A DNA stretch of 64,000 nucleotides from Candidatus Kerfeldbacteria bacterium RIFCSPLOWO2_02_FULL_42_19 (lineage in GTDB: Bacteria; Patescibacteriota; Patescibacteriia; HO2-48-17). The notes beneath the pieces were generated by a model, which did not search any database, was not told where the DNA came from, and was given only the letters and a program-made list of their open reading frames with translations. Of this stretch, positions 1 through 64,000 are shown one piece after another. A program made the translations under genes and the position numbers. Location: NCBI GenBank assembly GCA_001818315.1, contig MHKF01000012.1:251149-315148 (forward strand), given 5' to 3'. Every line of letters begins with the position of its first letter. Positions within the stretch are counted from its first letter, which is position 1.

Positions 1-1069
1 TGTTATAGGTACAGTCTTTATTATTCACGCCGGGTTCTGTAGAGCCGGTACAGCGTTTTTCTACAACTGTCGGTGCGACATTGTCGGTATCATTGTTCGT
101 GTAGAATTCCCAAGTGTAAGTGCTGGAGAGTTTGTCGCCATCGAAGGCTTTCACACCGCCGATGCCGCCAAGAGCAGTCACTTGGAAGCGTGCAAATGCA
201 GGGAGTTCTTTATCGCGTGGGTAGATGACTGCCCATGTGGAATCGTCTGGAATCGCTGGATCTCCATCGAAATGAATCGTTCCGGGAATCGTATTGCCTT
301 CGCAAGCGCCGGCGGTACATGTGCCGGATTTACATTGGATGTCGGTTGTGCATGCATCGCCGTTGCGGCCAGTTGCGTCATTGCCCTCAAGATCGCCGAG
401 AACTTCAGCATAGAATGTGCTGTTCGTAACGCTTCCGCGATCAATCGGTTTATTGAATTGTGCGCCTATAATCGTGCAGAGTGCTGCTCGAGCGTTACTC
501 CTTGGGATGGTTGCTTTGACATAAAAAGTTTGATCGCCACCGCCAGGAAAACCTCCTCCGCACGCGTTCGCTTGGCATGAGCCAGCGCAGCAGAAAGGTT
601 GATCGGCTGTACATCCCGCCGGGAAGTCTGCAATACAACTCGCACCGCCGCTCGTGAAATCCTGTACGGTGCGGAATACATAAAGCACAATACCCCACGC
701 GGCGAGGATAATGAGGAGTCCTATGAGTCCTTCGATGAGTATTTTTTTTGCTTTTTCGAGTCTGCGTTCATTGCCCCCTGAGGTGAGCCATAGAAAGCCG
801 GCATAGAGACAAACAATAATTGCGACAAGTGCCAGCAGTCCGAGGGCCCAATTGATGATACTGATGATAATAGATACGGGCGATGCGGACCCGAGATTAA
901 ATGTTGCGCCAATCGTTCGATCAATCGTAATCGCGAACGCCTCGCGACTATTGAAAAACAAGAAACTTCCTGCTGCGATCAGAGTGAGTAATCCACCAAC
1001 GAGAAAACCAAACACCGTGAAGATTCGAGTTGATTGTGAGCGAGTTTGTTTTGGTTGCTTCGTATGCAT
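1..1069 (-). CDS. Partial CDS (N-terminal about 356 aa; C-terminus lies beyond the window start). Hypothetical Cys/Gly-rich surface protein with two adjacent N-terminal TM helices.
   Basis: My own reverse-complement translation from the ATG at 1069..1067 runs without a stop to position 1, which is very unlikely by chance in a 40% GC genome. An in-frame TAA lies 18 nt upstream of the ATG. Two hydrophobic helices (IINWALGLLALVAIIVCLYAGFLWL and ILIEGLIGLLIILAAWGIVLYVF) are followed by a Cys/Gly-rich low-complexity domain. It is not in the supplied ORF track because it runs off the window edge. Confidence 0.55.
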   Translation of the reverse strand, partial: MHTKQPKQTRSQSTRIFTVFGFLVGGLLTLIAAGSFLFFNSREAFAITIDRTIGATFNLGSASPVSIIISIINWALGLLALVAIIVCLYAGFLWLTSGGNERRLEKAKKILIEGLIGLLIILAAWGIVLYVFRTVQDFTSGGASCIADFPAGCTADQPFCCAGSCQANACGGGFPGGGDQTFYVKATIPRSNARAALCTIIGAQFNKPIDRGSVTNSTFYAEVLGDLEGNDATGRNGDACTTDIQCKSGTCTAGACEGNTIPGTIHFDGDPAIPDDSTWAVIYPRDKELPAFARFQVTALGGIGGVKAFDGDKLSSTYTWEFYTNNDTDNVAPTVVEKRCTGSTEPGVNNKDCTYN

Positions 1070-1132
1070 GACGCGTGAATGTGTAAATTATGCGTCTCTT
1101 TCTTGATGTTTGTGCCTGTGCGCCTGTGAATT

Positions 1133-1576
1133 TTATTTTGCTTCTAACATTTTTTTTAACACTGTTTGTACGAGTTTCCCATCAACGCGTCCTTTGACGT
1201 GAGACATCGTTGCTTTCATCAGGTGTCCGAAGTTTTTCTCTGAACTTTCCGTAATAATTTTCTGGATAATCTCCTGCAGTTCCTGTTCAGAAAGTTGTTT
1301 TGGTAGGTAGGTTTCTATTATAGTAAGTTCGCTCGATTCTTTTTTCGCAAGATCATGTCTTTGAGCTTGCTCATAAAGCGTCATGGCTTCCTTTCGTTTT
1401 TTTGCTTCTTTTTGGAGCGCTGTAAGCGTCAGTGCGTCGTCAGGTATTTTGATGCGCTTTTCAATCTCGAGATTTTTAAGCGTCGCTTTTATGGAACGCA
1501 AAACTAAGGCTCTTTCGGAGTCTTTTTGTTTTAACGCTTGAATAAGGTCCTTCGAAATACGCTCAACGAGTGACAT
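1133..1576 (-). CDS. GatB/YqeY domain protein
   Basis: 147 aa. The sequence pattern (LKQKDSERALVLRSIKA...ETYLPKQLSEQELQEII...MKATMSHVKGRVDGKLV) is typical of the YqeY/GatB C-terminal domain family. Confidence 0.8.
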   Translation of the reverse strand: MSLVERISKDLIQALKQKDSERALVLRSIKATLKNLEIEKRIKIPDDALTLTALQKEAKKRKEAMTLYEQAQRHDLAKKESSELTIIETYLPKQLSEQELQEIIQKIITESSEKNFGHLMKATMSHVKGRVDGKLVQTVLKKMLEAK

Positions 1577-1577
1577 T

Positions 1578-1856
1578 TTACTTTTTTAAGCGAATTTTTA
1601 TCATTGGCTTTTTTTTACTGTAACGTGAATCACTTACTTCTTCTATTTTGCCAATTTTTCGTAAGTACTCTATTTGCTCGCGAATACGAATGCGTCTCAA
1701 TGCACCAAGTCGAATTTTATTTTTATTCGGTTTTCGCTTTGCAAATTGATGTTCTTTCGTAAGATCGAGCACACGGGTACTTTGGACCTTGCGCGTGAAT
1801 CTGCGGATGAGACTTTCATTTGACTCTCCGTTTTTCTTTCTGAGATCAATCAGAAT
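1578..1856 (-). CDS. rpsU: 30S ribosomal protein S21
   Basis: S21 signature NESLIRRFTRKV...AKRKPNKNK with a basic C-terminus. The listed ORF (1578..1772) starts at an internal Met. The frame stays open upstream to an in-frame TGA, and an AAGGAGGTG Shine-Dalgarno lies 6 nt before an in-frame ATT, so a non-AUG start near 1856 is likely. Confidence 0.8.
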   Translation of the reverse strand: MLIDLRKKNGESNESLIRRFTRKVQSTRVLDLTKEHQFAKRKPNKNKIRLGALRRIRIREQIEYLRKIGKIEEVSDSRYSKKKPMIKIRLKK

Positions 1857-1994
1857 TCAACACCTCCTTCTTTCTTTAACATGGATATTAAAAAATCGAA
1901 CTTTTATGATCGAAAAAGGGCAGTTTTGCCTCGCGTTTTGTTGACGTAAAGCAAATTCACAATAACATTATTTGTTTTGCTAGTCAAATTGAGT

Positions 1995-2336
1995 TTACAC
2001 TTCCCAGTGTAATGCTTTGCCGCCGAGAAGATGTACGTGGATGTGTGGAATGACTTGTCCGCCGTGTTCACGAATATTCAGAACAACCTTGTATCCTTTT
2101 TCTGCGATCCCTACTTGTTCGGCGATGAGTGCAACGCGGTGCATGAGTTGACCGATGAGCGGAGCATCTCCGGGATGCATATCTGCAAGCGAGGTGATGT
2201 GTTTTTTTGGAATCACAAGGATGTGCGTCGGCGCCTTTGGATGAATATCTTTAAATGCCAGAAAATTCTTGTCCTCGAAAGTTTTTTCTGCTGGAATTTG
2301 ATTGTTGACGATTTTGCAAAAAAGACAATCGGTCAT
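1995..2336 (-). CDS. HIT-family (histidine triad) nucleotide hydrolase
   Basis: CLFCKIV N-terminus and the HIHVHLLGG histidine triad. The start was chosen at the second Met (MTDCLFCKI) to avoid overlapping the hisS stop. Confidence 0.85.
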   Translation of the reverse strand: MTDCLFCKIVNNQIPAEKTFEDKNFLAFKDIHPKAPTHILVIPKKHITSLADMHPGDAPLIGQLMHRVALIAEQVGIAEKGYKVVLNIREHGGQVIPHIHVHLLGGKALHWEV

Positions 2337-2338
2337 AT

Positions 2339-3670
2339 TTATTTCAGACGCTTTTGAACATCCCAAACAATTTTTTCGTAGGCAACGACTTCTTGTGAGC
2401 CTGTTTCCATATCGCGTACTAAAACGGTTTGATCGAGAATTTCTTTTTGACCTAGAATGAGGGTAAATTTTGCGCCGAGGCGGCTTGCTATGCCGAGTTG
2501 TACTCCAAGTCCGTCGCGCGCAAAAAATTGTCGGACTTTAATGCCGCTGGCGCGCAGGTCTTCAAAAAGGCGCAGCGCTTTTTTGCGCGCTTGTTCCCCG
2601 AGTTGCGCAATAAAGACATCCGGATGAAATCCGATGATCGGATAGTTTTTAAGCTCTCTCATGAGGAGCACGATGCGTTCGATGCCGAGCGCGAGTCCAA
2701 CACCAGGCGTGTGTCGTCCTCCGAGTGTCTCCGCGAGTTTATCGTAGCGGCCTCCCCCACCTAAAGAAACTTTATCTCCAAAATTTTCATGCTGATACCA
2801 ATATTCAAAAGCAGTACGCGTGTAATAATCGAGTCCTCGCACGAGCCTTGGGTTGAGTTCGTAGAGAATTTCCAGTTCGTCGAGATGTTCGAGCGTACCT
2901 ACAAAGTGCGCACGGCATGCATCACACAGGTGATCCACTATTTGTGGCGCTTCTTGTGCGACTTCCTGACATTTTACTTCTTTGCAGTCCAGAATACGGA
3001 GCGGGTTTTTATGCAAGCGTCGTTTGCAAGATTCGCAGAGAGTTTTTCGATTTTTTTTGAAGAAGTTTTTGAGCACCGTCTGGTACGCCGGTCTGCATAC
3101 TTCGTCACCAATACTATTAATTTGTACCGTCGCTGCTATGCCGAGTGTCTTCAAAAGACGATGACCAATAAGAATCATCTCGGCGTCGAGTACTGGATGT
3201 TGATCACCGAGCGATTCAAAGCCACACTGATAAAATTGTCGATATCTTCCAAATTGCGGTCGTTCGTGCCGACACATGGGACCATAATAATAGAGTTTGA
3301 CTGGCTGCGGTTTGTTGCGCATTCCGTGTTCAATGTAAGCGCGTATAACCGATGCGGTTGCTTCTGGACGCACGGTGATATGTTCCCCGCCTTGATCGAC
3401 AAACGAGTACATTTCTTTTTGTACGATATCAGTGTCGTGCCCAACGCCGCGTTCGAAGAGATTCGTTGATTCTAATATCGGTGTATCAATACGTTCAAAA
3501 CTGTATGCGTTGGCAAAAGCACGCACTTGATCTCGCGTAGCTTCCCACCACGGTTGATCTTCCGGCAGCGTATCTTTCATTCCGCGGATGAGTTGCGGTA
3601 TCGGTGATTTTTTTGATTTTTTCTTTTCGACCGTTGAAGAAGCTTGCGGTGTTGTTTTTTTCTTGTACAT
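2339..3670 (-). CDS. hisS: Histidine--tRNA ligase
   Basis: 443 aa with class II aaRS motifs (GMKDTLPED, YYYGPMCRHERPQ, GGGRYD) and an anticodon-binding C-terminus. Confidence 0.93.
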   Translation of the reverse strand: MYKKKTTPQASSTVEKKKSKKSPIPQLIRGMKDTLPEDQPWWEATRDQVRAFANAYSFERIDTPILESTNLFERGVGHDTDIVQKEMYSFVDQGGEHITVRPEATASVIRAYIEHGMRNKPQPVKLYYYGPMCRHERPQFGRYRQFYQCGFESLGDQHPVLDAEMILIGHRLLKTLGIAATVQINSIGDEVCRPAYQTVLKNFFKKNRKTLCESCKRRLHKNPLRILDCKEVKCQEVAQEAPQIVDHLCDACRAHFVGTLEHLDELEILYELNPRLVRGLDYYTRTAFEYWYQHENFGDKVSLGGGGRYDKLAETLGGRHTPGVGLALGIERIVLLMRELKNYPIIGFHPDVFIAQLGEQARKKALRLFEDLRASGIKVRQFFARDGLGVQLGIASRLGAKFTLILGQKEILDQTVLVRDMETGSQEVVAYEKIVWDVQKRLK

Positions 3671-3675
3671 AGGCT

Positions 3676-4392
3676 TTAGAAGCTAATCATTGTCAAGTTG
3701 TTTCCTTTGCGTTGCAATGTATTCACTTCATTCTTCTTGTTCTCTGTTGCGGTTTCTGACGCTGGGTAGGTGATTCGATGAATGGTCGTAGCGCGTCTGA
3801 GCGGCCATGCGCGTAGCCACACTCTGCCGATGATTTTTTTTCTCGGTACCGGGCCAATACTGCGAGAGTCGAGGCTCGCGGGACGATTGTCACCGAGGAG
3901 GAAATAGTCTTCGTCTTTCAGTACGTAAATTCGGTCGCCGGAAGTTTGCAGATCTTCTGGTAAATATTCTGTTTCATTCAGGAAGAATCCTTCGGGATAT
4001 GTGTTATTTGTAATCCAAACACCGCCATCGCGAATTTTAATTTTTTCGCCGGGGAGTCCGATCACGCGCTTGATAAAATATTGTTTCGGATTCCTTGGAT
4101 CACGAATGACTATGACTTCTCCTCGCTGTGGCTCGCGAAAGCGATAACTGATTTCGTCGATAATCAGGTATTCATAATCATAAAAATTGGGTTCCATGGA
4201 AGCTCCGCGTACGTAAAACGGTTGGATAAGAAAATAGCGCACAGGGATAATGATCGCGAGCGCTAAAATAATGACCTTTACAACTTCGATAAAAAAGTTT
4301 TCCCGTGGTGCTTCGGGTTGTTGTTCCTTTTGATTCGGTTCGTTGGTGTGTGTGTTGGGTTCTGTATTGATGTTGGATGTGTTGTATGTCAT
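3676..4392 (-). CDS. lepB: Signal peptidase I
   Basis: TM anchor followed by the S26 boxes GASMEPNF, KRVIGLPGE and LGDNRPASLDSR. Confidence 0.9.
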   Translation of the reverse strand: MTYNTSNINTEPNTHTNEPNQKEQQPEAPRENFFIEVVKVIILALAIIIPVRYFLIQPFYVRGASMEPNFYDYEYLIIDEISYRFREPQRGEVIVIRDPRNPKQYFIKRVIGLPGEKIKIRDGGVWITNNTYPEGFFLNETEYLPEDLQTSGDRIYVLKDEDYFLLGDNRPASLDSRSIGPVPRKKIIGRVWLRAWPLRRATTIHRITYPASETATENKKNEVNTLQRKGNNLTMISF

Positions 4393-4526
4393 GGAGAGTG
4401 CTCATGTTGGTGTGAAATGTTTTTACTATATCAAAAAGCTTCTATTACTGCAAAAGAAGAAAGAAATTTTGCTAAATTCAAAGGTATTTTTCTCCGCACC
4501 TTATTATGTGTTATGGGAATAGTTGA

Positions 4527-4555
4527 CATTTTCGCTTATTTGTTTTATGATGTAT
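4527..4555 (+). promoter_or_regulatory. Near-consensus sigma70 promoter (TTGACA-17-TATGAT) upstream of the 4716 gene
   Basis: ttgaca ttttcgcttatttgttt tatgat, read directly. Confidence 0.5.
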
Positions 4556-4715
4556 TTTATTATTTTAGAGTACGTTTTGTTTTACATTGAGAGATCAGTT
4601 TCTGAATGTCTTTAGGGTATTATTGCAAAAGGTCTTGACGATCTTCGACTTTACGATGCTCGACTTGTAATTTTTTACCCCCCCCTCTAAAATAAGAGCT
4701 ACGATCATTATTTCA

Positions 4716-6056
4716 TTGTTTATGCTGTATTTTATGCAATTTCGTTTTATAAAGTTATTTCTTTTCTTTTTCTTTGCTGCTTCGATTTTTATTTTTGTTT
4801 TTCAGGCTCACACTGCTCGAGCATTAGAGGAACCTGCGCTTACGGTCAGTAATATTCAAGCAGAAGCTGGTGATACGTTTGCGATCATATCTTTTACTGC
4901 GGAAAATGTACCTACCGCTGCCCAGGCGACCATAAAATACCGAAAAGATGGAGAAGATGTGACTTTTTCCACAGGCTCAAATTATTTTTATGATGGCGCG
5001 ACTTCAATACTGCTGTATGATCTGCTTCCACAAACAAAATATTTTTACACAGTGCTCATAGAAGAAGGAACCAGCTACGAAGATCTGTACAAGAGTTCTT
5101 CGAAATCTTTCACAACGAAAAATGTAGATTTTGTGTCCCTGAGTCGTGTCACTCCATCAAAAGCAAAACCTGGCGCAGAGGTGACGATAGAGGGTAAAGG
5201 TTTTGGGAAACGAGCTGGCGAGGTTATTTTTGGCTATTGTTTTGCGGAATGCAAAGGCACGATTGTTTCATGGACCGATATAAAAATTGTTGCTACAGTT
5301 GGAACCCGTGCGACGAATGGGCCAGTCACCGTGCATGCATATCCTGCCTCTGGTTTTCGAAGCACGATTTACAGTAAAGAAGTTCGTGGGGGTGATGTCA
5401 CCGTCAATAATGGAGATACGAGTTATTTTGTTATTGATCGGAGAAAATGCGGTCAAGGAATTCGAGCAAAAACCTATAATGAGATAGCGAATATTAACAA
5501 TATTTACTTTGCAGAATACGGTCGAGGCGCTGGATGTAATGAATTGACATTCCATGTGCAACGACGCACACCGCATGATCGATTGCGCGATTGGTTGCGT
5601 ACGCAGGACGAAGGAAAATGGTGGCAGAAGATTACGAAGAATTACATGGGTAAAACTATTTATGATGCGAAAACAGGAATTTATCTCGTGACTCCAAGCG
5701 GTCTGCGTCGAGTACATGATTTCCAGACCGCGCTTGCGTGGGGATTGATTATCGATGATGCTAAACTTGTAGAAGATTTTTATGATCCAGCAAAAGGCTA
5801 TGCTGAAAAGTATATACACTCGGGTGTACGATCATACGGTGACTATGAAAATCAACTATTGTACCGAAACGGTCCTTACTTCGATGCGATTGAAGCTTTT
5901 CTGGGCGGGGAAGAGATCGATACGGGGAATGCGAGACTTGATAGCTATATCGAAGATCATCAGAACCTGATTATAAAAATGAATCCGATGGATACCGATG
6001 ACGAGGACTATCGCGATATTTGCACGGATCACTTACGGTGTGGAAAGAGATATTAA
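4716..6056 (+). CDS. Secreted hypothetical protein with an N-terminal FN3-like domain and an IPT/TIG-like domain
   Basis: Hydrophobic signal/anchor (FIKLFLFFFFAASIFIFVF). An FN3-like segment (TVSNIQAEAGDTFAIISF...YFYTV). A TIG-like segment (VSLSRVTPSKAKPGAEVTIEGKGFG). The C-terminal half matches no family I recognise. Confidence 0.6.
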   Translation: MFMLYFMQFRFIKLFLFFFFAASIFIFVFQAHTARALEEPALTVSNIQAEAGDTFAIISFTAENVPTAAQATIKYRKDGEDVTFSTGSNYFYDGATSILLYDLLPQTKYFYTVLIEEGTSYEDLYKSSSKSFTTKNVDFVSLSRVTPSKAKPGAEVTIEGKGFGKRAGEVIFGYCFAECKGTIVSWTDIKIVATVGTRATNGPVTVHAYPASGFRSTIYSKEVRGGDVTVNNGDTSYFVIDRRKCGQGIRAKTYNEIANINNIYFAEYGRGAGCNELTFHVQRRTPHDRLRDWLRTQDEGKWWQKITKNYMGKTIYDAKTGIYLVTPSGLRRVHDFQTALAWGLIIDDAKLVEDFYDPAKGYAEKYIHSGVRSYGDYENQLLYRNGPYFDAIEAFLGGEEIDTGNARLDSYIEDHQNLIIKMNPMDTDDEDYRDICTDHLRCGKRY

Positions 6057-6159
6057 TTTTCGTGAGTGAGCATTTCTATAACACGTAACGGCGCTGTCTT
6101 CCGTGAAAACTTGTAAAGTTTTTCATATGCACCGGCTTTTCCCCGGCGCATATGTTTTT

Positions 6160-6420
6160 TTAAAGAGACTGTCGCTGAATATGCTCGCGTCTGTGAGAAA
6201 TGAATGTGCATCATAGCAAGAGAGGAAGAAAACTCTCCTTTCTCAGCACACTGTGCAGTGTCAGTGCTTCGAAAGGGAGAGTCTGCCTCCTCTTTATGTT
6301 TTGTTCATTGGGTCTGTCGCCGAATACGCTTTCGTCTGTGAAATGCTACAATTGTAACAGAAATGGTATTCGGCGACAGACCCTCATTGCACAAGAAATG
6401 GCATTCAGCGCCAGTCTCTT
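6160..6420. repeat. Composite nested palindromic repeat (hairpin family A with two outer arm pairs)
   Basis: Two arm pairs are present. The first is agactgtcgctgaatatgc paired with gcattcagcgccagtctct. The second is gggtctgtcgccgaatac paired with gtattcggcgacagaccc. A hairpin lies between them, with the shared core ctcagcacactgtgcagtgtcagtgcttcgaaag as its loop. Confidence 0.8.
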
Positions 6421-6524
6421 GAAAGGCACATTGAATCGTACACGTATTTTGTTTATGATATACATACAATCTTTACATTGATCATTCCGCACCTATTAAA
6501 TACGCGGGAGTATATCGTCATTCT

Positions 6525-7706
6525 ATGCATAAATATTTTTCTATCCCCATCTTTCGCAGTCTTTTTGTTCTTTTACTTATTTGTACGTCTTTTCTCGCTG
6601 GCGCAGTTGGTGGTGCGTGGGTCGTGCTGCTCTATCAAACGCAAGGGCAAAATATCGCCACCCCCAAAATTTCACAGAAATTGACACAAAAGCTTGTGGA
6701 GGAAGAATCTGGTGCGATTGCCGTTGCGAAATCTGTTACTCCATCGGTTGTGAGTATTGTGATCTCCAAAGAGCTTGAAAGCATTGTGCAGCGTGGGCCG
6801 TTTCTTTTTGAAAGCGAAGGTTCGGGTGAGTTTCGAGATGTTGGCGGTGGAACAGGTTTCTTTGTTTCCAAAGACGGTCTTATCTTGACGAATCGACATG
6901 TTGTCAGTGATGAGGAAGCGCAGTATTCTGTCGTACTATCTGATGGCAGGCGTCGTTCGGCAGAAATTCTTTCGCGCGATCCGTTGAATGATCTTGCGAT
7001 TGTGAAAATTGTTCCCGAGAACAGCGAAAAGTTTCAACCTCTTGAAATTGGCGATTCCAGCGCTTTGCAAGTCGGACAAACGGTTCTTGCTGTCGGCAAT
7101 TCCCTTGCTGAGTTCCAGAATTCCGTTACGAAGGGTGTGATTAGTGGCTTGGGACGCGAAGTCGTTGCCGGAACCTTTCAGGATCAAGAGCTTTTGCGTA
7201 ATCTTTTGCAGACAGATGCCGCTATTAACCCCGGTAATTCCGGCGGACCGCTGGTGAATATTGCCGGGCAGGTTGTCGGAATTAATACAGCTATTGCTGG
7301 CGGCGCAGAAAATATTGGTTTTGCGATTCCTATTAATGAAGCAAAGAAGGCTCTCGATAGTTTTTACGAGTTCGGTGAGATTGTGCGACCGATGCTCGGC
7401 GTTCGATATATTCCCGTGAATAAAGATGTCGCAGAAGCACTTGAACTGCCTGTGGATTACGGAGCACTCTTACGAGGTGATCCATTAGGAGGAGAGCCAG
7501 CGGTTCTTTCGGGAAGTCCAGCGGATCAAGTCGGATTGAAAGATGGAGATATTCTTCTTGCTATTGACGGTGTTACTTTGGATGAAGAGCATATGCTTTC
7601 GGATCTCATTAGCGAACATGCAGTGGGCGATACGATCCGTGTGCGGTATATGCGTAATAAAGAAGAATTGGAGATTGATGTAACGCTTTCGAAATTTGGA
7701 TCGTGA
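6525..7706 (+). CDS. htrA: HtrA/DegP-family serine protease with a C-terminal PDZ domain
   Basis: N-terminal TM segment. Trypsin-fold motifs (TNRHVV, DLAIVKI, GNSGGPLVN). A PDZ domain (GALLRGDPLGGEPAVLSGSPADQVGLKDGDILLAIDG). Confidence 0.92.
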   Translation: MHKYFSIPIFRSLFVLLLICTSFLAGAVGGAWVVLLYQTQGQNIATPKISQKLTQKLVEEESGAIAVAKSVTPSVVSIVISKELESIVQRGPFLFESEGSGEFRDVGGGTGFFVSKDGLILTNRHVVSDEEAQYSVVLSDGRRRSAEILSRDPLNDLAIVKIVPENSEKFQPLEIGDSSALQVGQTVLAVGNSLAEFQNSVTKGVISGLGREVVAGTFQDQELLRNLLQTDAAINPGNSGGPLVNIAGQVVGINTAIAGGAENIGFAIPINEAKKALDSFYEFGEIVRPMLGVRYIPVNKDVAEALELPVDYGALLRGDPLGGEPAVLSGSPADQVGLKDGDILLAIDGVTLDEEHMLSDLISEHAVGDTIRVRYMRNKEELEIDVTLSKFGS

Positions 7707-7760
7707 TAGGAACTACGCTCGGACGTATCTTTCTATTTCATACGCATTTCTCTATAAATA

Positions 7761-8321
7761 TTGGCGATGCTTGTACCGTTGATTGTGATTTTTGGGCTTC
7801 TTCTGTTGTGTTCCATGGCTTATGCAGGATATTCTGCTGCGCCATGGGTGCCGACATGGAAAAAAGATGCCTTGCGCATGTTGCGTCTCGCTGCTGTGCA
7901 GTCTGGCGAGAAAGTTGTTGATCTTGGATGCGGCGATGGAAAGATTCTCTTTTTGGCTGCGAATATTTTTCACGCACAATCGCGCGGTGTTGATATAGGA
8001 ATCCCGCAGTATATCCATGCGCAGATATGGCGTTGGTTTCAACCGCGTAGGCGGGATATTCACATTCGTTTTGGGGATCTTTTTCGATTTGATATTCGTG
8101 ATGCGGATGTTGTGATTGTCTATCTTTTGCCAAAATGTTATGATCGACTCCTGCAGAAATTTGAAAAAGAACTTGCGCCTGGTACTCGAGTGATCGTCCA
8201 AGCGTGGCCTTTGCCGCGTTGGAAACCGGTCACAGTGGATCGCCCAACGCCGCGAGATCTTCCATTGTATGTGTATCGCGTTCCGAGTCCAAATTCTTCT
8301 TCTGTGCATGATCGCGAGTGA
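7761..8321 (+). CDS. Class I SAM-dependent methyltransferase
   Basis: Motif I VVDLGCGDGKILFLAA and a post-I acidic residue pattern, in 186 aa. Confidence 0.7.
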   Translation: MAMLVPLIVIFGLLLLCSMAYAGYSAAPWVPTWKKDALRMLRLAAVQSGEKVVDLGCGDGKILFLAANIFHAQSRGVDIGIPQYIHAQIWRWFQPRRRDIHIRFGDLFRFDIRDADVVIVYLLPKCYDRLLQKFEKELAPGTRVIVQAWPLPRWKPVTVDRPTPRDLPLYVYRVPSPNSSSVHDRE

Positions 8322-8359
8322 TCAAAAAAGCAGGAGAGGAGGTACATACATCTTTTTGT

Positions 8360-9487
8360 ATGAAAGAATTGCGTACTGCATTTCAGGAACTTCAACAGCG
8401 CGTTCAGAAAACCGAACGTTTACTTCATATTGAAGACAAACGCGCGCAGCTACGAGCACTTGAAGTCACAATGCGTGAACCAGATTTTTGGCGGAATCAA
8501 ACAGAAGCGTCGGAAACGGCGCGTCTCTGTGACGCACTTTCCAAAGAACTTGCAACGTGGGAGCAATTGAAGCGTGACATTTCCGAATCCCTTGAACTCA
8601 TCGAACTTGCAGAAAAAGAAAACACCCAGCATGTGGATAGCACACAAACTGTTGATGCCTTGCGGACTGATTTGCAAGAGAAGCTCACAAATCTTTCGCG
8701 GCAATTTGCTGATGCGGAGTTTTTGATTCTTCTCTCTAGCAAACATGATGCAAGCAATGCTTTAATAGCGGTGCATGCGGGTGCTGGCGGTGTGGATGCG
8801 CAGGATTGGGCGGCGATGTTGTTTCGTATGTTCCTGCGGTTTTGTGAGCGCAAGGGGTTTCAGGTGCGTTTGCTTGAAAAGGCAGAGGGTCAGGAAGCTG
8901 GGTTAAAGCGCGCGGTGTTTGAAGTCGTTGGACGTTATGCGTATGGATATTTGCAATCGGAACATGGCGTCCATCGTTTGGTGCGAATTTCGCCGTTTGA
9001 TGCCGAAGCGATGCGGCATACGTCTTTTGCACTCGTGGAAGTACTCCCAGAACTTGAGGATATCGAAGTTGACGTGAAAGCAGAGGATATTCGTGTGGAT
9101 GTATTTCGATCTGGCGGCCACGGCGGGCAGAGTGTGAATACAACGGATTCAGCAGTGCGTATTGTTCATATTCCTACCGGTATTACAGTCGTCTGCCAGA
9201 ACGAGCGATCTCAGCGGCAGAATCGCGACATGGCGATGAAGTATCTGAAAGCTAAACTACATAGGCTTGAACAAGAGCGTCAGTATCAAGAAAAACAGCA
9301 GATTCGCGGCGCGTTTACATCTGCAGAATGGGGGAATCAGATTCGTTCTTATGTATTGCAGCCGTATAAACTTGTGAAAGATCATCGTACCGATTATCAG
9401 GAAACAGAACCGCAACAGGTGCTCGACGGTGCACTGGATGGTTTTGTAGAGGCTTATTTACGTTTTCGCCGCGCACAGCAGGTTTGA
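8360..9487 (+). CDS. prfB: Peptide chain release factor 2
   Basis: Carries the SPF tripeptide (RISPFD), the GGQ motif (SGGHGGQSVNTTDSAVRIVHIPTGI), and the ERSQ..NRD segment. The frame is continuous, with no +1 frameshift site. The start is set at the ATG that matches RF2 N-termini; the ORF track begins at an upstream GTG at 8318. Confidence 0.92.
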   Translation: MKELRTAFQELQQRVQKTERLLHIEDKRAQLRALEVTMREPDFWRNQTEASETARLCDALSKELATWEQLKRDISESLELIELAEKENTQHVDSTQTVDALRTDLQEKLTNLSRQFADAEFLILLSSKHDASNALIAVHAGAGGVDAQDWAAMLFRMFLRFCERKGFQVRLLEKAEGQEAGLKRAVFEVVGRYAYGYLQSEHGVHRLVRISPFDAEAMRHTSFALVEVLPELEDIEVDVKAEDIRVDVFRSGGHGGQSVNTTDSAVRIVHIPTGITVVCQNERSQRQNRDMAMKYLKAKLHRLEQERQYQEKQQIRGAFTSAEWGNQIRSYVLQPYKLVKDHRTDYQETEPQQVLDGALDGFVEAYLRFRRAQQV

Positions 9488-9848
9488 TAATAGAAATTTG
9501 CGTTTGAACACATTTTTCTTAAACAGTGCATTATCAATTAAATCCCGAATCCAAAGTTTCTAAGTTTCGGAGGCTTCTTTCGTGTTGTTTAAGCTGTTGT
9601 AGATCCGGTTTTTTTGCTCCAGATGTTTGACGCTTTTCCGTCGCTTCATCTTTTTCGACAAAAGCGTATTGCTCCATGGAGGGCGTGATATTTTTTTCTG
9701 ACATATATTTTTAGGCTAACATACGATTTCCTTCTTGCCAATACGTGTGTTATCCACAGGTTGCATTTGACATTCTTTTTTCTTGTGATATTCTCATAAG
9801 TGATGGGCGAGTCCTCTCGGAAACGAGGGGGCTTTTGCTTTTTGTTGC

Positions 9849-11354
9849 ATGCGATTGCATTCATCACAGGGATTTTTTGTTTTTGGACTTGGTTTCTGCT
9901 GTGGGGTATTTGTTGGTTTGTTATTCCCGAACAGCATTTGGATTTTTTCTTTAGCGATTGTTTTAGCGGTTTTTCTGGTTTGGTTATTTTGTGCTTTTTT
10001 GCGGAATAGAGCTATTTTTGATTTTTCACTTACAGTTTTTTTCTTTGCAAGCGGACTTTTGTGTGTCGGGATATTGTTAGGATTTTTTCCTGTTGTGTTG
10101 CGCGAGAAGTCTGCATTGCGTGCTGTTGAGATTTCGCCTACACATTCTTCTCTTTTTGAAGGAATCGTGACTGACGTTGATCAGCGCATCAATTATACGC
10201 GACTCGTTGTGCGTGTTTCTGGAGCTGTCGGTGACACATCCCTGTTGAATGAGAATGTACTCGTGACAGCCCCTTTGTATCCGGAATACAACTCTGGCGA
10301 TGTATTGCAACTGCAATGTCGTTTGCAGCAGCCTCAACCCATTGGTTTATTCCGTTATGATCGTTTTTTAGTATCGCAGGGTATTCAATGGACGTGTTAT
10401 TATCCGAACATTACTTGGCTAGGACGAACTTCTCTTGCTTGGTATCAGCATTTTGCGGTGTATAGAACACGTTTACTTCGTCGGATCAATAGCATGTTGT
10501 CGGAACCGTATGCGTCGCTGCTCGCAGGACTTCTTCTGGGCGTACGACGCGGTTTTCCACAAGAGCTTTCTCGTGTTTTTCAGAGAACCGGTACAAGTCA
10601 CGTACTTGCGATTTCGGGCTATAATGTTTCGCTGGTGAGTACGTTTTTACTCGTTTTCGCTATCCGGATTGGATTTTCTCGAAAAAAAGCTTTGATGATA
10701 GTGGGTTGCGGCATTGTTTTGTTTACTGTGTTTGTTGGTGCTTCGGCGTCGGTGATTCGTGCGAGTCTGATGGCACTTCTTATGCTACTCGCACGATATG
10801 TCGCTCGCCCTGCTGGTTCACGACAGATTTTTATGTTGGTTGCTTTTTTGGTTGCGTTGTTTCGTCCAGAATTATTTGTCTTTGATATTGGATTTCATCT
10901 TTCGTTTCTTGCCACATTAGGACTTGTATATCTTGCGCCTTTCTTTGAAAAAGTATTCCAAGGTTTGCCAGAGCAGTGGGGTTTGCGTGAGAATGCGGCG
11001 TCAACTCTTTCGGCGCTTGTTGCGACTCTTCCTCTCACTGTATTTCAGTTCCGCGGGGTTTCGCTGGTAGCGATGATCGCGAATATGGCCATACTTCCAG
11101 TGATTCCTTTCGTGATGCTGTTCGGAACACTGGAGGTCATTCTGAGTATACTTCCTCAATTCATCGCATTTATTTTTCTGTGGCCTACGTGGCTTTTGCT
11201 TACGTATGTATTATTTGTCTTGGAGCATCTTGCACGTTGGTCATGGGCGTATCGCGAAACGCCACAACTGCCGTGGCAGTTCATTGTTATTTGGTATGGT
11301 CTTTTGTGTTTTTGTTTTGTGCGCCGGTCACGATATTTTCAGCTTCATCACTAA
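9849..11354 (+). CDS. comEC: ComEC/Rec2 DNA internalisation channel (DUF4131 plus competence domain)
   Basis: Polytopic membrane protein with the ComEC core (LLAGLLLGVRRGFPQELSRVFQRTGTSHVLAISGYNVSLV). Confidence 0.85.
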   Translation: MRLHSSQGFFVFGLGFCCGVFVGLLFPNSIWIFSLAIVLAVFLVWLFCAFLRNRAIFDFSLTVFFFASGLLCVGILLGFFPVVLREKSALRAVEISPTHSSLFEGIVTDVDQRINYTRLVVRVSGAVGDTSLLNENVLVTAPLYPEYNSGDVLQLQCRLQQPQPIGLFRYDRFLVSQGIQWTCYYPNITWLGRTSLAWYQHFAVYRTRLLRRINSMLSEPYASLLAGLLLGVRRGFPQELSRVFQRTGTSHVLAISGYNVSLVSTFLLVFAIRIGFSRKKALMIVGCGIVLFTVFVGASASVIRASLMALLMLLARYVARPAGSRQIFMLVAFLVALFRPELFVFDIGFHLSFLATLGLVYLAPFFEKVFQGLPEQWGLRENAASTLSALVATLPLTVFQFRGVSLVAMIANMAILPVIPFVMLFGTLEVILSILPQFIAFIFLWPTWLLLTYVLFVLEHLARWSWAYRETPQLPWQFIVIWYGLLCFCFVRRSRYFQLHH

Positions 11355-11381
11355 CGTTTCTTAATTGATATTTTTCTCTTT

Positions 11382-12272
11382 GTGATGCGTGTTGTGCGAT
11401 ATAGTTTATTTGTTACCTTTCTCGCAGGCTTTTTTATTTCGTATGTTCTTTGGCATCAACGCGATATACTTTTGGTTTCTTTTTTCGATGTTGGTCAAGG
11501 AGACAGTACGTATATCCGCACTCCCTCCGGCGCTGATATTCTGATTGACGCTGGACCAGATTTGCTCACGCTCCATCGTTTGGGTCGACGTATGCCTTGG
11601 TATGATCGGCGTCTGGAACTTTTGGTACTTACTCATCCGGATAGTGATCACATCACCGCTGCTGTTGAAATTTTACGAAGGTATGAGGTGTTGCATATTT
11701 TGCTGCCAAACGTGGCGAATGATACGCCGGTATTTCACGCAATACACCAAGAGATTGAACAACAACACAGTGATGTACATTTCGCTGCTGTGGGTGAATC
11801 TTTGCAATTAGATAAAGTTCGCATTGACGTTTTACATCCGTCGTTCGCGGAGTATCCCAACAATGCTTCCATGCCTTTGGATGCTCGATTGCAACCTCCC
11901 ACGAACGATCTTTCGGTTGTGATGCTGCTTACGTATGGCGCGAATCGTTTTCTTTTTACTGGAGACGCAACTCGTAAACTAGAAGAAACAATGCTCAGAC
12001 GCGGCCTTGTAACACAGGTTCAATTTTTAAAAGTTGCCCATCACGGAAGTCGTACGTCAACGCATTGGGAATTTTTGGAGCAGGTTCGTCCGGAGATCGC
12101 GGTAATATCCGTCGGTCAAGAAAACCGCTTTGGACATCCACATCGCGAGGTTTTAGAACGACTCCAAAACATTGGCGCGACGATTCTCCGCACCGATATC
12201 TACGGAACTATTCATGCCGAGTGTGATCTACAACAATGTCGCTGGTCTTTTGAGAAGCACGATGCGCTATAG
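11382..12272 (+). CDS. MBL-fold metallo-hydrolase, ComEC C-terminal-domain-like, encoded as a separate gene
   Basis: LTHPDSDHITAA (the HxHxDH motif), VAHHGSRTS, and an N-terminal TM segment. It lies 27 nt after the comEC stop. Confidence 0.8.
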   Translation: MMRVVRYSLFVTFLAGFFISYVLWHQRDILLVSFFDVGQGDSTYIRTPSGADILIDAGPDLLTLHRLGRRMPWYDRRLELLVLTHPDSDHITAAVEILRRYEVLHILLPNVANDTPVFHAIHQEIEQQHSDVHFAAVGESLQLDKVRIDVLHPSFAEYPNNASMPLDARLQPPTNDLSVVMLLTYGANRFLFTGDATRKLEETMLRRGLVTQVQFLKVAHHGSRTSTHWEFLEQVRPEIAVISVGQENRFGHPHREVLERLQNIGATILRTDIYGTIHAECDLQQCRWSFEKHDAL

Positions 12273-13442
12273 ACCAAAATATTGTGCGAGTGTTTCGGCG
12301 TAAAGAATACTCCCTTGAATAAGTTCGTCGATCACAACATATTCATTGGGAACATGCGCTAATGCATCGTTGCCTGGATAATGAACTACGGACGGTATAC
12401 CCTTTTCGTAGAGATTTTTTGCCACGGTATTACCGCCGAATGTTTTGTACTTCATCGGTATGCGAAGTTTTTTTGCGGCTTTGTGAAAGCTTTGTGCGAT
12501 TTCTGAATCAAGACTTACAATATGTGGTTGAGTCTCGTGTTGTATTTGAAGTGTGAGTTTTGCGTATGGATAACGTTTTTTCACTTGCGTCACGATACGC
12601 TGGAGTGCCTTGAGTACATCGTGACTTGTAATGCCTTGGGGAAGACGAAAATCGATCACAGCTTCTGTTTTTGCGGGCACAACGTTTGCGGCAATACCGC
12701 CGGTGATCGTTCCAACGTTCATAGTCCATCCGTCAAACGCGGGATGAAACTTTTTCGGAAGCCGTAGTTCTTTGAGTGCATCTACAAAAGCGGCAAGCGG
12801 TTCAATAGCGTTTTTCCCCAGTGCAGGCGTTGATCCGTGTGCTTGCACGCCCGTGCTCGTTACTTGAATCCAGCAGACGCCTTTTTCCCCATAAATTGAG
12901 AGATTCATTTTCCCTCCATCGGGAATGATCGCAGCGTCAAAGCGCACTAACCCTTCGTTAAGTAAATAGATGATGCCAAGCGATGAACCCAATTCTTCAT
13001 CTGCAGCTGCGATGAGTATAATTCGTCCGTCGAAATGGAGGTGTTCTGCGATAAAAGCTTTGCATGCAGAATACGCACATGCAAATGAACCTTTGTCGTC
13101 CAGCGTTCCACGACCATAGATTCTGCCTTTCTTGAGAGTTGGCGTAAAAGGATCGGTATGCCACAACTCTCGGTCTCCTGGTGGAACCGTATCCATGTGA
13201 CTGACAAAAGCAATGGATTTTTTTCCTTTGCCGATAGTGCCGACAATATTGAGTCTGCCAGATTTTTTTTCGTGGTACGATACTTTCATTCCGAGTGCTT
13301 TCATCCTGCGCGTGATGATGTCTTTGACACGATATTCATTCCCCGGCGGATTCACAGTATTTTTTCGTACGAGTTCGCTTACGATGTGAATAATTTCTTT
13401 TCGGGCAATATGTTTGGCGTAGCGTGAAGATGTATACGACAT
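12267..13442 (-). CDS. M20-family metallopeptidase / deacylase (ArgE/DapE-like)
   Basis: HMDTVPPGD, GRGTLDDKGSFA and AAADEELGS metal-binding motifs. Confidence 0.85.
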   Translation of the reverse strand: MSYTSSRYAKHIARKEIIHIVSELVRKNTVNPPGNEYRVKDIITRRMKALGMKVSYHEKKSGRLNIVGTIGKGKKSIAFVSHMDTVPPGDRELWHTDPFTPTLKKGRIYGRGTLDDKGSFACAYSACKAFIAEHLHFDGRIILIAAADEELGSSLGIIYLLNEGLVRFDAAIIPDGGKMNLSIYGEKGVCWIQVTSTGVQAHGSTPALGKNAIEPLAAFVDALKELRLPKKFHPAFDGWTMNVGTITGGIAANVVPAKTEAVIDFRLPQGITSHDVLKALQRIVTQVKKRYPYAKLTLQIQHETQPHIVSLDSEIAQSFHKAAKKLRIPMKYKTFGGNTVAKNLYEKGIPSVVHYPGNDALAHVPNEYVVIDELIQGSILYAETLAQYFGL

Positions 13443-13558
13443 AGGTGCATTATAATATTTTTTTTTCGTTGACGGAAATGTTGATTTTCGCTACGATCCA
13501 GAAGTTGTAGAGGGATATACACAAAGAAACTGTCCGTACTTTTTGAAAGGAAACGATC

Positions 13559-14425
13559 ATGAACCAAGGGCTCGTTGGATATGTTGAGATCCTGTCGGTA
13601 GTTGTATGTTGGTCGATCATCAGTGGGGCATTGATACCGTGGATACAACTCGATCCTTTTGTGCTCTATCCCATCAGTGCTTTTATTGCGGCTCTTACTT
13701 GTCTTGCGCTATGTTTCGCGCAGTGGAGAACGATTTGGGGTTCGCTGCATTATGAACTCCTCTGGCCTCTCTTTCATATTTGCCTGCTGGTGGGCCTCAA
13801 CAACTTGCTTTTTTTTGCGGCACTTAAGACGACCTCGGTAGCGAACGCGATACTCACGCACTATCTTTGTCCTCTTCTCCTTGTGACGGTATTTGCGCCA
13901 CTTATCCTTCGAGAACGCATACTGCGGAAGCATCTGATCTCCGCAGTGCTCGGTCTGTTGGGACTCTTCGTTGTCCTGTGGGATCAGTTTGGCGCCGATA
14001 CTTTGAACATCGGTCTCGTGTGGGGTTTTGCTTCGGCTATCTTTTATGCCTGGCACCTGACACTTGAAAGTCGCTTAGCCACTCTGACGACATTGCATCC
14101 CGCTGCAGCGGCGGTATTCAAACACGGACTCCCGGCTCTGATTCTTTCGCCTGTAGCGCTGGATCACATTGTTGCGAACGGCCTGAATCTTGCGGACTTT
14201 GGAAAACTCTTTCTTCTTGGATCGTTCGGTTTTACGTTTATTCTCCAATACCGAGGACTTGGGAAGATTTCGAGTCAAGAAGCCGCGATTCTCTTTTACG
14301 GAGAGCCGATCGCGGCTATCTTTTGGGCCTATATCATTTGGAGTCAACCTGTTTCTTTTGCGACGTTCGTTGGCGGAACCTTGATTGTCGCTGCCGGCAT
14401 TATCGCTATACGAGGCCGACAATGA
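13559..14425 (+). CDS. EamA/DMT-family membrane transporter
   Basis: 288 aa with about 10 TM helices in a duplicated EamA-like arrangement. Confidence 0.6.
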   Translation: MNQGLVGYVEILSVVVCWSIISGALIPWIQLDPFVLYPISAFIAALTCLALCFAQWRTIWGSLHYELLWPLFHICLLVGLNNLLFFAALKTTSVANAILTHYLCPLLLVTVFAPLILRERILRKHLISAVLGLLGLFVVLWDQFGADTLNIGLVWGFASAIFYAWHLTLESRLATLTTLHPAAAAVFKHGLPALILSPVALDHIVANGLNLADFGKLFLLGSFGFTFILQYRGLGKISSQEAAILFYGEPIAAIFWAYIIWSQPVSFATFVGGTLIVAAGIIAIRGRQ

Positions 14426-14598
14426 ACAGTATGCATTGGTATTTTGAAGAGCGCGTTCACGAACGGTTTTTCTCGTTTTTTGGACGCGCTTTCTGTTTTG
14501 TATGAGTCTTTTTTAGAGTTTCATCATGTTTTTTGGCTTGATGACGAATGTGTTCATTATGTGCTACATTTGTAGTAAAGATTTTTTGTTTTTGTACT

Positions 14599-15462
14599 AT
14601 GTCGAATGAAGGGCAGCATTCTTATGAAGAGCATATTGCGGAGGAAGCATCACTGACTAAAAAACAACGTCGCGAGTTTCGTAAAGAGGAAGAGTTTGCA
14701 CGTCGAGCGTTGCAGAAAACAAAAGTGCGGCGTGATAAAGCATCCATGGCATTGATTGTTGCCATTGTGATTATCGTAGTTGCAGGGCTGCTCGTGTATC
14801 TCAAGCGTCCGGTTGATATTTCTCAAGTCGATACTTCTGCGGATCCTGTACGCGGAGCATCGAATCCTAAGGTTGTCATTCAAGAGTATGGAGATTTTCA
14901 GTGTGGCGCATGTTTGCAAGCCGAAACTGCACTGAAGCAAATTTTGGAAGCATATCCCGATACTGTTCAGCTCGTTTTTAAGGATTTTCCGTTGCGGACT
15001 ACTCATCTTTTGGCGCAAGCTGCAAGTGAAGCAGCACAATGCGCGTACAAGCAGAATACATTTTGGGAGTATCATGACGCGCTTTATGATCAGCAGACGA
15101 CGTGGAGTTCCATGTCCTCCACTGACTTTACGAATTTTCTAAAGACTCTTGCCACGCAAGTTGGAGTGAGTGATCAAGCTGCTTTTGAAAACTGCGTCGA
15201 TCAACGTGAAACGCGCGCTTCGGTGGATGCCGATGCTGCTATCGGTGATGGTTTACGTGTTCAATCGACGCCTACCTTCTTCGTGAACGGTGAACGAGTT
15301 GTTGGCGCAGTTCCTTTCGCCGAATTGCAAAAGATCATCGAAAAGAAACTTTCGGAAATCCCGCAAGATGCCGAAAAAAATACCAATCTTTTGAATGACC
15401 CACTCTTGAATGCGAATGCTGCCAATACCAATACTCTGAATATGTCGACCCCGGTACAATAA
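14599..15462 (+). CDS. DsbA-like thioredoxin-fold protein (membrane-anchored)
   Basis: TM anchor followed by the CxxC motif in EYGDFQCGACLQAE and a DsbA-like alpha insertion. The start is set at MSNEG. Confidence 0.8.
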   Translation: MSNEGQHSYEEHIAEEASLTKKQRREFRKEEEFARRALQKTKVRRDKASMALIVAIVIIVVAGLLVYLKRPVDISQVDTSADPVRGASNPKVVIQEYGDFQCGACLQAETALKQILEAYPDTVQLVFKDFPLRTTHLLAQAASEAAQCAYKQNTFWEYHDALYDQQTTWSSMSSTDFTNFLKTLATQVGVSDQAAFENCVDQRETRASVDADAAIGDGLRVQSTPTFFVNGERVVGAVPFAELQKIIEKKLSEIPQDAEKNTNLLNDPLLNANAANTNTLNMSTPVQ

Positions 15463-15495
15463 GTTCGTTTCTTTATTTTTTTACTGTTATTTGTA

Positions 15496-15657
15496 GTGAG
15501 AGGCAGGGATGCATATATTTTTTTCAAATGCTGTGATATCCAAACATGAACGATCTGTATTTGAAAGAGTTGCTGTAGTGCACACTTCCTTTCTGTATCT
15601 ACACAGTTGCTTATCACAACACATTTGAAAAAATTTATGCATCCCTGCCTCTCACGA
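15496..15657. repeat. Large intergenic palindrome with a 34-bp near-perfect stem and about 90-nt interior
   Basis: gtgagaggcagggatgcatatatttttttcaaatg pairs with catttgaaaaaatttatgcatccctgcctctcac. It sits between the dsbA-like and doxX-like genes. Confidence 0.8.
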
Positions 15658-15676
15658 TCGAAAAATCAAAAAGCCT

Positions 15677-16165
15677 ATGAGCAGTGCTTCTTCAAAGGTA
15701 TCTTATAAAGAATTGATCTGTTTCATCCTGCGTGTTCTTGTAGGATCACTTTTTATCACTTCTGGGATTTTGAAATTGTTGCAACCAACTGAAGAATTTA
15801 TTGCCCTCGTTCATGGATATCGCTTACTTCCTTTTGCGCTTGTACCGCTGTATGCGCGCATACTTCCTTGGTTTGAACTTGTTTTGGGAGTATTTTTTCT
15901 CCTCGGTTGGTATCAAAAATGGGCTGGTTTTGGAATCGCCCTTCTTCTTGTGAGTTTTATTATCGCTTTAATTTTAGTGCTTGCGCGCAATATTCCTTTA
16001 CAGAATTGTGGATGTTTCGGCGGTAAGCTCGGTGCGTTACTCGGAGAAAAACCGTGGGAAGTCTTAGTACGTAATTTTGTTTTATTGGGAGCTGTTGCTC
16101 TGGTTGTCCGGAATCAGATATCGCGTTGGTCACTTGATTATTGGTTTAGTAAGAAGTCTTTATAA
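15677..16165 (+). CDS. DoxX/MauE-family small membrane protein
   Basis: 162 aa, four TM helices, a C-terminal CGC motif (NCGCFGG), and thioredoxin-fold genes on both sides. Confidence 0.65.
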   Translation: MSSASSKVSYKELICFILRVLVGSLFITSGILKLLQPTEEFIALVHGYRLLPFALVPLYARILPWFELVLGVFFLLGWYQKWAGFGIALLLVSFIIALILVLARNIPLQNCGCFGGKLGALLGEKPWEVLVRNFVLLGAVALVVRNQISRWSLDYWFSKKSL

Positions 16166-16172
16166 GCATGCT

Positions 16173-16970
16173 ATGGAAGTCGCACGTATGTTTCGTCCAT
16201 GGTACAAACGTTGGTGGGGACTCCTCATTGTGTTTGTGTTTTCCATTTTGATTCTTTTTCTTACTGTTTTTAGCCTTCTGACTTTTTCTGTGTATCGAGG
16301 TTTAAAAAAAGGTACCTTTAATTACGAACGGTATTTTGGTTCCGCGGTTTCAAGCGATATCAATGCACTCGGAGAGAGACAACTTCCAGTGGATGTTTCG
16401 GTTGATGATGATCCGGCGACTGGCAATCTCATCGATCCTAAAGTAGTGATTATTGCCTTTGAGGATTTTCAGTGTCCTTTTTGCGGTGAAGCCTTTCCGA
16501 CTGTGAAAGAAATTGTCAAATTGTATGGCGATGAGATACAATTTGTGTACCGCGATTTTCCTGTTTCATCGATTCATGAGGATGCACAAAAAGCGGCTGA
16601 GGCAGCGGAATGTGCCGAAGATCAAGGAAAATTTTGGGAAATGCATGATATGATTTACCTGAATCAGGACACCATGCGTGTAGCAGATTTGAAGCGTTTT
16701 GCTGCTGATCTTAGTTTAGATATGGCGACTTTCGGACGGTGTCTGGATAGCGGCCAGTATGAAGAAGAGGTGCGAAATGACTTGCGTGATGGAATCATCG
16801 CTGGCGTCACCGGCACACCGACATTTTTCATGAATGGATTTAAAATTGCGGGTGCGGTTCCATTGGATATTTTGAAACGTCTGATAGAGGCGGAAATTGC
16901 GCGGCAGACGAGTCTTGAGTTCATGAATCGACCTGATGTGAGTGAACCTGTGAATACTTCTGCGCCTTGA
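16173..16970 (+). CDS. DsbA-like thioredoxin-fold protein (second copy)
   Basis: TM anchor followed by FEDFQCPFCGEAFP (CxxC) and a DsbA-fold C-terminus (GTPTFFMNG). The start is set at MEVARMF, just after the doxX-like stop. Confidence 0.8.
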   Translation: MEVARMFRPWYKRWWGLLIVFVFSILILFLTVFSLLTFSVYRGLKKGTFNYERYFGSAVSSDINALGERQLPVDVSVDDDPATGNLIDPKVVIIAFEDFQCPFCGEAFPTVKEIVKLYGDEIQFVYRDFPVSSIHEDAQKAAEAAECAEDQGKFWEMHDMIYLNQDTMRVADLKRFAADLSLDMATFGRCLDSGQYEEEVRNDLRDGIIAGVTGTPTFFMNGFKIAGAVPLDILKRLIEAEIARQTSLEFMNRPDVSEPVNTSAP

Positions 16971-17121
16971 ATGACGAAAGTGTATACGAGGGGTCTTGTC
17001 ACCGATTTACCTCCTCCGTGCTCATCCTGATCAAAACGGGATTGCGCGCGGTGAAGGTGAATCGGTGCCACCCCTCAATAGAACGTTTCGTCATTCACTG
17101 TCTCTCATTGTAAACAAATAT

Positions 17122-18102
17122 ATGCAACTTCCTACATCTCTTACACAATATCTTCTTCAACATTTGTCCCAGCATCCGGATCAAAAGGACCTTGTGCTTA
17201 TGATGTCTGAACTAGCGGTGATTGGAAAAATTATTTCTAAGGAAACGAATCGCGCGGGACTTTCTGGTATTCTCGGCGCTGTTGGAATGACGAATATTCA
17301 GGAAGAGCAAGTACAGAAGCTTGATGTTTTTGCCAATGAACTGTGCAAGTCATATCTGAAAAATTCCGGTTATTTTGCGGCCTTGGCATCCGAAGAAGAA
17401 GAACATGTTGTGAATCTTGAGAAAAGTGACGCGCAGTATATTATCGCTTTTGATCCTTTGGACGGTTCGAGTAACATTGATGTGAACGTGAGTATCGGCA
17501 CGATTTTTTCCGTACTCCGTGTGCAGGAAGGAATGCCAGCAGCAAGCGAGCAGCAATTTTTTCAGAAAGCGTCAGCGCAAGTACTTGCTGGTTATCTTTT
17601 GTACGGTTCGAGCACAGTACTTGTTTTTAGTTTTGGTGCAGGCGTTCATGAGTTTACCTTGGATCAGACAGTTGGCGAATTTTTGCTTTCTCGAGGCAAT
17701 ATTCAGCTTCCGGAAGGCGGTCAGACCTACAGCGTGAACGAAGGGAATACACGGTATTTTTCATCAGAGGATAAACGTTTTATCGACGCTCTAAAATTCG
17801 ATCGCGGGATGAGTAGTCGTTATGTCGGTTCGCTCGTCGCTGATTTTCATCGCACGCTGCTTACGGGCGGTATCTTTTTGTACCCGGGGATTGATAAAGA
17901 TGGTTCGGGTGTGTATAAGGGTAAGCTTCGTTTGAATTACGAGGTGAAGCCGCTTGCTTTTATGTTAGCTCAAGCTGGGGGGTATTCTACGGATGGGCAA
18001 AGCGATCTTGTGGAGCGTGTGCCTGTGAAATTACATGAACGTGTACCGTTTATTTTTGGGAATCGTGCCCTTGTGGAAGCATATCAAAATGAGCGTCGTT
18101 GA
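17122..18102 (+). CDS. fbp: Fructose-1,6-bisphosphatase class 1
   Basis: Aligns along its whole length to E. coli Fbp, including DPLDGSSNIDVNVSIGTIFS and GKLRLNYE. The start is set at MQLPT. Confidence 0.9.
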   Translation: MQLPTSLTQYLLQHLSQHPDQKDLVLMMSELAVIGKIISKETNRAGLSGILGAVGMTNIQEEQVQKLDVFANELCKSYLKNSGYFAALASEEEEHVVNLEKSDAQYIIAFDPLDGSSNIDVNVSIGTIFSVLRVQEGMPAASEQQFFQKASAQVLAGYLLYGSSTVLVFSFGAGVHEFTLDQTVGEFLLSRGNIQLPEGGQTYSVNEGNTRYFSSEDKRFIDALKFDRGMSSRYVGSLVADFHRTLLTGGIFLYPGIDKDGSGVYKGKLRLNYEVKPLAFMLAQAGGYSTDGQSDLVERVPVKLHERVPFIFGNRALVEAYQNERR

Positions 18103-18122
18103 TACTCTCTTCAACTTGTTCC

Positions 18123-18230
18123 CCGGGATAAATTTTTTTCAGAACACACGGAAAAGTGTCCTGCAAAAAATTATCCCAGGGAGCGAGTTGAATCGACTTG
18201 CATACTTTCATAGCTAAGGAAAAGTGTCCT
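18123..18230. repeat. Small palindromic element (family B: inverted-repeat arms around the TTCAGAACAC..GAAAAGTGTCC core) plus a partial direct duplicate
   Basis: ccccgggataaattttt pairs with aaaaaattatcccaggg, flanking cagaacacacggaaaagtgtcctgc. ggaaaagtgtcctgcaaaa repeats at 18209. Confidence 0.7.
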
Positions 18231-18311
18231 GCAAAACAATACCCCGCAGGAGAGAGCGAGAGTTTCATCTTCACTCGAGTGCACTGTTTCCTAAATTTTT
18301 AACCTCATTTT

Positions 18312-19388
18312 ATGTCCGAACTCTTTCACAACATTGAAACTATACTCGGTGACGATGCCGAATCTCTTTTGTCGCATACGTGCAAAACTATCCGAAAGGA
18401 AAAATTGCATCTCCCGGGACCTCATTTTTTCGAAGATGTTTTTTCCATTTCAGATCGTTCATTGCAGGTTATGAAAAATCTTGCGCAATTGCGCGATCAC
18501 GGAAGGCTTTCCGGGACTGGCTATATTTCTATTTTGCCTGTGGATCAGGGTATTGAACATTCCGCCGGGGCATCGTTTGCAAAAAATCCCGATTATTTTG
18601 ATCCGGAAAATATTGTAAAACTCGCTATCGAAGGCGGATGCAATGGAGTTGCTTCGACGATTGGCGTGCTTGGCATGGTAAGTAAAAAATATGCTGATCG
18701 TATTCCCTTTATAGTCAAACTCAATCATAACGAGCTTTTGAGTTTTCCGAATACACATGATCAAATTATGTTTGCTTCTGTGGAACAAGCGTATAATCTT
18801 GGCGCTCGCGGCGTTGGGGCGACGATCTATTTTGGCTCCAAAGAATCTCATCGGCAAATTCAAGAAGTGAGCCTTGCCTTTCATGAAGCCCACCGGCGCG
18901 GCATGTTTACGATCCTCTGGTGTTACCTTCGCAATAGCGCTTTTAAAGTAGACGGAAAAGATTATCATGCTGCCGCGGACCTTACGGGGCAAGCGAATCA
19001 TCTTGGAGCGACGATTAAAGCAGATATTATTAAACAGAAATTTCCCAACATCAACGGTGGATACAAGGCTCTTAATACTGGAGAAAAGAAGTTTGGAAAA
19101 TTCGATGAACGTATGTACACAAACCTTGCGAGTGATCACCCTATTGATCTTTGCCGTTATCAAATCGTGAATAATTATATGGGTCGTGTCGGGCTTATTA
19201 ACTCAGGTGGGGAGTCCGGAAAAAACGATCTTCATGATGTTGTTTTTACCGCTGTTGCGAATAAACGCGCTGGCGGCATGGGGCTGATTGTTGGGCGGAA
19301 ATCATTTCAGAAATCCTTTGAAGAGGGCGTGAAGTTGTTACATGCCGTGCAAGACGTGTATAGGTGCAAGGAAATTACTATCGCGTAA
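18312..19388 (+). CDS. fbaB: Class I fructose-bisphosphate aldolase (FbaB/DhnA type)
   Basis: Near-colinear with E. coli FbaB ([48 protein letters not shown]...VKLNHNE...LINSGG...[11 protein letters not shown]). Confidence 0.93.
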
Positions 19389-19503
19389 GCTCGTGACAAA
19401 ACGATTCTTATCCAACCTGATAGGCTTTCTTCATGGGCGACTCTTTTTGTGAGCTGGCACGGTTCGAGCGAAATGCATTTGTGTTGGCGATGTTTTTTGC
19501 AAG

Positions 19504-19512
19504 CTGGTATAA
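19504..19512 (+). promoter_or_regulatory. Extended -10 element (TGgTATAAT) 17 nt upstream of the rpiB start
   Basis: ctggtataatgtgagtaacatttctATG. Confidence 0.4.
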
Positions 19513-19528
19513 TGTGAGTAACATTTCT

Positions 19529-19975
19529 ATGTTGTATCTTGGTACAGATCATCAGGGTTTTCGTACAAAAGAGCGTTTAAAACATTGGCTTGAAAGTAAG
19601 CAAATTCCCTATAAAGACATGGGATCATTTTCTTTTCATAAGGCCGATGATTATCCTGATTTTGCTAGTTTTGTTGCTCGGGCAGTGCAACAGTCGCCCC
19701 AGAGGCATCGCGGCATACTTTTGTGCGGTTCTGGAGTTGGTGTGAGTATTGTAGCGAATAAATTTCGGAATATCCGTGCGGCTCTCTGTGCGACACCCGC
19801 TATTGCCAAAGCTTCTCGGAGCGATGATAACAGTAATGTGCTGGCACTTCCAGCAAGTTTTCTTTCTTGGCCAGCACTTCAGCGTATTGTTTCGGTATGG
19901 CTCACAGCGCCTTTTAGTGGGTTTTCGCGTCATAAACGACGCATTGCAAAAATTCATCGCATCGAACGACTATGA
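19529..19975 (+). CDS. rpiB: Ribose-5-phosphate isomerase B
   Basis: MLYLGTDHQGF and LCGSGVGVSIVANK, typical of RpiB/LacAB. Confidence 0.88.
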   Translation: MLYLGTDHQGFRTKERLKHWLESKQIPYKDMGSFSFHKADDYPDFASFVARAVQQSPQRHRGILLCGSGVGVSIVANKFRNIRAALCATPAIAKASRSDDNSNVLALPASFLSWPALQRIVSVWLTAPFSGFSRHKRRIAKIHRIERL

Positions 19976-20598
19976 CCAAAATTATTCCTGGGATTTTAGA
20001 AAAAGATTTTTCCGAAATTCAAAAAAAGGTTCAACTCGTAAAGCCGCATGTGGATCGTGTACATATTGATATTCTCGATGGTACCTTCGTGCCGTATGAA
20101 AGTTTTTGTAATCCCGCAGAGTTGCGAACCCTCCCGATCACGCTGGAGTTGCATCTTATGATTCAGCGTCCTGAATTTGTCATACGCAAGTGGGGGGCCT
20201 TACCGAATGTTGATCGGCTCATAGTCCACCTTGAAACTGTTTCCAATGCTCAGGAAATACTTCATCTCATTCATAAAACAGGTAAGCAAGCAGGTTTCGC
20301 TGTGAATCCTGAATCGCGTATTCCTACTCTCCAGAATCCCTTGCGCGAGACGGATATGATGCTCATTATGGGCGTTGATCCTGGACAGTCCGGACAGCCG
20401 ATGCTCCCAGACAGCGTTGAGAAATTGAAGGAAGCATGCAAACTTTTTCCGGAAAAGGTCGTGAGTTTTGACGGTGGCGTGCGTATAGAGAATGTGCGTG
20501 TGATTCGTGAAGCTGGCGCTTCGGAAATTGTTGTGAACAGTGCTCTGTTTCACGCGCCGGATATTGCAGAGGCGCTTCAGTATCTTTGTGGACAATAG
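19972..20598 (+). CDS. rpe: Ribulose-phosphate 3-epimerase
   Basis: IIPGILEKDF...HIDILDGTFVP...MGVDPGQSGQ. Confidence 0.9.
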   Translation: MTKIIPGILEKDFSEIQKKVQLVKPHVDRVHIDILDGTFVPYESFCNPAELRTLPITLELHLMIQRPEFVIRKWGALPNVDRLIVHLETVSNAQEILHLIHKTGKQAGFAVNPESRIPTLQNPLRETDMMLIMGVDPGQSGQPMLPDSVEKLKEACKLFPEKVVSFDGGVRIENVRVIREAGASEIVVNSALFHAPDIAEALQYLCGQ

Positions 20599-20670
20599 GA
20601 ATGACCGCATATGATGTATTTCCTCGCGTTTACCAAACGTGTCATTCTCAAGAAGGTTGAATAAAGACGT

Positions 20671-21522
20671 ATGCTCCAAAAGATTGTGCAAATCGACAAA
20701 CTTGAGAGACTTGCGAACACGATTCGGCAAGATGTGATGCGTATGCTTGTTGCCGCTGGTTCAGGGCATTCTGCCGGGCCGCTTGGTATGGCCGATGTAT
20801 TTACGGCGCTGTATTTTACTATTCTCAATCACGACCCCAAACGGCCGAATTGGCCGGATCGCGATCGTTTGTATTTGTGTTGTGGCCATATCTGTCCTGT
20901 GCGTTATGCGGCGATGCTGCGTGCAGGCTATGGACCTGTTTCTGAAGGAAAAACATTGCGGAAACTTGGTTCGCGTCTGCAAGGGCATCCGGCGCTCCAT
21001 CACTGGGACGCTGTGGAATCTTCGTCTGGCCCTCTCGGCCAAGGCATTTCTATAGCTGTTGGCGCGGCGCTCGCTGCAAAACTTGACCACAAGAAACACT
21101 TTGTGTTTTGTGTGATGAGCGATGGGGAGCTTCAAGAAGGTCAAGTTTGGGAAGCTTATATGTTTGCTGGAAAACACAAACTTGGGAATCTTGTGACGAT
21201 TATTGATCGAAACAATATTCAGATTGATGGATTTACGGAAGAGGTTATGCCGCTCGAGCCGCTTGCAGATAAATTTCGAGCCTTTAACTGGCATGTGTTG
21301 GAAATCGACGGGAATAATATGGAGCAGATTCTGGATGCATGTAATCTCGGAAAAACGATTTATGAAAAACCAACAGTGATTATTGCGCATACGGTTCCGG
21401 GGAAAGGTGTTGATTTTATGGAAGCGGATTTTGCTTGGCACGGCAAACCTCCGAAGCCCGATGAAGCGCGTGTAGCTCTACGGGAATTACGGACACTGCG
21501 AGGGCGTATTCAACCTGAATAG
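20671..21522 (+). CDS. tktA: Transketolase, N-terminal (TPP pyrophosphate-binding) subunit
   Basis: GSGHSAGPLGMADVFTALYF, GHPA, SSGPLGQGISIAVG and DGELQEGQVWEA. Confidence 0.9.
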   Translation: MLQKIVQIDKLERLANTIRQDVMRMLVAAGSGHSAGPLGMADVFTALYFTILNHDPKRPNWPDRDRLYLCCGHICPVRYAAMLRAGYGPVSEGKTLRKLGSRLQGHPALHHWDAVESSSGPLGQGISIAVGAALAAKLDHKKHFVFCVMSDGELQEGQVWEAYMFAGKHKLGNLVTIIDRNNIQIDGFTEEVMPLEPLADKFRAFNWHVLEIDGNNMEQILDACNLGKTIYEKPTVIIAHTVPGKGVDFMEADFAWHGKPPKPDEARVALRELRTLRGRIQPE

Positions 21523-21554
21523 CATTATAGTATTGAAAATCGCAGTATAAGAGT

Positions 21555-21700
21555 TTGGTGAATATCGCTTTTTCGGAACCGGCGCTCGGTCGCTTCCGGC
21601 GAGCGACCGGCGCCTGCGCCTCTCAGCGCGCCGGCCCTACGGGACCAATCCCGGCGCGCTTCCGAGAGCTTCCTCAAAAGCAATATTCACCAAACTCTAA
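21555..21700. repeat. GC-rich structured element bounded by perfect 19-bp terminal inverted repeats, in the tktN-tktC spacer
   Basis: gtttggtgaatatcgcttt and its reverse complement aaagcaatattcaccaaac sit at the two ends. The interior contains two GC hairpins. The first is ggcgc.cggtcgc.ttccggcga.gcgaccg.gcgcc. The second is agcgcgccgg, a 16-nt loop, then ccggcgcgct. The interior is about 70% GC against about 40% for the genome. Confidence 0.8.
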
Positions 21701-21718
21701 AATGATATTCACACTCTT

Positions 21719-22768
21719 ATGCAACTCGTTGATTCCGCGCATCTTTCTCCAAAACTTTTTCGTAAGACTATTACCCTCGCACCTACTCGAGATGGATATG
21801 GACAAGGTCTTGTTGAAGTAGGGAAGCAAAATCCTAACGTTGTTGTTTTGTGTTGTGATTTAACCGAATCCACACGTTCCAATCTTTTTGCCGAGAAGTT
21901 TCCTGATCGGTTTATAGAAGTCGGCGTTGCCGAACAAAACATGGCTGGGATTGCCGCTGGGCTTGCTCTTCACGGTAAAGTTCCTTTTATGTCGAGTTAT
22001 GCTGTGTTTAGCCCCGGGAGAAATTGGGATCAATGTCGCGTGAGTATTTGTTATAATTCGGCGAATGTGAAAATCGCTGGCGCGCACGCCGGCATTTCGG
22101 TGGGTCCTGATGGAGCGACGCATCAAGCGCTTGAAGATCTTGCAATTACGCGCGTGCTTCCCGGCATGACCGTTGTTGTGCCCTGCGATGCGATTGAAGC
22201 GCAAAAGGCGACTGTTGCGGCTGCCAAGATGCGCGGGCCGGTGTACCTCCGTTTTGCGCGCGAGAAAACGCCTGTGTTTACTACAGCAAAAACGCCGTTT
22301 CGCATTGGCCGAGTCGCATTACTGACTGCTGGTGTTGACGTGAGTATTATCGCGTGCGGATCTCTTGTGTATCAGTCGCTGCTTGCTGCAAAGGAACTTG
22401 CGAAACAAAAAATGAGTGCGCAGGTGATTAACTGTCATACACTGAAACCTCTGGATGGCAACAATCTTCTGCGTTTTGTGAAAGCGACAGGTGCAATCGT
22501 CACGGTGGAAGAACATCAGATTCACGGCGGCTTGCGCGGCGCAATTGCAGAATATTTTTCTGCTGTGTACCCTGTGCCGATTCGCTCTGTTGGCATGCCG
22601 GATCGTTTCGGTGAATCGGGTGAGCCCGAGGAGCTCTTGGAAAAATACGGCATGACTGTTGAACGTATTGTGGAAGAGTCTTTGCGGGCAATACGCATGA
22701 AATCACTTAAGCATAAGAGGAATGACACATTTGCGCGAAGTTCGAGGAAAAAACGAAGCGCAGAATAA
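21719..22768 (+). CDS. tktB: Transketolase, C-terminal (pyrimidine-binding and C-terminal domain) subunit
   Basis: TRDGYGQGLVE, EVGVAEQNMAGIAAGLALHG and the transketolase C-terminal domain. Confidence 0.9.
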   Translation: MQLVDSAHLSPKLFRKTITLAPTRDGYGQGLVEVGKQNPNVVVLCCDLTESTRSNLFAEKFPDRFIEVGVAEQNMAGIAAGLALHGKVPFMSSYAVFSPGRNWDQCRVSICYNSANVKIAGAHAGISVGPDGATHQALEDLAITRVLPGMTVVVPCDAIEAQKATVAAAKMRGPVYLRFAREKTPVFTTAKTPFRIGRVALLTAGVDVSIIACGSLVYQSLLAAKELAKQKMSAQVINCHTLKPLDGNNLLRFVKATGAIVTVEEHQIHGGLRGAIAEYFSAVYPVPIRSVGMPDRFGESGEPEELLEKYGMTVERIVEESLRAIRMKSLKHKRNDTFARSSRKKRSAE

Positions 22769-22780
22769 TAAGACACGATA

Positions 22781-24010
22781 ATGACGCGGGAAAGCGCATT
22801 AGCATATTTTGAAGATGTATTACAAGCTTACGATCTTGCGCAATACGTCGCAGTTTTAGAAGCAGCGAGTGGCAAGAAAGTGATCGCTCGTTTTGCAGAG
22901 GAACTTTTTGATCATTGGAAGCAGCACAGTACACAACTTGGACTTTCGCCACGAAGCAGTGCACAAATCGTATTTACGAAGCTTCAGGAGCGTATGCAGC
23001 GTGTTGAACAAGCGCTTCGGTCTTTTTTCGAGGATCCAACATGTACGACTCTTGCATCATGGCAAACACTCTTCGAACGACTCGCTGCCTCCGTCGATCG
23101 ACACTATCTTCGCGGATTTTTCCTGAAGCAGACGGTTTGTAAGGAACTTCTACGCGCCTTTCCGCCGAAGCACGTCATGAAATTTCTTGGGTATAACAAT
23201 TTCGATGTTTTGCTTGAGCATGAGGATGTATTTGAAATTATGGCATCGCTTCGGTTTGGCGAAACCAAGGAATGGATGCATGATTTTTTTCGTCAATATA
23301 CTGACTTACGTTCATCGGATTTTGAAATACGCCAAGTCCAATGGCGTGTTTTGGATCCCCGCAAATGGGCGGCATTAAGCGATCGATTTCAACATCAAAA
23401 ATTTCATCAGTTGAGTCATCTCAAAGAAGTTGGGTTGATTTTTTTCCTTCCGCATTTTGAGTCACGTGACACGTATATTCTTATAAAACCAATGTCACTT
23501 TTCCTTCACTATGTGTATGAAATTCATTTTTTTAGTGAGTCTTTTCAGGCGGCAGCGCAAGCACCGGAAACATTTACGCAGACGCTCATTGCTCTTCTGA
23601 AGGGTGATGTTCGCATTCCGCCAGTCAAACGCACCGTCATTCCAATACTCCATCAGTATCATCTCAAAGAAGCTTCGCCTGATCCGCGAGCCTTTCAACC
23701 CCATGTACATACAGAAGTTTTGCATTGGAAGCGAGCAGTCGAAACACTTTTCAGTCTTCTTTCAAGCCAACTTTCGCCGGAAGATGTGCAGCTTTTTCAT
23801 GATGGAAATATACTCGTCCAGCGCATTGGCGAGAAACTTGTGAGCATGAATTTTTCTGATCTTGCTATTGATGAAAGGAATATAAAGACGTATCATGTAC
23901 ATGAAGCACTGTGGAACGCGCTTTTTGTTGCGCATTTTTCTGAAGAGGTTTTACGCAGCGCTTTCCTTACTCATCTTTCGCTCGGGTACTTTGATGTTAA
24001 AGCTTTGTAA
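22781..24010 (+). CDS. Hypothetical protein
   Basis: 409-aa ORF with genome-typical composition and no motif I recognise. Confidence 0.5.
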   Translation: MTRESALAYFEDVLQAYDLAQYVAVLEAASGKKVIARFAEELFDHWKQHSTQLGLSPRSSAQIVFTKLQERMQRVEQALRSFFEDPTCTTLASWQTLFERLAASVDRHYLRGFFLKQTVCKELLRAFPPKHVMKFLGYNNFDVLLEHEDVFEIMASLRFGETKEWMHDFFRQYTDLRSSDFEIRQVQWRVLDPRKWAALSDRFQHQKFHQLSHLKEVGLIFFLPHFESRDTYILIKPMSLFLHYVYEIHFFSESFQAAAQAPETFTQTLIALLKGDVRIPPVKRTVIPILHQYHLKEASPDPRAFQPHVHTEVLHWKRAVETLFSLLSSQLSPEDVQLFHDGNILVQRIGEKLVSMNFSDLAIDERNIKTYHVHEALWNALFVAHFSEEVLRSAFLTHLSLGYFDVKAL

Positions 24011-24013
24011 AAT

Positions 24014-25024
24014 ATGTTAAAAACAAAAAAGAAACCAAAAGTTTTTGTGACGCGTGTGATTCTCGGAGAAGGCATTGCGCTTCTTCATAAACATTTTCAG
24101 GTTGTTGTTCGTAAGCAATCGGGTGTTATTTCCAAGACAGAATTGTATCATGGTGCAAAAGAAGCAGATGCACTTTTGTGTCTGTTGACGGATCATATTG
24201 ATCGCGCATTTTTAGAGCGTAATAGGCACCTCAAGATTATTGCAAATTACGCTGTTGGATTTGATAATATTGATATCGAAACAGCAACGCGGTTGGGTAT
24301 TGTTGTCACGAATACACCGGGAGTGCTCAATGAAGCTGTTGCAGAGCATACCCTCGCTTTGATCTGCGCCTTGGCGCGACGCATTCCGCAGGCAGATGCT
24401 TTCGTTCGTGCCGGAAAATATCGGGGTTGGGATCCATTGCTGTTTATCGGGAGTGATTTTTTTGATAAAACGCTCGGCATTGTAGGTTTGGGGCATATCG
24501 GTCTTGATCTTGCTAAGCGCGCGAGTCAGGGATTGGGTTTTAAGTTAGTGTATCATGATTTGCATCCGAATTCACAGTTTGAACGCCATTATGGTGCGCG
24601 CTACGTGAGCTTGCCGACGCTTTTGAAACTTTCTGATTTCGTATCCATGCACGTACCATTGCTTGATTCGACGCATCATTTGATTGGCGCTAGGGAGTTG
24701 CGGATGATGAAGCGTACCAGCTACTTGATTAATACTTCTCGCGGTCCGGTGATCGATGAAAAAGCTCTTGTGCAAGCGCTCCGCAAAGGTGTAATCGCCG
24801 GCGCTGCCTTAGATGTTTTCGAACATGAACCTAAGCTTACCACGGGTCTTACGCGTTTGCCGAATGTCGTTTTGACACCGCATATTGCCTCTGCTACGGT
24901 TGCAGCACGCGGGAAGATGTCTGTTTTAGCCGCGCAGGGTATTGTCCAAAGTTTTGCTGGTAAGCAGCCGGAGAATATCGTGAATCCTCTTGTGTGGCGG
25001 CGCGCGCTTCTGCGTTTGGCATAA
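24014..25024 (+). CDS. D-isomer-specific 2-hydroxyacid dehydrogenase (glyoxylate/hydroxypyruvate reductase-like)
   Basis: Rossmann GIVGLGHIGLDLA, the catalytic R/E/H arrangement, and LTPHIASAT. Confidence 0.88.
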   Translation: MLKTKKKPKVFVTRVILGEGIALLHKHFQVVVRKQSGVISKTELYHGAKEADALLCLLTDHIDRAFLERNRHLKIIANYAVGFDNIDIETATRLGIVVTNTPGVLNEAVAEHTLALICALARRIPQADAFVRAGKYRGWDPLLFIGSDFFDKTLGIVGLGHIGLDLAKRASQGLGFKLVYHDLHPNSQFERHYGARYVSLPTLLKLSDFVSMHVPLLDSTHHLIGARELRMMKRTSYLINTSRGPVIDEKALVQALRKGVIAGAALDVFEHEPKLTTGLTRLPNVVLTPHIASATVAARGKMSVLAAQGIVQSFAGKQPENIVNPLVWRRALLRLA

Positions 25025-25046
25025 TAGAATCCTACAATAACGCTTC

Positions 25047-25107
25047 TTCTTGAGGATATATTGCTTTTCAGAACACCCAGAAAAGTGTTCGTTCAAAGCA
25101 ATATATC
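25047..25107. repeat. Small palindromic element, family B
   Basis: cttgaggatatattgcttt pairs with aaagcaatatatcctcgag, flanking cagaacacccagaaaagtgttcgttc. The core is shared with the 18123 copy, and the arm ends are related to the 21555 element. Confidence 0.7.
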
Positions 25108-25132
25108 CTCGAGAAGACACTCTTTTTTTGGT

Positions 25133-25936
25133 ATGATTCCTTATTATCAATTCACTACTTTAAACATTGGACCCATCACGATACAAGTGTGGGGACTTAT
25201 GGTTTCGCTCGGCATCGCAGCAGCGCTGGTAGTTATTTACAAGCGGGCTAAAAGATTTGGTTTGGACACGCAGTTGATTTTTGACATGGCATTTTGGTTA
25301 TTATTCGGTGCTTTACTCGGTGCGCGGGTTTTATATGTTGTGTATAACCCGACGTATATTTTTGCATCATTCTGGAATTTTTTTCGGGTGTGGGAAGGCG
25401 GCATGTCTATTATGGGTGGGTTCTTAGGTTCACTCCTTGCTGCGTATTTCGTCTGGCGAAAACGGCGATTTGATTTTTTGGCGTATGCTGATGTGATGTT
25501 GTTTGGCTTGCCGTTGGGTTTATTTATTGGCCGATTAGGATGTGGCGCGATTCATGATCATATTGGGAAACCCACGACTCTGCCGTGGGGTATCGCGTGG
25601 CCGGATGGCACCGTGCGTCATGAAAATGGCTTGTACCTCTCGCTGAAAGGCTTAGTCTTGTTTGTGATTATGCTTCTTGCGCACCGCAAGCCGCGATGGA
25701 AAGGGTTTACGACCGTTTTGTTTTTGATCTTGTATGGCACCGTGCGATTTTTTCTTGACTTTTTGCGCGCCGTGGATTTACCGGGAGTTTCCGATGTTCG
25801 TTATTTTGGTTTGACTCCAGCGCAATATTTGAGCATCGTGATGGTACTCTTCGGTGGTTATCTCTATTGGCGACTGAGGCTCCGTAAGTCAGTTGTAGCA
25901 ACTCACTCTGCGCAACATTCGATGACAAATTCATAA
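25133..25936 (+). CDS. lgt: Prolipoprotein diacylglyceryl transferase
   Basis: Lgt signature (GPITIQVWGLM...GARVLYV...GGFLGSLLA...GRLGCGAIHDHIGKPTTLPWGI). Confidence 0.9.
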   Translation: MIPYYQFTTLNIGPITIQVWGLMVSLGIAAALVVIYKRAKRFGLDTQLIFDMAFWLLFGALLGARVLYVVYNPTYIFASFWNFFRVWEGGMSIMGGFLGSLLAAYFVWRKRRFDFLAYADVMLFGLPLGLFIGRLGCGAIHDHIGKPTTLPWGIAWPDGTVRHENGLYLSLKGLVLFVIMLLAHRKPRWKGFTTVLFLILYGTVRFFLDFLRAVDLPGVSDVRYFGLTPAQYLSIVMVLFGGYLYWRLRLRKSVVATHSAQHSMTNS

Positions 25937-25940
25937 AGAG

Positions 25941-26018
25941 CAAAGAGGAGGAAGACTCTACTTTCGCAGCACTGACAAGGCATTATGTGCTGCGAAAGTA
26001 GAGTCTTCCTCCTCTTTT
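25941..26018. repeat. Family A hairpin with a perfect 32-bp stem, immediately 3' of lgt (likely terminator)
   Basis: caaagaggaggaagactctactttcgcagcac, loop tgacaaggcattat, then the exact reverse complement. A T-run follows. Confidence 0.85.
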
Positions 26019-26291
26019 TTCTATGATCAAAATGTATTTTTCACAGGCGAAAGCGCATTCGGCGGCAGTTTCATAAAGGTATTTTTTATTTAGCCATTTT
26101 TTTTATTTTCAACTTGATCATTCCGCGTCAGCTTGCTACGCGGAGGTTCATTTGGAGTAAGTTTGACATTTTCTTTATTTTGTGATATAATTTTATTCCA
26201 AATTCAGGATTGTGAAAGTGCGTCGTGCGCTCTAAGCAATCGCTGAAGGAACCTTAAAAATTCAACAAATGAGCGACCAGCGTTTGTAAAG

Positions 26292-27293
26292 ATGGTCTTT
26301 CGAAACGTCTGGCGCTTCTACAGAAAAAGGGGACAAAGCATGTACTATCTTTGCATTTTTTTAGTGGCAGTCTTCATTGCGTTGATGATTTTCCGGAGGA
26401 ACTGGGATCGGGTGGTGTTCACGGACGCTCACGTTTGGATTTCCGATATCATTGTAGGTGTGGTGGCGGCGGGAGTGTGGTTATTCCTTAATCATCTGAA
26501 TGAGAAGTTCCTGTCGGACTCCGGATGGTGGTGGTTGGTGTATGAAGGTTTCCTCGTGCTTGGGGCGTTTTTCCTACTGCGAGGAACCAGGAAGGTCGTC
26601 CCGCCGTGTAGGAGGTGGCGGGTGTACGGGTTCAACGGCCTCGAGGACCCGGATCTATTGGACGGCCAGAATCTCGTGCCGCCATGGAAGGACGTGTACG
26701 AGGCGGCGGACAACACCGCGGACACCAAATGGGAAATGGTGAAGGGCGAGTGGCAGTGGCGTCGAGATGCCATGCGCTCGACGCTGATCTTGATGGTCCT
26801 TTTCGTTCCAACCTTTCTCCTGCACTGCCTCGTAGAGAACCCGCACTTTCTGGTGGGGGTTTCCTGGGTCAAAACAGGTGCGAGGATTGTGGCCACAGGG
26901 AGCACCACCGTCAGTACGCCTTTCGAGGATTACCTGGAGGAAGAGAAGGCGGTGGAGTACCGGCCATTTTACCCGGAGACCTGCCGCTTCCGGATTGACC
27001 CGCCGGGAAACCCCTCTTTAATTGAGGTTGACATGGTCTTGGAGTCCACTTTGCGGCAAAATCCAGAAGTTTGGACCAGGACGCCGTACACCACGCCGAA
27101 CTTTGGAATTTGGCACCTCCGGAAGCACGAGTTCTATCAGCAGTTCCGGAGGGAGCCGTGGGTTCTCCGGCTGAACCTCAGGCGGGTCGATCAACACGGA
27201 TTTGTTCACAAAACTTACATCCGGTTGATGGTCGACTGTGCGGACCGCGGTCATGGTGCGTCGGGGGCCACTGTAGTATCTGCAGCACCGTGA
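26292..27293 (+). CDS. Hypothetical Trp-rich membrane protein with anomalous GC composition (likely horizontally acquired)
   Basis: Region 26450-27300 is about 58% GC against about 40% elsewhere, with spurious open frames on all strands, typical of high GC. Four N-terminal TM helices. The true start is probably MYYLCIF at 26340. Confidence 0.5.
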   Translation: MVFRNVWRFYRKRGQSMYYLCIFLVAVFIALMIFRRNWDRVVFTDAHVWISDIIVGVVAAGVWLFLNHLNEKFLSDSGWWWLVYEGFLVLGAFFLLRGTRKVVPPCRRWRVYGFNGLEDPDLLDGQNLVPPWKDVYEAADNTADTKWEMVKGEWQWRRDAMRSTLILMVLFVPTFLLHCLVENPHFLVGVSWVKTGARIVATGSTTVSTPFEDYLEEEKAVEYRPFYPETCRFRIDPPGNPSLIEVDMVLESTLRQNPEVWTRTPYTTPNFGIWHLRKHEFYQQFRREPWVLRLNLRRVDQHGFVHKTYIRLMVDCADRGHGASGATVVSAAP

Positions 27294-27457
27294 GTGATGT
27301 CCCTCGATTCTCATACGGCGTCGTAGTGCCCGGCGCCACGATTTTACACCTTCGTTTAGCCCTTTATTAGAACCCTCCAAGCTTTCGAGCGCGGAGGGTT
27401 CTTTGTTTTCTTATAGCACAGTTATCAAAAATGAGTTTCGACAATACACAGATAAGA

Positions 27458-27533
27458 GATAAGAGAGGAGAAGATGATAAGCTTTCGAAGCACTAACACT
27501 GCACTGTGTGCTAAGAAAGGTTATCATCTTCTC
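27458..27533. repeat. Family A hairpin in reverse orientation, 23-bp perfect stem
   Basis: gataagagaggagaagatgataa, a 30-nt loop containing gcactgtgtgctaagaaag (the core in reverse complement), then ttatcatcttctcctctcttatc. Confidence 0.85.
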
Positions 27534-27796
27534 CTCTCTTATCTCGTTTCGATTGTATTGCGCTGCGCCTGTGATTCATCAACTCGTGGTATAATGGGTC
27601 TGTTGCCGAATACCATTTCTGTTGCAATCGTAGCATTTCGGCCAGAATCGCTTCAAAATTTTTCGGCTTATATTCCATATAAACCTCAAAATTTATTCAG
27701 CGATTCTGTCACGAAATTCTACGATTTCACAGGCGAAAGCGCATTCGGCGACAGACCCATAATAGAAATCGATCGTTTACTCTTAAAATTTTCAAC

Positions 27797-30700
27797 ATGC
27801 GTACGAATCTTCCGATACAATTTTCATTTCGCTCGTCCGCTTTTCTTTTGATGCTGACAACTTTCGCATTCCTTCTACCACAGGCGACGGAAGCGAAGTT
27901 TGGCGATGTTGCTACGTACGTCGGTAAAATCATTGGCGGTGACGGCAAAGACAAACTCGAAGCGTATTTGGATCAGCCAAAGGATTTTGCGGTGGACAGC
28001 GCTGGGAATTTTTATATCGCCGACACGATGAACAATGTCGTACGGAAGATTGCAACCGACGGGAAAGTTTCCACGGTTGCGGGCACTGGAGCTTACGGCG
28101 ATACCGACGGCGACACGAATAAAGCACGTTTTGGTTGGCCAGAAGCGATTGCTCTCGATGGCAGTACGATTTTTTTAGCCGATACGGATAACAGCAAAAT
28201 TAAAAAAATTTCCGGCGGTAAAGTGACGACTCTGGTTTCTTCTGGTCTCTCGAAACCCAAAGGATTGTACGCCGACACTGAAAACGACATTTTGTACATT
28301 GCCGATACTGGCAACAATGCTTTGAAAAAAGTGAGTTTCAGTGGCGGAAGTGTGAGTAAAGTCGCTTCCGGTCTTTCCTCGCCAACGAAGATGACGAAAA
28401 ATGGCAGCGCGTTGTACGTTGCGAATACCGGCAATCAACGTATCGTCGCTGTGGATATTACCAACGGAAGCGTGACGACGCTCGCTTCTGGATTCTTGAA
28501 TATTGGCGGTGTGTATTTTTACGATGGCGCGGTGTATGAAGTCGATGGCGATGGACTTTTCGACTTTCTGTACAAAGTAACGCTCGATGGCACAAAAACG
28601 TTGCTTGCCGAAGACGAGCATATGATTACGTTGAATACTTCTTCCGCCATACTCGTTCGTGATGGAAAAATATACGTGCTCAATAGCGGTGGCAGTAGTA
28701 TTTATCGTTTTGATTTGGATGGGCAGAATCCTTTTCACTATGCCGGTAAAGATCGGTTCGGGAATGATAATGGCACGGGTACAGGTGCGCTCATTGGACG
28801 GCCGAAGGGATTGGTGCTTTCACACGACAGAAAATTTTTCTATCTTGCGGAAAATAACAAAATTCGGAAAATCGAACGCACAACGGGTGTTGTGACGTCA
28901 CTCATCGGCAACAGTGTGGATAATTATAAAGAAGGGAGAACGGGTTCAGAAGGTCGTTTTAGCGATATTACTGGGGTCGTGATCAGTCCGGATAACAAGA
29001 CGCTTTATGTCGTTGACCGTAATAATAATCGTATCCGCGGCGTGGATATTGCGACGAAAACTGATTTCCTCATCACTGGCGCGGGTGAGATTAATTCGAC
29101 AAGCGAATCGGATAACGGCTATCAAGAAGGTGCAAAATGTCTTGGAGAATTCAAGGCAGCGGCTGCCGGTTGCGCGTATTTCAATCGTCCTATCGGCATT
29201 GCCATTTCGCTGGATGGCAATTTTCTCTATATTGCGGATACCGGCAATCATCGGATTCGTCGTGTGCGTGTGAGTGATGGAGTGACGACGCTCATTGCTG
29301 GCTCTGGTAAGGCTGGTTTTAAAAACGGCGCCGGAGCTGCCACCGAGTTGAGTAGTCCTATGAGTGTCGCTATTGATCATGACGGAGCGTTTCTGTATGT
29401 CGCTGATAAAGATAATCATGCGATTCGGCGCATACGACTTTCGGATCGTAAAGTCGAGACACTCGCAGGTACTGGAGAGCCGGGTTACAATGACGCAACG
29501 TTTGATAAGACGGTGTTTTCGTTTCCTGAATACGTGACCTTTGGTGGCGATGGACACGTATATGTTTCAGAGGTCGGTGGACAACGCATTCGTCAGCTTG
29601 ATCTTGAGGAAGAAGTCACGAAGCTTGTGGCTGGTTCTGGCATTCGAGGCTTTCGTGATGGCAAAAAAAACGACGCGCAGTTTAATAATCCGAAAGGGCT
29701 CGTCGTTGACGCGCCGGATGATCGTGTGTACGTCGCGGATAATTTTAATGATCTCATTCGCGTGATTGATATTGAAGGCGAAGCGCCTTTTACAGAGCAA
29801 GCTCCCAAAGTTTCGCGCGTGGATCCCAATATGAAGACGGTTCCCGATGGGCCAGAAGTGACGTTATTTGTTTCAGTCACGGGGAGTAATTTTCGTCATG
29901 GCGCTAAAGCGATTTTCGGTACATTTGAGGCCGTCAATACGTATGTTCAGTCGTCTACACAACTTGCTGTTGAGCTTCCCTTTGGATTGATGTTTCCGGG
30001 TTCTTATGATGTCACCGTGCAGAATGTTGATACGCAACAGCACACGCTTCTGAAAGGCTTTCGTGTGGCGAATAAAGATAATACGGTTCCGGATGTGTAT
30101 TTTCGAGCTGATGGCACGGTGACGGGAGGCAGCGCTCCGGCGCCTGCGAAGTCGACATTTTTTCCATATGATTCCACGCTCGTTGGCGGATTTCATCCGT
30201 TGTCGTGCGATCTCACCGGTGATGGAGTCGCTGAGCTTTTAACGGGTCCTGATGTTGGGTTTGGACCGCAGGTTCGCGTATTCCAACAGAATGGAAAGGC
30301 ATTGTTTTCCTTCTTTGCGTATGCAGAAACATTACGCTCTGGTGTGCGCGTTGCCTGCGGCGATCTCACCGGCGATCGTTTTGCGGAAATCGTGACTGCT
30401 CCCGGACCTGGCGGTCGGCCGCATATACGCATTTTTGATCACAAAGGAGTGTTGAAGCATCCCGGATTCTTTGCGCTGGACGGTTTATTTCAGGGAGGTA
30501 CATACGTTGATGTAGGGAACGTGAATGGCGACCGTCGCGGGGATATTATTGTTACGGCGGGGAAAGGCGGCGGCCCGCAGGTGACCGTGCATCGCATGGA
30601 CGGTACGATGCTTGCGAACTTTTTCGCGTATGATAAGAATACGTTTCGCGGTGGAATCCGTTCGGCGGTTTTAGATTTTGACGATGACGGTATTGATGAA

Positions 30701-31072
30701 ATTATTGTTGGACCGGAATTTGGCGCGCCGCACATACAAATGTTCAGTGTCCAGAAAAATAAAGTAAAATTACTGAATCCAGGGTTTTTCGCGTTCAGCA
30801 AGGATTTCTACGGTGGCGTGAGTGTCGCTGGTGGAGATATTGATGGCGACGGTCGTGATGAAATTATTGTTGGGGCAGGGGTTGACGCGACGCCGCTCGT
30901 GCGGGTATTTAATAAAACTGGTTCAAAAATTATCAAAGAATTGTTGGTGTTTGCGGACGGTTTTTTGGGCGGTGTGAATGTTACAGCCGGCGATACTGAC
31001 GGCGATGGGGTCGATGATATTACCGTGATGCCACGGAGTAATAGCGTACCAATGCTTCGTGTTTTGAAGTGA
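27797..31072 (+). CDS. Large secreted NHL-repeat / IPT-TIG / FG-GAP (VCBS) repeat surface protein
   Basis: Signal peptide. About 12 NHL-like blades (LYVADTGNHRIRRV, LYVADKDNHAIRRI). A TIG domain (VSRVDPNMKTVPDGPEVTLFVSVTGSNF). C-terminal FG-GAP repeats (GDLTGDGVAE, GDIDGDGRDEII, GDTDGDGVDDI). Confidence 0.8.
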   Translation: MRTNLPIQFSFRSSAFLLMLTTFAFLLPQATEAKFGDVATYVGKIIGGDGKDKLEAYLDQPKDFAVDSAGNFYIADTMNNVVRKIATDGKVSTVAGTGAYGDTDGDTNKARFGWPEAIALDGSTIFLADTDNSKIKKISGGKVTTLVSSGLSKPKGLYADTENDILYIADTGNNALKKVSFSGGSVSKVASGLSSPTKMTKNGSALYVANTGNQRIVAVDITNGSVTTLASGFLNIGGVYFYDGAVYEVDGDGLFDFLYKVTLDGTKTLLAEDEHMITLNTSSAILVRDGKIYVLNSGGSSIYRFDLDGQNPFHYAGKDRFGNDNGTGTGALIGRPKGLVLSHDRKFFYLAENNKIRKIERTTGVVTSLIGNSVDNYKEGRTGSEGRFSDITGVVISPDNKTLYVVDRNNNRIRGVDIATKTDFLITGAGEINSTSESDNGYQEGAKCLGEFKAAAAGCAYFNRPIGIAISLDGNFLYIADTGNHRIRRVRVSDGVTTLIAGSGKAGFKNGAGAATELSSPMSVAIDHDGAFLYVADKDNHAIRRIRLSDRKVETLAGTGEPGYNDATFDKTVFSFPEYVTFGGDGHVYVSEVGGQRIRQLDLEEEVTKLVAGSGIRGFRDGKKNDAQFNNPKGLVVDAPDDRVYVADNFNDLIRVIDIEGEAPFTEQAPKVSRVDPNMKTVPDGPEVTLFVSVTGSNFRHGAKAIFGTFEAVNTYVQSSTQLAVELPFGLMFPGSYDVTVQNVDTQQHTLLKGFRVANKDNTVPDVYFRADGTVTGGSAPAPAKSTFFPYDSTLVGGFHPLSCDLTGDGVAELLTGPDVGFGPQVRVFQQNGKALFSFFAYAETLRSGVRVACGDLTGDRFAEIVTAPGPGGRPHIRIFDHKGVLKHPGFFALDGLFQGGTYVDVGNVNGDRRGDIIVTAGKGGGPQVTVHRMDGTMLANFFAYDKNTFRGGIRSAVLDFDDDGIDEIIVGPEFGAPHIQMFSVQKNKVKLLNPGFFAFSKDFYGGVSVAGGDIDGDGRDEIIVGAGVDATPLVRVFNKTGSKIIKELLVFADGFLGGVNVTAGDTDGDGVDDITVMPRSNSVPMLRVLK

Positions 31073-31165
31073 CCGACGAGACCGTTGAGTTCGTTTTGTT
31101 GACTGCTTTGGACTTCTTTTTTTATTTTATCTTAGCTATCTTTCTATTTTTTTAATCGAGAGCTA

Positions 31166-31194
31166 TTGACAAATATTTACCGTTGGTTTATAAT
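31166..31194 (+). promoter_or_regulatory. Perfect consensus sigma70 promoter TTGACA-17-TATAAT
   Basis: ttgaca aatatttaccgttggtt tataat, read directly. No ORF with a ribosome-binding site follows. Confidence 0.75.
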
Positions 31195-31200
31195 AGTGGC

Positions 31201-31685
31201 TGTTACGATGAAAGTTCGAGACTGTTCGTTGTTATAATTCAGTGAGGAGAGAGCCGCCACCCGTCGGTTATCGGGTCACATGTTTCTTTATGTCAGGATC
31301 AACGCTGAGGTCTGCGTATGTCCTTATGTGAAGCATGTGTTACTCATCGAATTACAAGGCGATGGGGAGAACTCTTCTCTAGGAAACGAATCTATTTGTA
31401 TTTTAGACAAGATATTTCCCGATCGCCTTTTTTGCTGGCAAGAGACATGGAGAGGAGAGAGTAACATCCATCAAGATAAGGTAAATATTTATTATTTTGA
31501 CCTTTCAACTTGATGCTCTCCATATCTCTCGCTGGCAAAAGCCAGAATAACAGAATTTTCCTCACGTGCGGCTTGGAAAGGAAAATCAAAACCAGACTTC
31601 TCAGTCCAGCAGAAAGAAGGAGATGGAATTACATGGCGTAATTCTTATTTATTTATAAAGGCCCCCTGAGTGAGGGGGCCTTTAT
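31201..31685 (+). ncRNA. Candidate about 480-nt structured noncoding RNA of unknown class
   Basis: It lies between the consensus promoter and a perfect intrinsic terminator. The only ORF is 77 aa, with no SD and implausible composition. Several local helices are visible (GAAUUAC-AUGGC-GUAAUUC, CUGGC-AAAA-GCCAG, AGAGACAUGGAGAG pairing with CUCUCCAUAUCUCU about 55 nt away). No RNase P P4, tmRNA T-arm or SRP domain IV motif was found. Confidence 0.45.
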
Positions 31686-31690
31686 GGTTT
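31657..31690. terminator. Bidirectional intrinsic terminator shared by the ncRNA candidate (+) and the histone-fold gene (-)
   Basis: aaaGGCCCCCTgagtgAGGGGGCCttt, with U-runs on both strands. Confidence 0.8.
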
Positions 31691-31716
31691 TCCGTTGATC
31701 GTGACTATGCAAAGAT

Positions 31717-31893
31717 TTACAGATCGTGAGGTTTTACGGTTGTCCGCTTGTTTCCTTGAGCACGTTTGCAGGCGGCTTCAACCATCTGCATGACTTTTTT
31801 ATTGAGCTCGTCCATAAGCTCGGATGATGTCATGCACTTTTGTGATTTGATGTAGGCTTTGAGTTTGGAGCCTACAATGAGCATGTCACTCAT
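31717..31893 (-). CDS. Bacterial histone-fold DNA-binding protein (DUF1931 / Bdellovibrio Bd0055-like)
   Basis: 58 aa: MSDMLIVGSKLKAYIKSQKCMTSSELMDELNKKVMQMVEAACKRAQGNKRTTVKPHDL. It is colinear with the Bd0055 bacterial histone (xVLVVTSKVKKLIKEK-GQMNTSAETIDVLSKAIEQLCLKAVESAKADGRKTVMARDI), which I am quoting from memory. A TTGCGA-17-TATACT promoter lies upstream. It falls below the 60-aa ORF-track cutoff. Confidence 0.8.
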   Translation of the reverse strand: MSDMLIVGSKLKAYIKSQKCMTSSELMDELNKKVMQMVEAACKRAQGNKRTTVKPHDL

Positions 31894-32005
31894 GTATGCT
31901 TAATTAATGATTATGTGCTTAACAATAAGCAAATTTCGTAAAGGCAGTATAGCAATTTTATCAAATTTTCGCAAATCGAAATTCGTAAACGAAAATCCCG
32001 TTGGT

Positions 32006-32034
32006 GCATTTCAACGGGATTAAGGAGCAGGATG
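32006..32034 (-). terminator. Intrinsic terminator for the ABC transporter gene
   Basis: aatcccgttg-gtgcatttc-aacgggatt, a 10-bp stem followed by a U-run on the minus strand. Confidence 0.7.
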
Positions 32035-32051
32035 TTCAGAACGGATGTAGT

Positions 32052-34004
32052 TTATTGTCGCATCTGTTTGGACCACAGACGGGCATAGATGCCTGTGGTA
32101 TTCAAGAGTTGGCGGTGTGAACCAATTTCGACGAGACGTCCTTCGTGGAACACGAGAATACGATCGAAATTTTGTATTGTTGGTAGTCGGTGGGCTATAG
32201 CGAGCATCGTGCATCGACCTTGTCCTCGAATTTTTTCAATCGCTTGTTGTATGAGCGCTTCGTGTTCCGAATCTACACTGGAAGTAGCTTCATCAAAAAT
32301 GAGCAGCTTCGGTTGACGTGCAATCGCTCGTGCAATGCCAATGAGTTGGCGTTGCCCGCCGGAGAGCAGCATGCCTCGTTCTCCAATGAGCGTGTTATAT
32401 CCATTGGGCAACTTCATAATGAACTCATGTGCTTGCGCAATTTTTGCGGCCGCAATAATTTCGTGCATCGCTTGTTCATGAATATTCTCCGGGTCTATTG
32501 CACTGAAGCACGCAATGTTCTGTGCGATTGTCCGACTAAAGACTTCTACCTCCTGCGGGACGTAACCGATATTTTGTCTCCAATCACTACGTCGTACTGT
32601 TTTTAACGGTTGACCGTTGACAAAAATCGTTCCGTGCTTGGGATCATAGTGACGCAGGAGAAGCTTCACAAACGTCGACTTGCCGCTGCCGGTGAGTCCA
32701 GCAATGCCAATGAATTCGCCAAACTGAATGTTGACATTGACATCGTGTAGCGCACTGGTTCCATTGCTGTGGATCATATCACTACTGACTGCTGGTGTGA
32801 GTTGCTGCGGTGCATCAGTCATTGCAGAGATCGCTTCTTGTGCATGATTGAGTCCATTGTGTGTCGAGCACACGACGAGTCTTTTGCGTGAATTGTATTC
32901 GAAATCCACATCTTCAAATCGGATGAACGATGTTGGATTCGGAACACTCGACAACGGACGAGGATGCGGTAGATCCTCAATCAACGGTGGGGTTTTGAGG
33001 AGGGTTATGAGTCGCTTGATGCCTGTTTCTGCTTCCGCCATTTGCCGACGCACTCGGAAGATGCGATACAAATGAATAAAGTTTTTAATGGAAAGCGTCA
33101 TGCAGAGGTACCATTCTCCAAGCGTGATTCTGCCTGTTACGACGTGGAGACAAATGACGCCTAACACGATGCCGATCGAAACAGCCATACAAAGCCCACG
33201 CACAACATTGTAGCGTATGTACGTCGTGTTGATGTCATACCACAATCGGATTATGTGATTGACTTTTGTTTCAACCCTTTGTTGCACGCGTTCTTGCATC
33301 CCATGCGATTGAATGCTGTTAATATTGAGGGCATTTTCAACCATATCTGATGCCAGCGCTTCTTCATGATCCATTTCTTTTTCATGCATCGGTTTTACGA
33401 CTATTTCCAGTCGCAAGGATAGGTATATGTAAGGAATGATGAGCACGCCGAAGACGGCCATAACCCACCAGTCGTATATGAGGAGCATGACGCTACTGAC
33501 GAGGAGGAGGAATGAGGTGGGGAAGAATTCGTAACACAGGTTGAGGAGAAACATGATCAGGTTATCGATGCCGCGATGTATCTGCTTCATGAGTTCACCT
33601 GAATTGTGTTGTTCGTGGAAGCCGAGTGAAAGATCAAACAGTTTTTGATGCGTCACGATGTACTGATGCCGTGTGCTGTCTGCGATTGTTTTCTTCCAAA
33701 TCTGCCGATCTGCGACGTGATCAATAAGATCAAGTCCGGCGTACAAACCTGTGTAGGCGAGGATGAGCAGTGCGAGATCCCACTGGAGTTGTCTATCGAT
33801 CTGAATGTGTTCGACGTGATTTTTTATGAAGTCGAGGATCTTGCTCAGTAGCCACGGGTCGAGGAGGCGTGCGAGTTGTATGAAGAGCATGAGCATAATG
33901 AGGGTGACGAATGCCTTCTGCACCGGTTTCAAAAGCTCCCAGAGATTTTTTGAGAATACCGAAATTTCTTTCGCGACTTTCGTTAGTTCCAATCTGGACC
34001 GCAT
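32052..34004 (-). CDS. ABC exporter, fused permease/ATPase (MsbA/MdlB-like)
   Basis: Six TM helices followed by Walker A GLTGSGKST, the ABC signature LSGGQRQ, and Walker B LLIFDEATS. Confidence 0.9.
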   Translation of the reverse strand: MRSRLELTKVAKEISVFSKNLWELLKPVQKAFVTLIMLMLFIQLARLLDPWLLSKILDFIKNHVEHIQIDRQLQWDLALLILAYTGLYAGLDLIDHVADRQIWKKTIADSTRHQYIVTHQKLFDLSLGFHEQHNSGELMKQIHRGIDNLIMFLLNLCYEFFPTSFLLLVSSVMLLIYDWWVMAVFGVLIIPYIYLSLRLEIVVKPMHEKEMDHEEALASDMVENALNINSIQSHGMQERVQQRVETKVNHIIRLWYDINTTYIRYNVVRGLCMAVSIGIVLGVICLHVVTGRITLGEWYLCMTLSIKNFIHLYRIFRVRRQMAEAETGIKRLITLLKTPPLIEDLPHPRPLSSVPNPTSFIRFEDVDFEYNSRKRLVVCSTHNGLNHAQEAISAMTDAPQQLTPAVSSDMIHSNGTSALHDVNVNIQFGEFIGIAGLTGSGKSTFVKLLLRHYDPKHGTIFVNGQPLKTVRRSDWRQNIGYVPQEVEVFSRTIAQNIACFSAIDPENIHEQAMHEIIAAAKIAQAHEFIMKLPNGYNTLIGERGMLLSGGQRQLIGIARAIARQPKLLIFDEATSSVDSEHEALIQQAIEKIRGQGRCTMLAIAHRLPTIQNFDRILVFHEGRLVEIGSHRQLLNTTGIYARLWSKQMRQ

Positions 34005-34257
34005 AGTTTTCTCCTTAGTTAGTGCACTTTCGTCATTGCACTGATTGATTGTGATGTCGAAGTACGATCTCTACAAACAAAAATTCTGGCTTGTATGCCA
34101 GAATCTCGGTATCATGTTTTGATTATTTTTATGCATGATTATTCCTCCATATTGTTCTTCGAGATTTTGACATACGAGTATCGCTCCGCGTAAAAATCGG
34201 AGATCCATTGTTTCCAGACGATATATATTGTCGTGCGAGGGTCAACATCACCTTATT

Positions 34258-34305
34258 TTAACTTGATAATTCCGCGCTAGCTTGATGCGCCGGTTTCATT
34301 CTCAG
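34258..34305 (+). repeat. Conserved about 45-nt motif (family C), copy 2 of 3
   Basis: ttttaacttgataattccgcgctagcttgatgcgccggtttcatt. Compare the copies at 26108 and 53088. Confidence 0.7.
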
Positions 34306-34358
34306 AAGAACTTACTCTATCACACCGAATTTTTTTGTCAAATTATGATGAGACTGAT

Positions 34359-34523
34359 GGGCTGTCGCTATAAATACCGTTTCCTGTGCAACGCGCAAAA
34401 GAAAAGAGGAGGAAGACGAGACTTTCTCAGCACACTGTGCAGTTGTTAGTGCTTCGAAAGCTCTTGTCTTCCTCCTCTTTTCTTTATACATGAAATAAGA
34501 AACGGTATTTATGGCGACAGTCC
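34359..34523. repeat. Composite family A element: outer 25-bp inverted-repeat arms plus inner 16-bp-stem hairpin
   Basis: gggctgtcgctataaataccgtttcc pairs with gaaacggtatttatggcgacagtcc. The inner hairpin aaaagaggaggaagac...gtcttcctcctctttt carries the ctcagcacactgtgcag core. Confidence 0.85.
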
Positions 34524-34546
34524 TCTGATTGTCTTTTCGATAATAT

Positions 34547-34780
34547 GTGTATTTTAGTACTGATGATTTTGGTTATGATCCATCTGGAGAGACGACGTCT
34601 GAAGGAGTGTTGTATGCACTTCGTGCTGAGAGTGGAGAACGTGTTTGGAGTTCTGAGGCATTTCAAGGAGTTGGATCGGCTCAAACTTCACCAGCTGTTT
34701 CTAATGGCGTAGTGATTTTTGCCTCTTATGATGATCAGCAGAGAAAGGATCATGGAGTTTTTGCATGTACATCTTTGTAA
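34547..34780 (+). pseudogene. Fragment of a PQQ/BamB-like beta-propeller protein
   Basis: GVLYALRAESGERVWS...SPAVSNGVVIFASYD propeller-blade motifs in a 77-aa ORF that lacks an N-terminal domain. It sits next to the repeat element. Confidence 0.35.
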
Positions 34781-34867
34781 TTTCAACGGTTTTATTTTTT
34801 TGTAATTTTTTTATAAATTGAATTATTTGATATACTATAAGTGTTCATTTTTTTTCGGAGGATTTTT

Positions 34868-35686
34868 ATGCTTCGAGTTGTATCGCTTGCGCCAAGTAAT
34901 ACAGAAATTTTATATGCACTGGGTTGTCAAGATAATATCATTGCAGTAACCAAGCTTTGTGATTATCCCGAAGCTGCTCGTCAGAAGTCACATATTGGTA
35001 CGTGGACTGAGACGGATTGTGACGCTCTTATGAAAGTCGCGCCTGATATTATTCTGACGTCTTATTATTTGCCTGAGGCTTTGCGGCAGTATACTGGCCC
35101 TGGGGAAATTTATCATCTGCATCCAAAGACTCTTGGCGATGTATTTGAATCTATTGTGGAAATTGGATCGCTGTTTGGTAAAGAGCAACAAGCGCAGTCA
35201 CTCGTTGCGAATATGAAGCAGCGTTTCGCGAGCCTTGCGGAATGTAGTGCAGGGCATAATCGACGTTTTTCTGTGTATGCTGAAGAGTGGGGTAATCCTC
35301 CGATGATTGCCGGTAATTGGGTGCCTGAGATTTTGAAAATCGCTGGCGGTGTGACAGGACTCAGAGAAGCTGGGCAGGTGAGTTGTAAGCTCGACGAGTC
35401 TCAGCTGTTTCTTTATAATCCGGAGGTTATTTTGATCCATTGGTGCGGTCGAGCGATGAGGAGCGATGTTGCGGAAGTTCAGTCGAGACCGAATTGGCGG
35501 CATTTGCGCGCTGTACGCGCAGGACATGTGTTTCGTATTGATGATTCATTATTGAATCGACCAGGACCTCGACTTGTTGAAGGCGCACAAGCTGTGCATG
35601 ATGTATTGCATGCGTTGCTGGAAGGCGAGGTTTCGACTCAATATGAAAAAAAATCTACGCGGGTAACATTTTCTACAATTCGCTAA
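34868..35686 (+). CDS. BtuF/TroA-like (class III periplasmic-binding-fold) cobalamin- or siderophore-binding protein, with no signal peptide
   Basis: RVVSLAPSNTEILYALG...KLCDYPE...PDIIL resembles the BtuF N-lobe. No permease or ATPase partner is adjacent. Confidence 0.7.
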   Translation: MLRVVSLAPSNTEILYALGCQDNIIAVTKLCDYPEAARQKSHIGTWTETDCDALMKVAPDIILTSYYLPEALRQYTGPGEIYHLHPKTLGDVFESIVEIGSLFGKEQQAQSLVANMKQRFASLAECSAGHNRRFSVYAEEWGNPPMIAGNWVPEILKIAGGVTGLREAGQVSCKLDESQLFLYNPEVILIHWCGRAMRSDVAEVQSRPNWRHLRAVRAGHVFRIDDSLLNRPGPRLVEGAQAVHDVLHALLEGEVSTQYEKKSTRVTFSTIR

Positions 35687-35690
35687 ACTT

Positions 35691-37283
35691 TTATTTTTGT
35701 GCGACGAGTACAAAAGTTCCTTTTACATTTGCACTGGCGATCGCTATGTGTTTCTCAGGAAAATTTTTTCCGATGTACTGCCATTTTCCGGTTGCATTGT
35801 TATAAAAGGCGATGCGTATTTTTTCTGCGGTCACACCATTTTTTTCTAACTGATCATTTGTGTAATCAAATATGACCGAATACGGTTTTTTGATAATTTT
35901 TGCTTCGGATTTATATGCTTGGCTTAAGACTTTATCCACATCTTTCAAATCAATTTTCGGCATTGTTGTTTTTCTGAGATTAAAATTTGTGTTCTCAAAT
36001 GGCGTCGTCATGTATACTTCTGGATTGAGCCGCGCTGTAATCGTTTTGAGCCAATCAACGCGCGTGAAATATGTATCAGCTACATCTACTTGATAGATAG
36101 TCTGTTTTCCATAAATGATCGCATAGGTATCTGTAGGGATATAGACATCTTTCACACCGCCATTTCCGGTGTTCAGTCCAGAAATCAGAATTTTATCAAC
36201 AACGGGTTGACCTTTCGCGTCCGTTGTTTGAGATGCAATACTGAATTTTGCATTTTTGACGATCGCGCCTTTATCATTACGCAAAATCAGTCTGAGGCCG
36301 CTCAGGCGATAATTGACTTTGGTGAGTTCCGAATCTTTTATTTTTACTTTCCAAATATAATAAAAGAGTTTCGAAACATCTGATGGAATTTTGAGTGCGT
36401 ATTCACCGCTCGGAAGATACGCATCCACTTGACCTTCTAAACCTGTGTAGACATCTGCAAGATGAGTACCGACGATGGGATTTTCTTGCGCGTCATACTT
36501 TTGCGTATACATTGCAATTTTTTTCTCCCGCACGACCTTCTTGTTGATGTTTTGGAGCGCTGTTCTGAGTGTGCCTTGCTTATAATTCACTGTCGTTGTT
36601 TTTCCGCTGGTTGCTGTTTGATTCCAGATATAAAAATATTCTTTGTTACCGGTAGCGTGGAGGCGCACGATGTAACTTCCTGGCGCAAGATACATGTGTT
36701 TTCCGCCAACATCACCAGTGTTAACGTTCGCAGTAACGAGTTTATCTTTATTGAGTTTGGTTTCGTCGATAATTGGATCACCGTCCACATCGAAACCTTG
36801 AATATAAATATCGAAATAGCTATTTTTGACTAATTTTGATTCGGCGTCGCGGATAATGACAAACAGGTCGCTCATTTTGAGCTCGACTACTTGGATACCT
36901 TCTTTCGTTGTAATCTGATCACCCGATACAGAGAAATATCCATACGTGGCGCTCGATTCCCATACTTTGACTGCGTAGGGGCCTTTCGCTGTATCGAGAC
37001 AAAAAATTTCAGTTTGCCCACCTACGTCTGTTTTACCGGAGGTGAGTTTTTTGCTTTCATCGAAATACAGATTCCCATCCGGATCCTTTGTAACGGTATA
37101 GACGATGAAGTTAATATTCGGTACAAGTTTATTATTAGCGTCGCGGGTGATAATTTGCATGCCAGTTTTTTCGGTTTTACACGCTGCGATGCGCGTTTGT
37201 GCAGAAACATTGGGTGTTGATTGTATTTGCATCGCGACGATGATGCCGATGATGAGCACACTGAAACGGATAGAATTCTGCAT
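35691..37283 (-). CDS. Secreted hypothetical protein with about 4 internal repeats
   Basis: Signal peptide, then repeating modules (IIRDAESKLVKNSYFDIYIQGFDVDGDPIIDE and ILRNDKGAIVKNAKFSIASQTTDAKGQPVVDK). Confidence 0.55.
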   Translation of the reverse strand: MQNSIRFSVLIIGIIVAMQIQSTPNVSAQTRIAACKTEKTGMQIITRDANNKLVPNINFIVYTVTKDPDGNLYFDESKKLTSGKTDVGGQTEIFCLDTAKGPYAVKVWESSATYGYFSVSGDQITTKEGIQVVELKMSDLFVIIRDAESKLVKNSYFDIYIQGFDVDGDPIIDETKLNKDKLVTANVNTGDVGGKHMYLAPGSYIVRLHATGNKEYFYIWNQTATSGKTTTVNYKQGTLRTALQNINKKVVREKKIAMYTQKYDAQENPIVGTHLADVYTGLEGQVDAYLPSGEYALKIPSDVSKLFYYIWKVKIKDSELTKVNYRLSGLRLILRNDKGAIVKNAKFSIASQTTDAKGQPVVDKILISGLNTGNGGVKDVYIPTDTYAIIYGKQTIYQVDVADTYFTRVDWLKTITARLNPEVYMTTPFENTNFNLRKTTMPKIDLKDVDKVLSQAYKSEAKIIKKPYSVIFDYTNDQLEKNGVTAEKIRIAFYNNATGKWQYIGKNFPEKHIAIASANVKGTFVLVAQK

Positions 37284-37437
37284 ATAGTTATAAGTAATTT
37301 ATGAAAATAATTTTATATGAGTTTGGTGAATGCTTTGGGTGAATGCTTACAGTGATTCTATTGTAGAATGTGCCAGGTGCTTTGTCTATTGTATTGATGT
37401 ATACTACCGAGTAGTTTGATGAGTTTCGTAAATTTTT

Positions 37438-38049
37438 ATGAACGCAAGAACATCTCACCAGCGTGTTTTTCGATCGCGGATATATACCAAAACCGGTGAT
37501 CGCGGTATGACGGGTTTGTTTGGGTCGAAGCGAGTATCGAAAAATACTTTGCGTATTCATGCCTATGGGTCGGTCGACGAATTAAATACTTGCATTGGAT
37601 ATCTTATCGCTCTTCTTGCGACCGAAAGATTGCTTGACAAGAGTGCGCGCGGGCAGTTGAGCAAAGAATTGCAAAATATTCAACGAACGCTTTTTGTCAT
37701 CGGCGCACAACTCGCCACACCTCAGGATGCAACTCTTTCTATCCCGCGTATTACAGAACAGGTTGTCCGCGATATTGAGCAAGGTATTGATGTGCGTGAC
37801 GCACAGCTTGCGCCTCTTACGCATTTCCTTTTGCCTTCTGGCACACCTGCTGCTTCTTGGTGTCATGTCGTGCGCACGGTGTGTCGTCGTGTTGAGCGAG
37901 ATCTTGTAGCACTCCACGAGCAAGAGCCGGTTTCGGAAGTGCTCCTCCAATATATGAATCGCCTGTCAGATTATTTTTTTGTAGTCGCTCGATTTTTGAA
38001 TCAACAAGCGGGTGTGTCCGAATCCGAGTGGCGGACGCATACAAAGTGA
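37438..38049 (+). CDS. pduO: ATP:cob(I)alamin adenosyltransferase, PduO/MMAB type
   Basis: IYTKTGDRGMTGL...HAYGSVDELNTCIG...RTLFVIGAQLA. The exact start is uncertain. Confidence 0.85.
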   Translation: MNARTSHQRVFRSRIYTKTGDRGMTGLFGSKRVSKNTLRIHAYGSVDELNTCIGYLIALLATERLLDKSARGQLSKELQNIQRTLFVIGAQLATPQDATLSIPRITEQVVRDIEQGIDVRDAQLAPLTHFLLPSGTPAASWCHVVRTVCRRVERDLVALHEQEPVSEVLLQYMNRLSDYFFVVARFLNQQAGVSESEWRTHTK

Positions 38050-39636
38050 TCATGATAACTCGTCGCGTTTTTCCTTCATGTAAGAGAACCATTGTTCGAG
38101 AACTTCGATAATGAGTTGGAACGGTGCTTCGATAATGATGTCGAGTATAAAGAGAAAAATATTGATGCGGGAGAATTTTGTACTGATCCAGTTGCCGACT
38201 CGTAAAAACGGGGTTGTTAGGAAGCCTACGAGAAGTGTAATAATATTTTCGCGTCTTTCAATGAGACTCACTTCTTTGACATGTTGACGTAATCGAAATC
38301 CCAAAAAGCTTGCAAGACACAGGAAAAGGAGAAAAAGCGCGCCGCTGAAGGTATTAAATCCAAAGGAAGAAAGCACGTAAATCATTCCCCCAAACGATAC
38401 GGCGTAGGTGAGTGTATAGAGCGTTGTAAATATAATACTAAAAAAGGTTTTTCGTTTGAGTTTTTTTGGAGGCGTTAGTGCAAGTGCATCGTTATAAATC
38501 ATTTTAGGGAGCACCTCCTGAATTTTTTTGAGGTTTTCTTTTTTCGGCATGCGAATCGTGATGCCGAGGATAAACATGAGGATCGGCGGAAACATAATGT
38601 TGATTTCGAGTGGAATGAGCGCGAGCTCGCCGTGTACATACCGATCGTAAGGAATTTCGAGCAATAACGCGATCAACATTTTTGTGAAAAAGATATAGAT
38701 GATACTTCGTGCGACGCCACGAGTGATTTTTCTGCGAATGATTTTAGCGCGTCGTTTGTACGCCGCTTCTATTTCTTCTTTGAGCGTCTGTTTATCGTTT
38801 AAAAGATTTGCAAAATCTTCTTCATGTTTTTCGAGAAGATCCCGAAGGAGCAAAAAAAGTACGGTATATTTTTTTGTCCACCGGTATAATGTGTCTGTAC
38901 GCTGATGTTTAAAATGCGCATCGAGAGCGTTACGAATATTTTCAAAACATGTTGCCATTTTTTCTATCGTATCATTACTCGCATGTTTCCAATGTGGTAC
39001 GTATCTTTCGAGTAGGCGATGGGATATGAGAATTTTATCGGCTTTCAAGAGGGATTGTTCGATTGCAATGAAAAGTTGAATACTTAATTCTTCTTTCGGG
39101 ATATTTTTTAATTCTTCCGGAAGATTCTTTTCGAAAATTTCGTACATGTATGTAGCAAATGCTTCATCCTGGTGAGTATCCGCAAGTTGGGATTCGATTT
39201 CACTTGCTGCAATGCCTATTGTCCATTTAAAGGCTTTTTGACGCTTTTGAAGCCCGTCGTTTTTTTCAATAGTATTGAGAAGCCTTTGATATTTGTGGAT
39301 CGTTTTAGCAATGATCGGAATCATTTTGTCCGAGAGGGTTCGATTTGGGAGGTATCGCGCTCGAATGAGTTCTAATATCAATGATTCAGCGACTTCTTCA
39401 CTTTTTTTCTGGAAGAAGAGGCGCCTTGAAAGGATGCGGGCAATGGCATTTTTACGCAATAAGTGTTCTTCGCTATATTCCAAAGCATTACGGATTCTTT
39501 CGTAAAAGAAAGATGCCTTACTGAGAATTTCATTTACAGCGATCGTCGTGCCGCCTTTTTCACCTTTCACGAGGAGTTCGGTCGGTTGCGCAAAGTATTT
39601 TTGATAGAGTTTTCGGATGATAGCGTCGTTTCCCAT
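38050..39636 (-). CDS. Hypothetical membrane protein (cytoplasmic helical N-domain plus about 6 TM C-domain)
   Basis: 528-aa ORF with no motif I recognise. Confidence 0.5.
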   Translation of the reverse strand: MGNDAIIRKLYQKYFAQPTELLVKGEKGGTTIAVNEILSKASFFYERIRNALEYSEEHLLRKNAIARILSRRLFFQKKSEEVAESLILELIRARYLPNRTLSDKMIPIIAKTIHKYQRLLNTIEKNDGLQKRQKAFKWTIGIAASEIESQLADTHQDEAFATYMYEIFEKNLPEELKNIPKEELSIQLFIAIEQSLLKADKILISHRLLERYVPHWKHASNDTIEKMATCFENIRNALDAHFKHQRTDTLYRWTKKYTVLFLLLRDLLEKHEEDFANLLNDKQTLKEEIEAAYKRRAKIIRRKITRGVARSIIYIFFTKMLIALLLEIPYDRYVHGELALIPLEINIMFPPILMFILGITIRMPKKENLKKIQEVLPKMIYNDALALTPPKKLKRKTFFSIIFTTLYTLTYAVSFGGMIYVLSSFGFNTFSGALFLLFLCLASFLGFRLRQHVKEVSLIERRENIITLLVGFLTTPFLRVGNWISTKFSRINIFLFILDIIIEAPFQLIIEVLEQWFSYMKEKRDELS

Positions 39637-39699
39637 AACTCTATTATATCGTAAAAGACTTTCGCGTCACAAATTAAGGTCATGCCGTTGAACAATAGC

Positions 39700-39885
39700 G
39701 GGACTGTCGTTGAATGTGCTTTTGTCTGTGAAAAAGCATTTGCACAAAGTACAAAGAGGAGCAAGACTCTCCTTTCTCAGCACACTGTGCACTGTCAGTG
39801 TTTCGAAAGCGAGAGTCTTGCTCCTCTTTGTACTTTGAATCACATTCATTGACTCACAGACAAAAGCGCATTCAACGACAGTCCC
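39700..39885. repeat. Composite family A element: 31-bp outer inverted-repeat arms plus perfect 27-bp-stem hairpin
   Basis: gggactgtcgttgaatgtgcttttgtctgtga pairs with tcacagacaaaagcgcattcaacgacagtccc. The inner hairpin is caaagtacaaagaggagcaagactctc and its exact reverse complement, with the ctcagcacactgtgcactgtcagtgtttcgaaag core. Confidence 0.9.
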
Positions 39886-39988
39886 ACAATGGTTCAGATT
39901 ATTTTTTACGAAGTTCCTACTGACAAGATCACGTCGTCACGGTATAATAGATTTGCGCGTGTTCGATGAAAATTTCAGAAACAAATAT

Positions 39989-40618
39989 ATGAAAAAAATT
40001 CTTTATTGCGTTCGGCACGGGCAAAGCCTTGATGAACAGAACAGTTGGTTTACCGGATTTACCGACACGTCTTTAACTCCACGCGGCTTGAACGAAATGC
40101 ATCACGTCGGTACACGATTTCATGTCACACCGGTGGATGTGATCTATGCTTCAGTTCAAAACCGCGCACTTCAATCCGCAGAAATTCTTCAACGTTATCT
40201 TCACTGTGATATCCATGCTTTGCGAGAACTTACAGAGTGGAATCGTGAGGGTATTTTGAGTGGACTGACGTATTCCCAAGTTGCTCGATTATACCCCGAG
40301 GAGTTACGAAACCTTACGTATTTCCGTTCTCATGCTCTGTACGGTGAATCCTATAATGATTTTCTTGCACGTGTTCTTTCGGTGTTTGAAGTGATATTGC
40401 AGAGTTCGTACCGACGTATTATGATTGTAACTCACGGCAATGTGATTGGCATTTGGCTTCGGGAAGTGTATCGGATTATTCCCTATACTTTCCATCTTGC
40501 GTACCCAGATCATATTGTTGCAGTGCGTCTGAATCATAAGCACAAAATTGAATCTCTTCAGAGTGCTTTTCTTCATCATAATCTCTATGCATCCAAAGCG
40601 CTGGGAAAAAATTCTTGA
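39989..40618 (+). CDS. Histidine phosphatase (phosphoglycerate mutase-like) family protein
   Basis: The RHG motif (CVRHGQS), followed by TPRG, and THGNVI. Confidence 0.8.
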   Translation: MKKILYCVRHGQSLDEQNSWFTGFTDTSLTPRGLNEMHHVGTRFHVTPVDVIYASVQNRALQSAEILQRYLHCDIHALRELTEWNREGILSGLTYSQVARLYPEELRNLTYFRSHALYGESYNDFLARVLSVFEVILQSSYRRIMIVTHGNVIGIWLREVYRIIPYTFHLAYPDHIVAVRLNHKHKIESLQSAFLHHNLYASKALGKNS

Positions 40619-40907
40619 GCATATCAAATCACAATACACTGTGTTGGAGCATCATCCTCCAGAACCAGTCGAAGGAACCGAGGCGGTTTTGAAAGAGTCG
40701 ATTGTTGTTCAAGGACAACAGGGAAAAACGCGCTTTGAACGTTTCACTCGCGTTCCAGTCAAAGAAGATCCACTAGATACTTCACATTCTGCAGATTGGA
40801 TTTTTTCCGAACTCGCGATCACGAGTTATGTGAAAGGGTATCGTTGGAATGAGAAGTCCGGGAGCTGGGATGAATTTAATGTAAAGGATATATTTTTTAA
40901 AACATGA
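40587..40907 (+). CDS. Hypothetical protein
   Basis: ORF in a compact gene string. The start was chosen at MHPKRWEK, and the true start is uncertain. Confidence 0.35.
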   Translation: MHPKRWEKILEHIKSQYTVLEHHPPEPVEGTEAVLKESIVVQGQQGKTRFERFTRVPVKEDPLDTSHSADWIFSELAITSYVKGYRWNEKSGSWDEFNVKDIFFKT

Positions 40908-41323
40908 AACGCGTTTTAGTTTTTGGTACATTCGACGGTATTCATGCAGGACATCGATTTTTATTTCAGAAGGCTCTGGAATTCGGTGATAAGCTTTTTG
41001 TAGTTGTGGCACTGGATGAAACCGTACGTCGCGTGAAGGGACGCATGCCTTGTTGGTCACAAACAGAACGTTTGGATTTAGTGCAAAAAGAACCTTGTGT
41101 TTTTAAAGCATTACTCGGGTACCCTGGCGATAAATATCGAGTGATCGAAGAAATTCAGCCGCATGTGATTTGTTTAGGATATGATCAGAAAACGTTTGTA
41201 GATGGACTTCCGGAGGCCTTAGAGATTCGTAACATCAGTGTTCGAATAGTCCGCCTTGATGCTTTTTACCCCGAACAATTTAAGTCTTCAATTCTTTTCG
41301 CCAAACGCAAGTCAGTTGCGTGA
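40904..41323 (+). CDS. Cytidylyltransferase-like nucleotidyltransferase (RibL/TagD-like; H-x-G-H motif)
   Basis: VFGTFDGIHAGHRFLF...LFVVVALDE resembles archaeal FAD synthase RibL and glycerol-3-phosphate cytidylyltransferase. Confidence 0.7.
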   Translation: MKRVLVFGTFDGIHAGHRFLFQKALEFGDKLFVVVALDETVRRVKGRMPCWSQTERLDLVQKEPCVFKALLGYPGDKYRVIEEIQPHVICLGYDQKTFVDGLPEALEIRNISVRIVRLDAFYPEQFKSSILFAKRKSVA

Positions 41324-42592
41324 ATGATATATATGAATTCCGAAGCACAACATTCGATATATTCTGTGAGTGAATTTTTGGATTCACTCAATACTTCGCT
41401 TTCGCAGGAGGTTTTTTATGTCAAAGGCGAAGTGAGCGATTATAAAATTATTCAGAATCGCTATGTTGTCTTTGATGTCAAAGATGAAAAAGGAAAAATG
41501 AATTGTTTTTTGATGTTCTATCAACTTGAAGTTCAAATCGAAGACGGAATGGAAATTGTTGTGAAAGGTTTGCCGCATATCTATATTCCACAAGGGCGTT
41601 TTTCTTTTCGTGTCATCGGTATCGAACCGGTTGGCGAAGGAGCACTGAAGCGTGCGTTGATACTCACGAAACGTAAACTCGAAAAAGAAGGGCTTTTTGA
41701 TGAACGATACAAAGCAGCGCCGCCGTCTGTACCAGAAACGATTGGTCTTGTGACATCACAAGACGCCGCGGCGTACACAGATGTATTACGGATTCTTACG
41801 AATCGTTGGTCGGGTTTGACGATTTATTTTCATCATGCTTCGGTGCAGGGGGAACGTGCCGTAGCTGAAATCGTGGATGCTTTGGATTGGTTTAATAAAT
41901 ATCGTCCCGTTGATGTCATTATTGTTACTCGCGGCGGTGGAAGCCTTGAAGACTTGCAAGCATTTAATTCTGAAGCTGTATGCCGAGCCGTTTTTGCCTC
42001 GCATATGCCAATTATTACAGGCGTTGGACACGAACGTGATGTTACTCTTGTTGATCTTGTAGCCGATGTACGTGCAAGTACACCTTCGAATGCGGCAGAA
42101 ATCGCTGTGCCGGATAAAGTAACTTTTGTGAGTCAACTTTTGATAACACGACAACAATTGCGTTCGCATCTTTTTCGTATTTTGGACGATGTCCAGCGAA
42201 ATGTGTATACTATTTTCGAGCGTCTGCAGCGTATTCTAGCTGATCGTACGGAATTTTTTGCTTTACTTACGCGACGGCTCGATGCTCTCAAACGCACTTT
42301 TTCTTACACACTCCAACAGTCGTTACTTTTCCTTTCACAGCATCGTTTGCGCTTGCAACGTTCGCTGACACAATCCTTGAGTATGTACACTCAACAACTT
42401 CGTTTCCGTCAGCAAACACTCACGCATCTTCATCCACAATTCCCTTTGCAGCGTGGCTTTTCGCTCACGCGGGATGCGTCCGGGAAAATTTTGCGTCACG
42501 CTTCCGATGTACATATTGGCGATTTGATTCGTACAGAACTTCAGGATGGATCGATCCAGAGTCACGTACGTAACCTTAAACTTGATACATAA
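41324..42592 (+). CDS. xseA: Exodeoxyribonuclease VII large subunit
   Basis: OB-fold N-terminus (VKGEVSDYK...RYVVFDVKDE), the catalytic region (VTRGGGSLEDLQAFN) and a coiled-coil C-terminus. Confidence 0.88.
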   Translation: MIYMNSEAQHSIYSVSEFLDSLNTSLSQEVFYVKGEVSDYKIIQNRYVVFDVKDEKGKMNCFLMFYQLEVQIEDGMEIVVKGLPHIYIPQGRFSFRVIGIEPVGEGALKRALILTKRKLEKEGLFDERYKAAPPSVPETIGLVTSQDAAAYTDVLRILTNRWSGLTIYFHHASVQGERAVAEIVDALDWFNKYRPVDVIIVTRGGGSLEDLQAFNSEAVCRAVFASHMPIITGVGHERDVTLVDLVADVRASTPSNAAEIAVPDKVTFVSQLLITRQQLRSHLFRILDDVQRNVYTIFERLQRILADRTEFFALLTRRLDALKRTFSYTLQQSLLFLSQHRLRLQRSLTQSLSMYTQQLRFRQQTLTHLHPQFPLQRGFSLTRDASGKILRHASDVHIGDLIRTELQDGSIQSHVRNLKLDT

Positions 42593-42601
42593 TACTTTGC
42601 A

Positions 42602-42838
42602 GTGCCTATGCCACAAAAAAAAGAAAATATAAATCAGTTGAAAGAACGTCTCGATCACATTATTGAAGCGCTTGAGTCCGGTGATTTGGATATTGAAGTG
42701 AGTGTCGCCAAATACGAAGAGGCCGTGAAACTCATTTCCATTATGCAGCAACAGTTGAAAGAGTTAAAAAATAAGGTAGAAAAAATTGATCGTGCTTTTC
42801 CTGCGCAAGAGCGTGAGGTTGAAAAAGATCCGTCATAA
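42602..42838 (+). CDS. xseB: Exodeoxyribonuclease VII small subunit
   Basis: 78 aa (LKERLDHIIEALESGDLDIEVSVAKYEEAVKLI) immediately after xseA. Confidence 0.88.
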   Translation: MPMPQKKENINQLKERLDHIIEALESGDLDIEVSVAKYEEAVKLISIMQQQLKELKNKVEKIDRAFPAQEREVEKDPS

Positions 42839-42840
42839 CT

Positions 42841-44064
42841 ATGTTGCTTGCTCATGGACCTCTTGGTATCCTTATTGCTTGGAAAATACTTTCATCTTCG
42901 CGAAGTTTTGCAGTGTTGCGAAAACAACAGTGGCTTTTTTTATTCGTAGGCTTCCTCGGTGGCCTTTTTCCAGATATTGATTTATTGTATACCTACCTCG
43001 TGGACGCAAGAGTGAGCCACCGAGAATTTTATACGCATTCTTTTTTTATTTATCTTGCTGTTTTCATTGTGTGCTATGCGTTGTGTGTGCTCACGAAACG
43101 CCCCGTCTGGATGCGTATGCTGTTTCTTGTTTTTTTTCTCGGTGTCACAAGTCATCTTCTGAGCGATGCTATCGGATACCAAATTATACTTTTGCTTCCA
43201 TTCTCGAAAAAATTGTTTGGTCTCACGAATTTTCATTTTCTTGCCTTTTCCGGATTTTTACTCAATTGGCTTTTTGAAGTTTTCATCTTTTTTCTTTTTG
43301 GCTTGCTCTTTGTGAAACTTTTTATTCGAGTTTTCAAGGTGCGCATTATCCTCTTGATTCTTTTAGGAGTATTCTGGATTTTTGGCAGTGTTGGGATTGT
43401 ATATTTTTTTCAACACATACTGCATACTAATGCAAATTTTGCGTATGCTGATTATGATAAAGATACGATACGTAATCGTTATGACGAAGATCTGGATGGA
43501 GATGGCATTGTCAATAGTCGAGATGCGGATAGTGATGATGACGGACTTTCGAATATTGAGGAATTTTCCATTGCCGCAGAAAAAATTCGTGATATTTGGT
43601 TCGATCCGTCAGATGGAAAATGGCTGGAAATTCCCGCGCGACTTGGCTTTGCCTCGGTTGTCGATGTCGTGGCACATGTTTATTATGAAGCGGGTGTGCC
43701 GTTGTTTCCCGAGATGCAGGCTGATTTTTTTGTAACGTCGGAAGGGTACATTTCGCCGCCAACTGATGCGTACTTCGATACGAGTGTTCAGAATGTACAA
43801 GCATGGCTCGCGCATACTCATCGGCTTTTACCAGGCGATACACGCGATCTGAAAGTTGGAGACATTCTTTTTTTTAATGCCTCTGCAAAAGCGCATGTTG
43901 CTGTTGTGAAACAGTTATCTTCAGACGCCGGTATAGTGTTACTTGAAGCACATTCGAGTCACGGTGCTTCACCTATTCTGTATGAAGACGTGCGGAAGCG
44001 CGAAGGAGATCCGACAGCCGTAGGGCGACTGCTCTATCCAGTACTTTTCGACGTACAATATTGA
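42841..44064 (+). CDS. Membrane protein with a YdjM-like (DUF457) metal-dependent hydrolase N-domain, a Ca-binding DxDxDG repeat linker, and a C-terminal domain
   Basis: TM helices with GLFPDIDLL...SHLLSD. Then RYDEDLDGDGIVNSRDADSDDDGLSNIEEF, a thrombospondin-type-3-like repeat. Confidence 0.55.
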   Translation: MLLAHGPLGILIAWKILSSSRSFAVLRKQQWLFLFVGFLGGLFPDIDLLYTYLVDARVSHREFYTHSFFIYLAVFIVCYALCVLTKRPVWMRMLFLVFFLGVTSHLLSDAIGYQIILLLPFSKKLFGLTNFHFLAFSGFLLNWLFEVFIFFLFGLLFVKLFIRVFKVRIILLILLGVFWIFGSVGIVYFFQHILHTNANFAYADYDKDTIRNRYDEDLDGDGIVNSRDADSDDDGLSNIEEFSIAAEKIRDIWFDPSDGKWLEIPARLGFASVVDVVAHVYYEAGVPLFPEMQADFFVTSEGYISPPTDAYFDTSVQNVQAWLAHTHRLLPGDTRDLKVGDILFFNASAKAHVAVVKQLSSDAGIVLLEAHSSHGASPILYEDVRKREGDPTAVGRLLYPVLFDVQY

Positions 44065-44912
44065 GTTTTGTGGAAAATGGTATGACGTTCACTCACATCG
44101 TCGCCGCTCTTATTCTCGGCGCACTTCAAGGTATTACAGAGTTTCTCCCTGTTTCTTCTTCAGGGCATCTTATTTTTTTTCGCGATGTACTGGGGTTTGA
44201 ATTAGAGAATAGCCTTTTTTTCGACGTTTTTCTTCATCTTGCAACACTGTGCGTTGTGCTGATTTATTTTCGTACGGATGTCGCTCGTCTTTTCCATGGC
44301 TTTGTACAGAGCCTCAAAACCTTTGATGTTTCGCAGTCAGCTCAAAGACTTTCCTGGTTGATACTCATCGCAAGCCTCCCCGCTGCCCTTTTTGGTTTTT
44401 TCTTTGAAGATATTGTAGAACGCTATGCGAGAAATTCTGGGGTAGTGATACTTATGCTCATCCTTATTGGTGTGTTGTTCCTTGTTGTAGATAGGAAAAA
44501 TTTCCAACCCAAGTTCGAACTTTCATTTTTACGCTTGCGTCATGTTTTGATTATTGGTTGTGCGCAGGCTCTCGCGCTGATTCCCGGGACTTCGCGTTCT
44601 GGTATTACAATGATTGCTGGCATGACACAGGGACTTTCGCGTCGTGATGCAGCGAAGTTTTCCTTTCTTCTTTCGCTGCCTACGGTCGCTGGCGCAGGTT
44701 TGAAAAAGTTGATTGAGAGTGTTATGATGGGTCTCAGTATTGAAGCATGGATGCTCGCGATCATCGGCTTTTTCTCTGCGTTTATTTTTGGCTTTCTGAG
44801 CGTCGCGTTTCTCATGAAATTTCTTGAACGACATTCACTGCATGTCTTTGCCTGGTATCGATTTATACTTGCTTTTTTTATCTTTATTTATCTTGTGCGA
44901 GTTTTTTTATGA
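44061..44912 (+). CDS. uppP: Undecaprenyl-diphosphatase
   Basis: ALQGITEFLPVSSSGHL...PGTSRSGITM signatures. Confidence 0.9.
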   Translation: MSFVENGMTFTHIVAALILGALQGITEFLPVSSSGHLIFFRDVLGFELENSLFFDVFLHLATLCVVLIYFRTDVARLFHGFVQSLKTFDVSQSAQRLSWLILIASLPAALFGFFFEDIVERYARNSGVVILMLILIGVLFLVVDRKNFQPKFELSFLRLRHVLIIGCAQALALIPGTSRSGITMIAGMTQGLSRRDAAKFSFLLSLPTVAGAGLKKLIESVMMGLSIEAWMLAIIGFFSAFIFGFLSVAFLMKFLERHSLHVFAWYRFILAFFIFIYLVRVFL

Positions 44913-45985
44913 AAATTGTCATTCGTGCTGGAGGTGTTGGTTCACGTCTGTGGCCAGTGAGTCGGTCGCAGTGTCCGAAGCAATTTCACGCGTTTGCTTC
45001 TCAAAGAACTATGATTCAGGACGCTGTTGAACGTGTTGCTCCTCTTGCTGATGCCTCCGATATTTTCGTTTCCACAACAGCGAATGCCGTTTCTTTAGTC
45101 ACACAGCAACTTCCGAAGATTCGCAAGGAGCATATTATCGTGGAGCCTGCGCGACGCGATACAGCGGCTGCTATAGGTCTTGAAGCGCTCTATGTTGCTC
45201 GTGAAGATCCTGACGCTGTGATCGCAAGTTTAGGATCGGATCATTTGATTTTAAAACCTGATGAATTTTGTCGGCTGCTTCGGATCGCTGAGACAGTGTT
45301 GAATCGTTATCCTGAATATCTTGTTACGCTGGGTGTCATGCCGACGTATGCAGAAACCGGCTATGGGTATATTCACAAAGGTCGGATTCTTACCGATATT
45401 GAAAACGAAAAAGTGTATCTTGTGGATACGTTTACGGAAAAGCCTGATTTTGCTACTGCAAAGACATTCCTCACCAGCGGGGAATATTTGTGGAACAGCA
45501 ATATGTTTGCTTGGCGGGTTCAGCGCATACTTGCGCTTTTTGCAGAGTATTGTCCGGCGATGTATCGGGGTCTATTGGAGATTCGAGAAGCTCTTGGGAC
45601 ATCCCGCGAGCAGCAGGTTGTCGAACGCGTGTATCCTACCTTAGAAAAAACTTCGATCGATTACGCTATCATTGAAAAGACCCAAAAAATTGCCGTGATT
45701 CCCGCAGACATTGGATGGACCGATATTGGGAATTGGCGAACACTGTATGATGTACTTCCAAAAGATGCGTCTGGGAATGTATTAAAGGGAAATGTTCGTA
45801 GTGTGGATACGCACGATACTTTTGTCTTTGTAAAACCGGAAAAACTTGTCGCGACAGTCGGTTTGCATAATGTTGTGATTGTTGATACTGATGATGCTTT
45901 GCTTGTGTGTGATCAGGAACGAGCTCAAGACGTCAAAAAAATTGTCGAAGCATTGACAGATGGAAAGCAAGACACCTTTTTGTAG
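44909..45985 (+). CDS. Mannose-1-phosphate guanylyltransferase-like sugar nucleotidyltransferase
   Basis: MKIVIRAGGVGSRLWPVSRSQCPKQF (the GxGxRL motif) and a ManC-like core. Confidence 0.85.
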   Translation: MKIVIRAGGVGSRLWPVSRSQCPKQFHAFASQRTMIQDAVERVAPLADASDIFVSTTANAVSLVTQQLPKIRKEHIIVEPARRDTAAAIGLEALYVAREDPDAVIASLGSDHLILKPDEFCRLLRIAETVLNRYPEYLVTLGVMPTYAETGYGYIHKGRILTDIENEKVYLVDTFTEKPDFATAKTFLTSGEYLWNSNMFAWRVQRILALFAEYCPAMYRGLLEIREALGTSREQQVVERVYPTLEKTSIDYAIIEKTQKIAVIPADIGWTDIGNWRTLYDVLPKDASGNVLKGNVRSVDTHDTFVFVKPEKLVATVGLHNVVIVDTDDALLVCDQERAQDVKKIVEALTDGKQDTFL

Positions 45986-45987
45986 GA

Positions 45988-47160
45988 ATGATGTCGATCC
46001 ATTCTTCGGTGTTTTTGCCGGCGTGGAGCAATTTCGTCACGAAAGATTATTCAGGAATAAGTCTTATGCCTTCAGAATCTCTTAGGCTCAAGGAATCACA
46101 TCCTACTCCATCCCGCAAAAAATCCTCTGATGATGGCGGAAGCGGCGGTATTATCGTTTTTTTCGTTTTTATTTTTCTGATTGTATTCCCAACCGCAACC
46201 TTCGCCTTTTTTATGAAAACGATTTATAACCAACCGCAGAGTGCGACAGGTGGAAGTTTTATTGTTGAAACCGGTGAAGGCGGTGTCGTGATTGCTACGC
46301 ATTTGTACGAGCAGAAATTTGTGAGTAATGCGACGGTATTTAAAGTGTATTTGTGGGTGAGCGGGCTTGGCGAGAAACTTCAAGCAGGTTTGTATCAACT
46401 GCCAGTGCGTGCTTCGATGGTTGATATTGCGCATATCCTGAGTAGCGGCAAAGTTCAGAAGAATGAAGTGCGTGTCACAATTCCTGAAGGAAGTTCCTCG
46501 GTGCGCATTGCAGATATTCTGGCTTCGGACGGCGTAATGCAAAAAGAAGATTTTTTGCAACTCGCTACGGTGAGTGATACACGTACGCTGCTTCCAGATG
46601 CGTATTACAATTTTTTCCAGGATAAGCCCGCTGATCAAGGTTTGGAGGGATATTTTTTTCCTGATACCTATTTCTTCTATCGCGATTCAGAGTCGTCTTT
46701 GATTCTTAAGAAATTCCTTGATACGTTTCAAAAACGAGCAGGAGACCTTCTTGCTTCTGCTCAAGCAAACGGAAAAAATATCCATGAAGTTTTGACGCTC
46801 GCAAGTATTGTGGAAGCAGAAGCACAGCGCAAAGAAGACAAGCGTCTCGTCGCTGGAATATTTTTAAAGCGTCTTGAAATCGGGATGCCATTACAGTCAG
46901 ATGCCACTGTCAATTTTGTTACCGGCAAATCTGCTTTGCAACCCACGAGCGAAGATTTAGCACAAGATTCGTTGTATAATACCTATCAACATGTGGGTTT
47001 GCCGCCGGGCCCCATCAATAATCCTGGTCTTGAGAGTATTGAAGCTGTGTTGCAACCGGAGCTTTCTGATTACTTGTATTTTATCGCTTTACCCGATGTC
47101 GGCGTCATATATGCAAAAACTTTTGAAGAACATAAGCAGAATAAAGAAAAATATTTATGA
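45988..47160 (+). CDS. mltG: Endolytic murein transglycosylase MltG (YceG-like)
   Basis: TM anchor and the YceG motifs (GLYQLPVR, YFFPDTYFF, LASIVEAEA, LQSDATVNFV, LPPGPINNPG). Confidence 0.9.
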   Translation: MMSIHSSVFLPAWSNFVTKDYSGISLMPSESLRLKESHPTPSRKKSSDDGGSGGIIVFFVFIFLIVFPTATFAFFMKTIYNQPQSATGGSFIVETGEGGVVIATHLYEQKFVSNATVFKVYLWVSGLGEKLQAGLYQLPVRASMVDIAHILSSGKVQKNEVRVTIPEGSSSVRIADILASDGVMQKEDFLQLATVSDTRTLLPDAYYNFFQDKPADQGLEGYFFPDTYFFYRDSESSLILKKFLDTFQKRAGDLLASAQANGKNIHEVLTLASIVEAEAQRKEDKRLVAGIFLKRLEIGMPLQSDATVNFVTGKSALQPTSEDLAQDSLYNTYQHVGLPPGPINNPGLESIEAVLQPELSDYLYFIALPDVGVIYAKTFEEHKQNKEKYL

Positions 47161-47849
47161 AGCAGAAAGAAATTATCGTGATTTCACTTGGTGGGTCACT
47201 TATTGTGCCTCAGCAGATTGATATTCGTTTTTTGAAAGATTTTAAATCTTTTATCGAGGCGCAGACTCGGGCTCTAAACGCCCGTTTTTTTATTATTGCC
47301 GGTGGAGGTCGCACGGCGCGTCTTTACCGCGATGCAGCTGCGGCTGTCGCGAAGCTCACGCCTGATGATTTGGATTGGCTTGGAATTCATTCCACTCGTT
47401 TGAATGGACATCTCTTGCGAACAATCTTTCGTCAGGTCGCACATCCGCGAATCATTACCGATCCGTTGCGAGATCCTTTACCGAGGTCTCATGATGTTGT
47501 GATTGCTGCCGGTTGGCGTCCGGGTTGGTCTACGGATTTTGTTGCCACAAAACTTGCTGAGCGTGTTGGCGCTCGGCGACTTTTGAATCTTTCGAATATT
47601 CATGTTGTGCACGATCGGGATCCGAAGCAATACAAAAAAACAAAGCGTTTTTCTCGCATGACATGGTCACAGTTTCGAGCGCTCGTCGGTTCACGTTGGG
47701 ATCCTGGTATGAATACGCCATTTGATCCTGTTGCGTCTCGACTTGCACAAAGACTTGGGTTGGAGGTGATTATTATGTACGGAAAAGATTTTGAAAACGT
47801 GCAACGTTGGTTGGTTGAAAATCGCGGTAAGGGCACGGTCATTGTGTAA
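47157..47849 (+). CDS. pyrH: Amino-acid-kinase-family protein, archaeal-type UMP kinase-like
   Basis: IVISLGGSLIV...FIIAGGGRTAR...VIAAGWRPGWSTD. Confidence 0.7.
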   Translation: MKQKEIIVISLGGSLIVPQQIDIRFLKDFKSFIEAQTRALNARFFIIAGGGRTARLYRDAAAAVAKLTPDDLDWLGIHSTRLNGHLLRTIFRQVAHPRIITDPLRDPLPRSHDVVIAAGWRPGWSTDFVATKLAERVGARRLLNLSNIHVVHDRDPKQYKKTKRFSRMTWSQFRALVGSRWDPGMNTPFDPVASRLAQRLGLEVIIMYGKDFENVQRWLVENRGKGTVIV

Positions 47850-47929
47850 ATTTTCTCATGATACGAGTCCTTTCATTGCATTTTCTAGCAGACTCGCTAT
47901 GATACAAATGAGAATATTTTTGAACCCTT

Positions 47930-48727
47930 ATGCTCTATAAAGAACTCATACAACTTGGACTTTCGGAAAAAGAAGCGAAGGTTTATCTTGCTTCTTTGGA
48001 ATTAGGTAAAGCGACGGTGCAAAAAATCGCGGAAAAGTCAGGCGTGAATCGCGCTACGACGTATTTTATTTTAGAGTCGTTACTCAAGCTTGGACTTGTT
48101 TCGACCTATGATCAGGACAAAAAAACGTATTTTAGCGCAGAGCCGCCGGAACTTTTGATTAATCTTTTAAAAAAACAAGAAGCTGAGATTCACCAAAAGG
48201 CCCGTAACTTTGAAAATATTTTGCCAGAACTGCGTTCCGTTTATAATCTTGCCGAGGATAAACCTCGAGTTCGTTTTTATGAGGGTAAAGATGGATTATT
48301 TGCGATTCAACAGGATTTTTTGCAGACGAATGATCGTAAGATCGAGACCGTTTTTTCACGAGACGATGTTGAAGAAGTTTTTACACAGCAGGAACGTGAG
48401 GAATATCTCAACAAGCGTTTAAATAAACAACTTCATTGTTTTGCTATTTATACACGAAAGGGCGGCTCATTTCTCCCTGATTCCGTGGGTCAAATGATGG
48501 CGGATGCGTATTATATTCCTTCTGATAAGTATCCCATATCATCAGATATCACCATTTATGATGATAAAATTGCCATGGCATCTTTACGCGGGAAATTATC
48601 AGGAGTGATTATTGAAAATAAGGAGATTGCGAATACTTTACGGAGTATTTTTTATCTTGCTCTTGAGACAGCAAAAACTTTTCGGAAAAAGGATTCATCA
48701 TCTGAGACTGATAAAACCCCATCTTAG
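47930..48727 (+). CDS. TrmB-family transcriptional regulator
   Basis: N-terminal wHTH (LGLSEKEAKVYLASLELGKATVQKIAEKSGVNRATTYFILESL), a coiled coil, and the TrmB C-domain. Confidence 0.8.
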   Translation: MLYKELIQLGLSEKEAKVYLASLELGKATVQKIAEKSGVNRATTYFILESLLKLGLVSTYDQDKKTYFSAEPPELLINLLKKQEAEIHQKARNFENILPELRSVYNLAEDKPRVRFYEGKDGLFAIQQDFLQTNDRKIETVFSRDDVEEVFTQQEREEYLNKRLNKQLHCFAIYTRKGGSFLPDSVGQMMADAYYIPSDKYPISSDITIYDDKIAMASLRGKLSGVIIENKEIANTLRSIFYLALETAKTFRKKDSSSETDKTPS

Positions 48728-49224
48728 AAAATTATCAGAAATGAATTGGCGACGCTATCGAAATCGATCGAATGAAGCGTCGCCGTATCTGGTTTTTCCT
48801 TCAGGAAAAATGTTTTTTTTCGGAGCCTCAAAGGATCCGATCTGTAATGTACTATTTTTTTTCGTTTCAGCCCCCCATACCCATATTTTACCTCCTTTGT
48901 TGTTTTTGTTTTTTTGCCCCGTGTGCGGTGCACCGTACATGGAGCAACTCTTGGTTTGGTCGGCCGAATTTTTCAATGACTAGTCCTCCGCAATTCACTT
49001 TCGAGACTAGCTAGTTTCAAATTAACAGCTGTCAAAAATTTTGTCAAGCACATGGTAAACTCACACGAACCTGAGAGTATTTTTTCATTTAACCCTTGTC
49101 TCTTTTTTGAGTTTATTCTTTGTTGAACTCCATTGTATTTATCAATATTTTTGACTTCATCGGTTTTTCTTGATATAAATGAAAGATTCATTCGAGGGCA
49201 TTCAGGCTTTTTCTTCTGAAGTCC

Positions 49225-50061
49225 ATGTCTTTGTTTCACGAACAACTCAAGGGTCTTGATTTTACCGATAAACAAATAGATATCTATCTGTATCTTTTAC
49301 GTGAAGTGCGTGCGTCGGCAAAACAGATTTACGAGTCGTTGCATCTCAATAAAGTCACCGCGTATAAAGTTTTGGATGAACTCGTTGAGATGGATGTGAT
49401 CGGTGTGATCCATGGCGAAGATGCTAAGCTCTATATTTGTAAACCGCCGGACCATCTCTGGAATGTCATTAATCGCAAACTCAAGACCCTGAATGAGCAA
49501 CGCAAGCTTTTGAAAAATGCTATTCCCGAACTTGTCGGTGAATATAATAAACACGCTTCTGCAAAACCACAGATTCGTTTTTACGAAGGCAAGAAAGGCT
49601 TAAGCGCCATTCGGAAGAGTTTTTTGGATGTGGCACAGAAGGAGATTTGTGGCATTTTCTCTGGTGACGATGTAGAACGTGTTTTTTCAGAAGCAGAACG
49701 TGTTTTGTTTTCTACTGAACGAAAAGCTCGTGGTATTCTGAGTCAGAGTATTTATACCCGCAGTCCCGGTCCGTATGCTGCTGCCGACGATCAGGCAATT
49801 CTTGCTCGGACGCATTATATTCGCGGCGAACGATTTCCTATTTTGAGTGACATCAGTATCTATGATAACAAGGTTGCGATTGCATCATTACGTGAACATT
49901 TATGGGGTGTCGTCATTGAAAATCACGCTATTGCCAAGACGCTACGCACGCTTTTTCTTTTAGCAGTTGAGGGCGTTCAGCATTTGCGTAGGTGTCAACA
50001 TCAATCTTCTTTCTCGACAGCGGCAACCCAAAAATCTAAAGTTACTACAAAACAAGTTTGA
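49225..50061 (+). CDS. TrmB-family transcriptional regulator (paralog of 47930..48727)
   Basis: Same architecture (DKQIDIYLYLLREV..., ...RFYEGKKGL..., ...SDISIYDNKVAIASLR...). It aligns along its whole length with the upstream paralog. Confidence 0.8.
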   Translation: MSLFHEQLKGLDFTDKQIDIYLYLLREVRASAKQIYESLHLNKVTAYKVLDELVEMDVIGVIHGEDAKLYICKPPDHLWNVINRKLKTLNEQRKLLKNAIPELVGEYNKHASAKPQIRFYEGKKGLSAIRKSFLDVAQKEICGIFSGDDVERVFSEAERVLFSTERKARGILSQSIYTRSPGPYAAADDQAILARTHYIRGERFPILSDISIYDNKVAIASLREHLWGVVIENHAIAKTLRTLFLLAVEGVQHLRRCQHQSSFSTAATQKSKVTTKQV

Positions 50062-50090
50062 CATATTTTTTGATCTCGGTATAATTCTTT
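50057..50090 (+). promoter_or_regulatory. Promoter (TTGACA-16-TATAAT) and leader of the rplJL operon
   Basis: ttgacatattttttgatctcggtataat, then an about 120-nt leader before rplJ. Confidence 0.55.
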
Positions 50091-50210
50091 TAAGCCGTAG
50101 AATACAGGTGTTCTCGTATTGCTTTTGCAAACCGGAACTTAATTGCCTGTCGAGGTAGATAAGATGATTGGTGTTTTATTTTATTCTGCGGTAGGTAACG
50201 CAGTTTTTTT

Positions 50211-50735
50211 ATGGCTAAAACTCGTACAGAAAAAGAAAATATTGTTCAGTCTTTAGGTAAACTCTTCAAGCAGAACGCAGGGATTGTGTTTGTTGCTTAT
50301 TCCCGAGTTTCGGTAAAGGATATGCTTGCGCTTCGTAGGGCCGTGAAACAGAGTCAATGCGGTGTGTCCGCAGTAAAGAAAACACTACTTACGCGTGCCT
50401 TAGTAATTGCTGGAGATACGTATGATGTCGGCACATTAAACGGTTCTGTCTTTGTGGGCTATGGCAGCGATCAAGTCGCTCTTGCGAAAGTGATCGATCG
50501 ATTTCGCAAAGAGCACGGAGAAAATATAAAGATGCTTGGCGGTATACTTGACCACACAGCGGTTTCGAGCGAGCAGATCATGTCACTTGCTCAACTTCCT
50601 TCACGAATGGAACTGACGGCACAATTCGTTGGAACTCTTGCAGCTCCGATTGTTGGGTTTGCACGAGTATTATCGGGAACAATGCAAAGTTTTGTGTACG
50701 CCCTGTCTGCTTTGCAGAAGAAAAAGGCTTTATGA
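50211..50735 (+). CDS. rplJ: 50S ribosomal protein L10
   Basis: KTRTEKENIVQSLGKLFKQNAGIVFVAYSRVSVKDMLALRRAV. Confidence 0.9.
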   Translation: MAKTRTEKENIVQSLGKLFKQNAGIVFVAYSRVSVKDMLALRRAVKQSQCGVSAVKKTLLTRALVIAGDTYDVGTLNGSVFVGYGSDQVALAKVIDRFRKEHGENIKMLGGILDHTAVSSEQIMSLAQLPSRMELTAQFVGTLAAPIVGFARVLSGTMQSFVYALSALQKKKAL

Positions 50736-50836
50736 AGTGCGTGTAGTGAGGGGTTTTGACCTTTGTTTCTTTCCTTGAGACTTATTGCAACGTGAAAGAA
50801 GCATAGGTGAAAACTTTTATCATTAACGTGTATTAT

Positions 50837-51277
50837 ATGTCAGACAGTGCGCAAACGAAGGATACTTCGAATGCAACAGAGGCAGTTATTGTGCCTGAAA
50901 AATTTGCTTCATTAGTTGAGTCTATTGAAAAAATGAGTGTGCTTGATCTCGCCGAACTTGTGAAGTTGCTTGAGAAGAAATTTGGTGTCTCGGCAAGCGC
51001 ACCGATGATGGTCGCGCCAGCAGCAGGTGGTGCGTCCGGTGATGGAGCATCGCAAGAAGAAGAGAAAGATTCATTTAACGTTGAACTTGCTGAAGTTGGT
51101 GCTCAAAAGATTGCCGTTATTAAAGTTGTGCGTGAAATCACCGGTAAGGGCTTGAAAGAGGTAAAGGATATTGTTGAAGCTGCACCGAAAGTAATCAAAG
51201 AAGGCGCTAAGAAAGAAGAAGCTGAGGAATTAAAGAAAAAGCTCGAAGCAGCTGGTGCAAAAGTGAATTTGAAGTAA
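50837..51277 (+). CDS. rplL: 50S ribosomal protein L7/L12
   Basis: N-terminal dimerisation domain, an Ala/Gly hinge, and the C-terminal domain ([53 protein letters not shown]). Confidence 0.9.
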
Positions 51278-51402
51278 TTTTTGTTCGTTGGTGTATAAAG
51301 TGAGAGGGGGAGGATGATATTTTTGGAGCACACTGTGCATTCTTAGTGCTCTGAAAATATCCGCTGCCACCTCTCTTTTATTTTTTCAATATTGCATTTC
51401 CT

Positions 51403-53079
51403 TTAAAGGATCTCCTGCTGATAGCAGGGATTGCAGAAAATTTTTTCCGGACGCTCGGGAGCATATGTCGTTTCGAATTCCGTGGGACAGCGATTTTCGC
51501 TATGTTCTGAATGTTTGAGATCGCACTGACATTGACGGTGATAGAGTTGCAGCGGGTAATGACGCTTCCACCGCTTTTGAAAACGGCAAGCGGGACACAG
51601 GAGTGGAAGCGGTAAGTGCAGCAGTTTCAGCAGTTTCAATTCAATACTTTGGATGCGATAATTTTTTTTGCATTCAACGCAGGCGAGGATTTTTTCGAGA
51701 ATTATTTCTGCAACTTTTTCAATCTGTGAGTGGATGTCGGTAGCCCGCAACGTTTCTTTTCCATACAAACCTGCGGATTCATCCTGCCAGCGCCAACCTC
51801 GTACAAGCACTTTTTTCTTTGTCAGAGGAAAATAATCCTGCGACATCGTTTCGTTGTAGGTATGAGGACTATATTGTACTGGAAGAAATTCTCCCCATTC
51901 ACCGTCGTCGCGCATTTTGTTAATAATCTTTTTCCGCAGATCGTGATATTTCGTCTCTGAATACTGTTGATTGAGAATGCAAAATCGTTTTCCGCGGAGA
52001 CCCACGCATCCAAAGAGGTGATCCGAATTTTCACAAAAGAAGCAATACGCGATGAACATGCAGTCAGGACTCGTGTAAGAACAGGCGGCGCTGTTGAATC
52101 GAATCCCAGAATTTACTTCGTAACTGTTTTGTGAACCTAGAGTATGGTTCACGCGATAACAGTCCTTTGTTTTGAGCATGCGGAAACATTCACCGCAATT
52201 TTCATTTTCTATCATGTTAAAGCCCAAACGGATGTTTTTTGAAGATTCGATTGCCTCGCCGACGACGTTTTCGCTCTTTCGAATGATCGCGAATTCAACG
52301 GGAAACTTCAGAGAGTGTTGCGCAAAACGTTTTCGGTGTTCTTCGAAACTCTCGCGGTTTTTAAGTGCTTCCGTAAGACGCTTTCGGTATTCCACTTCAG
52401 GCAGCGACTCGTTAAACCAGTAAAATTTTTTGTGTTTGAGATTCACGCATCCGAAACAATTCTGACAGTCAGTAAGGTCACGGCCAAGGTAACATTCGTT
52501 GCAGTTATAAGCTCGTGTGAGGAAGGCGGAGCGATAGGAATAATATGTATAAACGCAATCATAAACGAGTTCACTGTGATACACTTGTAATCCATCCGCA
52601 CAGTCTTTTGACCAGTCTATGTTGCGGGAATATACAATGTTTTCAAGTTCTAAACCGCTGAATACAAGATAACAGTCCTTGCCGTCGAGGACGTAATTGA
52701 CGTATTCTGAATTGACGTTTTCTCCTGGTTGCCAGAGATTATAGTGTGGCACATGTGTGAGTAGTTGGTGGAGTTGTTCGAAAAATGGTTTTTGCGGATC
52801 ATATGTTTGCGCATATTTCATCGGATCCCATTGGTCAGAATACCAACATGGTCGGCAATATACGTGCGCGTATGAAGCGGGCGAATACATTGCAATGATA
52901 TTTTTTTTACACAATTCGCATTGACGACGATAGAGTGATGCTTCGTTGCGATATGTCATCCGACGCCGGTGAGCATCGGTCGCGCACAGTGTTGGTTCCG
53001 GAAGTTCAAGCGCGTTGAGTATTTTTTTGTCCTCAGTAGCAATACTGAAAGAAGTTTTGCATTCACGACACGTAGGCAT
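51403..53079 (-). CDS. Cysteine-rich protein of unrecognised family, paralog B (556 aa)
   Basis: About 40 Cys, mostly in CxxC pairs: CRECK, CELCKK, CRPCW, CNECYLGRDLTDCQNCFGC, CGEC, CVEC..CPACR, QCQC and CNPC. It has no signal peptide. It aligns along its whole length with 53188..54858. Confidence 0.6.
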   Translation of the reverse strand: MPTCRECKTSFSIATEDKKILNALELPEPTLCATDAHRRRMTYRNEASLYRRQCELCKKNIIAMYSPASYAHVYCRPCWYSDQWDPMKYAQTYDPQKPFFEQLHQLLTHVPHYNLWQPGENVNSEYVNYVLDGKDCYLVFSGLELENIVYSRNIDWSKDCADGLQVYHSELVYDCVYTYYSYRSAFLTRAYNCNECYLGRDLTDCQNCFGCVNLKHKKFYWFNESLPEVEYRKRLTEALKNRESFEEHRKRFAQHSLKFPVEFAIIRKSENVVGEAIESSKNIRLGFNMIENENCGECFRMLKTKDCYRVNHTLGSQNSYEVNSGIRFNSAACSYTSPDCMFIAYCFFCENSDHLFGCVGLRGKRFCILNQQYSETKYHDLRKKIINKMRDDGEWGEFLPVQYSPHTYNETMSQDYFPLTKKKVLVRGWRWQDESAGLYGKETLRATDIHSQIEKVAEIILEKILACVECKKNYRIQSIELKLLKLLHLPLPLLCPACRFQKRWKRHYPLQLYHRQCQCDLKHSEHSENRCPTEFETTYAPERPEKIFCNPCYQQEIL

Positions 53080-53087
53080 ATTATGAG

Positions 53088-53140
53088 TTTTTAACTTGAT
53101 AATTCCGCGTCAGCTTGCTGCGCGGAGATTCATTCGAGTT
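53088..53140 (+). repeat. Conserved about 45-nt motif (family C), copy 3 of 3, in the spacer between the two Cys-rich paralogs
   Basis: ttttaacttgataattccgcgtcagcttgctgcgcggagattcatt, with the internal hairpin tccgcg...cgcgga. Confidence 0.7.
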
Positions 53141-53187
53141 GCTGTGGTTAACAGCAATGTTTACTTGATGTATGTATACGATGCATT

Positions 53188-54858
53188 TTAAACTATCTCC
53201 TGTTGATAACATAGGTTGCAGAAAACTTTTTCCGGACGCTCGGGGGCATATGTCGTTTCGAATTCTGTGGGACAGCGTTTGTTGGTGTGCGCTGGGTGCT
53301 TCCGAGAGCAGTCGCACTGCCTTTGATATAGCCGCGGAAAAGGGATGCGCGACAGACGCTCGTTCAAGCGACATTCCGGACAGATCTTCGGCAGAGGGAG
53401 TGACAACGTACGTAACACCTGCAACTCCTTTGGCTGAATGCGGTAGTTAAGATCGCACGTCGCACAGACAAGAATAGCTTTGGTAATATCTGACGAGGTT
53501 TGTTTGATCGAAGCGGGTATGTGTTCAATCGAGAGTGTTTCTTTGCCGCGAATTCCGCCATGATTGTTTTCAAATTGCCAACCCTTGGCAAGCACCTCTT
53601 CGCGTGTTAGGGGAAATAACTCAATCGCAGCCGAATCGTTGTAGGCATGCGGGCTGTATTTCACCGGTGGAAATTCACCCCATTCATCGCATTGTTGCAT
53701 GTTGGTAACAATCTGCTGACGTAACCGCTCATACTCCTCTTGAGTGTATTGTTTATTGAGAACGCAGAATTTTTTCTTTCTTAAGCCGACGCAGCCGAAA
53801 ATGTTATCACAATTGGCACAGAAGAAAGAATAGGCCATGAACGAACAACCCTCAGCCATCATGGAACAGAGTGTATAAGACGTGGTCAAACCTCCGCCGA
53901 TGTATTCGTACATGTTTTCAATAAAACCAGCATTACTCACACGGTACGCATTTTTAGTTTGATAGGTAATCCGATAGGCATCTCCTATATTTTCAGAATC
54001 CTGTAATCCGAAGGAATAACGCACATTTACGGCATTAAAGATCCCATCACCCGAGCAATTTTCGCTTTTGCGGATCACGGCATACTCGACTAGAAATTGT
54101 TTGGCATGTTCGGAGAAACGCTGTCGGTGCTGTTGAATGCTTGTCCGGTCCTTCAACGCTTCTTTCAGCCGGCGCTTGTATTTTGTTTCCGAAAGCGCTT
54201 CGTTATACCAATAAAAACGTTTGTGCTTCAGATTGACGCAACCGAAGCAGTCATGGCAGTCCGCCAAATCCCTGCCGAAATAGCAATCTGAGCAGCGCTC
54301 GCATCGTGTTAAGAAAGCGCTCTTGAAACTTTCGCGTGCGTAAACACAATCATATAAAAGTTCTGAACTGTGAATGAATATATTATCGACGCAGTCTCGA
54401 CACTGATCATTATTTTTGTTATAGACACAGCCTTCGGATTTGAGACAGGAAAAGGAGAGGTAACAATCCTTGCTGTTCCATGTGAAATTTGTATAAATAG
54501 AATTTACGACGTTCCCTATTTGAAATACGTTAAAGTTGGGCACCTGTTTCATCAGATCCAACCATTGATCAAAAAACGGCCGATTCGGATTATAGTCACG
54601 GCCGTATTGCAGAGGATCCCATTTGTCCGAATACCAACAATCGCGGCAGTACACATGCGCATACGAAGCTGGCGAATACATGGCAAGCAGAGATTTACCG
54701 CACATCTCGCACTGGCGACGGTTAAAGATGTCGTTCATTGCGATAGGCGAGCCGCCGCTGTAGTGAGTGTTCAAAACACAGCTTGGGTTCCGGCACCTGC
54801 AAAAGAGAAAGAATTTTTTTGTCTTCTGAATGGACGGAGAAAGATATGTTACATTCAC
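53188..54858 (-). CDS. Cysteine-rich protein of unrecognised family, paralog A (556 aa)
   Basis: Shares long identical blocks with paralog B: YSPASYAHVYCR, DCYL.FS, SELLYDCVY, SAFLTR, DCxxCFGCVNLKHK.FYW.NE, VIRKSEN, FGCVGLR.K.FC.LN.QY, DEWGEF.PV.YSPH.YN and RCPTEFETTYAPERPEK.FCN.CYQQEI. Confidence 0.6.
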   Translation of the reverse strand: MNVTYLSPSIQKTKKFFLFCRCRNPSCVLNTHYSGGSPIAMNDIFNRRQCEMCGKSLLAMYSPASYAHVYCRDCWYSDKWDPLQYGRDYNPNRPFFDQWLDLMKQVPNFNVFQIGNVVNSIYTNFTWNSKDCYLSFSCLKSEGCVYNKNNDQCRDCVDNIFIHSSELLYDCVYARESFKSAFLTRCERCSDCYFGRDLADCHDCFGCVNLKHKRFYWYNEALSETKYKRRLKEALKDRTSIQQHRQRFSEHAKQFLVEYAVIRKSENCSGDGIFNAVNVRYSFGLQDSENIGDAYRITYQTKNAYRVSNAGFIENMYEYIGGGLTTSYTLCSMMAEGCSFMAYSFFCANCDNIFGCVGLRKKKFCVLNKQYTQEEYERLRQQIVTNMQQCDEWGEFPPVKYSPHAYNDSAAIELFPLTREEVLAKGWQFENNHGGIRGKETLSIEHIPASIKQTSSDITKAILVCATCDLNYRIQPKELQVLRTLSLPLPKICPECRLNERLSRIPFPRLYQRQCDCSRKHPAHTNKRCPTEFETTYAPERPEKVFCNLCYQQEIV

Positions 54859-54901
54859 AACATCGCGGCATAGAGCAAGTTTATAAATGGCAGTTTTCCG
54901 A

Positions 54902-57160
54902 TTATTGACTGATGCTTACTCGGTAAAGCTGCACGTTATTAAGGAAGTAGAGTATTTTTTCGTCATTACTGATTGCGAAATCGCGAATGTCAGTGAATCG
55001 CTCGGAGATATATTGTCCGACGAGTTGTCCCTCTTTTGTGAGAATCACGATGCGGCGATTTTTTCCATCGAGTATATAAATATTTTTGCCTTCTTCCAGT
55101 GTGGTGATTTTTCGCGCTTCGGAAAATTTCGGTTCCATAGCGAATTGTTTGAATTCCGGATCTTTGTTACCGGCAAAAAGTTTGATGATTGTCCCATCTT
55201 TTTTAAGTACATAAATCGCGCCATCGATTGCGATTGAAACTGCGTCACGTATATCAACATTCGTATCGCTGATCCAATTCTCTCCTTTGCCGAAACCGCT
55301 CGCCGTTTTGATATGTTTTTGAATTTGATTTTTTTCGGCATCGAGCACGTACAGTCTCCCTCCATAGAAGTTCAGATCCGACGCTTGTTTTTCGCTTGTT
55401 GAAAATTCAACCTGAACATCTGTCAATGTTTTCTTTTCGAGATCAATGTTTTTCAATGCCGCGCCTTGAGTGAATCCCATCAAAACATCATTATTTTTAG
55501 TCATAGTTTTGATTGCATCTTGTGTTTCGGAATTCTCGACGAATATCTCTGGATTTTCGTCTTCCTTTGCCGTATACATTGTGCCGTTTGTCGCGTCAGT
55601 CACTAAGAATTTGTCTTGTAAAACCATGAGTGCACCAAGTGATAGATTTGCATTGATGCTCGAAAAATCCGCAACAACTTGTGCTTCGTTATCGAAATTC
55701 CGTATATGATTTATTTCATTCAGTTGCGTTTGTATTTCCTTTTTTTTCGGTTCGACTTTTTCTTGATATACAGAGATAGTTTCCGGAATGCTAGCCAGGA
55801 TTGTTTGTGCCTCAATCAGAAACGCACGGGCTCCTTCTTCATTTTTATAAAGAAGCGCAGCCTTTGATTCATCTATTTTTTTTGCGGCGTCGTCGATCTT
55901 CGTTTCATATTCCAGAAGACTTTTTTCTTCCTCACGTTTGCTGCCTTGATGCATAATACTTTGTGCGAAAAGTACTATGAAAATGATAGACAAGAGCAAT
56001 AAAATTTTTCTCGGCCGAGACAGTCTTTGGAAAGCGAGGATGATTCTTGCAAGTATACCCCCTGTTCTTTGTGGAAAATGCACCATTTTTGCGGGGAATC
56101 TTTTGACTTTGTCTTTTTGTAATAGGCTCCACACGCTTCGTAACAATATACTGAGTCCCTTTGTTATCCAGTATGTGATTTTTTTGCATCCTTCAAATAT
56201 CAAGAGGAGTGCGCGTTTCATTGATGGTGGGATGTGTTGCTTGGATTGTTTTTTTTCTTCTTTTTTGTCCTCTTGTTTCGCAGGTGTGAAGTATTTTTGA
56301 TTATTTTTTTCTTTGAAAGAAGACAAATTTGTTTTTATTTTTGGCCAGAGAGATGGAGTTAAGAGTTCGTGAGTAGTTTGTTCTTTTTGTATGAGACTTT
56401 GCATGGAATCTTGCACTTCGTCCGTAAGTGTTTCCTTTGTTCCAGTGATGAAATTCGTTCCCGACAAGACTTCACTTTCAGTTTTTACAATAATCCCAGC
56501 GAAATTATGAGTTTGGCTTTGAGAGAGAATTTCGGTAAAATTTCGTATCGCCTCCTCGGTCGTATTCTCTTGGATAATCCGTTTTATTTTTTCTTGCGAA
56601 AAAAAGTCTAAAATACTCTCAGTGCTAAAAAACATACTATCACCTTCGCGAATATTCCCTGAAAGAATACTTGAAAAGAGTTTGAGTGGATTTACGTTAG
56701 CATGTGTATTCTCTTGCTGGAGAATATCCAGAATACGATCGTTTTGTATGAGAAATCCTTGTACTTTACCAGCCGATGTGATGTGCACTTCCTGATCTTT
56801 TGCAATCGCAATGATCGCATGGAAGTGCTTGAACCATTCGTCGCCGTACGCAGCGGTAATATTTTGCAAAAGTTGATTTGTTTGTTGTAAGGCATTTTCA
56901 AATGCGACTTCGATAATAAATTCTTCTGCGCAATAATAGTTGGTCGCTATACTTTTTTGGATTTTGGTAAATATCTCATCAGCTTTGTTTTGAAAATTTG
57001 TAAGCTCAAGCAATAAAAAAAGCTTCCCGAAGTTTTTTTCTTCCAAGGGAGTGGGTTGAGCGATAAAAATATGGCACGCCGATCCTTGAGCTGTGTTGTT
57101 GACTATAAATTCTTGGAATTTCAATCTCGGCTGTGATTTTGTGAGTGTGTTTGACTTCAT
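54902..57160 (-). CDS. Transmembrane signalling protein: cytoplasmic PP2C-like (possibly degenerate) domain, TM segment, extracytoplasmic beta-propeller-like domain
   Basis: N-terminal blocks resemble the PPM fold (KLFLLLEL, AIIAIAKDQEVHITSAGKVQGFLI, GDSMFFSTESILDFF). There is a TM segment (ILLLLSIIFIVLFAQSI). The C-terminus has repeated blade motifs (GRLYVLDAEKNQI, GAIYVLKKDGTII, KNIYILDGKNRRIVIL). The domain assignment is tentative. Confidence 0.5.
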   Translation of the reverse strand: MKSNTLTKSQPRLKFQEFIVNNTAQGSACHIFIAQPTPLEEKNFGKLFLLLELTNFQNKADEIFTKIQKSIATNYYCAEEFIIEVAFENALQQTNQLLQNITAAYGDEWFKHFHAIIAIAKDQEVHITSAGKVQGFLIQNDRILDILQQENTHANVNPLKLFSSILSGNIREGDSMFFSTESILDFFSQEKIKRIIQENTTEEAIRNFTEILSQSQTHNFAGIIVKTESEVLSGTNFITGTKETLTDEVQDSMQSLIQKEQTTHELLTPSLWPKIKTNLSSFKEKNNQKYFTPAKQEDKKEEKKQSKQHIPPSMKRALLLIFEGCKKITYWITKGLSILLRSVWSLLQKDKVKRFPAKMVHFPQRTGGILARIILAFQRLSRPRKILLLLSIIFIVLFAQSIMHQGSKREEEKSLLEYETKIDDAAKKIDESKAALLYKNEEGARAFLIEAQTILASIPETISVYQEKVEPKKKEIQTQLNEINHIRNFDNEAQVVADFSSINANLSLGALMVLQDKFLVTDATNGTMYTAKEDENPEIFVENSETQDAIKTMTKNNDVLMGFTQGAALKNIDLEKKTLTDVQVEFSTSEKQASDLNFYGGRLYVLDAEKNQIQKHIKTASGFGKGENWISDTNVDIRDAVSIAIDGAIYVLKKDGTIIKLFAGNKDPEFKQFAMEPKFSEARKITTLEEGKNIYILDGKNRRIVILTKEGQLVGQYISERFTDIRDFAISNDEKILYFLNNVQLYRVSISQ

Positions 57161-57313
57161 GAGTATGATAATGTTGTTATTGTAGCGGAACTCTTTTCTT
57201 TATTCAAGATTTTTTTATTATGAAATTTTTTTTATTTTTTGTCAATAAATTTTCAAAAAAACACAAGTGTTCTATAATAATCTCAGTTCTGATGAATTTT
57301 AATACTCCACGAT

Positions 57314-57901
57314 ATGCTTGAACAACTTTTTGGTTCACGCACCCGACTCAAACTTTTGAAGATTTTTTTACTTCGCCGGCAAAAAAAATATTACGTGCGT
57401 GAGCTCACTCGTCTTGCTGGCGAACATATCAATTCTGTGCGTCGAGAGCTTGCTCATCTTGAATCACTGGATCTCCTTAGTTCCGAGACGGTTGATAAGA
57501 AAAAGTTTTATACTGCACATCCACACAGCCTTTTGTATCCGGAATTACGTGCGCTTTTGTACAAGGCGCGACTCACAACCGAAAAAATATTTGTTGATCA
57601 CATGAAAGCACTTGGAACAGTATCGTATCTTGCGTTACTGGGTATGTTTACAGGTTCTGAAGCTTCTGATGCTCAGGCGCCAACGGATATCTTTATTGTT
57701 GGCAATGTGCATCGCGGAAAACTTGATGCTTTATTGCATATGCTTCAACCTGATTTTGATCGTCAGATTTATTATACAATTATGACCCCTCAAGAATTTC
57801 AATACCGTCTGGATATTACGGATAAATTTGTTTTTGATATCCTTCGAAGTAAAAAAATAGTGATTATTGATACTCTCAATGTACAAGATCAGCACGGGTA
57901 A
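57314..57901 (+). CDS. Winged-helix (ArsR/MarR-like) DNA-binding regulator with an uncharacterised C-domain
   Basis: RTRLKLLKIFLLRRQKKYYVRELTRLAGEHINSVRRELAHLESLDLL is a wHTH. It is divergently transcribed from the 57160 operon. Confidence 0.6.
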   Translation: MLEQLFGSRTRLKLLKIFLLRRQKKYYVRELTRLAGEHINSVRRELAHLESLDLLSSETVDKKKFYTAHPHSLLYPELRALLYKARLTTEKIFVDHMKALGTVSYLALLGMFTGSEASDAQAPTDIFIVGNVHRGKLDALLHMLQPDFDRQIYYTIMTPQEFQYRLDITDKFVFDILRSKKIVIIDTLNVQDQHG

Positions 57902-59051
57902 ATTGTTTTCAGTTTTTGTGCTTCTTGTCTTGATTTTTTTTTCTGGTTGCCAGCGTTCGTGGAATCCTTTATCGAACACTCCTTCACTTTTACAGAACAA
58001 GAGCACATCATCTCCGAGTCTTGGCACAGGAGAAGTTTTTAAAGATGGAATTTTTTTTCTTTCCCAAAATTCGAAAGCATTACACTGGCGACGTGATGCT
58101 TCTTTCGTCGATATCATTCAAAATACACAACTAGATTTGTTTGCTGTTTCTCCTCGTCCTCGTGAACTACTCGTCATTGACAATGTGACGTCATTAGGGG
58201 ATTCAACGATTTCTTTATGGAAGGATCATGCTTCGGATGTGTTACTTGCGCGTTTGCGTCAGCCGATAGCCTACGCGGTTTTTTCACCAATTGGTTCGCA
58301 CCTTCTGATTGTTACGCAACAGGTTACCTTAGATGATACTCTCCGTTTTCCTTTCGAGCTTTTTTTGTATTCATTCCAAGATGCTCGGCTTTTGCATCTT
58401 GCGGAATCGAGCGCCTATCCTTCGTGGGCAGAGGATGGCAAACGTTTTGTTTATACAAAATTTCAAGATTTTGACGCTGGAGAGGGAGTTACGCAGCACA
58501 CTGAAATCATCTCTCAGAGTATTCTACCGGATGGCACACTCACTGAACCTGTTGCACTTGTTTCTGGTATGAACAGTCTCTTGTTTCATGACAAGCTGTT
58601 TTACGTTAGTCGTGATGATGACGGATTCGATATTTATGCACTGCAGCCGGTCACTGGCGAGATTATGCCTTTGAGCGATTTGAATCTCGCCGGATACCCT
58701 CACCCGATATTTTTGTTGCAATTATCGGAGGATCGCAAAAACTTTGCATGGAGTCAACTGAAATCTGGAGATGTGTTTAGTTTAGAAACTTGGCTTGTGC
58801 CTTTTGATGTGCCTTCACAATTTTATGAGGTGATTCCGCAATCAGAAAGCGTCCTGTGGTATAATAACAACACTCTTGTCTTTCGTCCGGTTGCTGCTGC
58901 TTCTTTTTCATCCACATTGCAATTGTTCGATATTGCTGCAAAAGCGCAAACTGTCATTCCTGGATCCGAGAGCGTCTATTCCATGATGACGCCTATTGGA
59001 TATCAAACAGATCCATCGTATTTTCTTCAGCTGGTTTACGCACTTCCATGA
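57879..59051 (+). CDS. Lipoprotein, beta-propeller-like (TolB/WD40-like) hypothetical
   Basis: Signal peptide with the lipobox IFFSGC, then repeated beta-strand-rich blocks. Confidence 0.55.
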   Translation: MYKISTGKLFSVFVLLVLIFFSGCQRSWNPLSNTPSLLQNKSTSSPSLGTGEVFKDGIFFLSQNSKALHWRRDASFVDIIQNTQLDLFAVSPRPRELLVIDNVTSLGDSTISLWKDHASDVLLARLRQPIAYAVFSPIGSHLLIVTQQVTLDDTLRFPFELFLYSFQDARLLHLAESSAYPSWAEDGKRFVYTKFQDFDAGEGVTQHTEIISQSILPDGTLTEPVALVSGMNSLLFHDKLFYVSRDDDGFDIYALQPVTGEIMPLSDLNLAGYPHPIFLLQLSEDRKNFAWSQLKSGDVFSLETWLVPFDVPSQFYEVIPQSESVLWYNNNTLVFRPVAAASFSSTLQLFDIAAKAQTVIPGSESVYSMMTPIGYQTDPSYFLQLVYALP

Positions 59052-59812
59052 TTCTCTTCCATCGTATTATTCCTATTTTTTCTACACTCGCGATTCTTAT
59101 CTTATGGGAAAGTGCTCTTGTGTATGACGCGCGTTATCCAATCTTTTTTGGTGTCATTATGACATGTGTTTTTTTATCTCTTGCGCAATTATTCCACTGG
59201 AATATTTTAAGTCGACAGTTCATTGGATTTATAGTCACACCGTTCTTGCTGACTCTCGGTATCGGAAGTTTTCTTCTTTTTCTTGAAGACGCTTGGCTGA
59301 GACAGCTTGTTATTGGATTGCATGTCGTAAGTCTTGGTTTATTTTTAGAAAGTTGTTTTGCCTATCTTCATGATCCGAAAGGATATCAACCCTATGCGCT
59401 GCAGAATGTTACCGGTTATATGCATCTTATTACCTTATGGAGCGTATTGAGTTCTAGTTATGCGGTTGTGCTTTACTTTCAAATGTCTGCTTGGATTGTT
59501 GTTGTGCCTCTGATCTTTTTTGTACTTGTGATACTTCTTACGACACTGTGGATGAATAAAATTGCTATTCGAAAAAATATCCTTTTTCTTGGTGTCAATC
59601 TTTTGTTATTTGTGCAATTCTTTTTGGCAATGCAATATTTACCTTTGAGTTGGCTTGTGAACGGCTTAGTGTTAGTTGGGGTGTATTATATTGTGTTCAA
59701 TATCAGTCGTTATCATTTGATGCATAGTTTGAATGCCAGGGTATTACATCGTTATGTTTTTTTCGGTGTCACACTTATTTTTGGTGTGCTTCTTACTGCG
59801 CGTTGGTTATGA
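59048..59812 (+). CDS. Hypothetical integral membrane protein (about 8 TM)
   Basis: Highly hydrophobic 254-aa ORF whose start and stop overlap its neighbours. Confidence 0.5.
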   Translation: MILFHRIIPIFSTLAILILWESALVYDARYPIFFGVIMTCVFLSLAQLFHWNILSRQFIGFIVTPFLLTLGIGSFLLFLEDAWLRQLVIGLHVVSLGLFLESCFAYLHDPKGYQPYALQNVTGYMHLITLWSVLSSSYAVVLYFQMSAWIVVVPLIFFVLVILLTTLWMNKIAIRKNILFLGVNLLLFVQFFLAMQYLPLSWLVNGLVLVGVYYIVFNISRYHLMHSLNARVLHRYVFFGVTLIFGVLLTARWL

Positions 59813-61053
59813 AACCAAAATCCATTCCAACTTCGCTCTCGCAGCGTTTACAGGCTTTTGACGCAGCAAACCTCAATCAATCTCATTGCGTGTGTCGTAA
59901 AAAGAGTATATTGCAACGATTGTCGCATGTTGTGATAGTATTCATATTCGCATTTTCCGCTGGATTCCTAGGGTACTTTACCGCTTCTTCTTCTCTTCCT
60001 TTTCCTCTTGCATCTTTTCAAAATATCAATATTCCAGTGCGCGAAAATACTCGTGAAACGTTTGAATCCGCTTCGGTGATACCCCAAAAGTTTCCAGAAT
60101 TTTTGAATCGTATTGATGTTGCTCTGATCAGTATTTTTGCAAAGCAACCGGACACAGGTGTGATTGTGGAGAGCGTCTATCATAACTCTCAAAGACTTAG
60201 CATAGCTCTTGCGTTGACTTCTGACGGCTTCGTGCTTGCGCCAGCTCAACTTTTATCACAATCCTCGCAGCTCATTGGCATTACTTCTACTCAGCAGATC
60301 CGTTCCCTCGAGCATATTGTCACTGATCCTTTGACTCAGATGGCTTTTTTTCAAATTGACAATTACAATGCCCTGCAGGTATTAGAATTTGTTCGTCTTG
60401 ATGATCTTCGATTGGGTATGCCGTTGTTTACTTTTCTGCCTGATGTTGGCAATACTTCGGCATTTGATGTCAGTTATCTCAGCCAACTTGGTGGCATACG
60501 CTCTGATTCGCGGGACGCATTGTTCAAAAGTTCTGAGTCAGTACAAGATTTTATTTACACTACAGATATTTTGCAGGGAGAGTCTTTTACTCCGGTGTTT
60601 ACGCAGGAAGGAAAAGTTGTCGGATTTCTCATGCCACGTGAAGTGGAGTCTCAAGAGACATCCCGTATCCTCCCAGCGCATTTTATAATGCCGCTGCTTT
60701 CTCAATTGCTCAAAGAGCGCAGCATCGCTCGTCCTTATCTTGGAGTGCGCTATGTGAATCTTTCCGTTCCTTCTGCCCAGAACGTATTGATTCAAACCGA
60801 GCGGGCATCAAAAGGTCTGCTGCTCTACTCCCGTGAGCAGCCAGCAGTGTTAAGAAATTCGCCAGCAGAAAAAGCGGGTTTGCGTGAGGGCGATATTCTT
60901 CTCCAGATGCGCACGACCCCGCTCGAAACCTCATGGGAGCTTTCTACATTACTCATTGATTATCGATCCGGAGACACGGTTGATTTTGTCATCTTGCGCG
61001 ATGGGGAACAACGCACGCTTTCTGTTGTACTCGATACTGTTTCTCCACTATAA
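59803..61053 (+). CDS. Divergent HtrA-like protein: TM anchor, degenerate trypsin-like domain, C-terminal PDZ
   Basis: The PDZ domain is clear (LGVRYVNLS...GLLLYSREQPAVLRNSPAEKAGLREGDILLQMRTT). The GESFTPVF block aligns to GNSGGPLV with the Ser retained, but the His/Asp context is not evident. Confidence 0.6.
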   Translation: MVMKPKSIPTSLSQRLQAFDAANLNQSHCVCRKKSILQRLSHVVIVFIFAFSAGFLGYFTASSSLPFPLASFQNINIPVRENTRETFESASVIPQKFPEFLNRIDVALISIFAKQPDTGVIVESVYHNSQRLSIALALTSDGFVLAPAQLLSQSSQLIGITSTQQIRSLEHIVTDPLTQMAFFQIDNYNALQVLEFVRLDDLRLGMPLFTFLPDVGNTSAFDVSYLSQLGGIRSDSRDALFKSSESVQDFIYTTDILQGESFTPVFTQEGKVVGFLMPREVESQETSRILPAHFIMPLLSQLLKERSIARPYLGVRYVNLSVPSAQNVLIQTERASKGLLLYSREQPAVLRNSPAEKAGLREGDILLQMRTTPLETSWELSTLLIDYRSGDTVDFVILRDGEQRTLSVVLDTVSPL

Positions 61054-61057
61054 TGTT

Positions 61058-61507
61058 ATGACATTCAAACAGCGTTTTCACATCATGCGCGATCGTTCTC
61101 CATCGTTTGTACAGTTTTTTATTTTTTGCATTATCGGCACTTTGAATACTCTGACGGATTTCACCTTCTATTACCTGCTGACACGTGCGCTGCATATCTA
61201 TTTCATAGCCGCAAATATTATCTCTTTTGCGCTTGTATCGATTATGAGTTTTTTTCTGAATAAACGCTGGACATTTCGTGACCAGGGTCCAAAAGTTCAT
61301 ATTCAGTACATGAAATTTTTGACAGTTGTTACTTTCGGTTTATTGCTCAACACCGGTTTGCTTTATATTTTTGTGCGTTGGCTTCACATTCCTGATCTTA
61401 TAGCCAAAGCGCTCGCTGTTGGTATTGTGCTCTTTTGGAATTTTGGAATGAATAAATTGTGGACATTTTCAAAATTTTCTCATCAACGTCATTCTTCAGT
61501 ATGTTGA
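61058..61507 (+). CDS. gtrA: GtrA-family membrane protein (polysaccharide synthesis/translocation)
   Basis: FVQFFIFCIIGTLNTLTDFTFYYLL...FFLNKRWTF...FWNFGMNKLWTF is typical of GtrA. Confidence 0.85.
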   Translation: MTFKQRFHIMRDRSPSFVQFFIFCIIGTLNTLTDFTFYYLLTRALHIYFIAANIISFALVSIMSFFLNKRWTFRDQGPKVHIQYMKFLTVVTFGLLLNTGLLYIFVRWLHIPDLIAKALAVGIVLFWNFGMNKLWTFSKFSHQRHSSVC

Positions 61508-62244
61508 AAAAGCGACTCGTGATTATTTTTCCAGCTTATAATGAAGAATGTCGGATTCGAAAAACTTTTCAAAAGTATTATACGTTTTTTAGTGCACCAG
61601 CGTATCAGAAGGCATTTGATATTGTATATTTCGTCGCCATTAATGGCTCCACTGACCGCACGCAAGCGATTGTGGAACAATTGCACAATCAACATCCCGC
61701 TGTGTTGTCGTTTCATGACTGGAAAGAAAAGCTTGGGAAGGGAGGCGCTCTTCATCGCGCATTTGCAGAAGTCACCGGCGACTTTATCGGTTTTGTGGAT
61801 GCTGACGGCTCTACTGCGCCAGGAGAATTTGCCAAATTATTTCCGTATCTTTCGCGCTATGATGCAGTGATCGCTTCTCGTTTTTTACCAGGATCCTTCG
61901 TGAAAGATCGTAAAGCGCTTCTGCGTCAGATTACCAGCCGTATCTTTTTGTATTGCGTTCAGATTCTTTTTCATCTTCCAGTTCGTGATACACAGTGCGG
62001 TGCAAAGATTTTTCGCAGCCACCCGTTAAAAACTCTTTTGCCTCTGCTGCGTGTTCGTAATATGGCTTTTGATGTTGAATTGCTCTATGCTTTCCAACAA
62101 CGTGGCTATGGCATCAAAGAAGTACCTACGATTTGGGTTGCAGATGATGTTGGATCGTCTCTTTCGAGTTCATCCAAAATTTTGCAAGCAGGTTTGGCGA
62201 TGTTCGCTTCCCTTGTTCACATACGCTTGCGAAAGTTTCAATAA
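61501..62244 (+). CDS. Family 2 glycosyltransferase (GtrB / polyprenyl-phosphate glycosyltransferase-like)
   Basis: VIIFPAYNEE, DGSTDRT, FVDADGS (the DxD motif) and QCGAKIF. Confidence 0.85.
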   Translation: MLKKRLVIIFPAYNEECRIRKTFQKYYTFFSAPAYQKAFDIVYFVAINGSTDRTQAIVEQLHNQHPAVLSFHDWKEKLGKGGALHRAFAEVTGDFIGFVDADGSTAPGEFAKLFPYLSRYDAVIASRFLPGSFVKDRKALLRQITSRIFLYCVQILFHLPVRDTQCGAKIFRSHPLKTLLPLLRVRNMAFDVELLYAFQQRGYGIKEVPTIWVADDVGSSLSSSSKILQAGLAMFASLVHIRLRKFQ

Positions 62245-62280
62245 ACTTTTACACTGCAAGCAGAATATTTTATTTCTATT

Positions 62281-63315
62281 ATGGCAAAAAAGGCAATTTT
62301 TGAGCGCAAAAATGTTCTTGTTATTGGCGGCGCCGGTTTTATCGGTTCTCATCTTTGCACTGAGCTTGTTCGGCAGAGTAAGGTGATTTGTGTTGATAAT
62401 TTTAGTACAGGCTCTGAAGAAAATATTGACAACCTTTTGAATAATCCAAGTTTTCGTTTTGTTCGACATGACATGTCGGCGCCTCTCGATTTTCGGAAAT
62501 TTTCAGAACTTGCGTCATTTCAAATTGAATTTCAGGGCATTCAGGAAGTCTATAATTGCGCTTGTCCGACTTCGAGTAAACATTTTGAAAAATTTTATCT
62601 CGAGACCTTGCTCGCGAATTCGTATGTCGTAAAGAATGCTTTGGACATCGCTGTAGCACATCAGGCGAAGTTTCTCCATCTTTCTACTTCGGCTATTTAC
62701 GGAGATCCTTTAGAGCATCAAACTTCTTTTCATGAACAATATTGGGGTTTTGTGAATCCGGTGGGCCTCCGCAGCTGTTATAATGAAGGGAAACGATTCG
62801 CAGAGACACTTGTGAGTACCTATCGGCGCAAGTATCCTATTGATGCGAAAATCGCTCGGCTCTTTAATGTGTATGGTCCGAACATGCGTCCTGATTCTGG
62901 GCGTATGATTCCGGACATGATTCGACAAGCTTCGGAAAATAACGATGTGATTATTTATGGCGATGGCACGGAACAGAAAAGTTATTGTTACATTTCTGAT
63001 ATTATTGACGGTTTGCTGAAATGCATTCAGTCACAGGAGGTTGGTCCTATAAACATGGGAAGTACAGAACTTTATTCGATTCGTTTTATTGCCGAACGTA
63101 TTATTCAGGTCCTCAGTTCGCAATCTAAAATTATGCATCAGCCGGCACTTCCAGCTATTACGCGGCAGGTCGTTCCTGATATTACACTTGCGAAAAATCG
63201 TCTCGGATGGTACCCTGTGGTTCGACTGGAAGATGGTCTTTCTCGCACTATTAAGGAAATGGCCGCGAGAAAAGTGTTGCGGTTTACTGACTTTACTCAC
63301 AAGTCTAACCCTTGA
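62281..63315 (+). CDS. NAD-dependent sugar-nucleotide epimerase/dehydratase (UDP-glucuronate decarboxylase-like)
   Basis: VIGGAGFIGSHL and YNEGKRFAE (the YxxxK motif), typical of the UXS/RmlB family. Confidence 0.85.
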   Translation: MAKKAIFERKNVLVIGGAGFIGSHLCTELVRQSKVICVDNFSTGSEENIDNLLNNPSFRFVRHDMSAPLDFRKFSELASFQIEFQGIQEVYNCACPTSSKHFEKFYLETLLANSYVVKNALDIAVAHQAKFLHLSTSAIYGDPLEHQTSFHEQYWGFVNPVGLRSCYNEGKRFAETLVSTYRRKYPIDAKIARLFNVYGPNMRPDSGRMIPDMIRQASENNDVIIYGDGTEQKSYCYISDIIDGLLKCIQSQEVGPINMGSTELYSIRFIAERIIQVLSSQSKIMHQPALPAITRQVVPDITLAKNRLGWYPVVRLEDGLSRTIKEMAARKVLRFTDFTHKSNP

Positions 63316-63327
63316 TCTTAATTTTTT

Positions 63328-64000
63328 ATGAATATTGTCGTTGTTGGTACTGGATATGTTGGTCTTGTCACCGGCACTTGCCTTGCGGATCTTGGGCATC
63401 GCGTGACATGCGTCGATATTGATGCACGTAAGATCGATTTCCTCAAGCGCGGCACCTCTCCGATATATGAGGAAGGATTGGAAGCGTTGATTCAAAAAAA
63501 TATTCATTTAGGCAATTTACTTTTTTTTACGAGTCTTACTTCCGCTGTCAGTGATGCTGAAATTATTTTTATTGCCGTCGGTACACCCTCGGATGTTTCT
63601 GGAAAAGCTGATTTGCAGTATGTATACGCTGTTGCCAATGAACTTGGTCAGTGTTTGGATCATAATGTGATTGTTGTGAATAAAAGTACTGTCCCTGTTG
63701 GCACTGCTGCCGAAGTAGGTCGTATGATTGCGCAAAATTTCTCTGGTGCCTGCGAAGTTGTCTCTTGTCCTGAGTTTTTGCGTGAAGGTACTGCCGTCAA
63801 CGATTTTTTCCATCCTGATCGTATTGTGCTTGGTGTCCGAAGTCGCGCGGCAGAAGATGTCATGCTGAAAGTTTTTGAAGCTGTGCAATGTCCGAAAGTT
63901 GTCACAACGGTCGAAAGCGCAGAAATGATTAAATACGCTTCGAATGCCTTTCTGGCGACTAAAATTTCTTTTATTAATGAAATCGCGAATATTTGCGAAC
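63328..64000 (+). CDS. ugd: UDP-glucose 6-dehydrogenase (N-terminal part; continues beyond the window)
   Basis: MNIVVVGTGYVGLVTGTCLADLGHRVTCVDID...IIFIAVGTP...SCPEFLREGTAVNDFFHPDRIVLG. Confidence 0.9.
   Translation, partial: MNIVVVGTGYVGLVTGTCLADLGHRVTCVDIDARKIDFLKRGTSPIYEEGLEALIQKNIHLGNLLFFTSLTSAVSDAEIIFIAVGTPSDVSGKADLQYVYAVANELGQCLDHNVIVVNKSTVPVGTAAEVGRMIAQNFSGACEVVSCPEFLREGTAVNDFFHPDRIVLGVRSRAAEDVMLKVFEAVQCPKVVTTVESAEMIKYASNAFLATKISFINEIANICE

Follow-up and report, generated by a model that had tools for sequence, protein, structure and literature searches.

The window analysed here, a 64-kb stretch of a candidate phyla radiation (CPR; Patescibacteria) genome, carries a short motif, family C, that the initial annotation had reported in three same-strand copies. 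These were borne out at 26108-26152, 34257-34300 and 53090-53134 on the + strand (copies 1 to 3; Table 1), as were the gene contexts given for them. Copy 1 ends 139 nt upstream of an ORF on the + strand (26292-27293). Copy 2 lies 254 nt upstream of an ABC exporter gene on the - strand (32052-34004) and approximately 100 nt from a hairpin of another repeat family (family A). Copy 3 is situated between two Cys-rich paralogs, its flanking hexamer about 10 nt from an ATG at 53079 on the opposite strand. A decayed relative, repeat family D5 (copy 4), stops 2 nt short of the ATG (6525) of an HtrA-like gene. The -35 box of a consensus promoter begins about 10 nt past copy 1; this promoter is a neighbour and not a part of the element. 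The run of T residues that had been described before the motif is in part the TT of a conserved flanking hexamer, TTNAAC.

Table 1. Family C copies, their flanking hexamers and the neighbouring promoter in the window
Feature	Position	Strand	Description
Copy 1 target hexamer TTCAAC	26108..26113	+	Left cleavage-site position, consensus TTNAAC
Copy 1 solo element, 39 nt	26114..26152	+	TTGATCATT + hairpin 26123-26143 + AGGTTCATT
Copy 2 target hexamer TTTAAC	34257..34262	+	TTNAAC position
Copy 2 solo element, 38 nt	34263..34300	+	Hairpin degraded (CCGCGCTAGCTTGATGCGCCGG); 3' arm with 1-nt deletion
Copy 3 target hexamer TTTAAC	53090..53095	+	TTNAAC position
Copy 3 solo element, 39 nt	53096..53134	+	TTGATAATT + hairpin 53105-53125 + AGATTCATT; best preserved
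Copy 4, decayed relative	6472..6522	+	TTTACA (hexamer-like), TTGATCATT, CCGC, 13-nt unrelated loop, GCGGGAG, 7-nt insert, TCATT
Consensus sigma-70-type promoter	26163..26191	+	TTGACA, 17-nt spacer, TATAAT, with TG; 12/12 hexamer positions

Recurrence and folding of the motif

A search of the window with a 42-nt consensus, allowing up to three mismatches, returned matches at 26111-26152 and 53093-53134, and the same search returned none in 100 dinucleotide-preserving shuffles. Copy 2, with one deletion and several substitutions, falls outside this threshold. Nine sequences, from here and elsewhere, were used to build a covariance model, which was searched against the whole window with the speed filters off. 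It recovered copy 3 at 77.2 bits (E = 6e-13), copy 1 at 73.7 bits (E = 3e-12) and copy 2 at 58.4 bits (E = 3e-9), although copies 1 to 3 are among the nine sequences and these matches are therefore partly by construction; there was no other strong match in the window. Copy 4 on its own scored E of about 6, which is not significant. As it is weak both in folding and in this search, its membership rests on the left flank, and an exact 13-mer, TTGATCATTCCGC, is common to copies 4 and 1. A candidate fifth copy at 49148-49195 (E = 7.5), which has a 13-mer, AGATTCATTCGAG, in common with copy 3, was rejected since it has no hairpin, is promoter-like and its 13-mer match is not improbable after multiple testing. 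No further copies were found in approximately 17 kb past the two edges of the window.

The TCCGCG...CGCGGA hairpin noted in the initial annotation was confirmed. Folding of the single-stranded DNA gave -8.9 kcal/mol (z = -2.8) for copy 3, which has one T bulged out and a CTTG loop, and -7.8 kcal/mol (z = -2.65) for copy 1. The hairpin of copy 2 is degraded and its folding (-5.2 kcal/mol, z = -1.1) is not significant; two of the four hairpins in the window are degraded. Compensatory changes in the upper stem (CAG/CTG, CTG/CAG and CGG/CCG) keep the hairpins. In a set of copies with a single hairpin, here called solos, folding energies ran from -2.7 to -7.1 kcal/mol. The average is weaker than for the end hairpins of the full insertion sequence and of hairpin-pair (PATE-like) elements described below, which mostly fall between -6 and -12 kcal/mol (the left end in L027 is at -3.9).

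The parent element and its target site

The motif is made up of the two ends of an IS200-like insertion sequence of 535 nt, its 5' half being the left end and its 3' half the right end. Of the readings that had been offered for the motif, the ‘terminal module of a mobile element’ was thus correct, the module being a fusion of left and right IS200/IS605 ends. The left end of the parent reads TTGAT-W-ATT, an imperfect hairpin and then TTACC..., and the right end reads TGATA, the same hairpin in the same orientation and then AG-N-TTCATT. Each end thus has its own copy of the hairpin, in direct orientation (in L030 both carry CCGCGTCAGCTTGCTGCGCGG), and the element terminus, ...TGATACCGCGTCAGCTTGCTGCGCGGAGATTCATT, is the 3' part of the motif. 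In five loci (L020, L023, L030, L033 and L035) the 5' part of the motif is followed at +56 by an ORF matching Pfam Y1_Tnp (7e-36). This encodes a 146-aa Y1 (HUH) transposase, TnpA, that scores 131.6 bits against NCBIfam transpos_IS200 (cutoff 55) and 35.5 bits against REP_Tyr_transpos, under the cutoff of 80, and whose closest solved structure is ISDra2 TnpA (2xm3). The parent circulates in CPR and other uncultured bacteria: the 535-nt element occurs in unrelated metagenome contigs, mostly from CPR bacteria, and scans with the motif core gave 29 metagenome loci, 23 of them genuine, and five matches in a genome collection, three of them genuine CPR elements. The motif was absent from a plasmid collection, in which the best TnpA match was 50% identical.

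Copy 3 matches both ends of the parent. Positions 53088-53125 are identical over 38/38 nt to the left end in L033 and 53102-53134 are identical at 32/33 nt to the right end in L030 and L020, and the two matches overlap in the hairpin. Copy 1 shows 92% identity over 38 nt to the left ends of L003, L017, L020 and L033, and for the right ends of L020 and L030 the figure is 91% over 33-34 nt; its TTGATCATT is the left-end flank with the guide triplet TCA and its AGGTTCATT the right-end flank with the cut site. Copy 2 is resembled by the two copies in L028, which were duplicated together with their gene. The right-end type of left flank, TGATACCGC, occurs nowhere in the window, and each copy has one hairpin. 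No tnpA was found in the 64 kb by tblastn, so the copies are derivatives and not autonomous members of IS200/IS605. The same solo architecture is seen in L002, L013, L016, L018, L021 and L034, while L001, L024, L027 and L031 carry both hairpins without tnpA in 125-160 nt and are true PATEs of the parent's family. Comparison of L016 and L028 with the window by tblastx gave repeat matches only. Mobility is evident for the full-length element, one identical insertion sequence being present at four different sites with differing flanks, always after TTAAAC (L007, L017/L020, L029 and L030). The copies in the window differ among themselves by 7-15%, and no identical solos were seen at different sites.

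Across 28 independent sites the target logo T-T-N-A-A-C is near-invariant (26-28 of 28); no conservation extends 3' of TCATT, and the target is not duplicated. A guide triplet, T-W-A, lies 2 nt 5' of the hairpin foot and would pair with the target triplet T-N-A. Of 26 independent insertions, 21 have a target base N that complements the guide base W, as against a permutation mean of 10.8 (P<1e-5), and two further G-C cases were found later. The target T of copies 2 and 3 pairs with a guide A. In copy 1 the target C faces a guide C, and the rule is broken. The same geometry is seen at the right end, with TGA paired with TCA; covariation between the base before TGATA and that before TCATT gave no Watson-Crick pattern and was dropped. 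The guide/target pairing rule is that of PMC5934647, and with a geometry deduced by analogy with IS608 and ISDra2 the covariation suggests that the cleavage and target site is recognised through the guide adjoining the hairpin foot. Each of the 16 bins of the window has a positive GC skew, and the four copies all lie on the + strand. This is consistent with an active strand on the lagging-strand template, as described for IS200/IS605 (PMC6006769), though with n = 4 not strongly so.

Origin of the single-hairpin copies

It is very likely that family C derives from the ends of an insertion sequence, and the copies are most likely transposon scars rather than an operator or an sRNA. The fuller account, in which they are non-autonomous, single-hairpin ‘solo ends’ of an IS200-group element, we consider probable. 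Moving as single-stranded DNA (‘peel and paste’), the parent would have inserted at TTNAAC sites of the lagging-strand template, with the choice of site governed by pairing of the target triplet T-N-A with the guide triplet T-W-A. The interior, including tnpA, would then have been lost by recombination or replication slippage between the direct-repeat hairpins, leaving 38-39 nt in which a single hairpin stands between the left and right flanks, a layout that is the expected product of such a deletion. Finally, the scars would have decayed neutrally, copy 3 least and copy 4 most; the series runs from copy 3, which is intact, through copies 1 and 2 to copy 4. The undecayed state of copy 3 could reflect either recency or constraint. 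Three Logan contigs end within copy 3.

Copies 1 and 3 are identical and fixed in every locus covering them (12 loci, ten further samples of the population), and as the ten further assemblies are identical in both copies they offer no polymorphism to work with. Families A, B and C are all absent from relatives with 62-65% Lgt identity (L036-L038), which are syntenic but too diverged, and the motif is missing from the syntenic lgt-NHL spacer and its surroundings there. As no empty orthologous site was found at close evolutionary distance, we infer both the insertion boundaries in this genome and the deletion route.

The uniform solo architecture in at least ten lineages could also follow from solos transposing as such. 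It is unlikely, in our judgement, that the single-hairpin unit of about 39 nt is an active minimal transposon, mobilised in trans by an IS200-type TnpA in the manner of REP elements, and it is rather improbable that a still-mobile unit of this kind, intermediate between IS200 ends and REP elements, is spreading in reduced CPR genomes. Solos do retain the TTNAAC (5') and TCATT (3') cleavage contexts and the guide region with TGA and T-W-A, and complementarity between N and W is kept in seven of ten of them. Moreover, copy 1 and the solo of L016 have subfamily variants in common (TTGATC and CTACGCGG); their sites are not orthologous, and repeat family B is likewise common to the two organisms. 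However, the guide rule is broken in three of ten solos as against none of seven full elements, and the IS608/ISDra2 mechanism requires two hairpins, one for each TnpA monomer (PMC5934647). The divergence and decay of the window copies stand against the identity of the active full-length metagenome copies, and neither the L028 pair, which was duplicated along with its gene, nor the flanking 17 kb offers an example of a solo at a new site. Were the 39-nt unit nevertheless mobile it would be the smallest DNA transposon known, with the two cleavage sites and the two guide triplets all grouped about one TnpA-binding hairpin.

That the motif has been co-opted by the host, as an operator for a winged-helix/TrmB regulator or as a leader RNA hairpin controlling its neighbours, is very unlikely. 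All copies are intergenic, copies 1, 3 and 4 lie near gene starts or promoters, copies 1 and 3 are fixed in the population as described above, and there is a precedent in the free-standing IS605 stem-loops conserved beside Borrelia lipoprotein genes (PMC2775950). Any tolerated insertion would be expected to be intergenic, however, and the motif is missing from the syntenic spacer of the relatives. The ‘operator for a common regulator’ first proposed is not supported because distance and orientation are inconsistent (139 nt before a + strand gene, 254 nt before a - strand gene and 10 nt before a - strand gene) and because the same sequence flanks a transposase gene, as a transposon end, in unrelated organisms of other phyla; the neighbouring genes are also functionally unrelated and half of the hairpins are degraded. 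A ‘promoter-associated sRNA’ likewise found no backing at the sequence level. No promoter was found upstream of the copies, the sole strong one being downstream of copy 1, and the motif's own TTGATA lacks an acceptable -10 box at the right spacing. A terminator reading was rejected as there is no U-run after the hairpin on either strand. A search of Rfam 15 at gathering scores, which covered the window and 20 related loci, placed no family over the motif, and a permissive search (E limit 10) gave only chance-level matches at copy 1 (E 0.8-1.7, far under gathering scores); the stronger permissive matches all came from generic long-hairpin models and fell on the hairpin of family A. An explanation by chance similarity or low complexity, for which only the AT-rich upstream context speaks, is refuted by the shuffles, by E-values of 1e-9 to 1e-13 (though from a model partly built from these copies) and by the full 38-nt identity of copy 3 to sequences of other organisms, and is extremely improbable. 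Most likely, then, the copies have no dedicated host function. Side effects are possible, with copy 3 forming a stable hairpin in the leader about 10 nt before the start of a Cys-rich paralog and a consensus promoter having its -35 box 10 nt past the end of copy 1.

On the preferred reading of family C as remnants of insertion-sequence ends, a candidate regulatory motif or sRNA comes off the list for this CPR genome and is replaced by an annotation of four IS200-family relics. The parent is a very compact IS200-group element that is widespread in CPR and other uncultured bacteria, and its insertions form a natural covariation data set that backs the guide/target pairing rule at a new target, TTNAAC. 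The recurrent fusion of left and right ends around a single hairpin would represent one way in which such elements die; less probably, it would be a minimal mobile unit resembling REP elements. Solos also break short-read assemblies and can pass for operators in motif screens.

Relation to known systems

The closest likeness is to the IS200 group of the IS200/IS605 family (IS200 and IS1541, with IS608 and ISDra2 as models). The related elements of full length code for a Y1/HUH TnpA. In place of terminal inverted repeats they carry imperfect subterminal hairpins, directly oriented, and they insert 3' of a short specific sequence that is kept on the left flank without duplication. A guide next to the hairpin foot pairs with the cleavage site, and the active strand is on the lagging-strand template. 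The copies in the window differ in having no tnpA and only one hairpin. The parent is itself shorter than IS200, which is about 700 nt long, and just 9 nt separate its TTNAAC from the hairpin foot, far fewer than in IS608, where the left cleavage site is roughly 19 nt away.

REP elements and their RAYT transposases offer another parallel, REPs likewise being short hairpins, some 35-40 nt long, in intergenic DNA, with a guide-like sequence conserved on the 5' side and kinship to IS200/IS605 ends. Here, however, the associated transposase is of IS200 type and falls under the RAYT cutoff, there is no GTAG and there are no inverted pairs (REPINs or BIMEs), only four copies in 64 kb in one orientation.

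PATEs, the MITE-like derivatives of IS200/IS605, are likewise non-autonomous and retain the ends without tnpA, but they keep separate left-end and right-end hairpins (PMC7290912), whereas family C has a single hairpin common to the left and right flanks. The free-standing IS605 stem-loops of Borrelia plasmids are also end hairpins in intergenic DNA without a transposase gene, some of them beside genes. Each of these is a left or right stem-loop on its own, the adjacent flanks having been lost (Delihas, 2009; PMC2775950), whereas family C retains both flanks around one hairpin. By analogy only, the outcome resembles solo LTRs, in which one terminal repeat is left once recombination between direct repeats has removed the interior, although there is no relation in class of element or in enzymology, and the repeat of family C spans only about 21 nt.

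Family C and the ends of an IS200-type element

When a genome collection and metagenomes were scanned with the core of the family C motif it was recovered, near-unchanged, in about 26 unrelated contigs, including Saccharibacteria, Parcubacteria and Sungiibacteriota MAGs and many groundwater metagenome contigs. The family C sequence is not private to the genome of the window. Many of these contigs stop shortly after the motif, as is expected of a multi-copy repeat. The sequence 3′ of ...CGCGG falls into two classes, one continuing AG-N-TTCATT as in the window and the other TTACC.... In the second class an ORF starting MRAVRTTEHNAYQIHYHFVTPVKYRK opens 56 nt from TTGAT. Its 146-aa product matches Pfam Y1_Tnp (7e-36) and NCBIfam transpos_IS200 (131.6 bits; cutoff 55), reaches 35.5 bits with the RAYT model (cutoff 80), and has ISDra2 TnpA (2xm3) as its best solved relative. 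The protein is a Y1 transposase of the IS200/IS605 family. Copy 3 is identical at 38/38 positions to the left end of such an element in L033 (L numbers denote related loci from other genomes or metagenome contigs) and at 32/33 to the right end in L030, the two matches overlapping within the hairpin. Family C therefore comprises a left-end flank, one hairpin and a right-end flank. This bears out the proposal of the initial annotation that the motif could be the terminal module of a mobile element, its halves matching the left and right ends of a tnpA-bearing IS200-type element.

The end sequences of L030 show the same 21-nt hairpin at both ends of the full-length parent, in direct orientation. 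Among IS200-group elements this parent is new and unusually compact; classical IS200 is longer, at about 700 nt. No plasmid-borne TnpA was more than 50% identical to the parent TnpA, and the motif was not found in plasmid records. In L055, L065 and L066 the right-end guide TGATA shares bases with the tnpA stop codon, TGA. Intermediate forms in L001, L024, L027 and L031, with both hairpins around a 125-160-nt body and no tnpA, are PATE-like (PATEs being two-hairpin, MITE-like derivatives of IS200/IS605). Further solos, in which a single hairpin stands between the two flanks, occur in L002, L013, L016, L018, L021, L034 and L028. The last has two copy-2-like solos (6259-6306 and 7249-7296) 990 nt apart, each ahead of one of three tandemly arrayed paralogs that encode membrane proteins of about 275 aa; this pair arose via gene duplication, not transposition. 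In a more distant element the right end has a full hairpin, CCGCGCGGCTTGCCGCGCGG, in L064 (~920-955), which in L057 (~3448-3470) has collapsed to CCGCGCGG by deletion inside the palindrome, another decay route for element ends.

Target sites, guides and strand

TTGAT is preceded by the hexamer TTNAAC across 28 independent insertion sites, the five fixed positions being conserved in 28, 27, 28, 28 and 26 sites. Upstream of the hexamer there was only a weak preference for T, and neither conservation after TCATT nor a target duplication was seen at these 28 sites. An identical element was found at four different sites, every one preceded by TTAAAC. The two ends have the same geometry. On the 5′ side of the hairpin foot, 2 nt away, is a guide triplet (T-W-A on the left, TGA on the right), antiparallel-complementary to a triplet (T-N-A and TCA respectively) located 2 nt 5′ of the cut. 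The variable bases N and W were complementary in 21/26 pairs (T/A 13, A/T 7, G/C 1; permutation mean 10.8, P<1e-5), and in a more distant relative with the guide TCA both sites read TTGAAC. It has been established for IS608 that guide sequences (GL and GR) pair with the sites of cleavage (CL and CR) (PMC5934647), and the geometry described here, as judged from covariation, appears to follow this principle. Compensatory changes preserve pairing in the hairpins of intact elements (CAG/CTG, CTG/CAG, CGG/CCG), and the right end of L027 has a wholly different stem that is still paired.

GC skew is positive in all 4-kb bins of the window, which indicates that the + strand has leading-strand sequence and is the lagging-strand template. 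The active strand of 4/4 window copies is on that template. This placement is consistent with IS608 and ISDra2, whose active strand is on the lagging-strand template (PMC6006769), but with n=4 the agreement is not strong.

The copies in the window and their surroundings

The three copies originally reported were confirmed, all on the + strand. A 42-nt consensus allowing up to three mismatches matched at 26111-26152 and 53093-53134, with no match in 100 shuffles; copy 2 differs by several substitutions and the loss of 1 nt. A covariance model (R1), trained on nine single-hairpin copies, scored the three at 77.2, 73.7 and 58.4 bits (E = 6e-13 to 3e-9) with filters off, scores that are partly by construction since these copies were among the nine, the other six coming from elsewhere. 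The same search gave no other convincing match over the whole window, and it is this absence that is informative. A decayed fourth copy, found by repeat search and by the 13-mer TTGATCATTCCGC in common with copy 1, ends 2 nt short of the ATG of an HtrA-like gene. No tnpA was found in the 64-kb window by tblastn, nor any further copy in about 17 kb past its edges. Copy 3 is undecayed and follows the guide rule; as single-stranded DNA it forms a hairpin of 9 bp (-8.9 kcal/mol, z = -2.8) in which a T is bulged and the loop is CTTG. In copy 1 (-7.8 kcal/mol) the lower stem is preserved and the upper stem weakened, and the guide base C faces a C in the target. The stem of copy 2 is degraded and copy 4 has an unrelated loop plus an insert; the folds of both as single-stranded DNA were no better than shuffles.

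Coordinates of family C, the parent element and associated features (window positions unless a locus is named)
Feature	Position	Strand	Description
Family C copy 1	26108-26152	+	
Family C copy 2	34257-34300	+	
Family C copy 3	53090-53134	+	
Family C copy 4	6472-6522		decayed
Parent element, full length	L030 1266-1800	-	535 nt, TTGAT to TCATT; also in L020, L023, L033, L035
Parent left end (L030)			55 nt; TTGATTATT-CCGCGTCAGCTTGCTGCGCGG-TTACC...
Parent tnpA (L030)	+56 to +496		441 nt
Parent right end (L030)			39 nt; cTGATA-CCGCGTCAGCTTGCTGCGCGG-AGATTCATT
lgt-NHL segment	25937-27796		repeats A, B and copy 1; promoter; orphan ORF; terminator of ORF; further A and B repeats
Perfect consensus promoter	26163-26191		
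Orphan ORF	26292-27293		333 aa, no Pfam hit
Repeat family A	6198-6303, 25941-26024, 27455-27535, 34402-34487, 39732-39837, 51300-51380		
Repeat family B (GGGTCTGTCGCCGAATACGCTTTCGTCTGTGA)	6311-6342, 6360-6385, 6395-6418, 26041-26076, 27596-27625, 27727-27760, 39700-39732, 39854-39887	both	
Repeat family B outside window	L016 7553-7618		

Exact-protein matches to the window were found in a Rifle-aquifer MAG (GCA_001818335.1), whose contig MHKG01000013.1 holds copy 3, and in many sample assemblies. Among 12 loci from ten further samples of the population, every one that covers copies 1 and 3 has them in identical form. Three independently assembled Logan contigs (L048, L049 and L050) break exactly in the copy 3 hairpin loop, their position 1 being window 53119, which shows that the element disrupts short-read assembly. 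The closest named homologues of Lgt are from Uhrbacteria, Parcubacteria and Patescibacteria. In the syntenic locus L036 (65% Lgt identity) lgt is followed by a 200-nt spacer and an NHL-repeat gene, whereas in the window 1.86 kb separates the two genes. By this comparison the segment is specific to the lineage of the window, and it has the look of an inserted cassette. The paralog at 51403-53079 has a genuine-looking N-terminus, MPTCRECK..., so that copy 3 lies, as its reverse complement, in the leader of that gene about 10 nt from the ATG. At 47930-50061 and 50077-50218, two TrmB-family (PF01978) genes are immediately followed by an L10 leader (Rfam RF00557, 51.5 bits), with rplJ-rplL after it; rplL is not followed by rpoB and rpoC, and convergent to it are two Cys-rich paralogs, 52% identical, with CxxC repeats and no Pfam hit.

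Repeat family A is a long hairpin formed by a near-perfect palindrome of about 85 nt (AAGAGGAGGAAGAC...CAGCACACTGTGCA...GTCTTCCTCCTCTT), with a T-rich tail at either side, and is located mostly right after genes; it resembles a bidirectional terminator, and in Rfam it matched only generic long-hairpin models, under their thresholds. At 39700-39887 an inverted family B pair flanks a family A hairpin in what looks like a composite MITE. A promoter-like stretch at 49148-49195 (TTGACT, 17-nt spacer, TATAAA), upstream of a TrmB-family gene at 49225, has AGATTCATTCGAG after it, 13 nt that recur exactly in the right end and flank of copy 3. It has no hairpin, and the 13-nt match was judged a probable coincidence after multiple testing.

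Origin of the solos and comparison with known systems

Family C is real, and its explanation is ordinary. The most probable account, in which we place good confidence, is that the window copies are of IS200-type origin and lost their interior between the direct-repeat hairpins; insertion-sequence origin taken alone, apart from the deletion route, is more secure still. Parent elements would have inserted at TTNAAC sites through single-strand transposition, the interior would then have been lost between the two hairpins via slippage or recombination, and the scars would have decayed neutrally. Solo hairpins are in general weaker than the ends of full-length copies, and the guide rule is broken in 3/10 solos vs 0/7 full elements. 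The main rival, that solos are themselves mobile in the manner of REPs, seems unlikely but deserves some weight: solos still have the cut sites and guide triplets of both ends, and a subfamily (TTGATC, CTACGCGG) sits at non-orthologous sites in the genome of the window and in L016, whose organism appears related to that of the window as it carries family B and a copy-1-like solo. However, no solo was seen in identical form at more than one site, and two hairpins are needed in the canonical mechanism. That the host co-opted the motif as an operator or leader hairpin is very improbable, given that its geometry relative to genes is inconsistent, adjoining genes are unrelated, some copies are degraded and there are relatives without it; the same observations tell against the operator for a common regulator first envisaged.

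Interior loss between the repeated hairpins of the parent can be likened to the formation of a solo LTR. PATEs retain two hairpins (PMC7290912) whereas family C has one. REPs pair with RAYT transposases, but the parent TnpA fails the RAYT model. In Borrelia, IS605 stem-loops are known in free-standing form (PMC2775950); these are isolated left or right loops, in contrast to the left/right fusion of family C. No description of the fused single-hairpin form was found in the literature searched, which is weak evidence of absence. The fused single hairpin is a new architecture among a known type of element.

Follow-up and report, generated by a model that had tools for sequence, protein, structure and literature searches.

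Introduction

The multi-hairpin, trans-acting riboregulator RNAIII of Staphylococcus aureus has a length of 514 nt and folds into 14 hairpins. Other large, ORF-free, and highly structured bacterial RNAs, i.e., OLE, GOLLD, ROOL, HEARO, and raiA, were found by intergenic inspection, are represented in Rfam, and form classes whose definition is based on covariation in many genomes. Among the housekeeping RNAs, bacterial RNase P RNA is recognized by its conserved regions CR-I (GAGGAAAGUCC) and CR-V (ACAGAAnnCGGCUUA), which form helix P4, as well as by P1-P3 and by motifs of the specificity domain, and only 2-3 nt separate its ACAGAA from the P4 strand. The genomes of CPR/Patescibacteria are tiny, hardly any regulatory RNAs have been described in these bacteria, and a literature search for ncRNAs of CPR, Patescibacteria, or Kerfeldbacteria found nothing relevant.

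Here we describe a unit of about 490 nt (450-490 nt) from a groundwater Candidatus Kerfeldbacteria (CPR) genome that extends from a promoter to a terminator and contains no credible gene. It is located in the window, i.e., the whole stretch of 64 kb that was analyzed. RNAIII and this unit resemble each other in a length of several hundred nt, in having a strong promoter and an intrinsic terminator of their own, in a series of stable hairpins, in pyrimidine-rich segments that could pair with ribosome-binding sites, and in a narrow lineage. In contrast to RNAIII, to which it shows no sequence or Rfam relationship, the element has no embedded conserved peptide gene, no linkage to a regulator, and no target from a scan, and its transcript is a predicted one. 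With OLE, GOLLD, ROOL, HEARO, and raiA it shares large size, the lack of ORFs, high structure, and the mode of discovery, but it was found in one species only and matches none of them. A promoter of the type found with abundant RNAs and a rod-like hairpin (H5) with a large asymmetric bulge are reminiscent of 6S RNA. However, the element is about 2.5 times too long for 6S RNA, lacks a central bubble with a long stem on either side, and gives no Rfam 6S match at E<=10. We see about an even chance that positions 31166-31690 constitute a young, species-restricted, structured ncRNA gene of about 450-490 nt that would be transcribed independently.

Promoter, Terminator, and Layout of the Unit

A sequence-only reading of this DNA had claimed an exact sigma-70 consensus promoter and, about 485 nt downstream, a terminator consisting of a hairpin and a U-tract, and both are borne out by the features listed in Table 1. 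Sites of the form TTGACA-N16-18-TATAAT occur three times in the 64-kb window (at 26163, 31166, and 50058), whereas 0.01 would be expected from dinucleotide shuffles, and the copy at 50058 lies directly upstream of the L10 leader and rplJ-rplL. Because of this rarity and of the rplJ-rplL copy, the exact sites seem to be real and strong promoters here, and in this Kerfeldbacteria genome they would mark strongly expressed units. The remaining copy precedes a gene whose 333-aa product, a protein of unassigned function, is likely to be highly expressed; gene and promoter region are kept in the relative L213. The unit has a G+C content of 42% (genome, 44%) and is single-copy within the window.

Table 1. 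Features of the unit and of its surroundings (positions are those of the 64-kb window)
Feature	Position	Strand	Remarks
28-aa ORF	31069-31155	+	Very hydrophobic (MTDETVEFVLLTALDFFFYFILAIFLFF); overlaps NHL stop codon and T-rich region upstream of promoter; most likely an artifact of T-rich sequence
T/A-rich stretch 5' of -35	about 31112-31165	+	Read from sequence; possible UP-like element
Sigma-70 promoter TTGACA-17-TATAAT	31166-31194	+	12/12 consensus; -35 TTGACA at 31166-31171, 17-nt spacer, -10 TATAAT at 31189-31194; predicted start near 31201
H1, 5' terminal hairpin	31201-31236	+	15 pairs, mean probability 0.87; -8.8 (+) vs -2.1 (-) kcal/mol, stable on + only
Possible second promoter, extended -10 TGTTATAAT	31230-31238	+	Inside H1; read from sequence; speculative
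Closing helix, 9 pairs	31242-31250 (GUGAGGAGA) with 31557-31565 (UUUCCUCAC)	+	Predicted, encloses H2-H5; probability 0.62
H3 hairpin	31273-31345	+	Replaced by unrelated same-length hairpin in L061/L062
77-aa ORF	31280-31513	+	Longest ORF of this strand; no Shine-Dalgarno (SD) sequence
48-aa ORF	31318-31464		Sole ORF with SD-like motif, GAGG 7 nt 5' of ATG
H4 hairpin	31356-31429	+	30 pairs, probability 0.95; three strain SNPs
H5 long hairpin	31430-31540	+	24-pair basal stem, 14-nt 5' bulge, A/U-rich tip
Purine-rich 3' domain	31541-31620	+	Poorly defined structure, pair probability about 0.3
Small pre-terminator hairpin	31621-31650	+	12 pairs, probability 0.67
Intrinsic terminator	31653-31692	+	Stem 31653-31687, 15 pairs (7 G-C), 5-nt loop, then TTTTCC U-run
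Histone-fold gene	31717-31893	-	58 aa; Pfam DUF1931 below threshold; structure 9qt0, E = 4e-14; also Bdellovibrio-type histones 8fvx, 8cmp
ABC exporter gene	32052-34004	-	650 aa; in 185,579 GTDB species genomes, about 31% identity for full-length matches and up to 46% for segments of the ATPase domain
Spacer	34056-34545		+ fold about 20 kcal/mol better than - fold
10/12 promoter in this spacer	34341-34314	-	
Terminator-like hairpin in this spacer	34107-34080	-	Just before ABC transporter start; may, with the 10/12 promoter, be a regulatory leader
77-aa ORF, ABC/Peripla_BP_2 spacer	34547-34780	+	PQQ/BamB-like beta-propeller fragment (PF13360, E = 3.8e-5); probably a gene remnant
Second exact consensus promoter	26163-26191	+	TG extended -10
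Gene of 333-aa protein	26292-27293	+	No Pfam domain
Third exact promoter, immediately 5' of L10 leader and rplJ-rplL	50058-50218	+	Ribosomal protein L10 leader confirmed by Rfam (51.5 bits)
Palindromic repeat family	25937-26022, 27451-27550, 34398-34485, 39745-39837, 51302-51375		70-100 nt, near-perfect, just 3' of genes
Hairpin, doubtful family member	18122-18181		Only central part of consensus kept
Second palindrome layer	34359-34523, 39689-39896, 6310-6383		Arms GGGCTGTCGC..AATACCGTTTC around inner hairpins (nested inverted repeats)

The terminator had also been described as shared with the convergent histone-fold gene, and this applies in part. Its hairpin lies 30 nt past the stop of that gene at 31717, but the U-run exists on the + strand only and a terminator scan reports 31653-31687 solely for this strand. 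As reading of the - strand gives an A-rich tract after the hairpin, the terminator seems to belong mainly to the + unit and to be loosely shared.

The convergent arrangement raises the question of whether the promoter acts by antisense transcription or transcriptional interference, i.e., whether read-through produces an antisense RNA to the histone-fold gene and tunes histone expression, the structured body being incidental. The promoter indeed points toward the histone-fold gene, only the 30 nt mentioned above separate the terminator hairpin from its stop codon, and relatives have a plain bidirectional terminator and no such promoter. However, little read-through is expected with a + terminator of 15 pairs and a U-run, and interference does not need a structured spacer of 490 nt, which makes this explanation improbable.

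Coding Potential

The claim that the unit contains no credible ORF holds. The 77-aa frame is annotated by public gene callers, but it has no SD sequence, it finds only itself among 5.8e9 protein clusters and, with full HMMER, among 1.84e9 representatives, and stop codons interrupt it in a strain variant (L061/L062). Seven small ORFs, counting both strands, give no Pfam match. A small-protein gene might still be sought in the 48-aa ORF, for which the SD-like GAGG speaks as well as the fact that its frame remains open in the same variant. However, SD and ATG of this ORF lie inside H3, a hairpin for which the variant has another one, with loss of the GAGG. Four SNPs fall into the stretch of the frame that the variant shares, of which three are non-synonymous and one is synonymous. 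Conservation of a codon pattern, by which a protein gene would have betrayed itself, was looked for and did not occur. Neither the 77-aa nor the 48-aa ORF combines a ribosome-binding site with a reading frame under purifying selection. The region 31166-31690 is therefore unlikely to encode a micro-protein, and we regard a small-protein gene, whether in the 48-aa or in the 77-aa ORF, as quite improbable.

Predicted Structure and Strain Variation

Folding of the + strand yields a minimum free energy of -175.6 kcal/mol, compared with -126.8 +/- 6.3 kcal/mol for shuffled sequences (z = -7.76), and the fold of the - strand also reaches z = -7.76. The two strands differ in their G-U pairs, 25 in the + fold versus 11 in the - fold (p ~0.03, a rough binomial estimate of our own), and H1, H3, and H4 are each more stable on the + strand by 7-10 kcal/mol. 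Both the G-U bias and the greater stability of these three hairpins on the + strand are what RNA-level selection on the strand of the promoter predicts; the fit of the G-U bias is suggestive only. Mean pair probabilities amount to 0.87-0.96 for H1, H3, H4, H5, and the terminator, and the stability of these four numbered hairpins depends on G-U pairs that only the RNA of the + strand can form. The arms of the 111-nt H5 (31430-31454 and 31516-31540) are 84% complementary, and the longer-range complementary pair noticed earlier (31446/31514) turns out to be the stem of this hairpin. Segment UUUCCUCAC of the closing helix has AGGAAAAU (31579-31586) as an alternative partner. The promoter spacer (31171-31181) is complementary to the tip of H5 (31480-31490) over 11 nt, which was judged to be due to chance.

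With respect to predicted structure, the unit ranks fifth among 261 windows of 490 nt in the 64 kb, and it ranks only fifth because the genome holds several hairpin-rich spacers. Hairpins alone are not special in this Kerfeldbacteria genome. The palindromic repeats (Table 1) have the consensus AAAGAGGAGGAAGA..TTTCG.AGCAC-N14-GTGCT..GAAAG..TCTTCCTCCTCTTT, in which the arms correspond to perfect SD and anti-SD strings, and probably represent a repeated element of a terminator-like or REP/MITE-like type. Spacers with nested palindromes are the most structured 490-nt windows of the 64 kb, and a similar long hairpin is found 3' of the NHL gene in the relative L213 (5360-5455). Like the palindromic family, H3-H5 are long spacer hairpins with GA-rich and CU-rich arms, but they are less perfect, are G-U-rich on one strand, and do not align to the consensus, so that they were rejected as family members.

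Same-species contigs from several assemblies (L001-L003, L057-L060, and L215) are identical across the RNA region, and one variant allele is found in two independent ENA assemblies (L061 and L062; accessions ERZ27254852 and ERZ27254739). The variant is identical from 31440 rightwards and shows six differences in 31340-31440. Its H3 sequence is wholly different and yet forms a hairpin in which length, closing pairs, and flanks are kept; neither the window nor any of the loci retrieved contained a further copy of this variant hairpin. All three SNPs in H4 strengthen pairing, two by converting G-U to G-C pairs and one by converting an A.A mismatch to a U-A pair, whereas in H5 a terminal pair is disrupted by one SNP. 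A single pair is changed on both sides between the two alleles. For two alleles only, this pattern of variation is compatible with selection for structure.

The swappable H3 is the one unusual feature of the element. One might imagine a new, abundant, large structured RNA of the CPR in which H4, H5, and the 3' domain form a conserved scaffold and H3, which differs completely between co-occurring strains, serves as a swappable module, i.e., as a strain-specific specificity determinant that would recognize, for example, a partner, a phage, or a host nucleic acid or protein. We consider this scenario a long shot.

Known RNA Families

The region was compared with the 4227 covariance models of Rfam 15, at the gathering score and then at E<=10 on both strands. 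At the gathering score no known class matched, and at E<=10 only sub-threshold chance matches of the miRNA/snoRNA type and terminator look-alikes appeared, e.g., Phe_leader with 23.7 bits (cut-off, 55 bits). ARAGORN found no tRNA and 0 tmRNA genes in the window. The earlier statement that the element is not RNase P RNA, tmRNA, or SRP RNA thus agrees with the model searches, and tmRNA, standard or permuted, which is characterized by a tRNA-like domain with T-arm and CCA end and by a tag reading frame, was discarded.

A highly divergent housekeeping RNA (RNase P RNA, tmRNA, 6S, or SRP RNA) might have been missed by the Rfam models, and size and strong promoter would suit such a stable RNA. Also, GAGGAGAGAGCCGCC (31244-31258) bears a loose resemblance to CR-I of RNase P and ACAGAA...GCGGCUU (31551-31577) to CR-V, and GAGCCGC is able to pair with GCGGCUU. 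However, 14 nt are inserted between ACAGAA and the putative P4 strand GCGGCUU instead of the 2-3 nt of RNase P, neither P3 nor specificity-domain motifs were seen, and no RNase P model matched, so that RNase P RNA was rejected. Considering also that no RNase P, tmRNA, 6S, or SRP model matches even at E<=10, that ARAGORN is empty, and that relatives should show a housekeeping RNA, this explanation appears extremely improbable.

TIGR-Tas systems served as a lead for a comparison with guide arrays (PMC12045711). Such arrays consist of tandem direct repeats with spacers in between. In the region, tandem repeats are absent and direct repeats do not exceed matches of 14-16 nt in two copies, and a CRISPR or TIGR-type guide array was ruled out as there is no repeat family.

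Distribution in Relatives

Four relatives were examined, whose NHL-repeat proteins are 86, 66, 65, and 51% identical to that of the source organism. In the closest one (L213; NHL protein 86%, gene 78% identical at the DNA level), the NHL gene has one palindromic hairpin behind it, after which a different gene is located. In L045 and L214 (66 and 65%), the distance between the stop codons of the NHL and histone genes is only 75-80 nt, and this interval contains a plain bidirectional terminator. In a CG08 Kerfeldbacteria relative (51%), a convergent kinase gene is located 55 nt after the NHL gene. A search with nhmmer at maximum sensitivity in 155 kb of DNA from relatives gave no match.

The histone-fold gene adjoins the NHL/FG-GAP gene in L045 and L214 as well, whereas L213 and the CG08 relative do not show this arrangement. 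In L045 and L214, Cob_adeno_trans together with a 173-aa or a 163-aa gene occupies the place of the ABC exporter; as these two relatives hold other genes there, both flanks of the histone gene seem to have been remodeled in this species.

Outside the species, the element was not found in any relative or collection searched. Homologs of the histone-fold protein fall into nine clusters, and the contigs of all of these lack the element. Five k-mers searched against IMG/VR gave chance matches only, and nhmmer on the viral pattern matches was empty. One 18-mer gave 53 chance matches in JGI metagenomes, on which nhmmer was empty as well, a weak negative since the source organism itself was not retrieved. 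Phage and plasmid sequences yielded no BLAST match, and the synteny route, using the ABC transporter against GTDB species genomes, revealed no close relative, which is a weak negative with respect to the element.

Because there is no homolog outside the species, no test of covariation across species is possible, and because there are no homologs, the status of a new class is unsupported. Conserved structured ncRNA classes are known by their presence in several genomes and by covarying pairs, and neither was found here. From the proposal of a candidate novel structured ncRNA, what stands is the structured, gene-free promoter-terminator unit that belongs to no Rfam family; what does not stand is the novel class, as all four relatives lack the element at the syntenic site.

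This distribution would also be expected of a functionless or selfish insertion, i.e., a recent hairpin-rich spacer derived from mobile or foreign DNA or from the control regions of a decayed gene, which is transcribed by chance and whose RNA has no role. That four of four relatives carry a terminator or another gene in place of the element, that the neighborhood of the histone-fold gene is rearranged between lineages, that this genome tolerates many long palindromic spacers, and that no collection searched holds a homolog are all in line with such an origin. In contrast, a 12/12 promoter where 0.01 would be expected, combined with a matched + terminator, is hard to explain as leftovers. Furthermore, the G+C content is close to that of the genome, the hairpins stand outside the repeat family and have no second copy in the window, and the G-U strand bias together with the pairing-improving SNPs points to constraint at the RNA level. 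On balance, we consider a functionless insertion possible but unlikely.

Discussion

A generic sRNA or ncRNA gene has its own promoter, its own terminator, and no translated ORF, and all three are predicted for this unit from its sequence. An ncRNA gene is the simplest account, because it explains at once the exact promoter, the matched + terminator, the absence of a gene, the strand-biased hairpins, and the pairing-friendly SNPs. What counts against an ncRNA gene is that, as no homologs were found, neither covariation nor a sign of long-term selection is seen, that the - strand folds with the same z, and that other spacers of the genome are still more structured. The element is a candidate for an orphan RNA without described family, and orphan genes of the sRNA-like type that are restricted to one species are familiar.

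If it is an ncRNA gene, the element may have arisen or inserted recently in the spacer between convergent genes, where relatives have a terminator only (L045 and L214) or another gene. Its product would be an abundant and stable RNA acting as RNA. In analogy with multi-hairpin riboregulators, it is most plausible that the long hairpins would provide stability or a double-stranded surface for protein binding. The purine-rich 3' domain and the CU-rich/GA-rich (anti-SD-like/SD-like) segments would be the likeliest contacts for a protein or for ribosome-binding regions of mRNAs. RNAduplex against 52 start regions performed no better than shuffles and gave no target, being a crude scan that is uninformative for an RNA of ~490 nt. 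As it concerns one uncultivated species and no target can be inferred, the finding does not open a general question. If confirmed, however, a strongly expressed structured RNA of 490 nt would be among the very few candidates for such RNAs in the CPR and would provide an example of a young ncRNA gene born between convergent genes.

Follow-up and report, generated by a model that had tools for sequence, protein, structure and literature searches.

The gene pair

Two adjacent genes on the minus strand of contig MHKF01000012.1 (Candidatus Kerfeldbacteria bacterium RIFCSPLOWO2_02_FULL_42_19) code for cysteine-rich paralogs and lie beside a gene for a membrane protein and a divergently transcribed wHTH gene, which raises the question of what the paralogs do and whether the four genes work as one unit, as a sequence-only reading of this DNA had proposed. 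The window is the whole stretch analysed, 64,000 nucleotides (contig positions 251,149 to 315,148), and all coordinates refer to it. The pair comprises the following features:

51403..53079, minus strand: paralog A, intact 558-aa member of a Zn-module/double beta-solenoid family, 33 Cys
53188..54871 (GTG ORF from 54858), minus strand: paralog B, same family as A, gene disrupted by a +1 frameshift
51424..51492, minus strand: homogenised 3' tract in A, codons 530-552, RCPTEFETTYAPERPEKIFCNPC
53209..53277, minus strand: homogenised 3' tract in B, counterpart of the A tract
53088..53134, minus strand: hairpin-bearing dispersed 47-nt repeat between B and A, with the 3' end just upstream of the A ATG

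Paralog A has the same sequence as P0001, annotated as a 'hypothetical protein' of Candidatus Kerfeldbacteria, and is recognised by the family profile with 786 bits. As the sequence-only reading had stated, the two proteins are paralogs (52% identity over 510 aligned residues), are cytoplasmic with no TM or signal-like segment in either, carry many CxxC pairs (11 in A and 11 in B), and contain the Trp/Tyr-type conserved blocks that it had quoted. The cysteine content, put by that reading at about 40 each, is 33 in A and 37 in the frame-corrected B. Both proteins are indeed unclassified, with no significant match in Pfam, NCBIfam, PADLOC, or PHROGs, no sequence relative in the PDB, and no significant Foldseek match.

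The near-identity of the 3' ends at the DNA level is confirmed, with 62 of 69 nt identical, and the same codon is chosen at 17 of 20 same-amino-acid positions versus 41% elsewhere (binomial P = 7e-5). A DNA-level match to the tract was sought in the other family loci and none was found, which makes local gene conversion between A and B the best reading. The spacer motif, previously given as 45 nt, is real but measures 47 nt and is dispersed, occurring at three places in the window (53088-53134, 26106-26152, and 34256-34290) where none is expected by chance; the B-A spacer folds with z = -2.6, and the repeat has no match in Rfam.

A frameshift in paralog B

The earlier description of both paralogs as 556-aa ORFs does not apply to B, whose GTG ORF opens with 46 residues of out-of-frame sequence. 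The disruption involves three features:

54721..54727, minus strand: frameshift site CTTTAAC, in which one extra A turns a conserved Tyr codon TAC into TAA-C
54722..54871, minus strand: N-terminal B fragment with the first Zn-ribbon (MPRCCEC...RNERHL), 49 codons closed by TAA
53188..54738, minus strand: putative 516-aa product of B that would arise by re-initiation at an internal ATG and miss only the first Zn-ribbon

Specifically, the true ATG of B is at 54871, and the frame that it opens reaches the TAA inside CTTTAAC after 49 codons. By tblastn, residues 1-49 of A map to 54871-54725 in a frame other than that of the main ORF of B, and the N-terminal fragment is 55% identical to these residues. 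Removing one A from CTTTAAC restores ...RNERHLYRRQCEMC... and a 560-aa protein with 37 Cys, and the affected residue, Tyr50, is nearly invariant across the family. The frameshift is identical in four assemblies (three samples and an NCBI MAG), and a search of the 90% cluster of B retrieved no intact allele.

Programmed +1 frameshifting as in prfB (RF2) was considered for B and rejected: although the site reads CUU UAA C, it has no SD-like element upstream, a +1 slip would swap the near-invariant Tyr for Asn, the reading frame is unbroken in 203 other family copies, and in the few disrupted ones the break lies at other positions. Because the one-base frameshift falls after codon 49, B would be either a recent pseudogene or a gene whose product is made as an N-terminally shortened protein; intact members shortened at the N-terminus occur elsewhere (L095:2823-4262 and L093:6705-8120).

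Fold and predicted zinc sites

The AF2 model of paralog A (pLDDT 92.7, pTM 0.90) has a symmetric domain order: a Zn module stands at each end, the C-terminal one being a copy of the N-terminal one, and between them two homologous beta-solenoids flank a helical hairpin. Each Zn module consists of a Cys4 Zn-ribbon, a basic Arg-rich helix (CPxCRxQRRxxxRNER after each Zn-ribbon), and a treble-clef Cys4 finger, and the solenoids are narrow, with 12 residues per turn. The internal duplication is supported by hhalign, which aligns the N-module with the C-module at 99.7% probability and solenoid 1 with solenoid 2 at 99.85%. The Zn modules are basic (pI 8.3-8.8), the solenoids are acidic, the median pI of the whole protein is 6.3, and the C-terminus is very strongly conserved across the family.

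Among 463 members, the four Cys4 sites behave in an all-or-none manner: CCCC is found in 406 members at 4/7/32/35, in 297 at 54/57/75/78, in 376 at 467/470/495/498, and in 458 at 517/531/549/552, and when a site is lost its whole ligand set vanishes together. The first site (4/7/32/35) has Asp or His as its fourth ligand in A and B. The solenoid cysteines point inwards at every third residue and form a 12-residue ladder with mixed patterns and 40-76% occupancy. As judged from alignment and model, the many cysteines are four structural Cys4 sites, predicted to bind zinc, and a Cys ladder lining the solenoid cores, and the metal- or redox-linked role previously suggested for them is not upheld.

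The question of metals nonetheless deserves separate treatment, as the last solenoid coil reads CxxCxxCxxC and is complete in 239 of 463 members (52%), so that metal binding at this coil could be conceived. A metal-handling or redox protein, in which the solenoid cores, and this terminal coil in particular, would serve storage, buffering, or electron transfer by holding Fe-S clusters or metal-ion chains, would make sense of the 33-37 Cys per chain and of the CutA1 and CysRS genes found near the arrays described below (in 4 and at least 4 loci, respectively). It is very unlikely, though, given that mixed patterns at such occupancy are typical of interchangeable core residues, that the first Cys of the coil is missing from A as well as from B, and that A, B, and 18 relatives have no Pfam or NCBIfam match to 4Fe-4S ferredoxin, radical SAM, or rubredoxin profiles, an exclusion already made by the sequence-only reading. 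The Fe-S reading of the CxxCxxC(xxC) coil was rejected on the same grounds, the signature set not being conserved. A left-handed beta-helix (hexapeptide) acyltransferase or gamma-carbonic anhydrase was also considered and discarded, with no significant structural or profile match.

The neighbouring divergent pair

Upstream of B lie the two genes that had been assigned to the same module:

54902..57160, minus strand: 752-aa membrane protein whose N-terminal PP2C-like domain is followed by a TM segment (about residue 380), a stalk of coiled helices, and an NHL-type propeller at the C-terminus
57314..57901, plus strand: wHTH gene, 195 aa, divergent partner of the 752-aa gene

Both had been correctly recognised, the former as a PP2C-like domain with one TM and a propeller, the latter as a divergently transcribed regulator. 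In the AF2 model of the 752-aa protein (pLDDT 82.5), Foldseek identifies the PP2C fold (tPphA, PstP, PppA, and SpoIIE; E 1e-9 to 1e-8, TM 0.57-0.71) and the NHL propeller (E 2e-10), while HMM comparison matches the propeller to PknD 1rwi (E 4e-6) and, weakly, the PP2C region to 6ihl (E 0.004). At what we take to be the PP2C motif positions (DGxGG, SDG/DN), the sequence GDSMFFSTE stands in the place of GD...SDG and the SDG position reads FxT/STE; within residues 1-230, an alignment of 37 homologues contains no metal-binding Asp that is invariant or nearly so. The PP2C-like domain is probably an inactive pseudophosphatase. The wHTH protein has weak ArsR/HVO_A0114 matches and a match to PADLOC PDC-M05A (E 5e-29).

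In three other Patescibacteria (L009, L010, and L011), the wHTH gene and the 752-aa homologue form a divergent pair that abuts rplL-rplJ, the wHTH homologues being 45-52% identical and in the same divergent position, and no Cys-rich gene is present there. Moreover, blastp and tblastn searches for both proteins in the loci of the nearest relatives of A and B (L004, L006, and L007) found neither, and the pair does not recur among the neighbours of 80 genome loci as grouped by clustering. The comparison indicates that the wHTH and 752-aa genes are a separate conserved divergent pair, apart from the system to which A and B belong. Because this pair abuts rplL elsewhere without Cys-rich genes and is absent beside the nearest relatives, A and B are taken as an insertion between the wHTH/PP2C-like-sensor pair and the rplL-rplJ operon, with no functional tie based on conservation.

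These observations bear directly on the proposal, which is extremely unlikely, that A, B, the 752-aa protein, and the wHTH protein make up a single dedicated module, for signalling or processing, with a metal or redox link. The genes for A, B, and the 752-aa protein are adjacent and co-oriented, only 30 nt separate the stop of the 752-aa gene from the B ATG with no terminator-like site between them on the minus strand, and a strong promoter-like site precedes the 752-aa gene; yet the arrangement is not kept in other genomes, and the supposed operon amounts to possible read-through at most. Furthermore, the PP2C-like family has no conserved catalytic Asp, the cysteines behave as structural residues, and one of the two paralogs is disrupted. 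The conserved four-gene module is largely refuted, as the synteny whose absence the sequence-only reading had itself named as decisive is indeed absent from the loci compared.

Family distribution and tandem arrays

The family to which A and B belong comprises at least 5,988 representative clusters at 50% identity (E <= 1e-3); its members are soluble, and lengths are uniform (540-600 aa) among the 150 best listed clusters. Of 1,028 matches, every one with a named source is a Patescibacteria 'hypothetical protein', and the best 80 of at least 592 matches in GTDB species genomes all fall in CPR lineages except for one contig labelled Gammaproteobacteria, which is likely mis-binned. Among taxon-labelled matches, and this contig aside, the family is restricted to Patescibacteria. 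Searches of phages and plasmids did not detect it, and viral contigs gave one marginal match. No literature on the family was found; the family, its architecture, and its gene association are undescribed, while the constituent folds (Zn-ribbon, treble clef, and beta-solenoid) are known.

Co-oriented arrays of 2-8 family copies are present in 65 loci of an 83-locus set, 80 of which are the best-matching genome loci and which is non-random and phylogenetically non-independent. For only 14 of 184 copies is the best match a co-located paralog, and sequence comparison suggests that array paralogs are anciently diverged and vertically kept. Arrays recur near dnaK/dnaJ/grpE, TrmB regulators, and ribosomal genes, which may be a mere matter of conserved chromosome position, and further neighbours include rpoA and translation genes. 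Toxin-antitoxin genes lie in or beside some arrays (AbiEii in L007, Gp49/HTH in L004).

This setting is compatible with stand-alone nucleic-acid-binding proteins, whose basic Zn-ribbon modules would grip DNA or RNA at both ends of a rigid solenoid, for example in nucleoid organisation, in the handling of taken-up DNA, or in association with ribosomes or RNA, with no involvement of ATPases. The basic Arg-rich helices and the pI of the modules, the frequent proximity of arrays to ribosomal, rpoA, and translation genes, and the long-term retention in reduced genomes agree with such a role. Conversely, known nucleic-acid-binding Zn modules are unmatched beyond generic treble-clef/LIM-like similarity (E 0.02), the proteins are near neutral overall, and the core-gene neighbourhood may be positional only, so that this alternative is rather unlikely.

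ATPases encoded beside the arrays and proposed function

The proposed function rests on an association with ATPase-like genes, 39 of which occur in 24 of the 83 loci (31 full length, 27 of those with Walker A). Most are co-oriented with the nearest family gene (35/39), and 17/39 lie within 100 nt of one; in three extra loci that were inspected, the association was seen in 3/3. The ATPases are soluble and VirD4/TrwB/HerA-like, with Pfam matches to PF10412 (E 1e-5 to 1e-14), PF02534, PF12696, and PF01935, and are often interleaved with family arrays. Eight of them carry a CxxC-x17-CxxC finger, which in L022:7703-9703, the one tested, is zf_Tbcl_2 by Pfam (E 1e-11), and an L095 ATPase has zf_Tbcl_2 by precomputed annotation. 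No TM-like segment is found in 25 of the 27 Walker-A ATPases. Four Walker-A-less relatives, with 1-3 N-terminal TM-like segments each and a DUF8128 annotation in two loci, often accompany the ATPases, in gene orders that include D-T-F-F-F-F (D, Walker-A-less relative; T, ATPase; F, family gene).

Some 70% of the sampled arrays lack an ATPase within ~6 kb, and no VirD4/HerA-type ATPase was found in the 64-kb window, the link resting on other genomes. Patescibacteria genomes are about 1 Mb in size, and because such a genome holds about two T4CP homologues, we estimate that chance would place an ATPase within ~14-20 kb in a few percent of loci, versus the 29% (24/83) observed. In this phylum, where orphan T4CP homologues have expanded and are sited away from virB4, 5,713 VirD4-like T4CP homologues have been counted in 2,918 genomes, only 148 of them near virB4 (PMC12102498).

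Our preferred interpretation, held at even confidence, is that A and B are a small array of an undescribed Zn-module/double-solenoid family whose members would act as non-enzymatic, zinc-stabilised adaptors, scaffolds, or cargo for VirD4/HerA-like ATPases. This role is proposed because the arrays often interleave with VirD4/TrwB/HerA-type ATPases, the treble-clef finger of the family recurring in some of them. The family proteins would work as non-enzymatic subunits with orphan 'coupling-protein-like' ATPases, the conserved basic Zn modules may be the handles for docking or for binding nucleic acid, and paralog-specific surfaces may be offered by the solenoids, which vary more. A more ambitious version, which we regard as unlikely, is that thousands of orphan VirD4-like ATPases find in this family their missing partners, either cargo or adaptors that confer specificity, and would form with them and the membrane-anchored Walker-A-less relative a CPR-specific translocation or remodelling machine. 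Such a machine would combine a split coupling protein with an array of interchangeable rod-shaped subunits and could serve the episymbiotic lifestyle through DNA or protein traffic with the host. In a bolder variant still, the Cys-lined solenoid cores may hold a chain of metal ions.

The same ATPase linkage could instead mark the family as secreted or translocated effectors, cargo of the ATPase or of a CPR type IV system, in which the Cys ladder oxidises to a disulfide-braced rod like that of TmAFP at the host or cell surface and paralog diversity reflects host range. The 12-residue TmAFP-like coil with its Cys ladder, the match of one relative to PF02420, the very strongly conserved C-terminus, which could act as a recognition signal, and the confinement of the family to an episymbiotic phylum speak for this possibility. 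Nevertheless, it is fairly improbable: the proteins have no signal peptide or TM segment, four tightly folded Zn sites and stable solenoids are ill suited to export that requires unfolding, type IV secretion genes, virB4 included, are missing from the loci with Pfam-annotated genes, and the arrays, old and passed on vertically, are not fast-evolving. In addition, a T4CP homologue of Southlakia is reported to be non-essential for epibiotic growth (PMC12102498).

An anti-phage or conflict system, with diversified sensor paralogs and a HerA/FtsK-type ATPase, is highly improbable. The ATPases do match the PADLOC mad8 and HerA models (E 1e-10 to 1e-6) and PHROG 5156 (E 1e-50), and the AbiEii and Gp49/HTH genes in or beside arrays would fit; however, the family itself has no PADLOC match and is absent from phages and plasmids, its arrays are old, vertically transmitted, and set in core chromosomal surroundings, and its near-ubiquity across CPR lineages is unlike the patchiness of defence islands.

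Many Patescibacteria give 5-15 kb of their ~1-Mb genomes to these arrays, and an important function is argued for them because the paralog lineages are ancient and have been retained in genomes of this size. The repeated linkage of the family to soluble VirD4/HerA-like ATPases provides a testable handle on a question raised by PMC12102498, namely the role of more than 5,000 T4CP homologues away from type IV secretion loci. As for annotation, the mis-called ORF of the frameshifted B is corrected, and two unrelated units with the look of one operon are told apart.

Comparison with known systems

The family solenoids resemble TmAFP (PDB 1ezg; Pfam AFP PF02420) in their 12-residue coil with a Cys ladder, and other narrow beta-solenoids were compared as well (curli CsgA 8c50 and ryegrass IBP 3ult). 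Unlike these proteins, to which identity is 7-10%, the family has no signal peptide, and its solenoids are flanked by Zn modules and FGCVGLRxKxY caps; the likeness extends to the fold alone, and nothing points to homology or a common function. The 752-aa neighbour taken alone is similar to PstP and PknD-type NHL sensors, with a PP2C fold, one TM, and an NHL propeller, but differs from PP2C phosphatases in having no conserved Asp in 37 homologues. LIM/CRP fingers align weakly with the family C-terminal pattern C-x2-C...H...C-x17-C-x2-C over 40 residues at a non-significant E of 0.02-0.2, whereas the family is bacterial and in another context.

T4CPs (VirD4/TrwB/TraG) and HerA/FtsK enter the comparison through the ATPases that are genomically coupled to the family in other genomes. 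True T4CPs have an N-terminal membrane anchor, which is missing from 25/27 of the family-adjacent Walker-A ATPases, and no known T4CP substrate or adaptor resembles the family. A domain-level likeness is to zf_Tbcl_2 (PF23477) and zf_Tbcl (PF13451), as the N-module and its C-terminal copy contain RxCxxCxK-x(5)-YxP-x(5)-VYCxxCW. Among 18 aligned relatives, 8 match PF23477 (E < 0.01, best 3.7e-9) and 3 match PF13451, while B scores 16.1 bits against PF23477 (E 0.009), below the 27-bit gathering score, and A has no match; profile comparison thus places a putative zf_Tbcl_2 finger at the family level, sub-threshold in A and B. This Pfam domain without known function covers about 35 of 560 residues, in contrast to the full family architecture, and it is also carried by ATPases adjoining the family arrays.

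The paralog pair

Two adjacent genes of the window, which comes from a Candidatus Kerfeldbacteria MAG of Rifle groundwater, represent a minimal, partly decayed instance of a family of Cys-rich proteins with terminal Zn modules and two beta-solenoids.

51403-53079, minus strand: paralog A, ORF of 558 aa
53188-54858, minus strand: paralog B as called from GTG, ORF of 556 aa

The view of the sequence-only reading that these are adjacent minus-strand paralogs is borne out by BLASTP (52% identity and 73% positives over 510 residues), and the conserved Trp/Tyr blocks that it quoted are found in the paralogs, while its count of about 40 cysteines each is not: A has 33, with 11 CxxC pairs, and the corrected B has 37. 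A is 100% identical to a Candidatus Kerfeldbacteria 'hypothetical protein'. The near-identity of the 3' DNA of the two genes was also upheld, as 62 of 69 nt are identical between A 51424-51492 and B 53209-53277 (overall nucleotide identity, 57.5%), and the same codon is used at 17 of the 20 identical amino acids in this tract versus 41% elsewhere (P = 7e-5). The identity is specific to this pair because no other locus, including those with ~50%-identical orthologues, matches at the DNA level; local gene conversion between A and B would be the best explanation.

The '45-nt conserved motif' previously noted between the paralogs exists as a 47-nt dispersed repeat, GAATGAAnCTCCGCGCAGCAAGCTGACGCGGAATTATCAAGTTAAAA, with three copies in the window:

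53088-53134, minus-strand orientation: repeat copy
26106-26152, minus-strand orientation: repeat copy
34256-34290, minus-strand orientation: repeat copy

A hairpin lies within the repeat; each of the three copies is intergenic, their flanks are unrelated, and zero copies are expected by chance. Rfam gave no match for it and the related loci of other genomes lack it; a role as regulatory RNA, operator or REP-like element is possible. The sole Rfam match of the spacer and region lies upstream of rplJ-rplL:

50077-50218, plus strand: ribosomal protein L10 leader (Rfam RF00557, 51.5 bits, above the gathering score)

A frameshift in paralog B

B had been taken for an intact 556-aa ORF, but the gene is frameshifted. 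Residues 1-49 of A are placed by tblastn at 54871-54725 (55% identity), one base off the frame of the main ORF of B. Read from the ATG at 54871, B gives MPRCCECNISFSVHSEDKKILSLLQVPEPKLCFEHSLQRRLAYRNERHL and then a TAA within CTTTAAC (54721-54727), and the deletion of one A from this site restores ...RNERHLYRRQCEMC..., yielding a corrected B of 560 aa. Because this restored reading agrees with A and with the family consensus, the 46 leading residues of the GTG ORF are out of frame.

An assembly error is unlikely, since four assemblies (three samples and an NCBI MAG) share the frameshift sequence exactly; the 90% cluster contains no intact B allele, and the one other locus compared for strain variation is 100% identical over 5,758 nt. 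A programmed +1 frameshift would fit the resemblance of CUU-UAA-C to the prfB site, but it is rejected because no SD-like stimulator lies upstream, the slip would turn a near-invariant Tyr into Asn, and the site does not recur in the family, where 203 of ~215 other copies read as one ORF and the few that are disrupted break elsewhere. With programmed frameshifting rejected, B is a copy that was disrupted recently. From the in-frame ATG at 54738 it could give a 516-aa product missing only the first Zn-ribbon. Members of ~470-480 aa that are intact but shortened at the N-terminus occur naturally in other genomes (L095:2823-4262 and L093:6705-8120); they lack the entire N-terminal Zn module and begin at ...YGRDYDFNKPFFEQ..., which argues that this module is dispensable in some paralogs.

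Architecture and cysteine patterns

The AF2 model of A, built on a 116-sequence alignment, is confident (pLDDT 92.7, pTM 0.90) and divides the protein as follows.

Segments of paralog A in the AF2 model
Residues 1-100: Zn-ribbon with helices and second finger
Residues ~113-226: beta-solenoid 1
Residues 228-256: helical hairpin
Residues ~270-370: beta-solenoid 2
Between solenoid 2 and the C-terminal Zn module: helix and linker
Residues ~461-558: C-terminal Zn module

The protein is internally duplicated, as hhalign pairs the N-module with the C-module (probability 99.7%, E 1e-26) and solenoid 1 with solenoid 2 (probability 99.85%, E 1e-30). The Zn modules are conserved and basic (pI 8.3-8.8) and the solenoids are more variable and mildly acidic; as this acidity is mild and the overall pI is ~6.3, a DNA-mimic reading is unsupported. 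No functional relative emerged from the profile and structure searches proposed for the paralogs: Foldseek of the A model against the PDB gave nothing at E < 1e-3, and the PDB sequence profile search gave just weak LIM-like similarity in the C-terminal part (E 0.02).

Across 463 members aligned to the family profile, four Cys sets are kept all-or-none: 4/7/32/35 is CCCC in 406, 54/57/75/78 in 297 (elsewhere the set is lost together), 467/470/495/498 in 376 and 517/531/549/552 in 458. On account of this conservation the sets are inferred to be structural Cys4 zinc sites. The fourth ligand of site 1 is replaced by Asp35 in A and His35 in B, a minority state in the family. The cysteines outside these sets all belong to the solenoids and fall in one residue class modulo 3 on a 12-residue ladder (136/148/160/172 etc.), with an occupancy of 40-76% in mixed combinations; they are core residues of a very narrow coil that point inward and can replace one another. 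Of all the coils, just the last, 202/205/208/211 (CxxCxxCxxC), is complete in roughly half of the members, and A and B both lack its first Cys. The family has no ferredoxin or radical-SAM signature, as the sequence-only reading had maintained; the redox side of the metal- or redox-linked role that it proposed, and any Fe-S reading, are rejected on the Cys co-occurrence patterns in these 463 members.

Size and range of the family

The paralogs are indeed unclassified, with no significant match of A or B in Pfam, NCBIfam, PADLOC or PHROGs. The sole recurrent domain among 18 relatives is zf_Tbcl_2, a treble-clef finger of unknown function (8/18). A word-indexed search returned 1,028 matches, and all those with a source name are Patescibacteria 'hypothetical protein' entries. 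The family comprises 5,988 clusters at 50% identity with E <= 1e-3 (2,497 at E <= 1e-30), and protein length is uniform in the best 150 of the 5,988 (540-600 aa). A profile from the 18-sequence alignment found at least 592 matches in GTDB species genomes; the best 80 are all from CPR lineages (Parcubacteria groups, Peregrinibacteria/Peribacteria, Gracilibacteria and bins labelled Saccharibacteria), except one Gammaproteobacteria-labelled bin. This 15-kb contig (L074, CAYYTZ010000020.1, 'uncultured Gammaproteobacteria') carries five tandem copies and is probably a mis-binned CPR contig. Phage and plasmid collections gave no matches and IMG/VR a single marginal one, and a phage or plasmid origin is unsupported.

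The neighbouring genes

Two genes next to the pair had been joined with it in a dedicated four-gene module.

54902-57160, minus strand: 752-aa protein
57314-57901, plus strand: 195-aa wHTH protein, with a full-length match (E 5e-29) to PDC-M05A, a PADLOC candidate-defence model

The PP2C-like/TM/propeller reading of the 752-aa protein was right. Its AF2 model (pLDDT 82.5) matches by Foldseek the PP2C phosphatases tPphA, PstP and PppA (E ~1e-9, TM 0.62-0.71) and NHL propellers (Brat; E 2e-10, TM ~0.67-0.70), a profile search matches the PknD sensor propeller (E 4e-6), and a TM segment lies at about residue 380. Because no Asp, catalytic positions included, is conserved in the PP2C-like region across 37 homologues, the protein is probably a sensor of the pseudophosphatase kind, its NHL propeller being extracytoplasmic.

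Among 41 homologues of the 752-aa protein, the context was inspected in three long contigs (L009, L010, L011). In all three, a wHTH gene 45-52% identical to that of the window is divergently paired with the homologue, and convergent rplL-rplJ follows, immediately in two contigs and, in the third, beyond two small ORFs; farther on lie AA-kinase, YceG, NTP-transferase, BacA and YdjM genes in varying subsets. None of the three has a Cys-rich gene at this locus. The window has the same backbone, into which the Cys-rich pair has been inserted between the 752-aa gene and rplL. Moreover, neither the 752-aa protein nor the wHTH was found by blastp or tblastn beside the nearest family relatives (L004, L006, L007), and the wHTH/752-aa pair is not recurrent among the clustered neighbours of 80 genome loci. 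The four-gene module is thus not conserved, since the 752-aa/wHTH pair occurs without the Cys-rich gene in three genomes, and the proposed synteny with the 752-aa neighbour fails at L004, L006 and L007. Present beside rplL in at least four Patescibacteria genomes, the divergent wHTH and PP2C-like/NHL pair resembles a core regulatory unit more than part of a defence island.

The operon claim comes down to possible read-through from the best promoter-like site, upstream of the 752-aa gene, as the gap to B is 30 nt and no terminator-like site was found on the minus strand between the 752-aa gene, B and A; co-transcription of the three genes would be incidental, the arrangement not being conserved.

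Two further regulator genes lie between the AA-kinase gene and rplJ, an interval that in related genomes holds a small unrelated gene or nothing.

47930-48727, plus strand: TrmB-family regulator
49225-50061, plus strand: TrmB-family regulator, paralogous to the preceding one

TrmB regulators adjoin Cys-rich arrays in 9 of 83 family loci and also in L093, and may be regulators of the family.

Family arrays and ATPases

Elsewhere, 65 of the 83 family loci hold 2-8 copies within ~6 kb, almost always co-oriented, with at least seven family genes in L007 and nine family-sized ones in L095. The arrays consist of ancient paralog lineages: a co-located paralog is the best match for only 14 of 184 copies and the median within-array identity is 40%.

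Outside the family, the commonest neighbour encodes a P-loop ATPase with matches to TrwB_AAD_bind, T4SS-DNA_transf, TraG-D_C and HerA/DUF87. Such ATPase-like genes number 39 and occur in 24 of the 83 loci (31 full length, 27 of these with Walker A). Of the 39, 35 share the orientation of the family gene closest to them and 17 lie no more than 100 nt from a family gene, and the association recurs in all three additional loci, picked on contig size alone. The observed 29% (24/83) compares with a few percent expected by chance within 14-20 kb, by our own estimate from about two T4CP homologues per ~1-Mb genome and with phylogenetically non-independent loci. The 64-kb window has no such ATPase.

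A CxxC-x17-CxxC finger is present in eight of these ATPases; the one tested in Pfam (L022:7703-9703) scores as zf_Tbcl_2 (E 1e-11), a domain that precomputed annotation also assigns to an L095 ATPase. TM-like segments are absent from 25 of the 27 Walker-A ATPases, and the four Walker-A-less relatives have one to three N-terminal TM-like segments each. The positions of these relatives are taken by homologues of the genes annotated as DUF8128 in L094 and L095, and the usual gene orders are D-T-F-F(-F-F) or D-F-T-F-T-F (D, Walker-A-less relative; T, ATPase; F, family gene). Such relatives lie directly upstream of soluble Walker-A VirD4/HerA-like ATPases in L018, L022, L043, L045 (2621-3973 plus 4502-5971), L082, L094 and L095, those of L094 and L095 being annotated as DUF8128. 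The two together look like a coupling protein split into anchor and motor.

Other genes also recur near arrays: dnaK, dnaJ and grpE in 11, 10 and 7 of the 83 loci, respectively, and PaaX/Cas2-like regulators, ribosomal and rpoA genes. Toxin-antitoxin-type genes lie in or beside arrays, namely AbiEii with a 217-aa partner (L007:4723-6208) and Gp49/HigB-like with an HTH protein (L004:9749-10379). Cysteinyl-tRNA synthetase genes occur near arrays in at least four loci (L006:16975-17680, L068:5612-6967 and others) and CutA1 divalent-ion-tolerance genes in four (for example L050:12918-13346), which may be a positional coincidence.

Possible function and comparison with known systems

The descriptive claims (the family, its architecture, the frameshift and the insertion) carry high confidence. 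As to function, the proteins may be exported effectors or stand-alone nucleic-acid binders, or may serve in metal handling or defence. The most likely role is that of non-enzymatic adaptors, scaffolds or cargo for orphan coupling-protein-like ATPases, because each protein has four predicted structural metal sites and two rigid rods, with conserved basic modules at its ends and no catalytic signature, and the genes form arrays linked to ATPases. In this adaptor role, the Zn modules would be constant handles for docking or nucleic-acid binding and the solenoids paralog-specific surfaces. The ATPase partnership is put forward tentatively, with somewhat less than even confidence.

To our knowledge, neither the family nor its symmetric architecture, its arrangement in arrays or its association with ATPases has been described: no description was found in the literature on the family, DUF8128, zf_Tbcl or CPR Cys-rich solenoids, and no Pfam/NCBIfam model or solved relative. 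On the ATPase side, 5,713 VirD4-like T4CP homologues have been reported in 2,918 Patescibacteria genomes, only 148 of them near virB4, and the authors raised their possible exaptation (PMC12102498). The component folds of the family are already known, and its solenoid is, like that of TmAFP, a very narrow coil.
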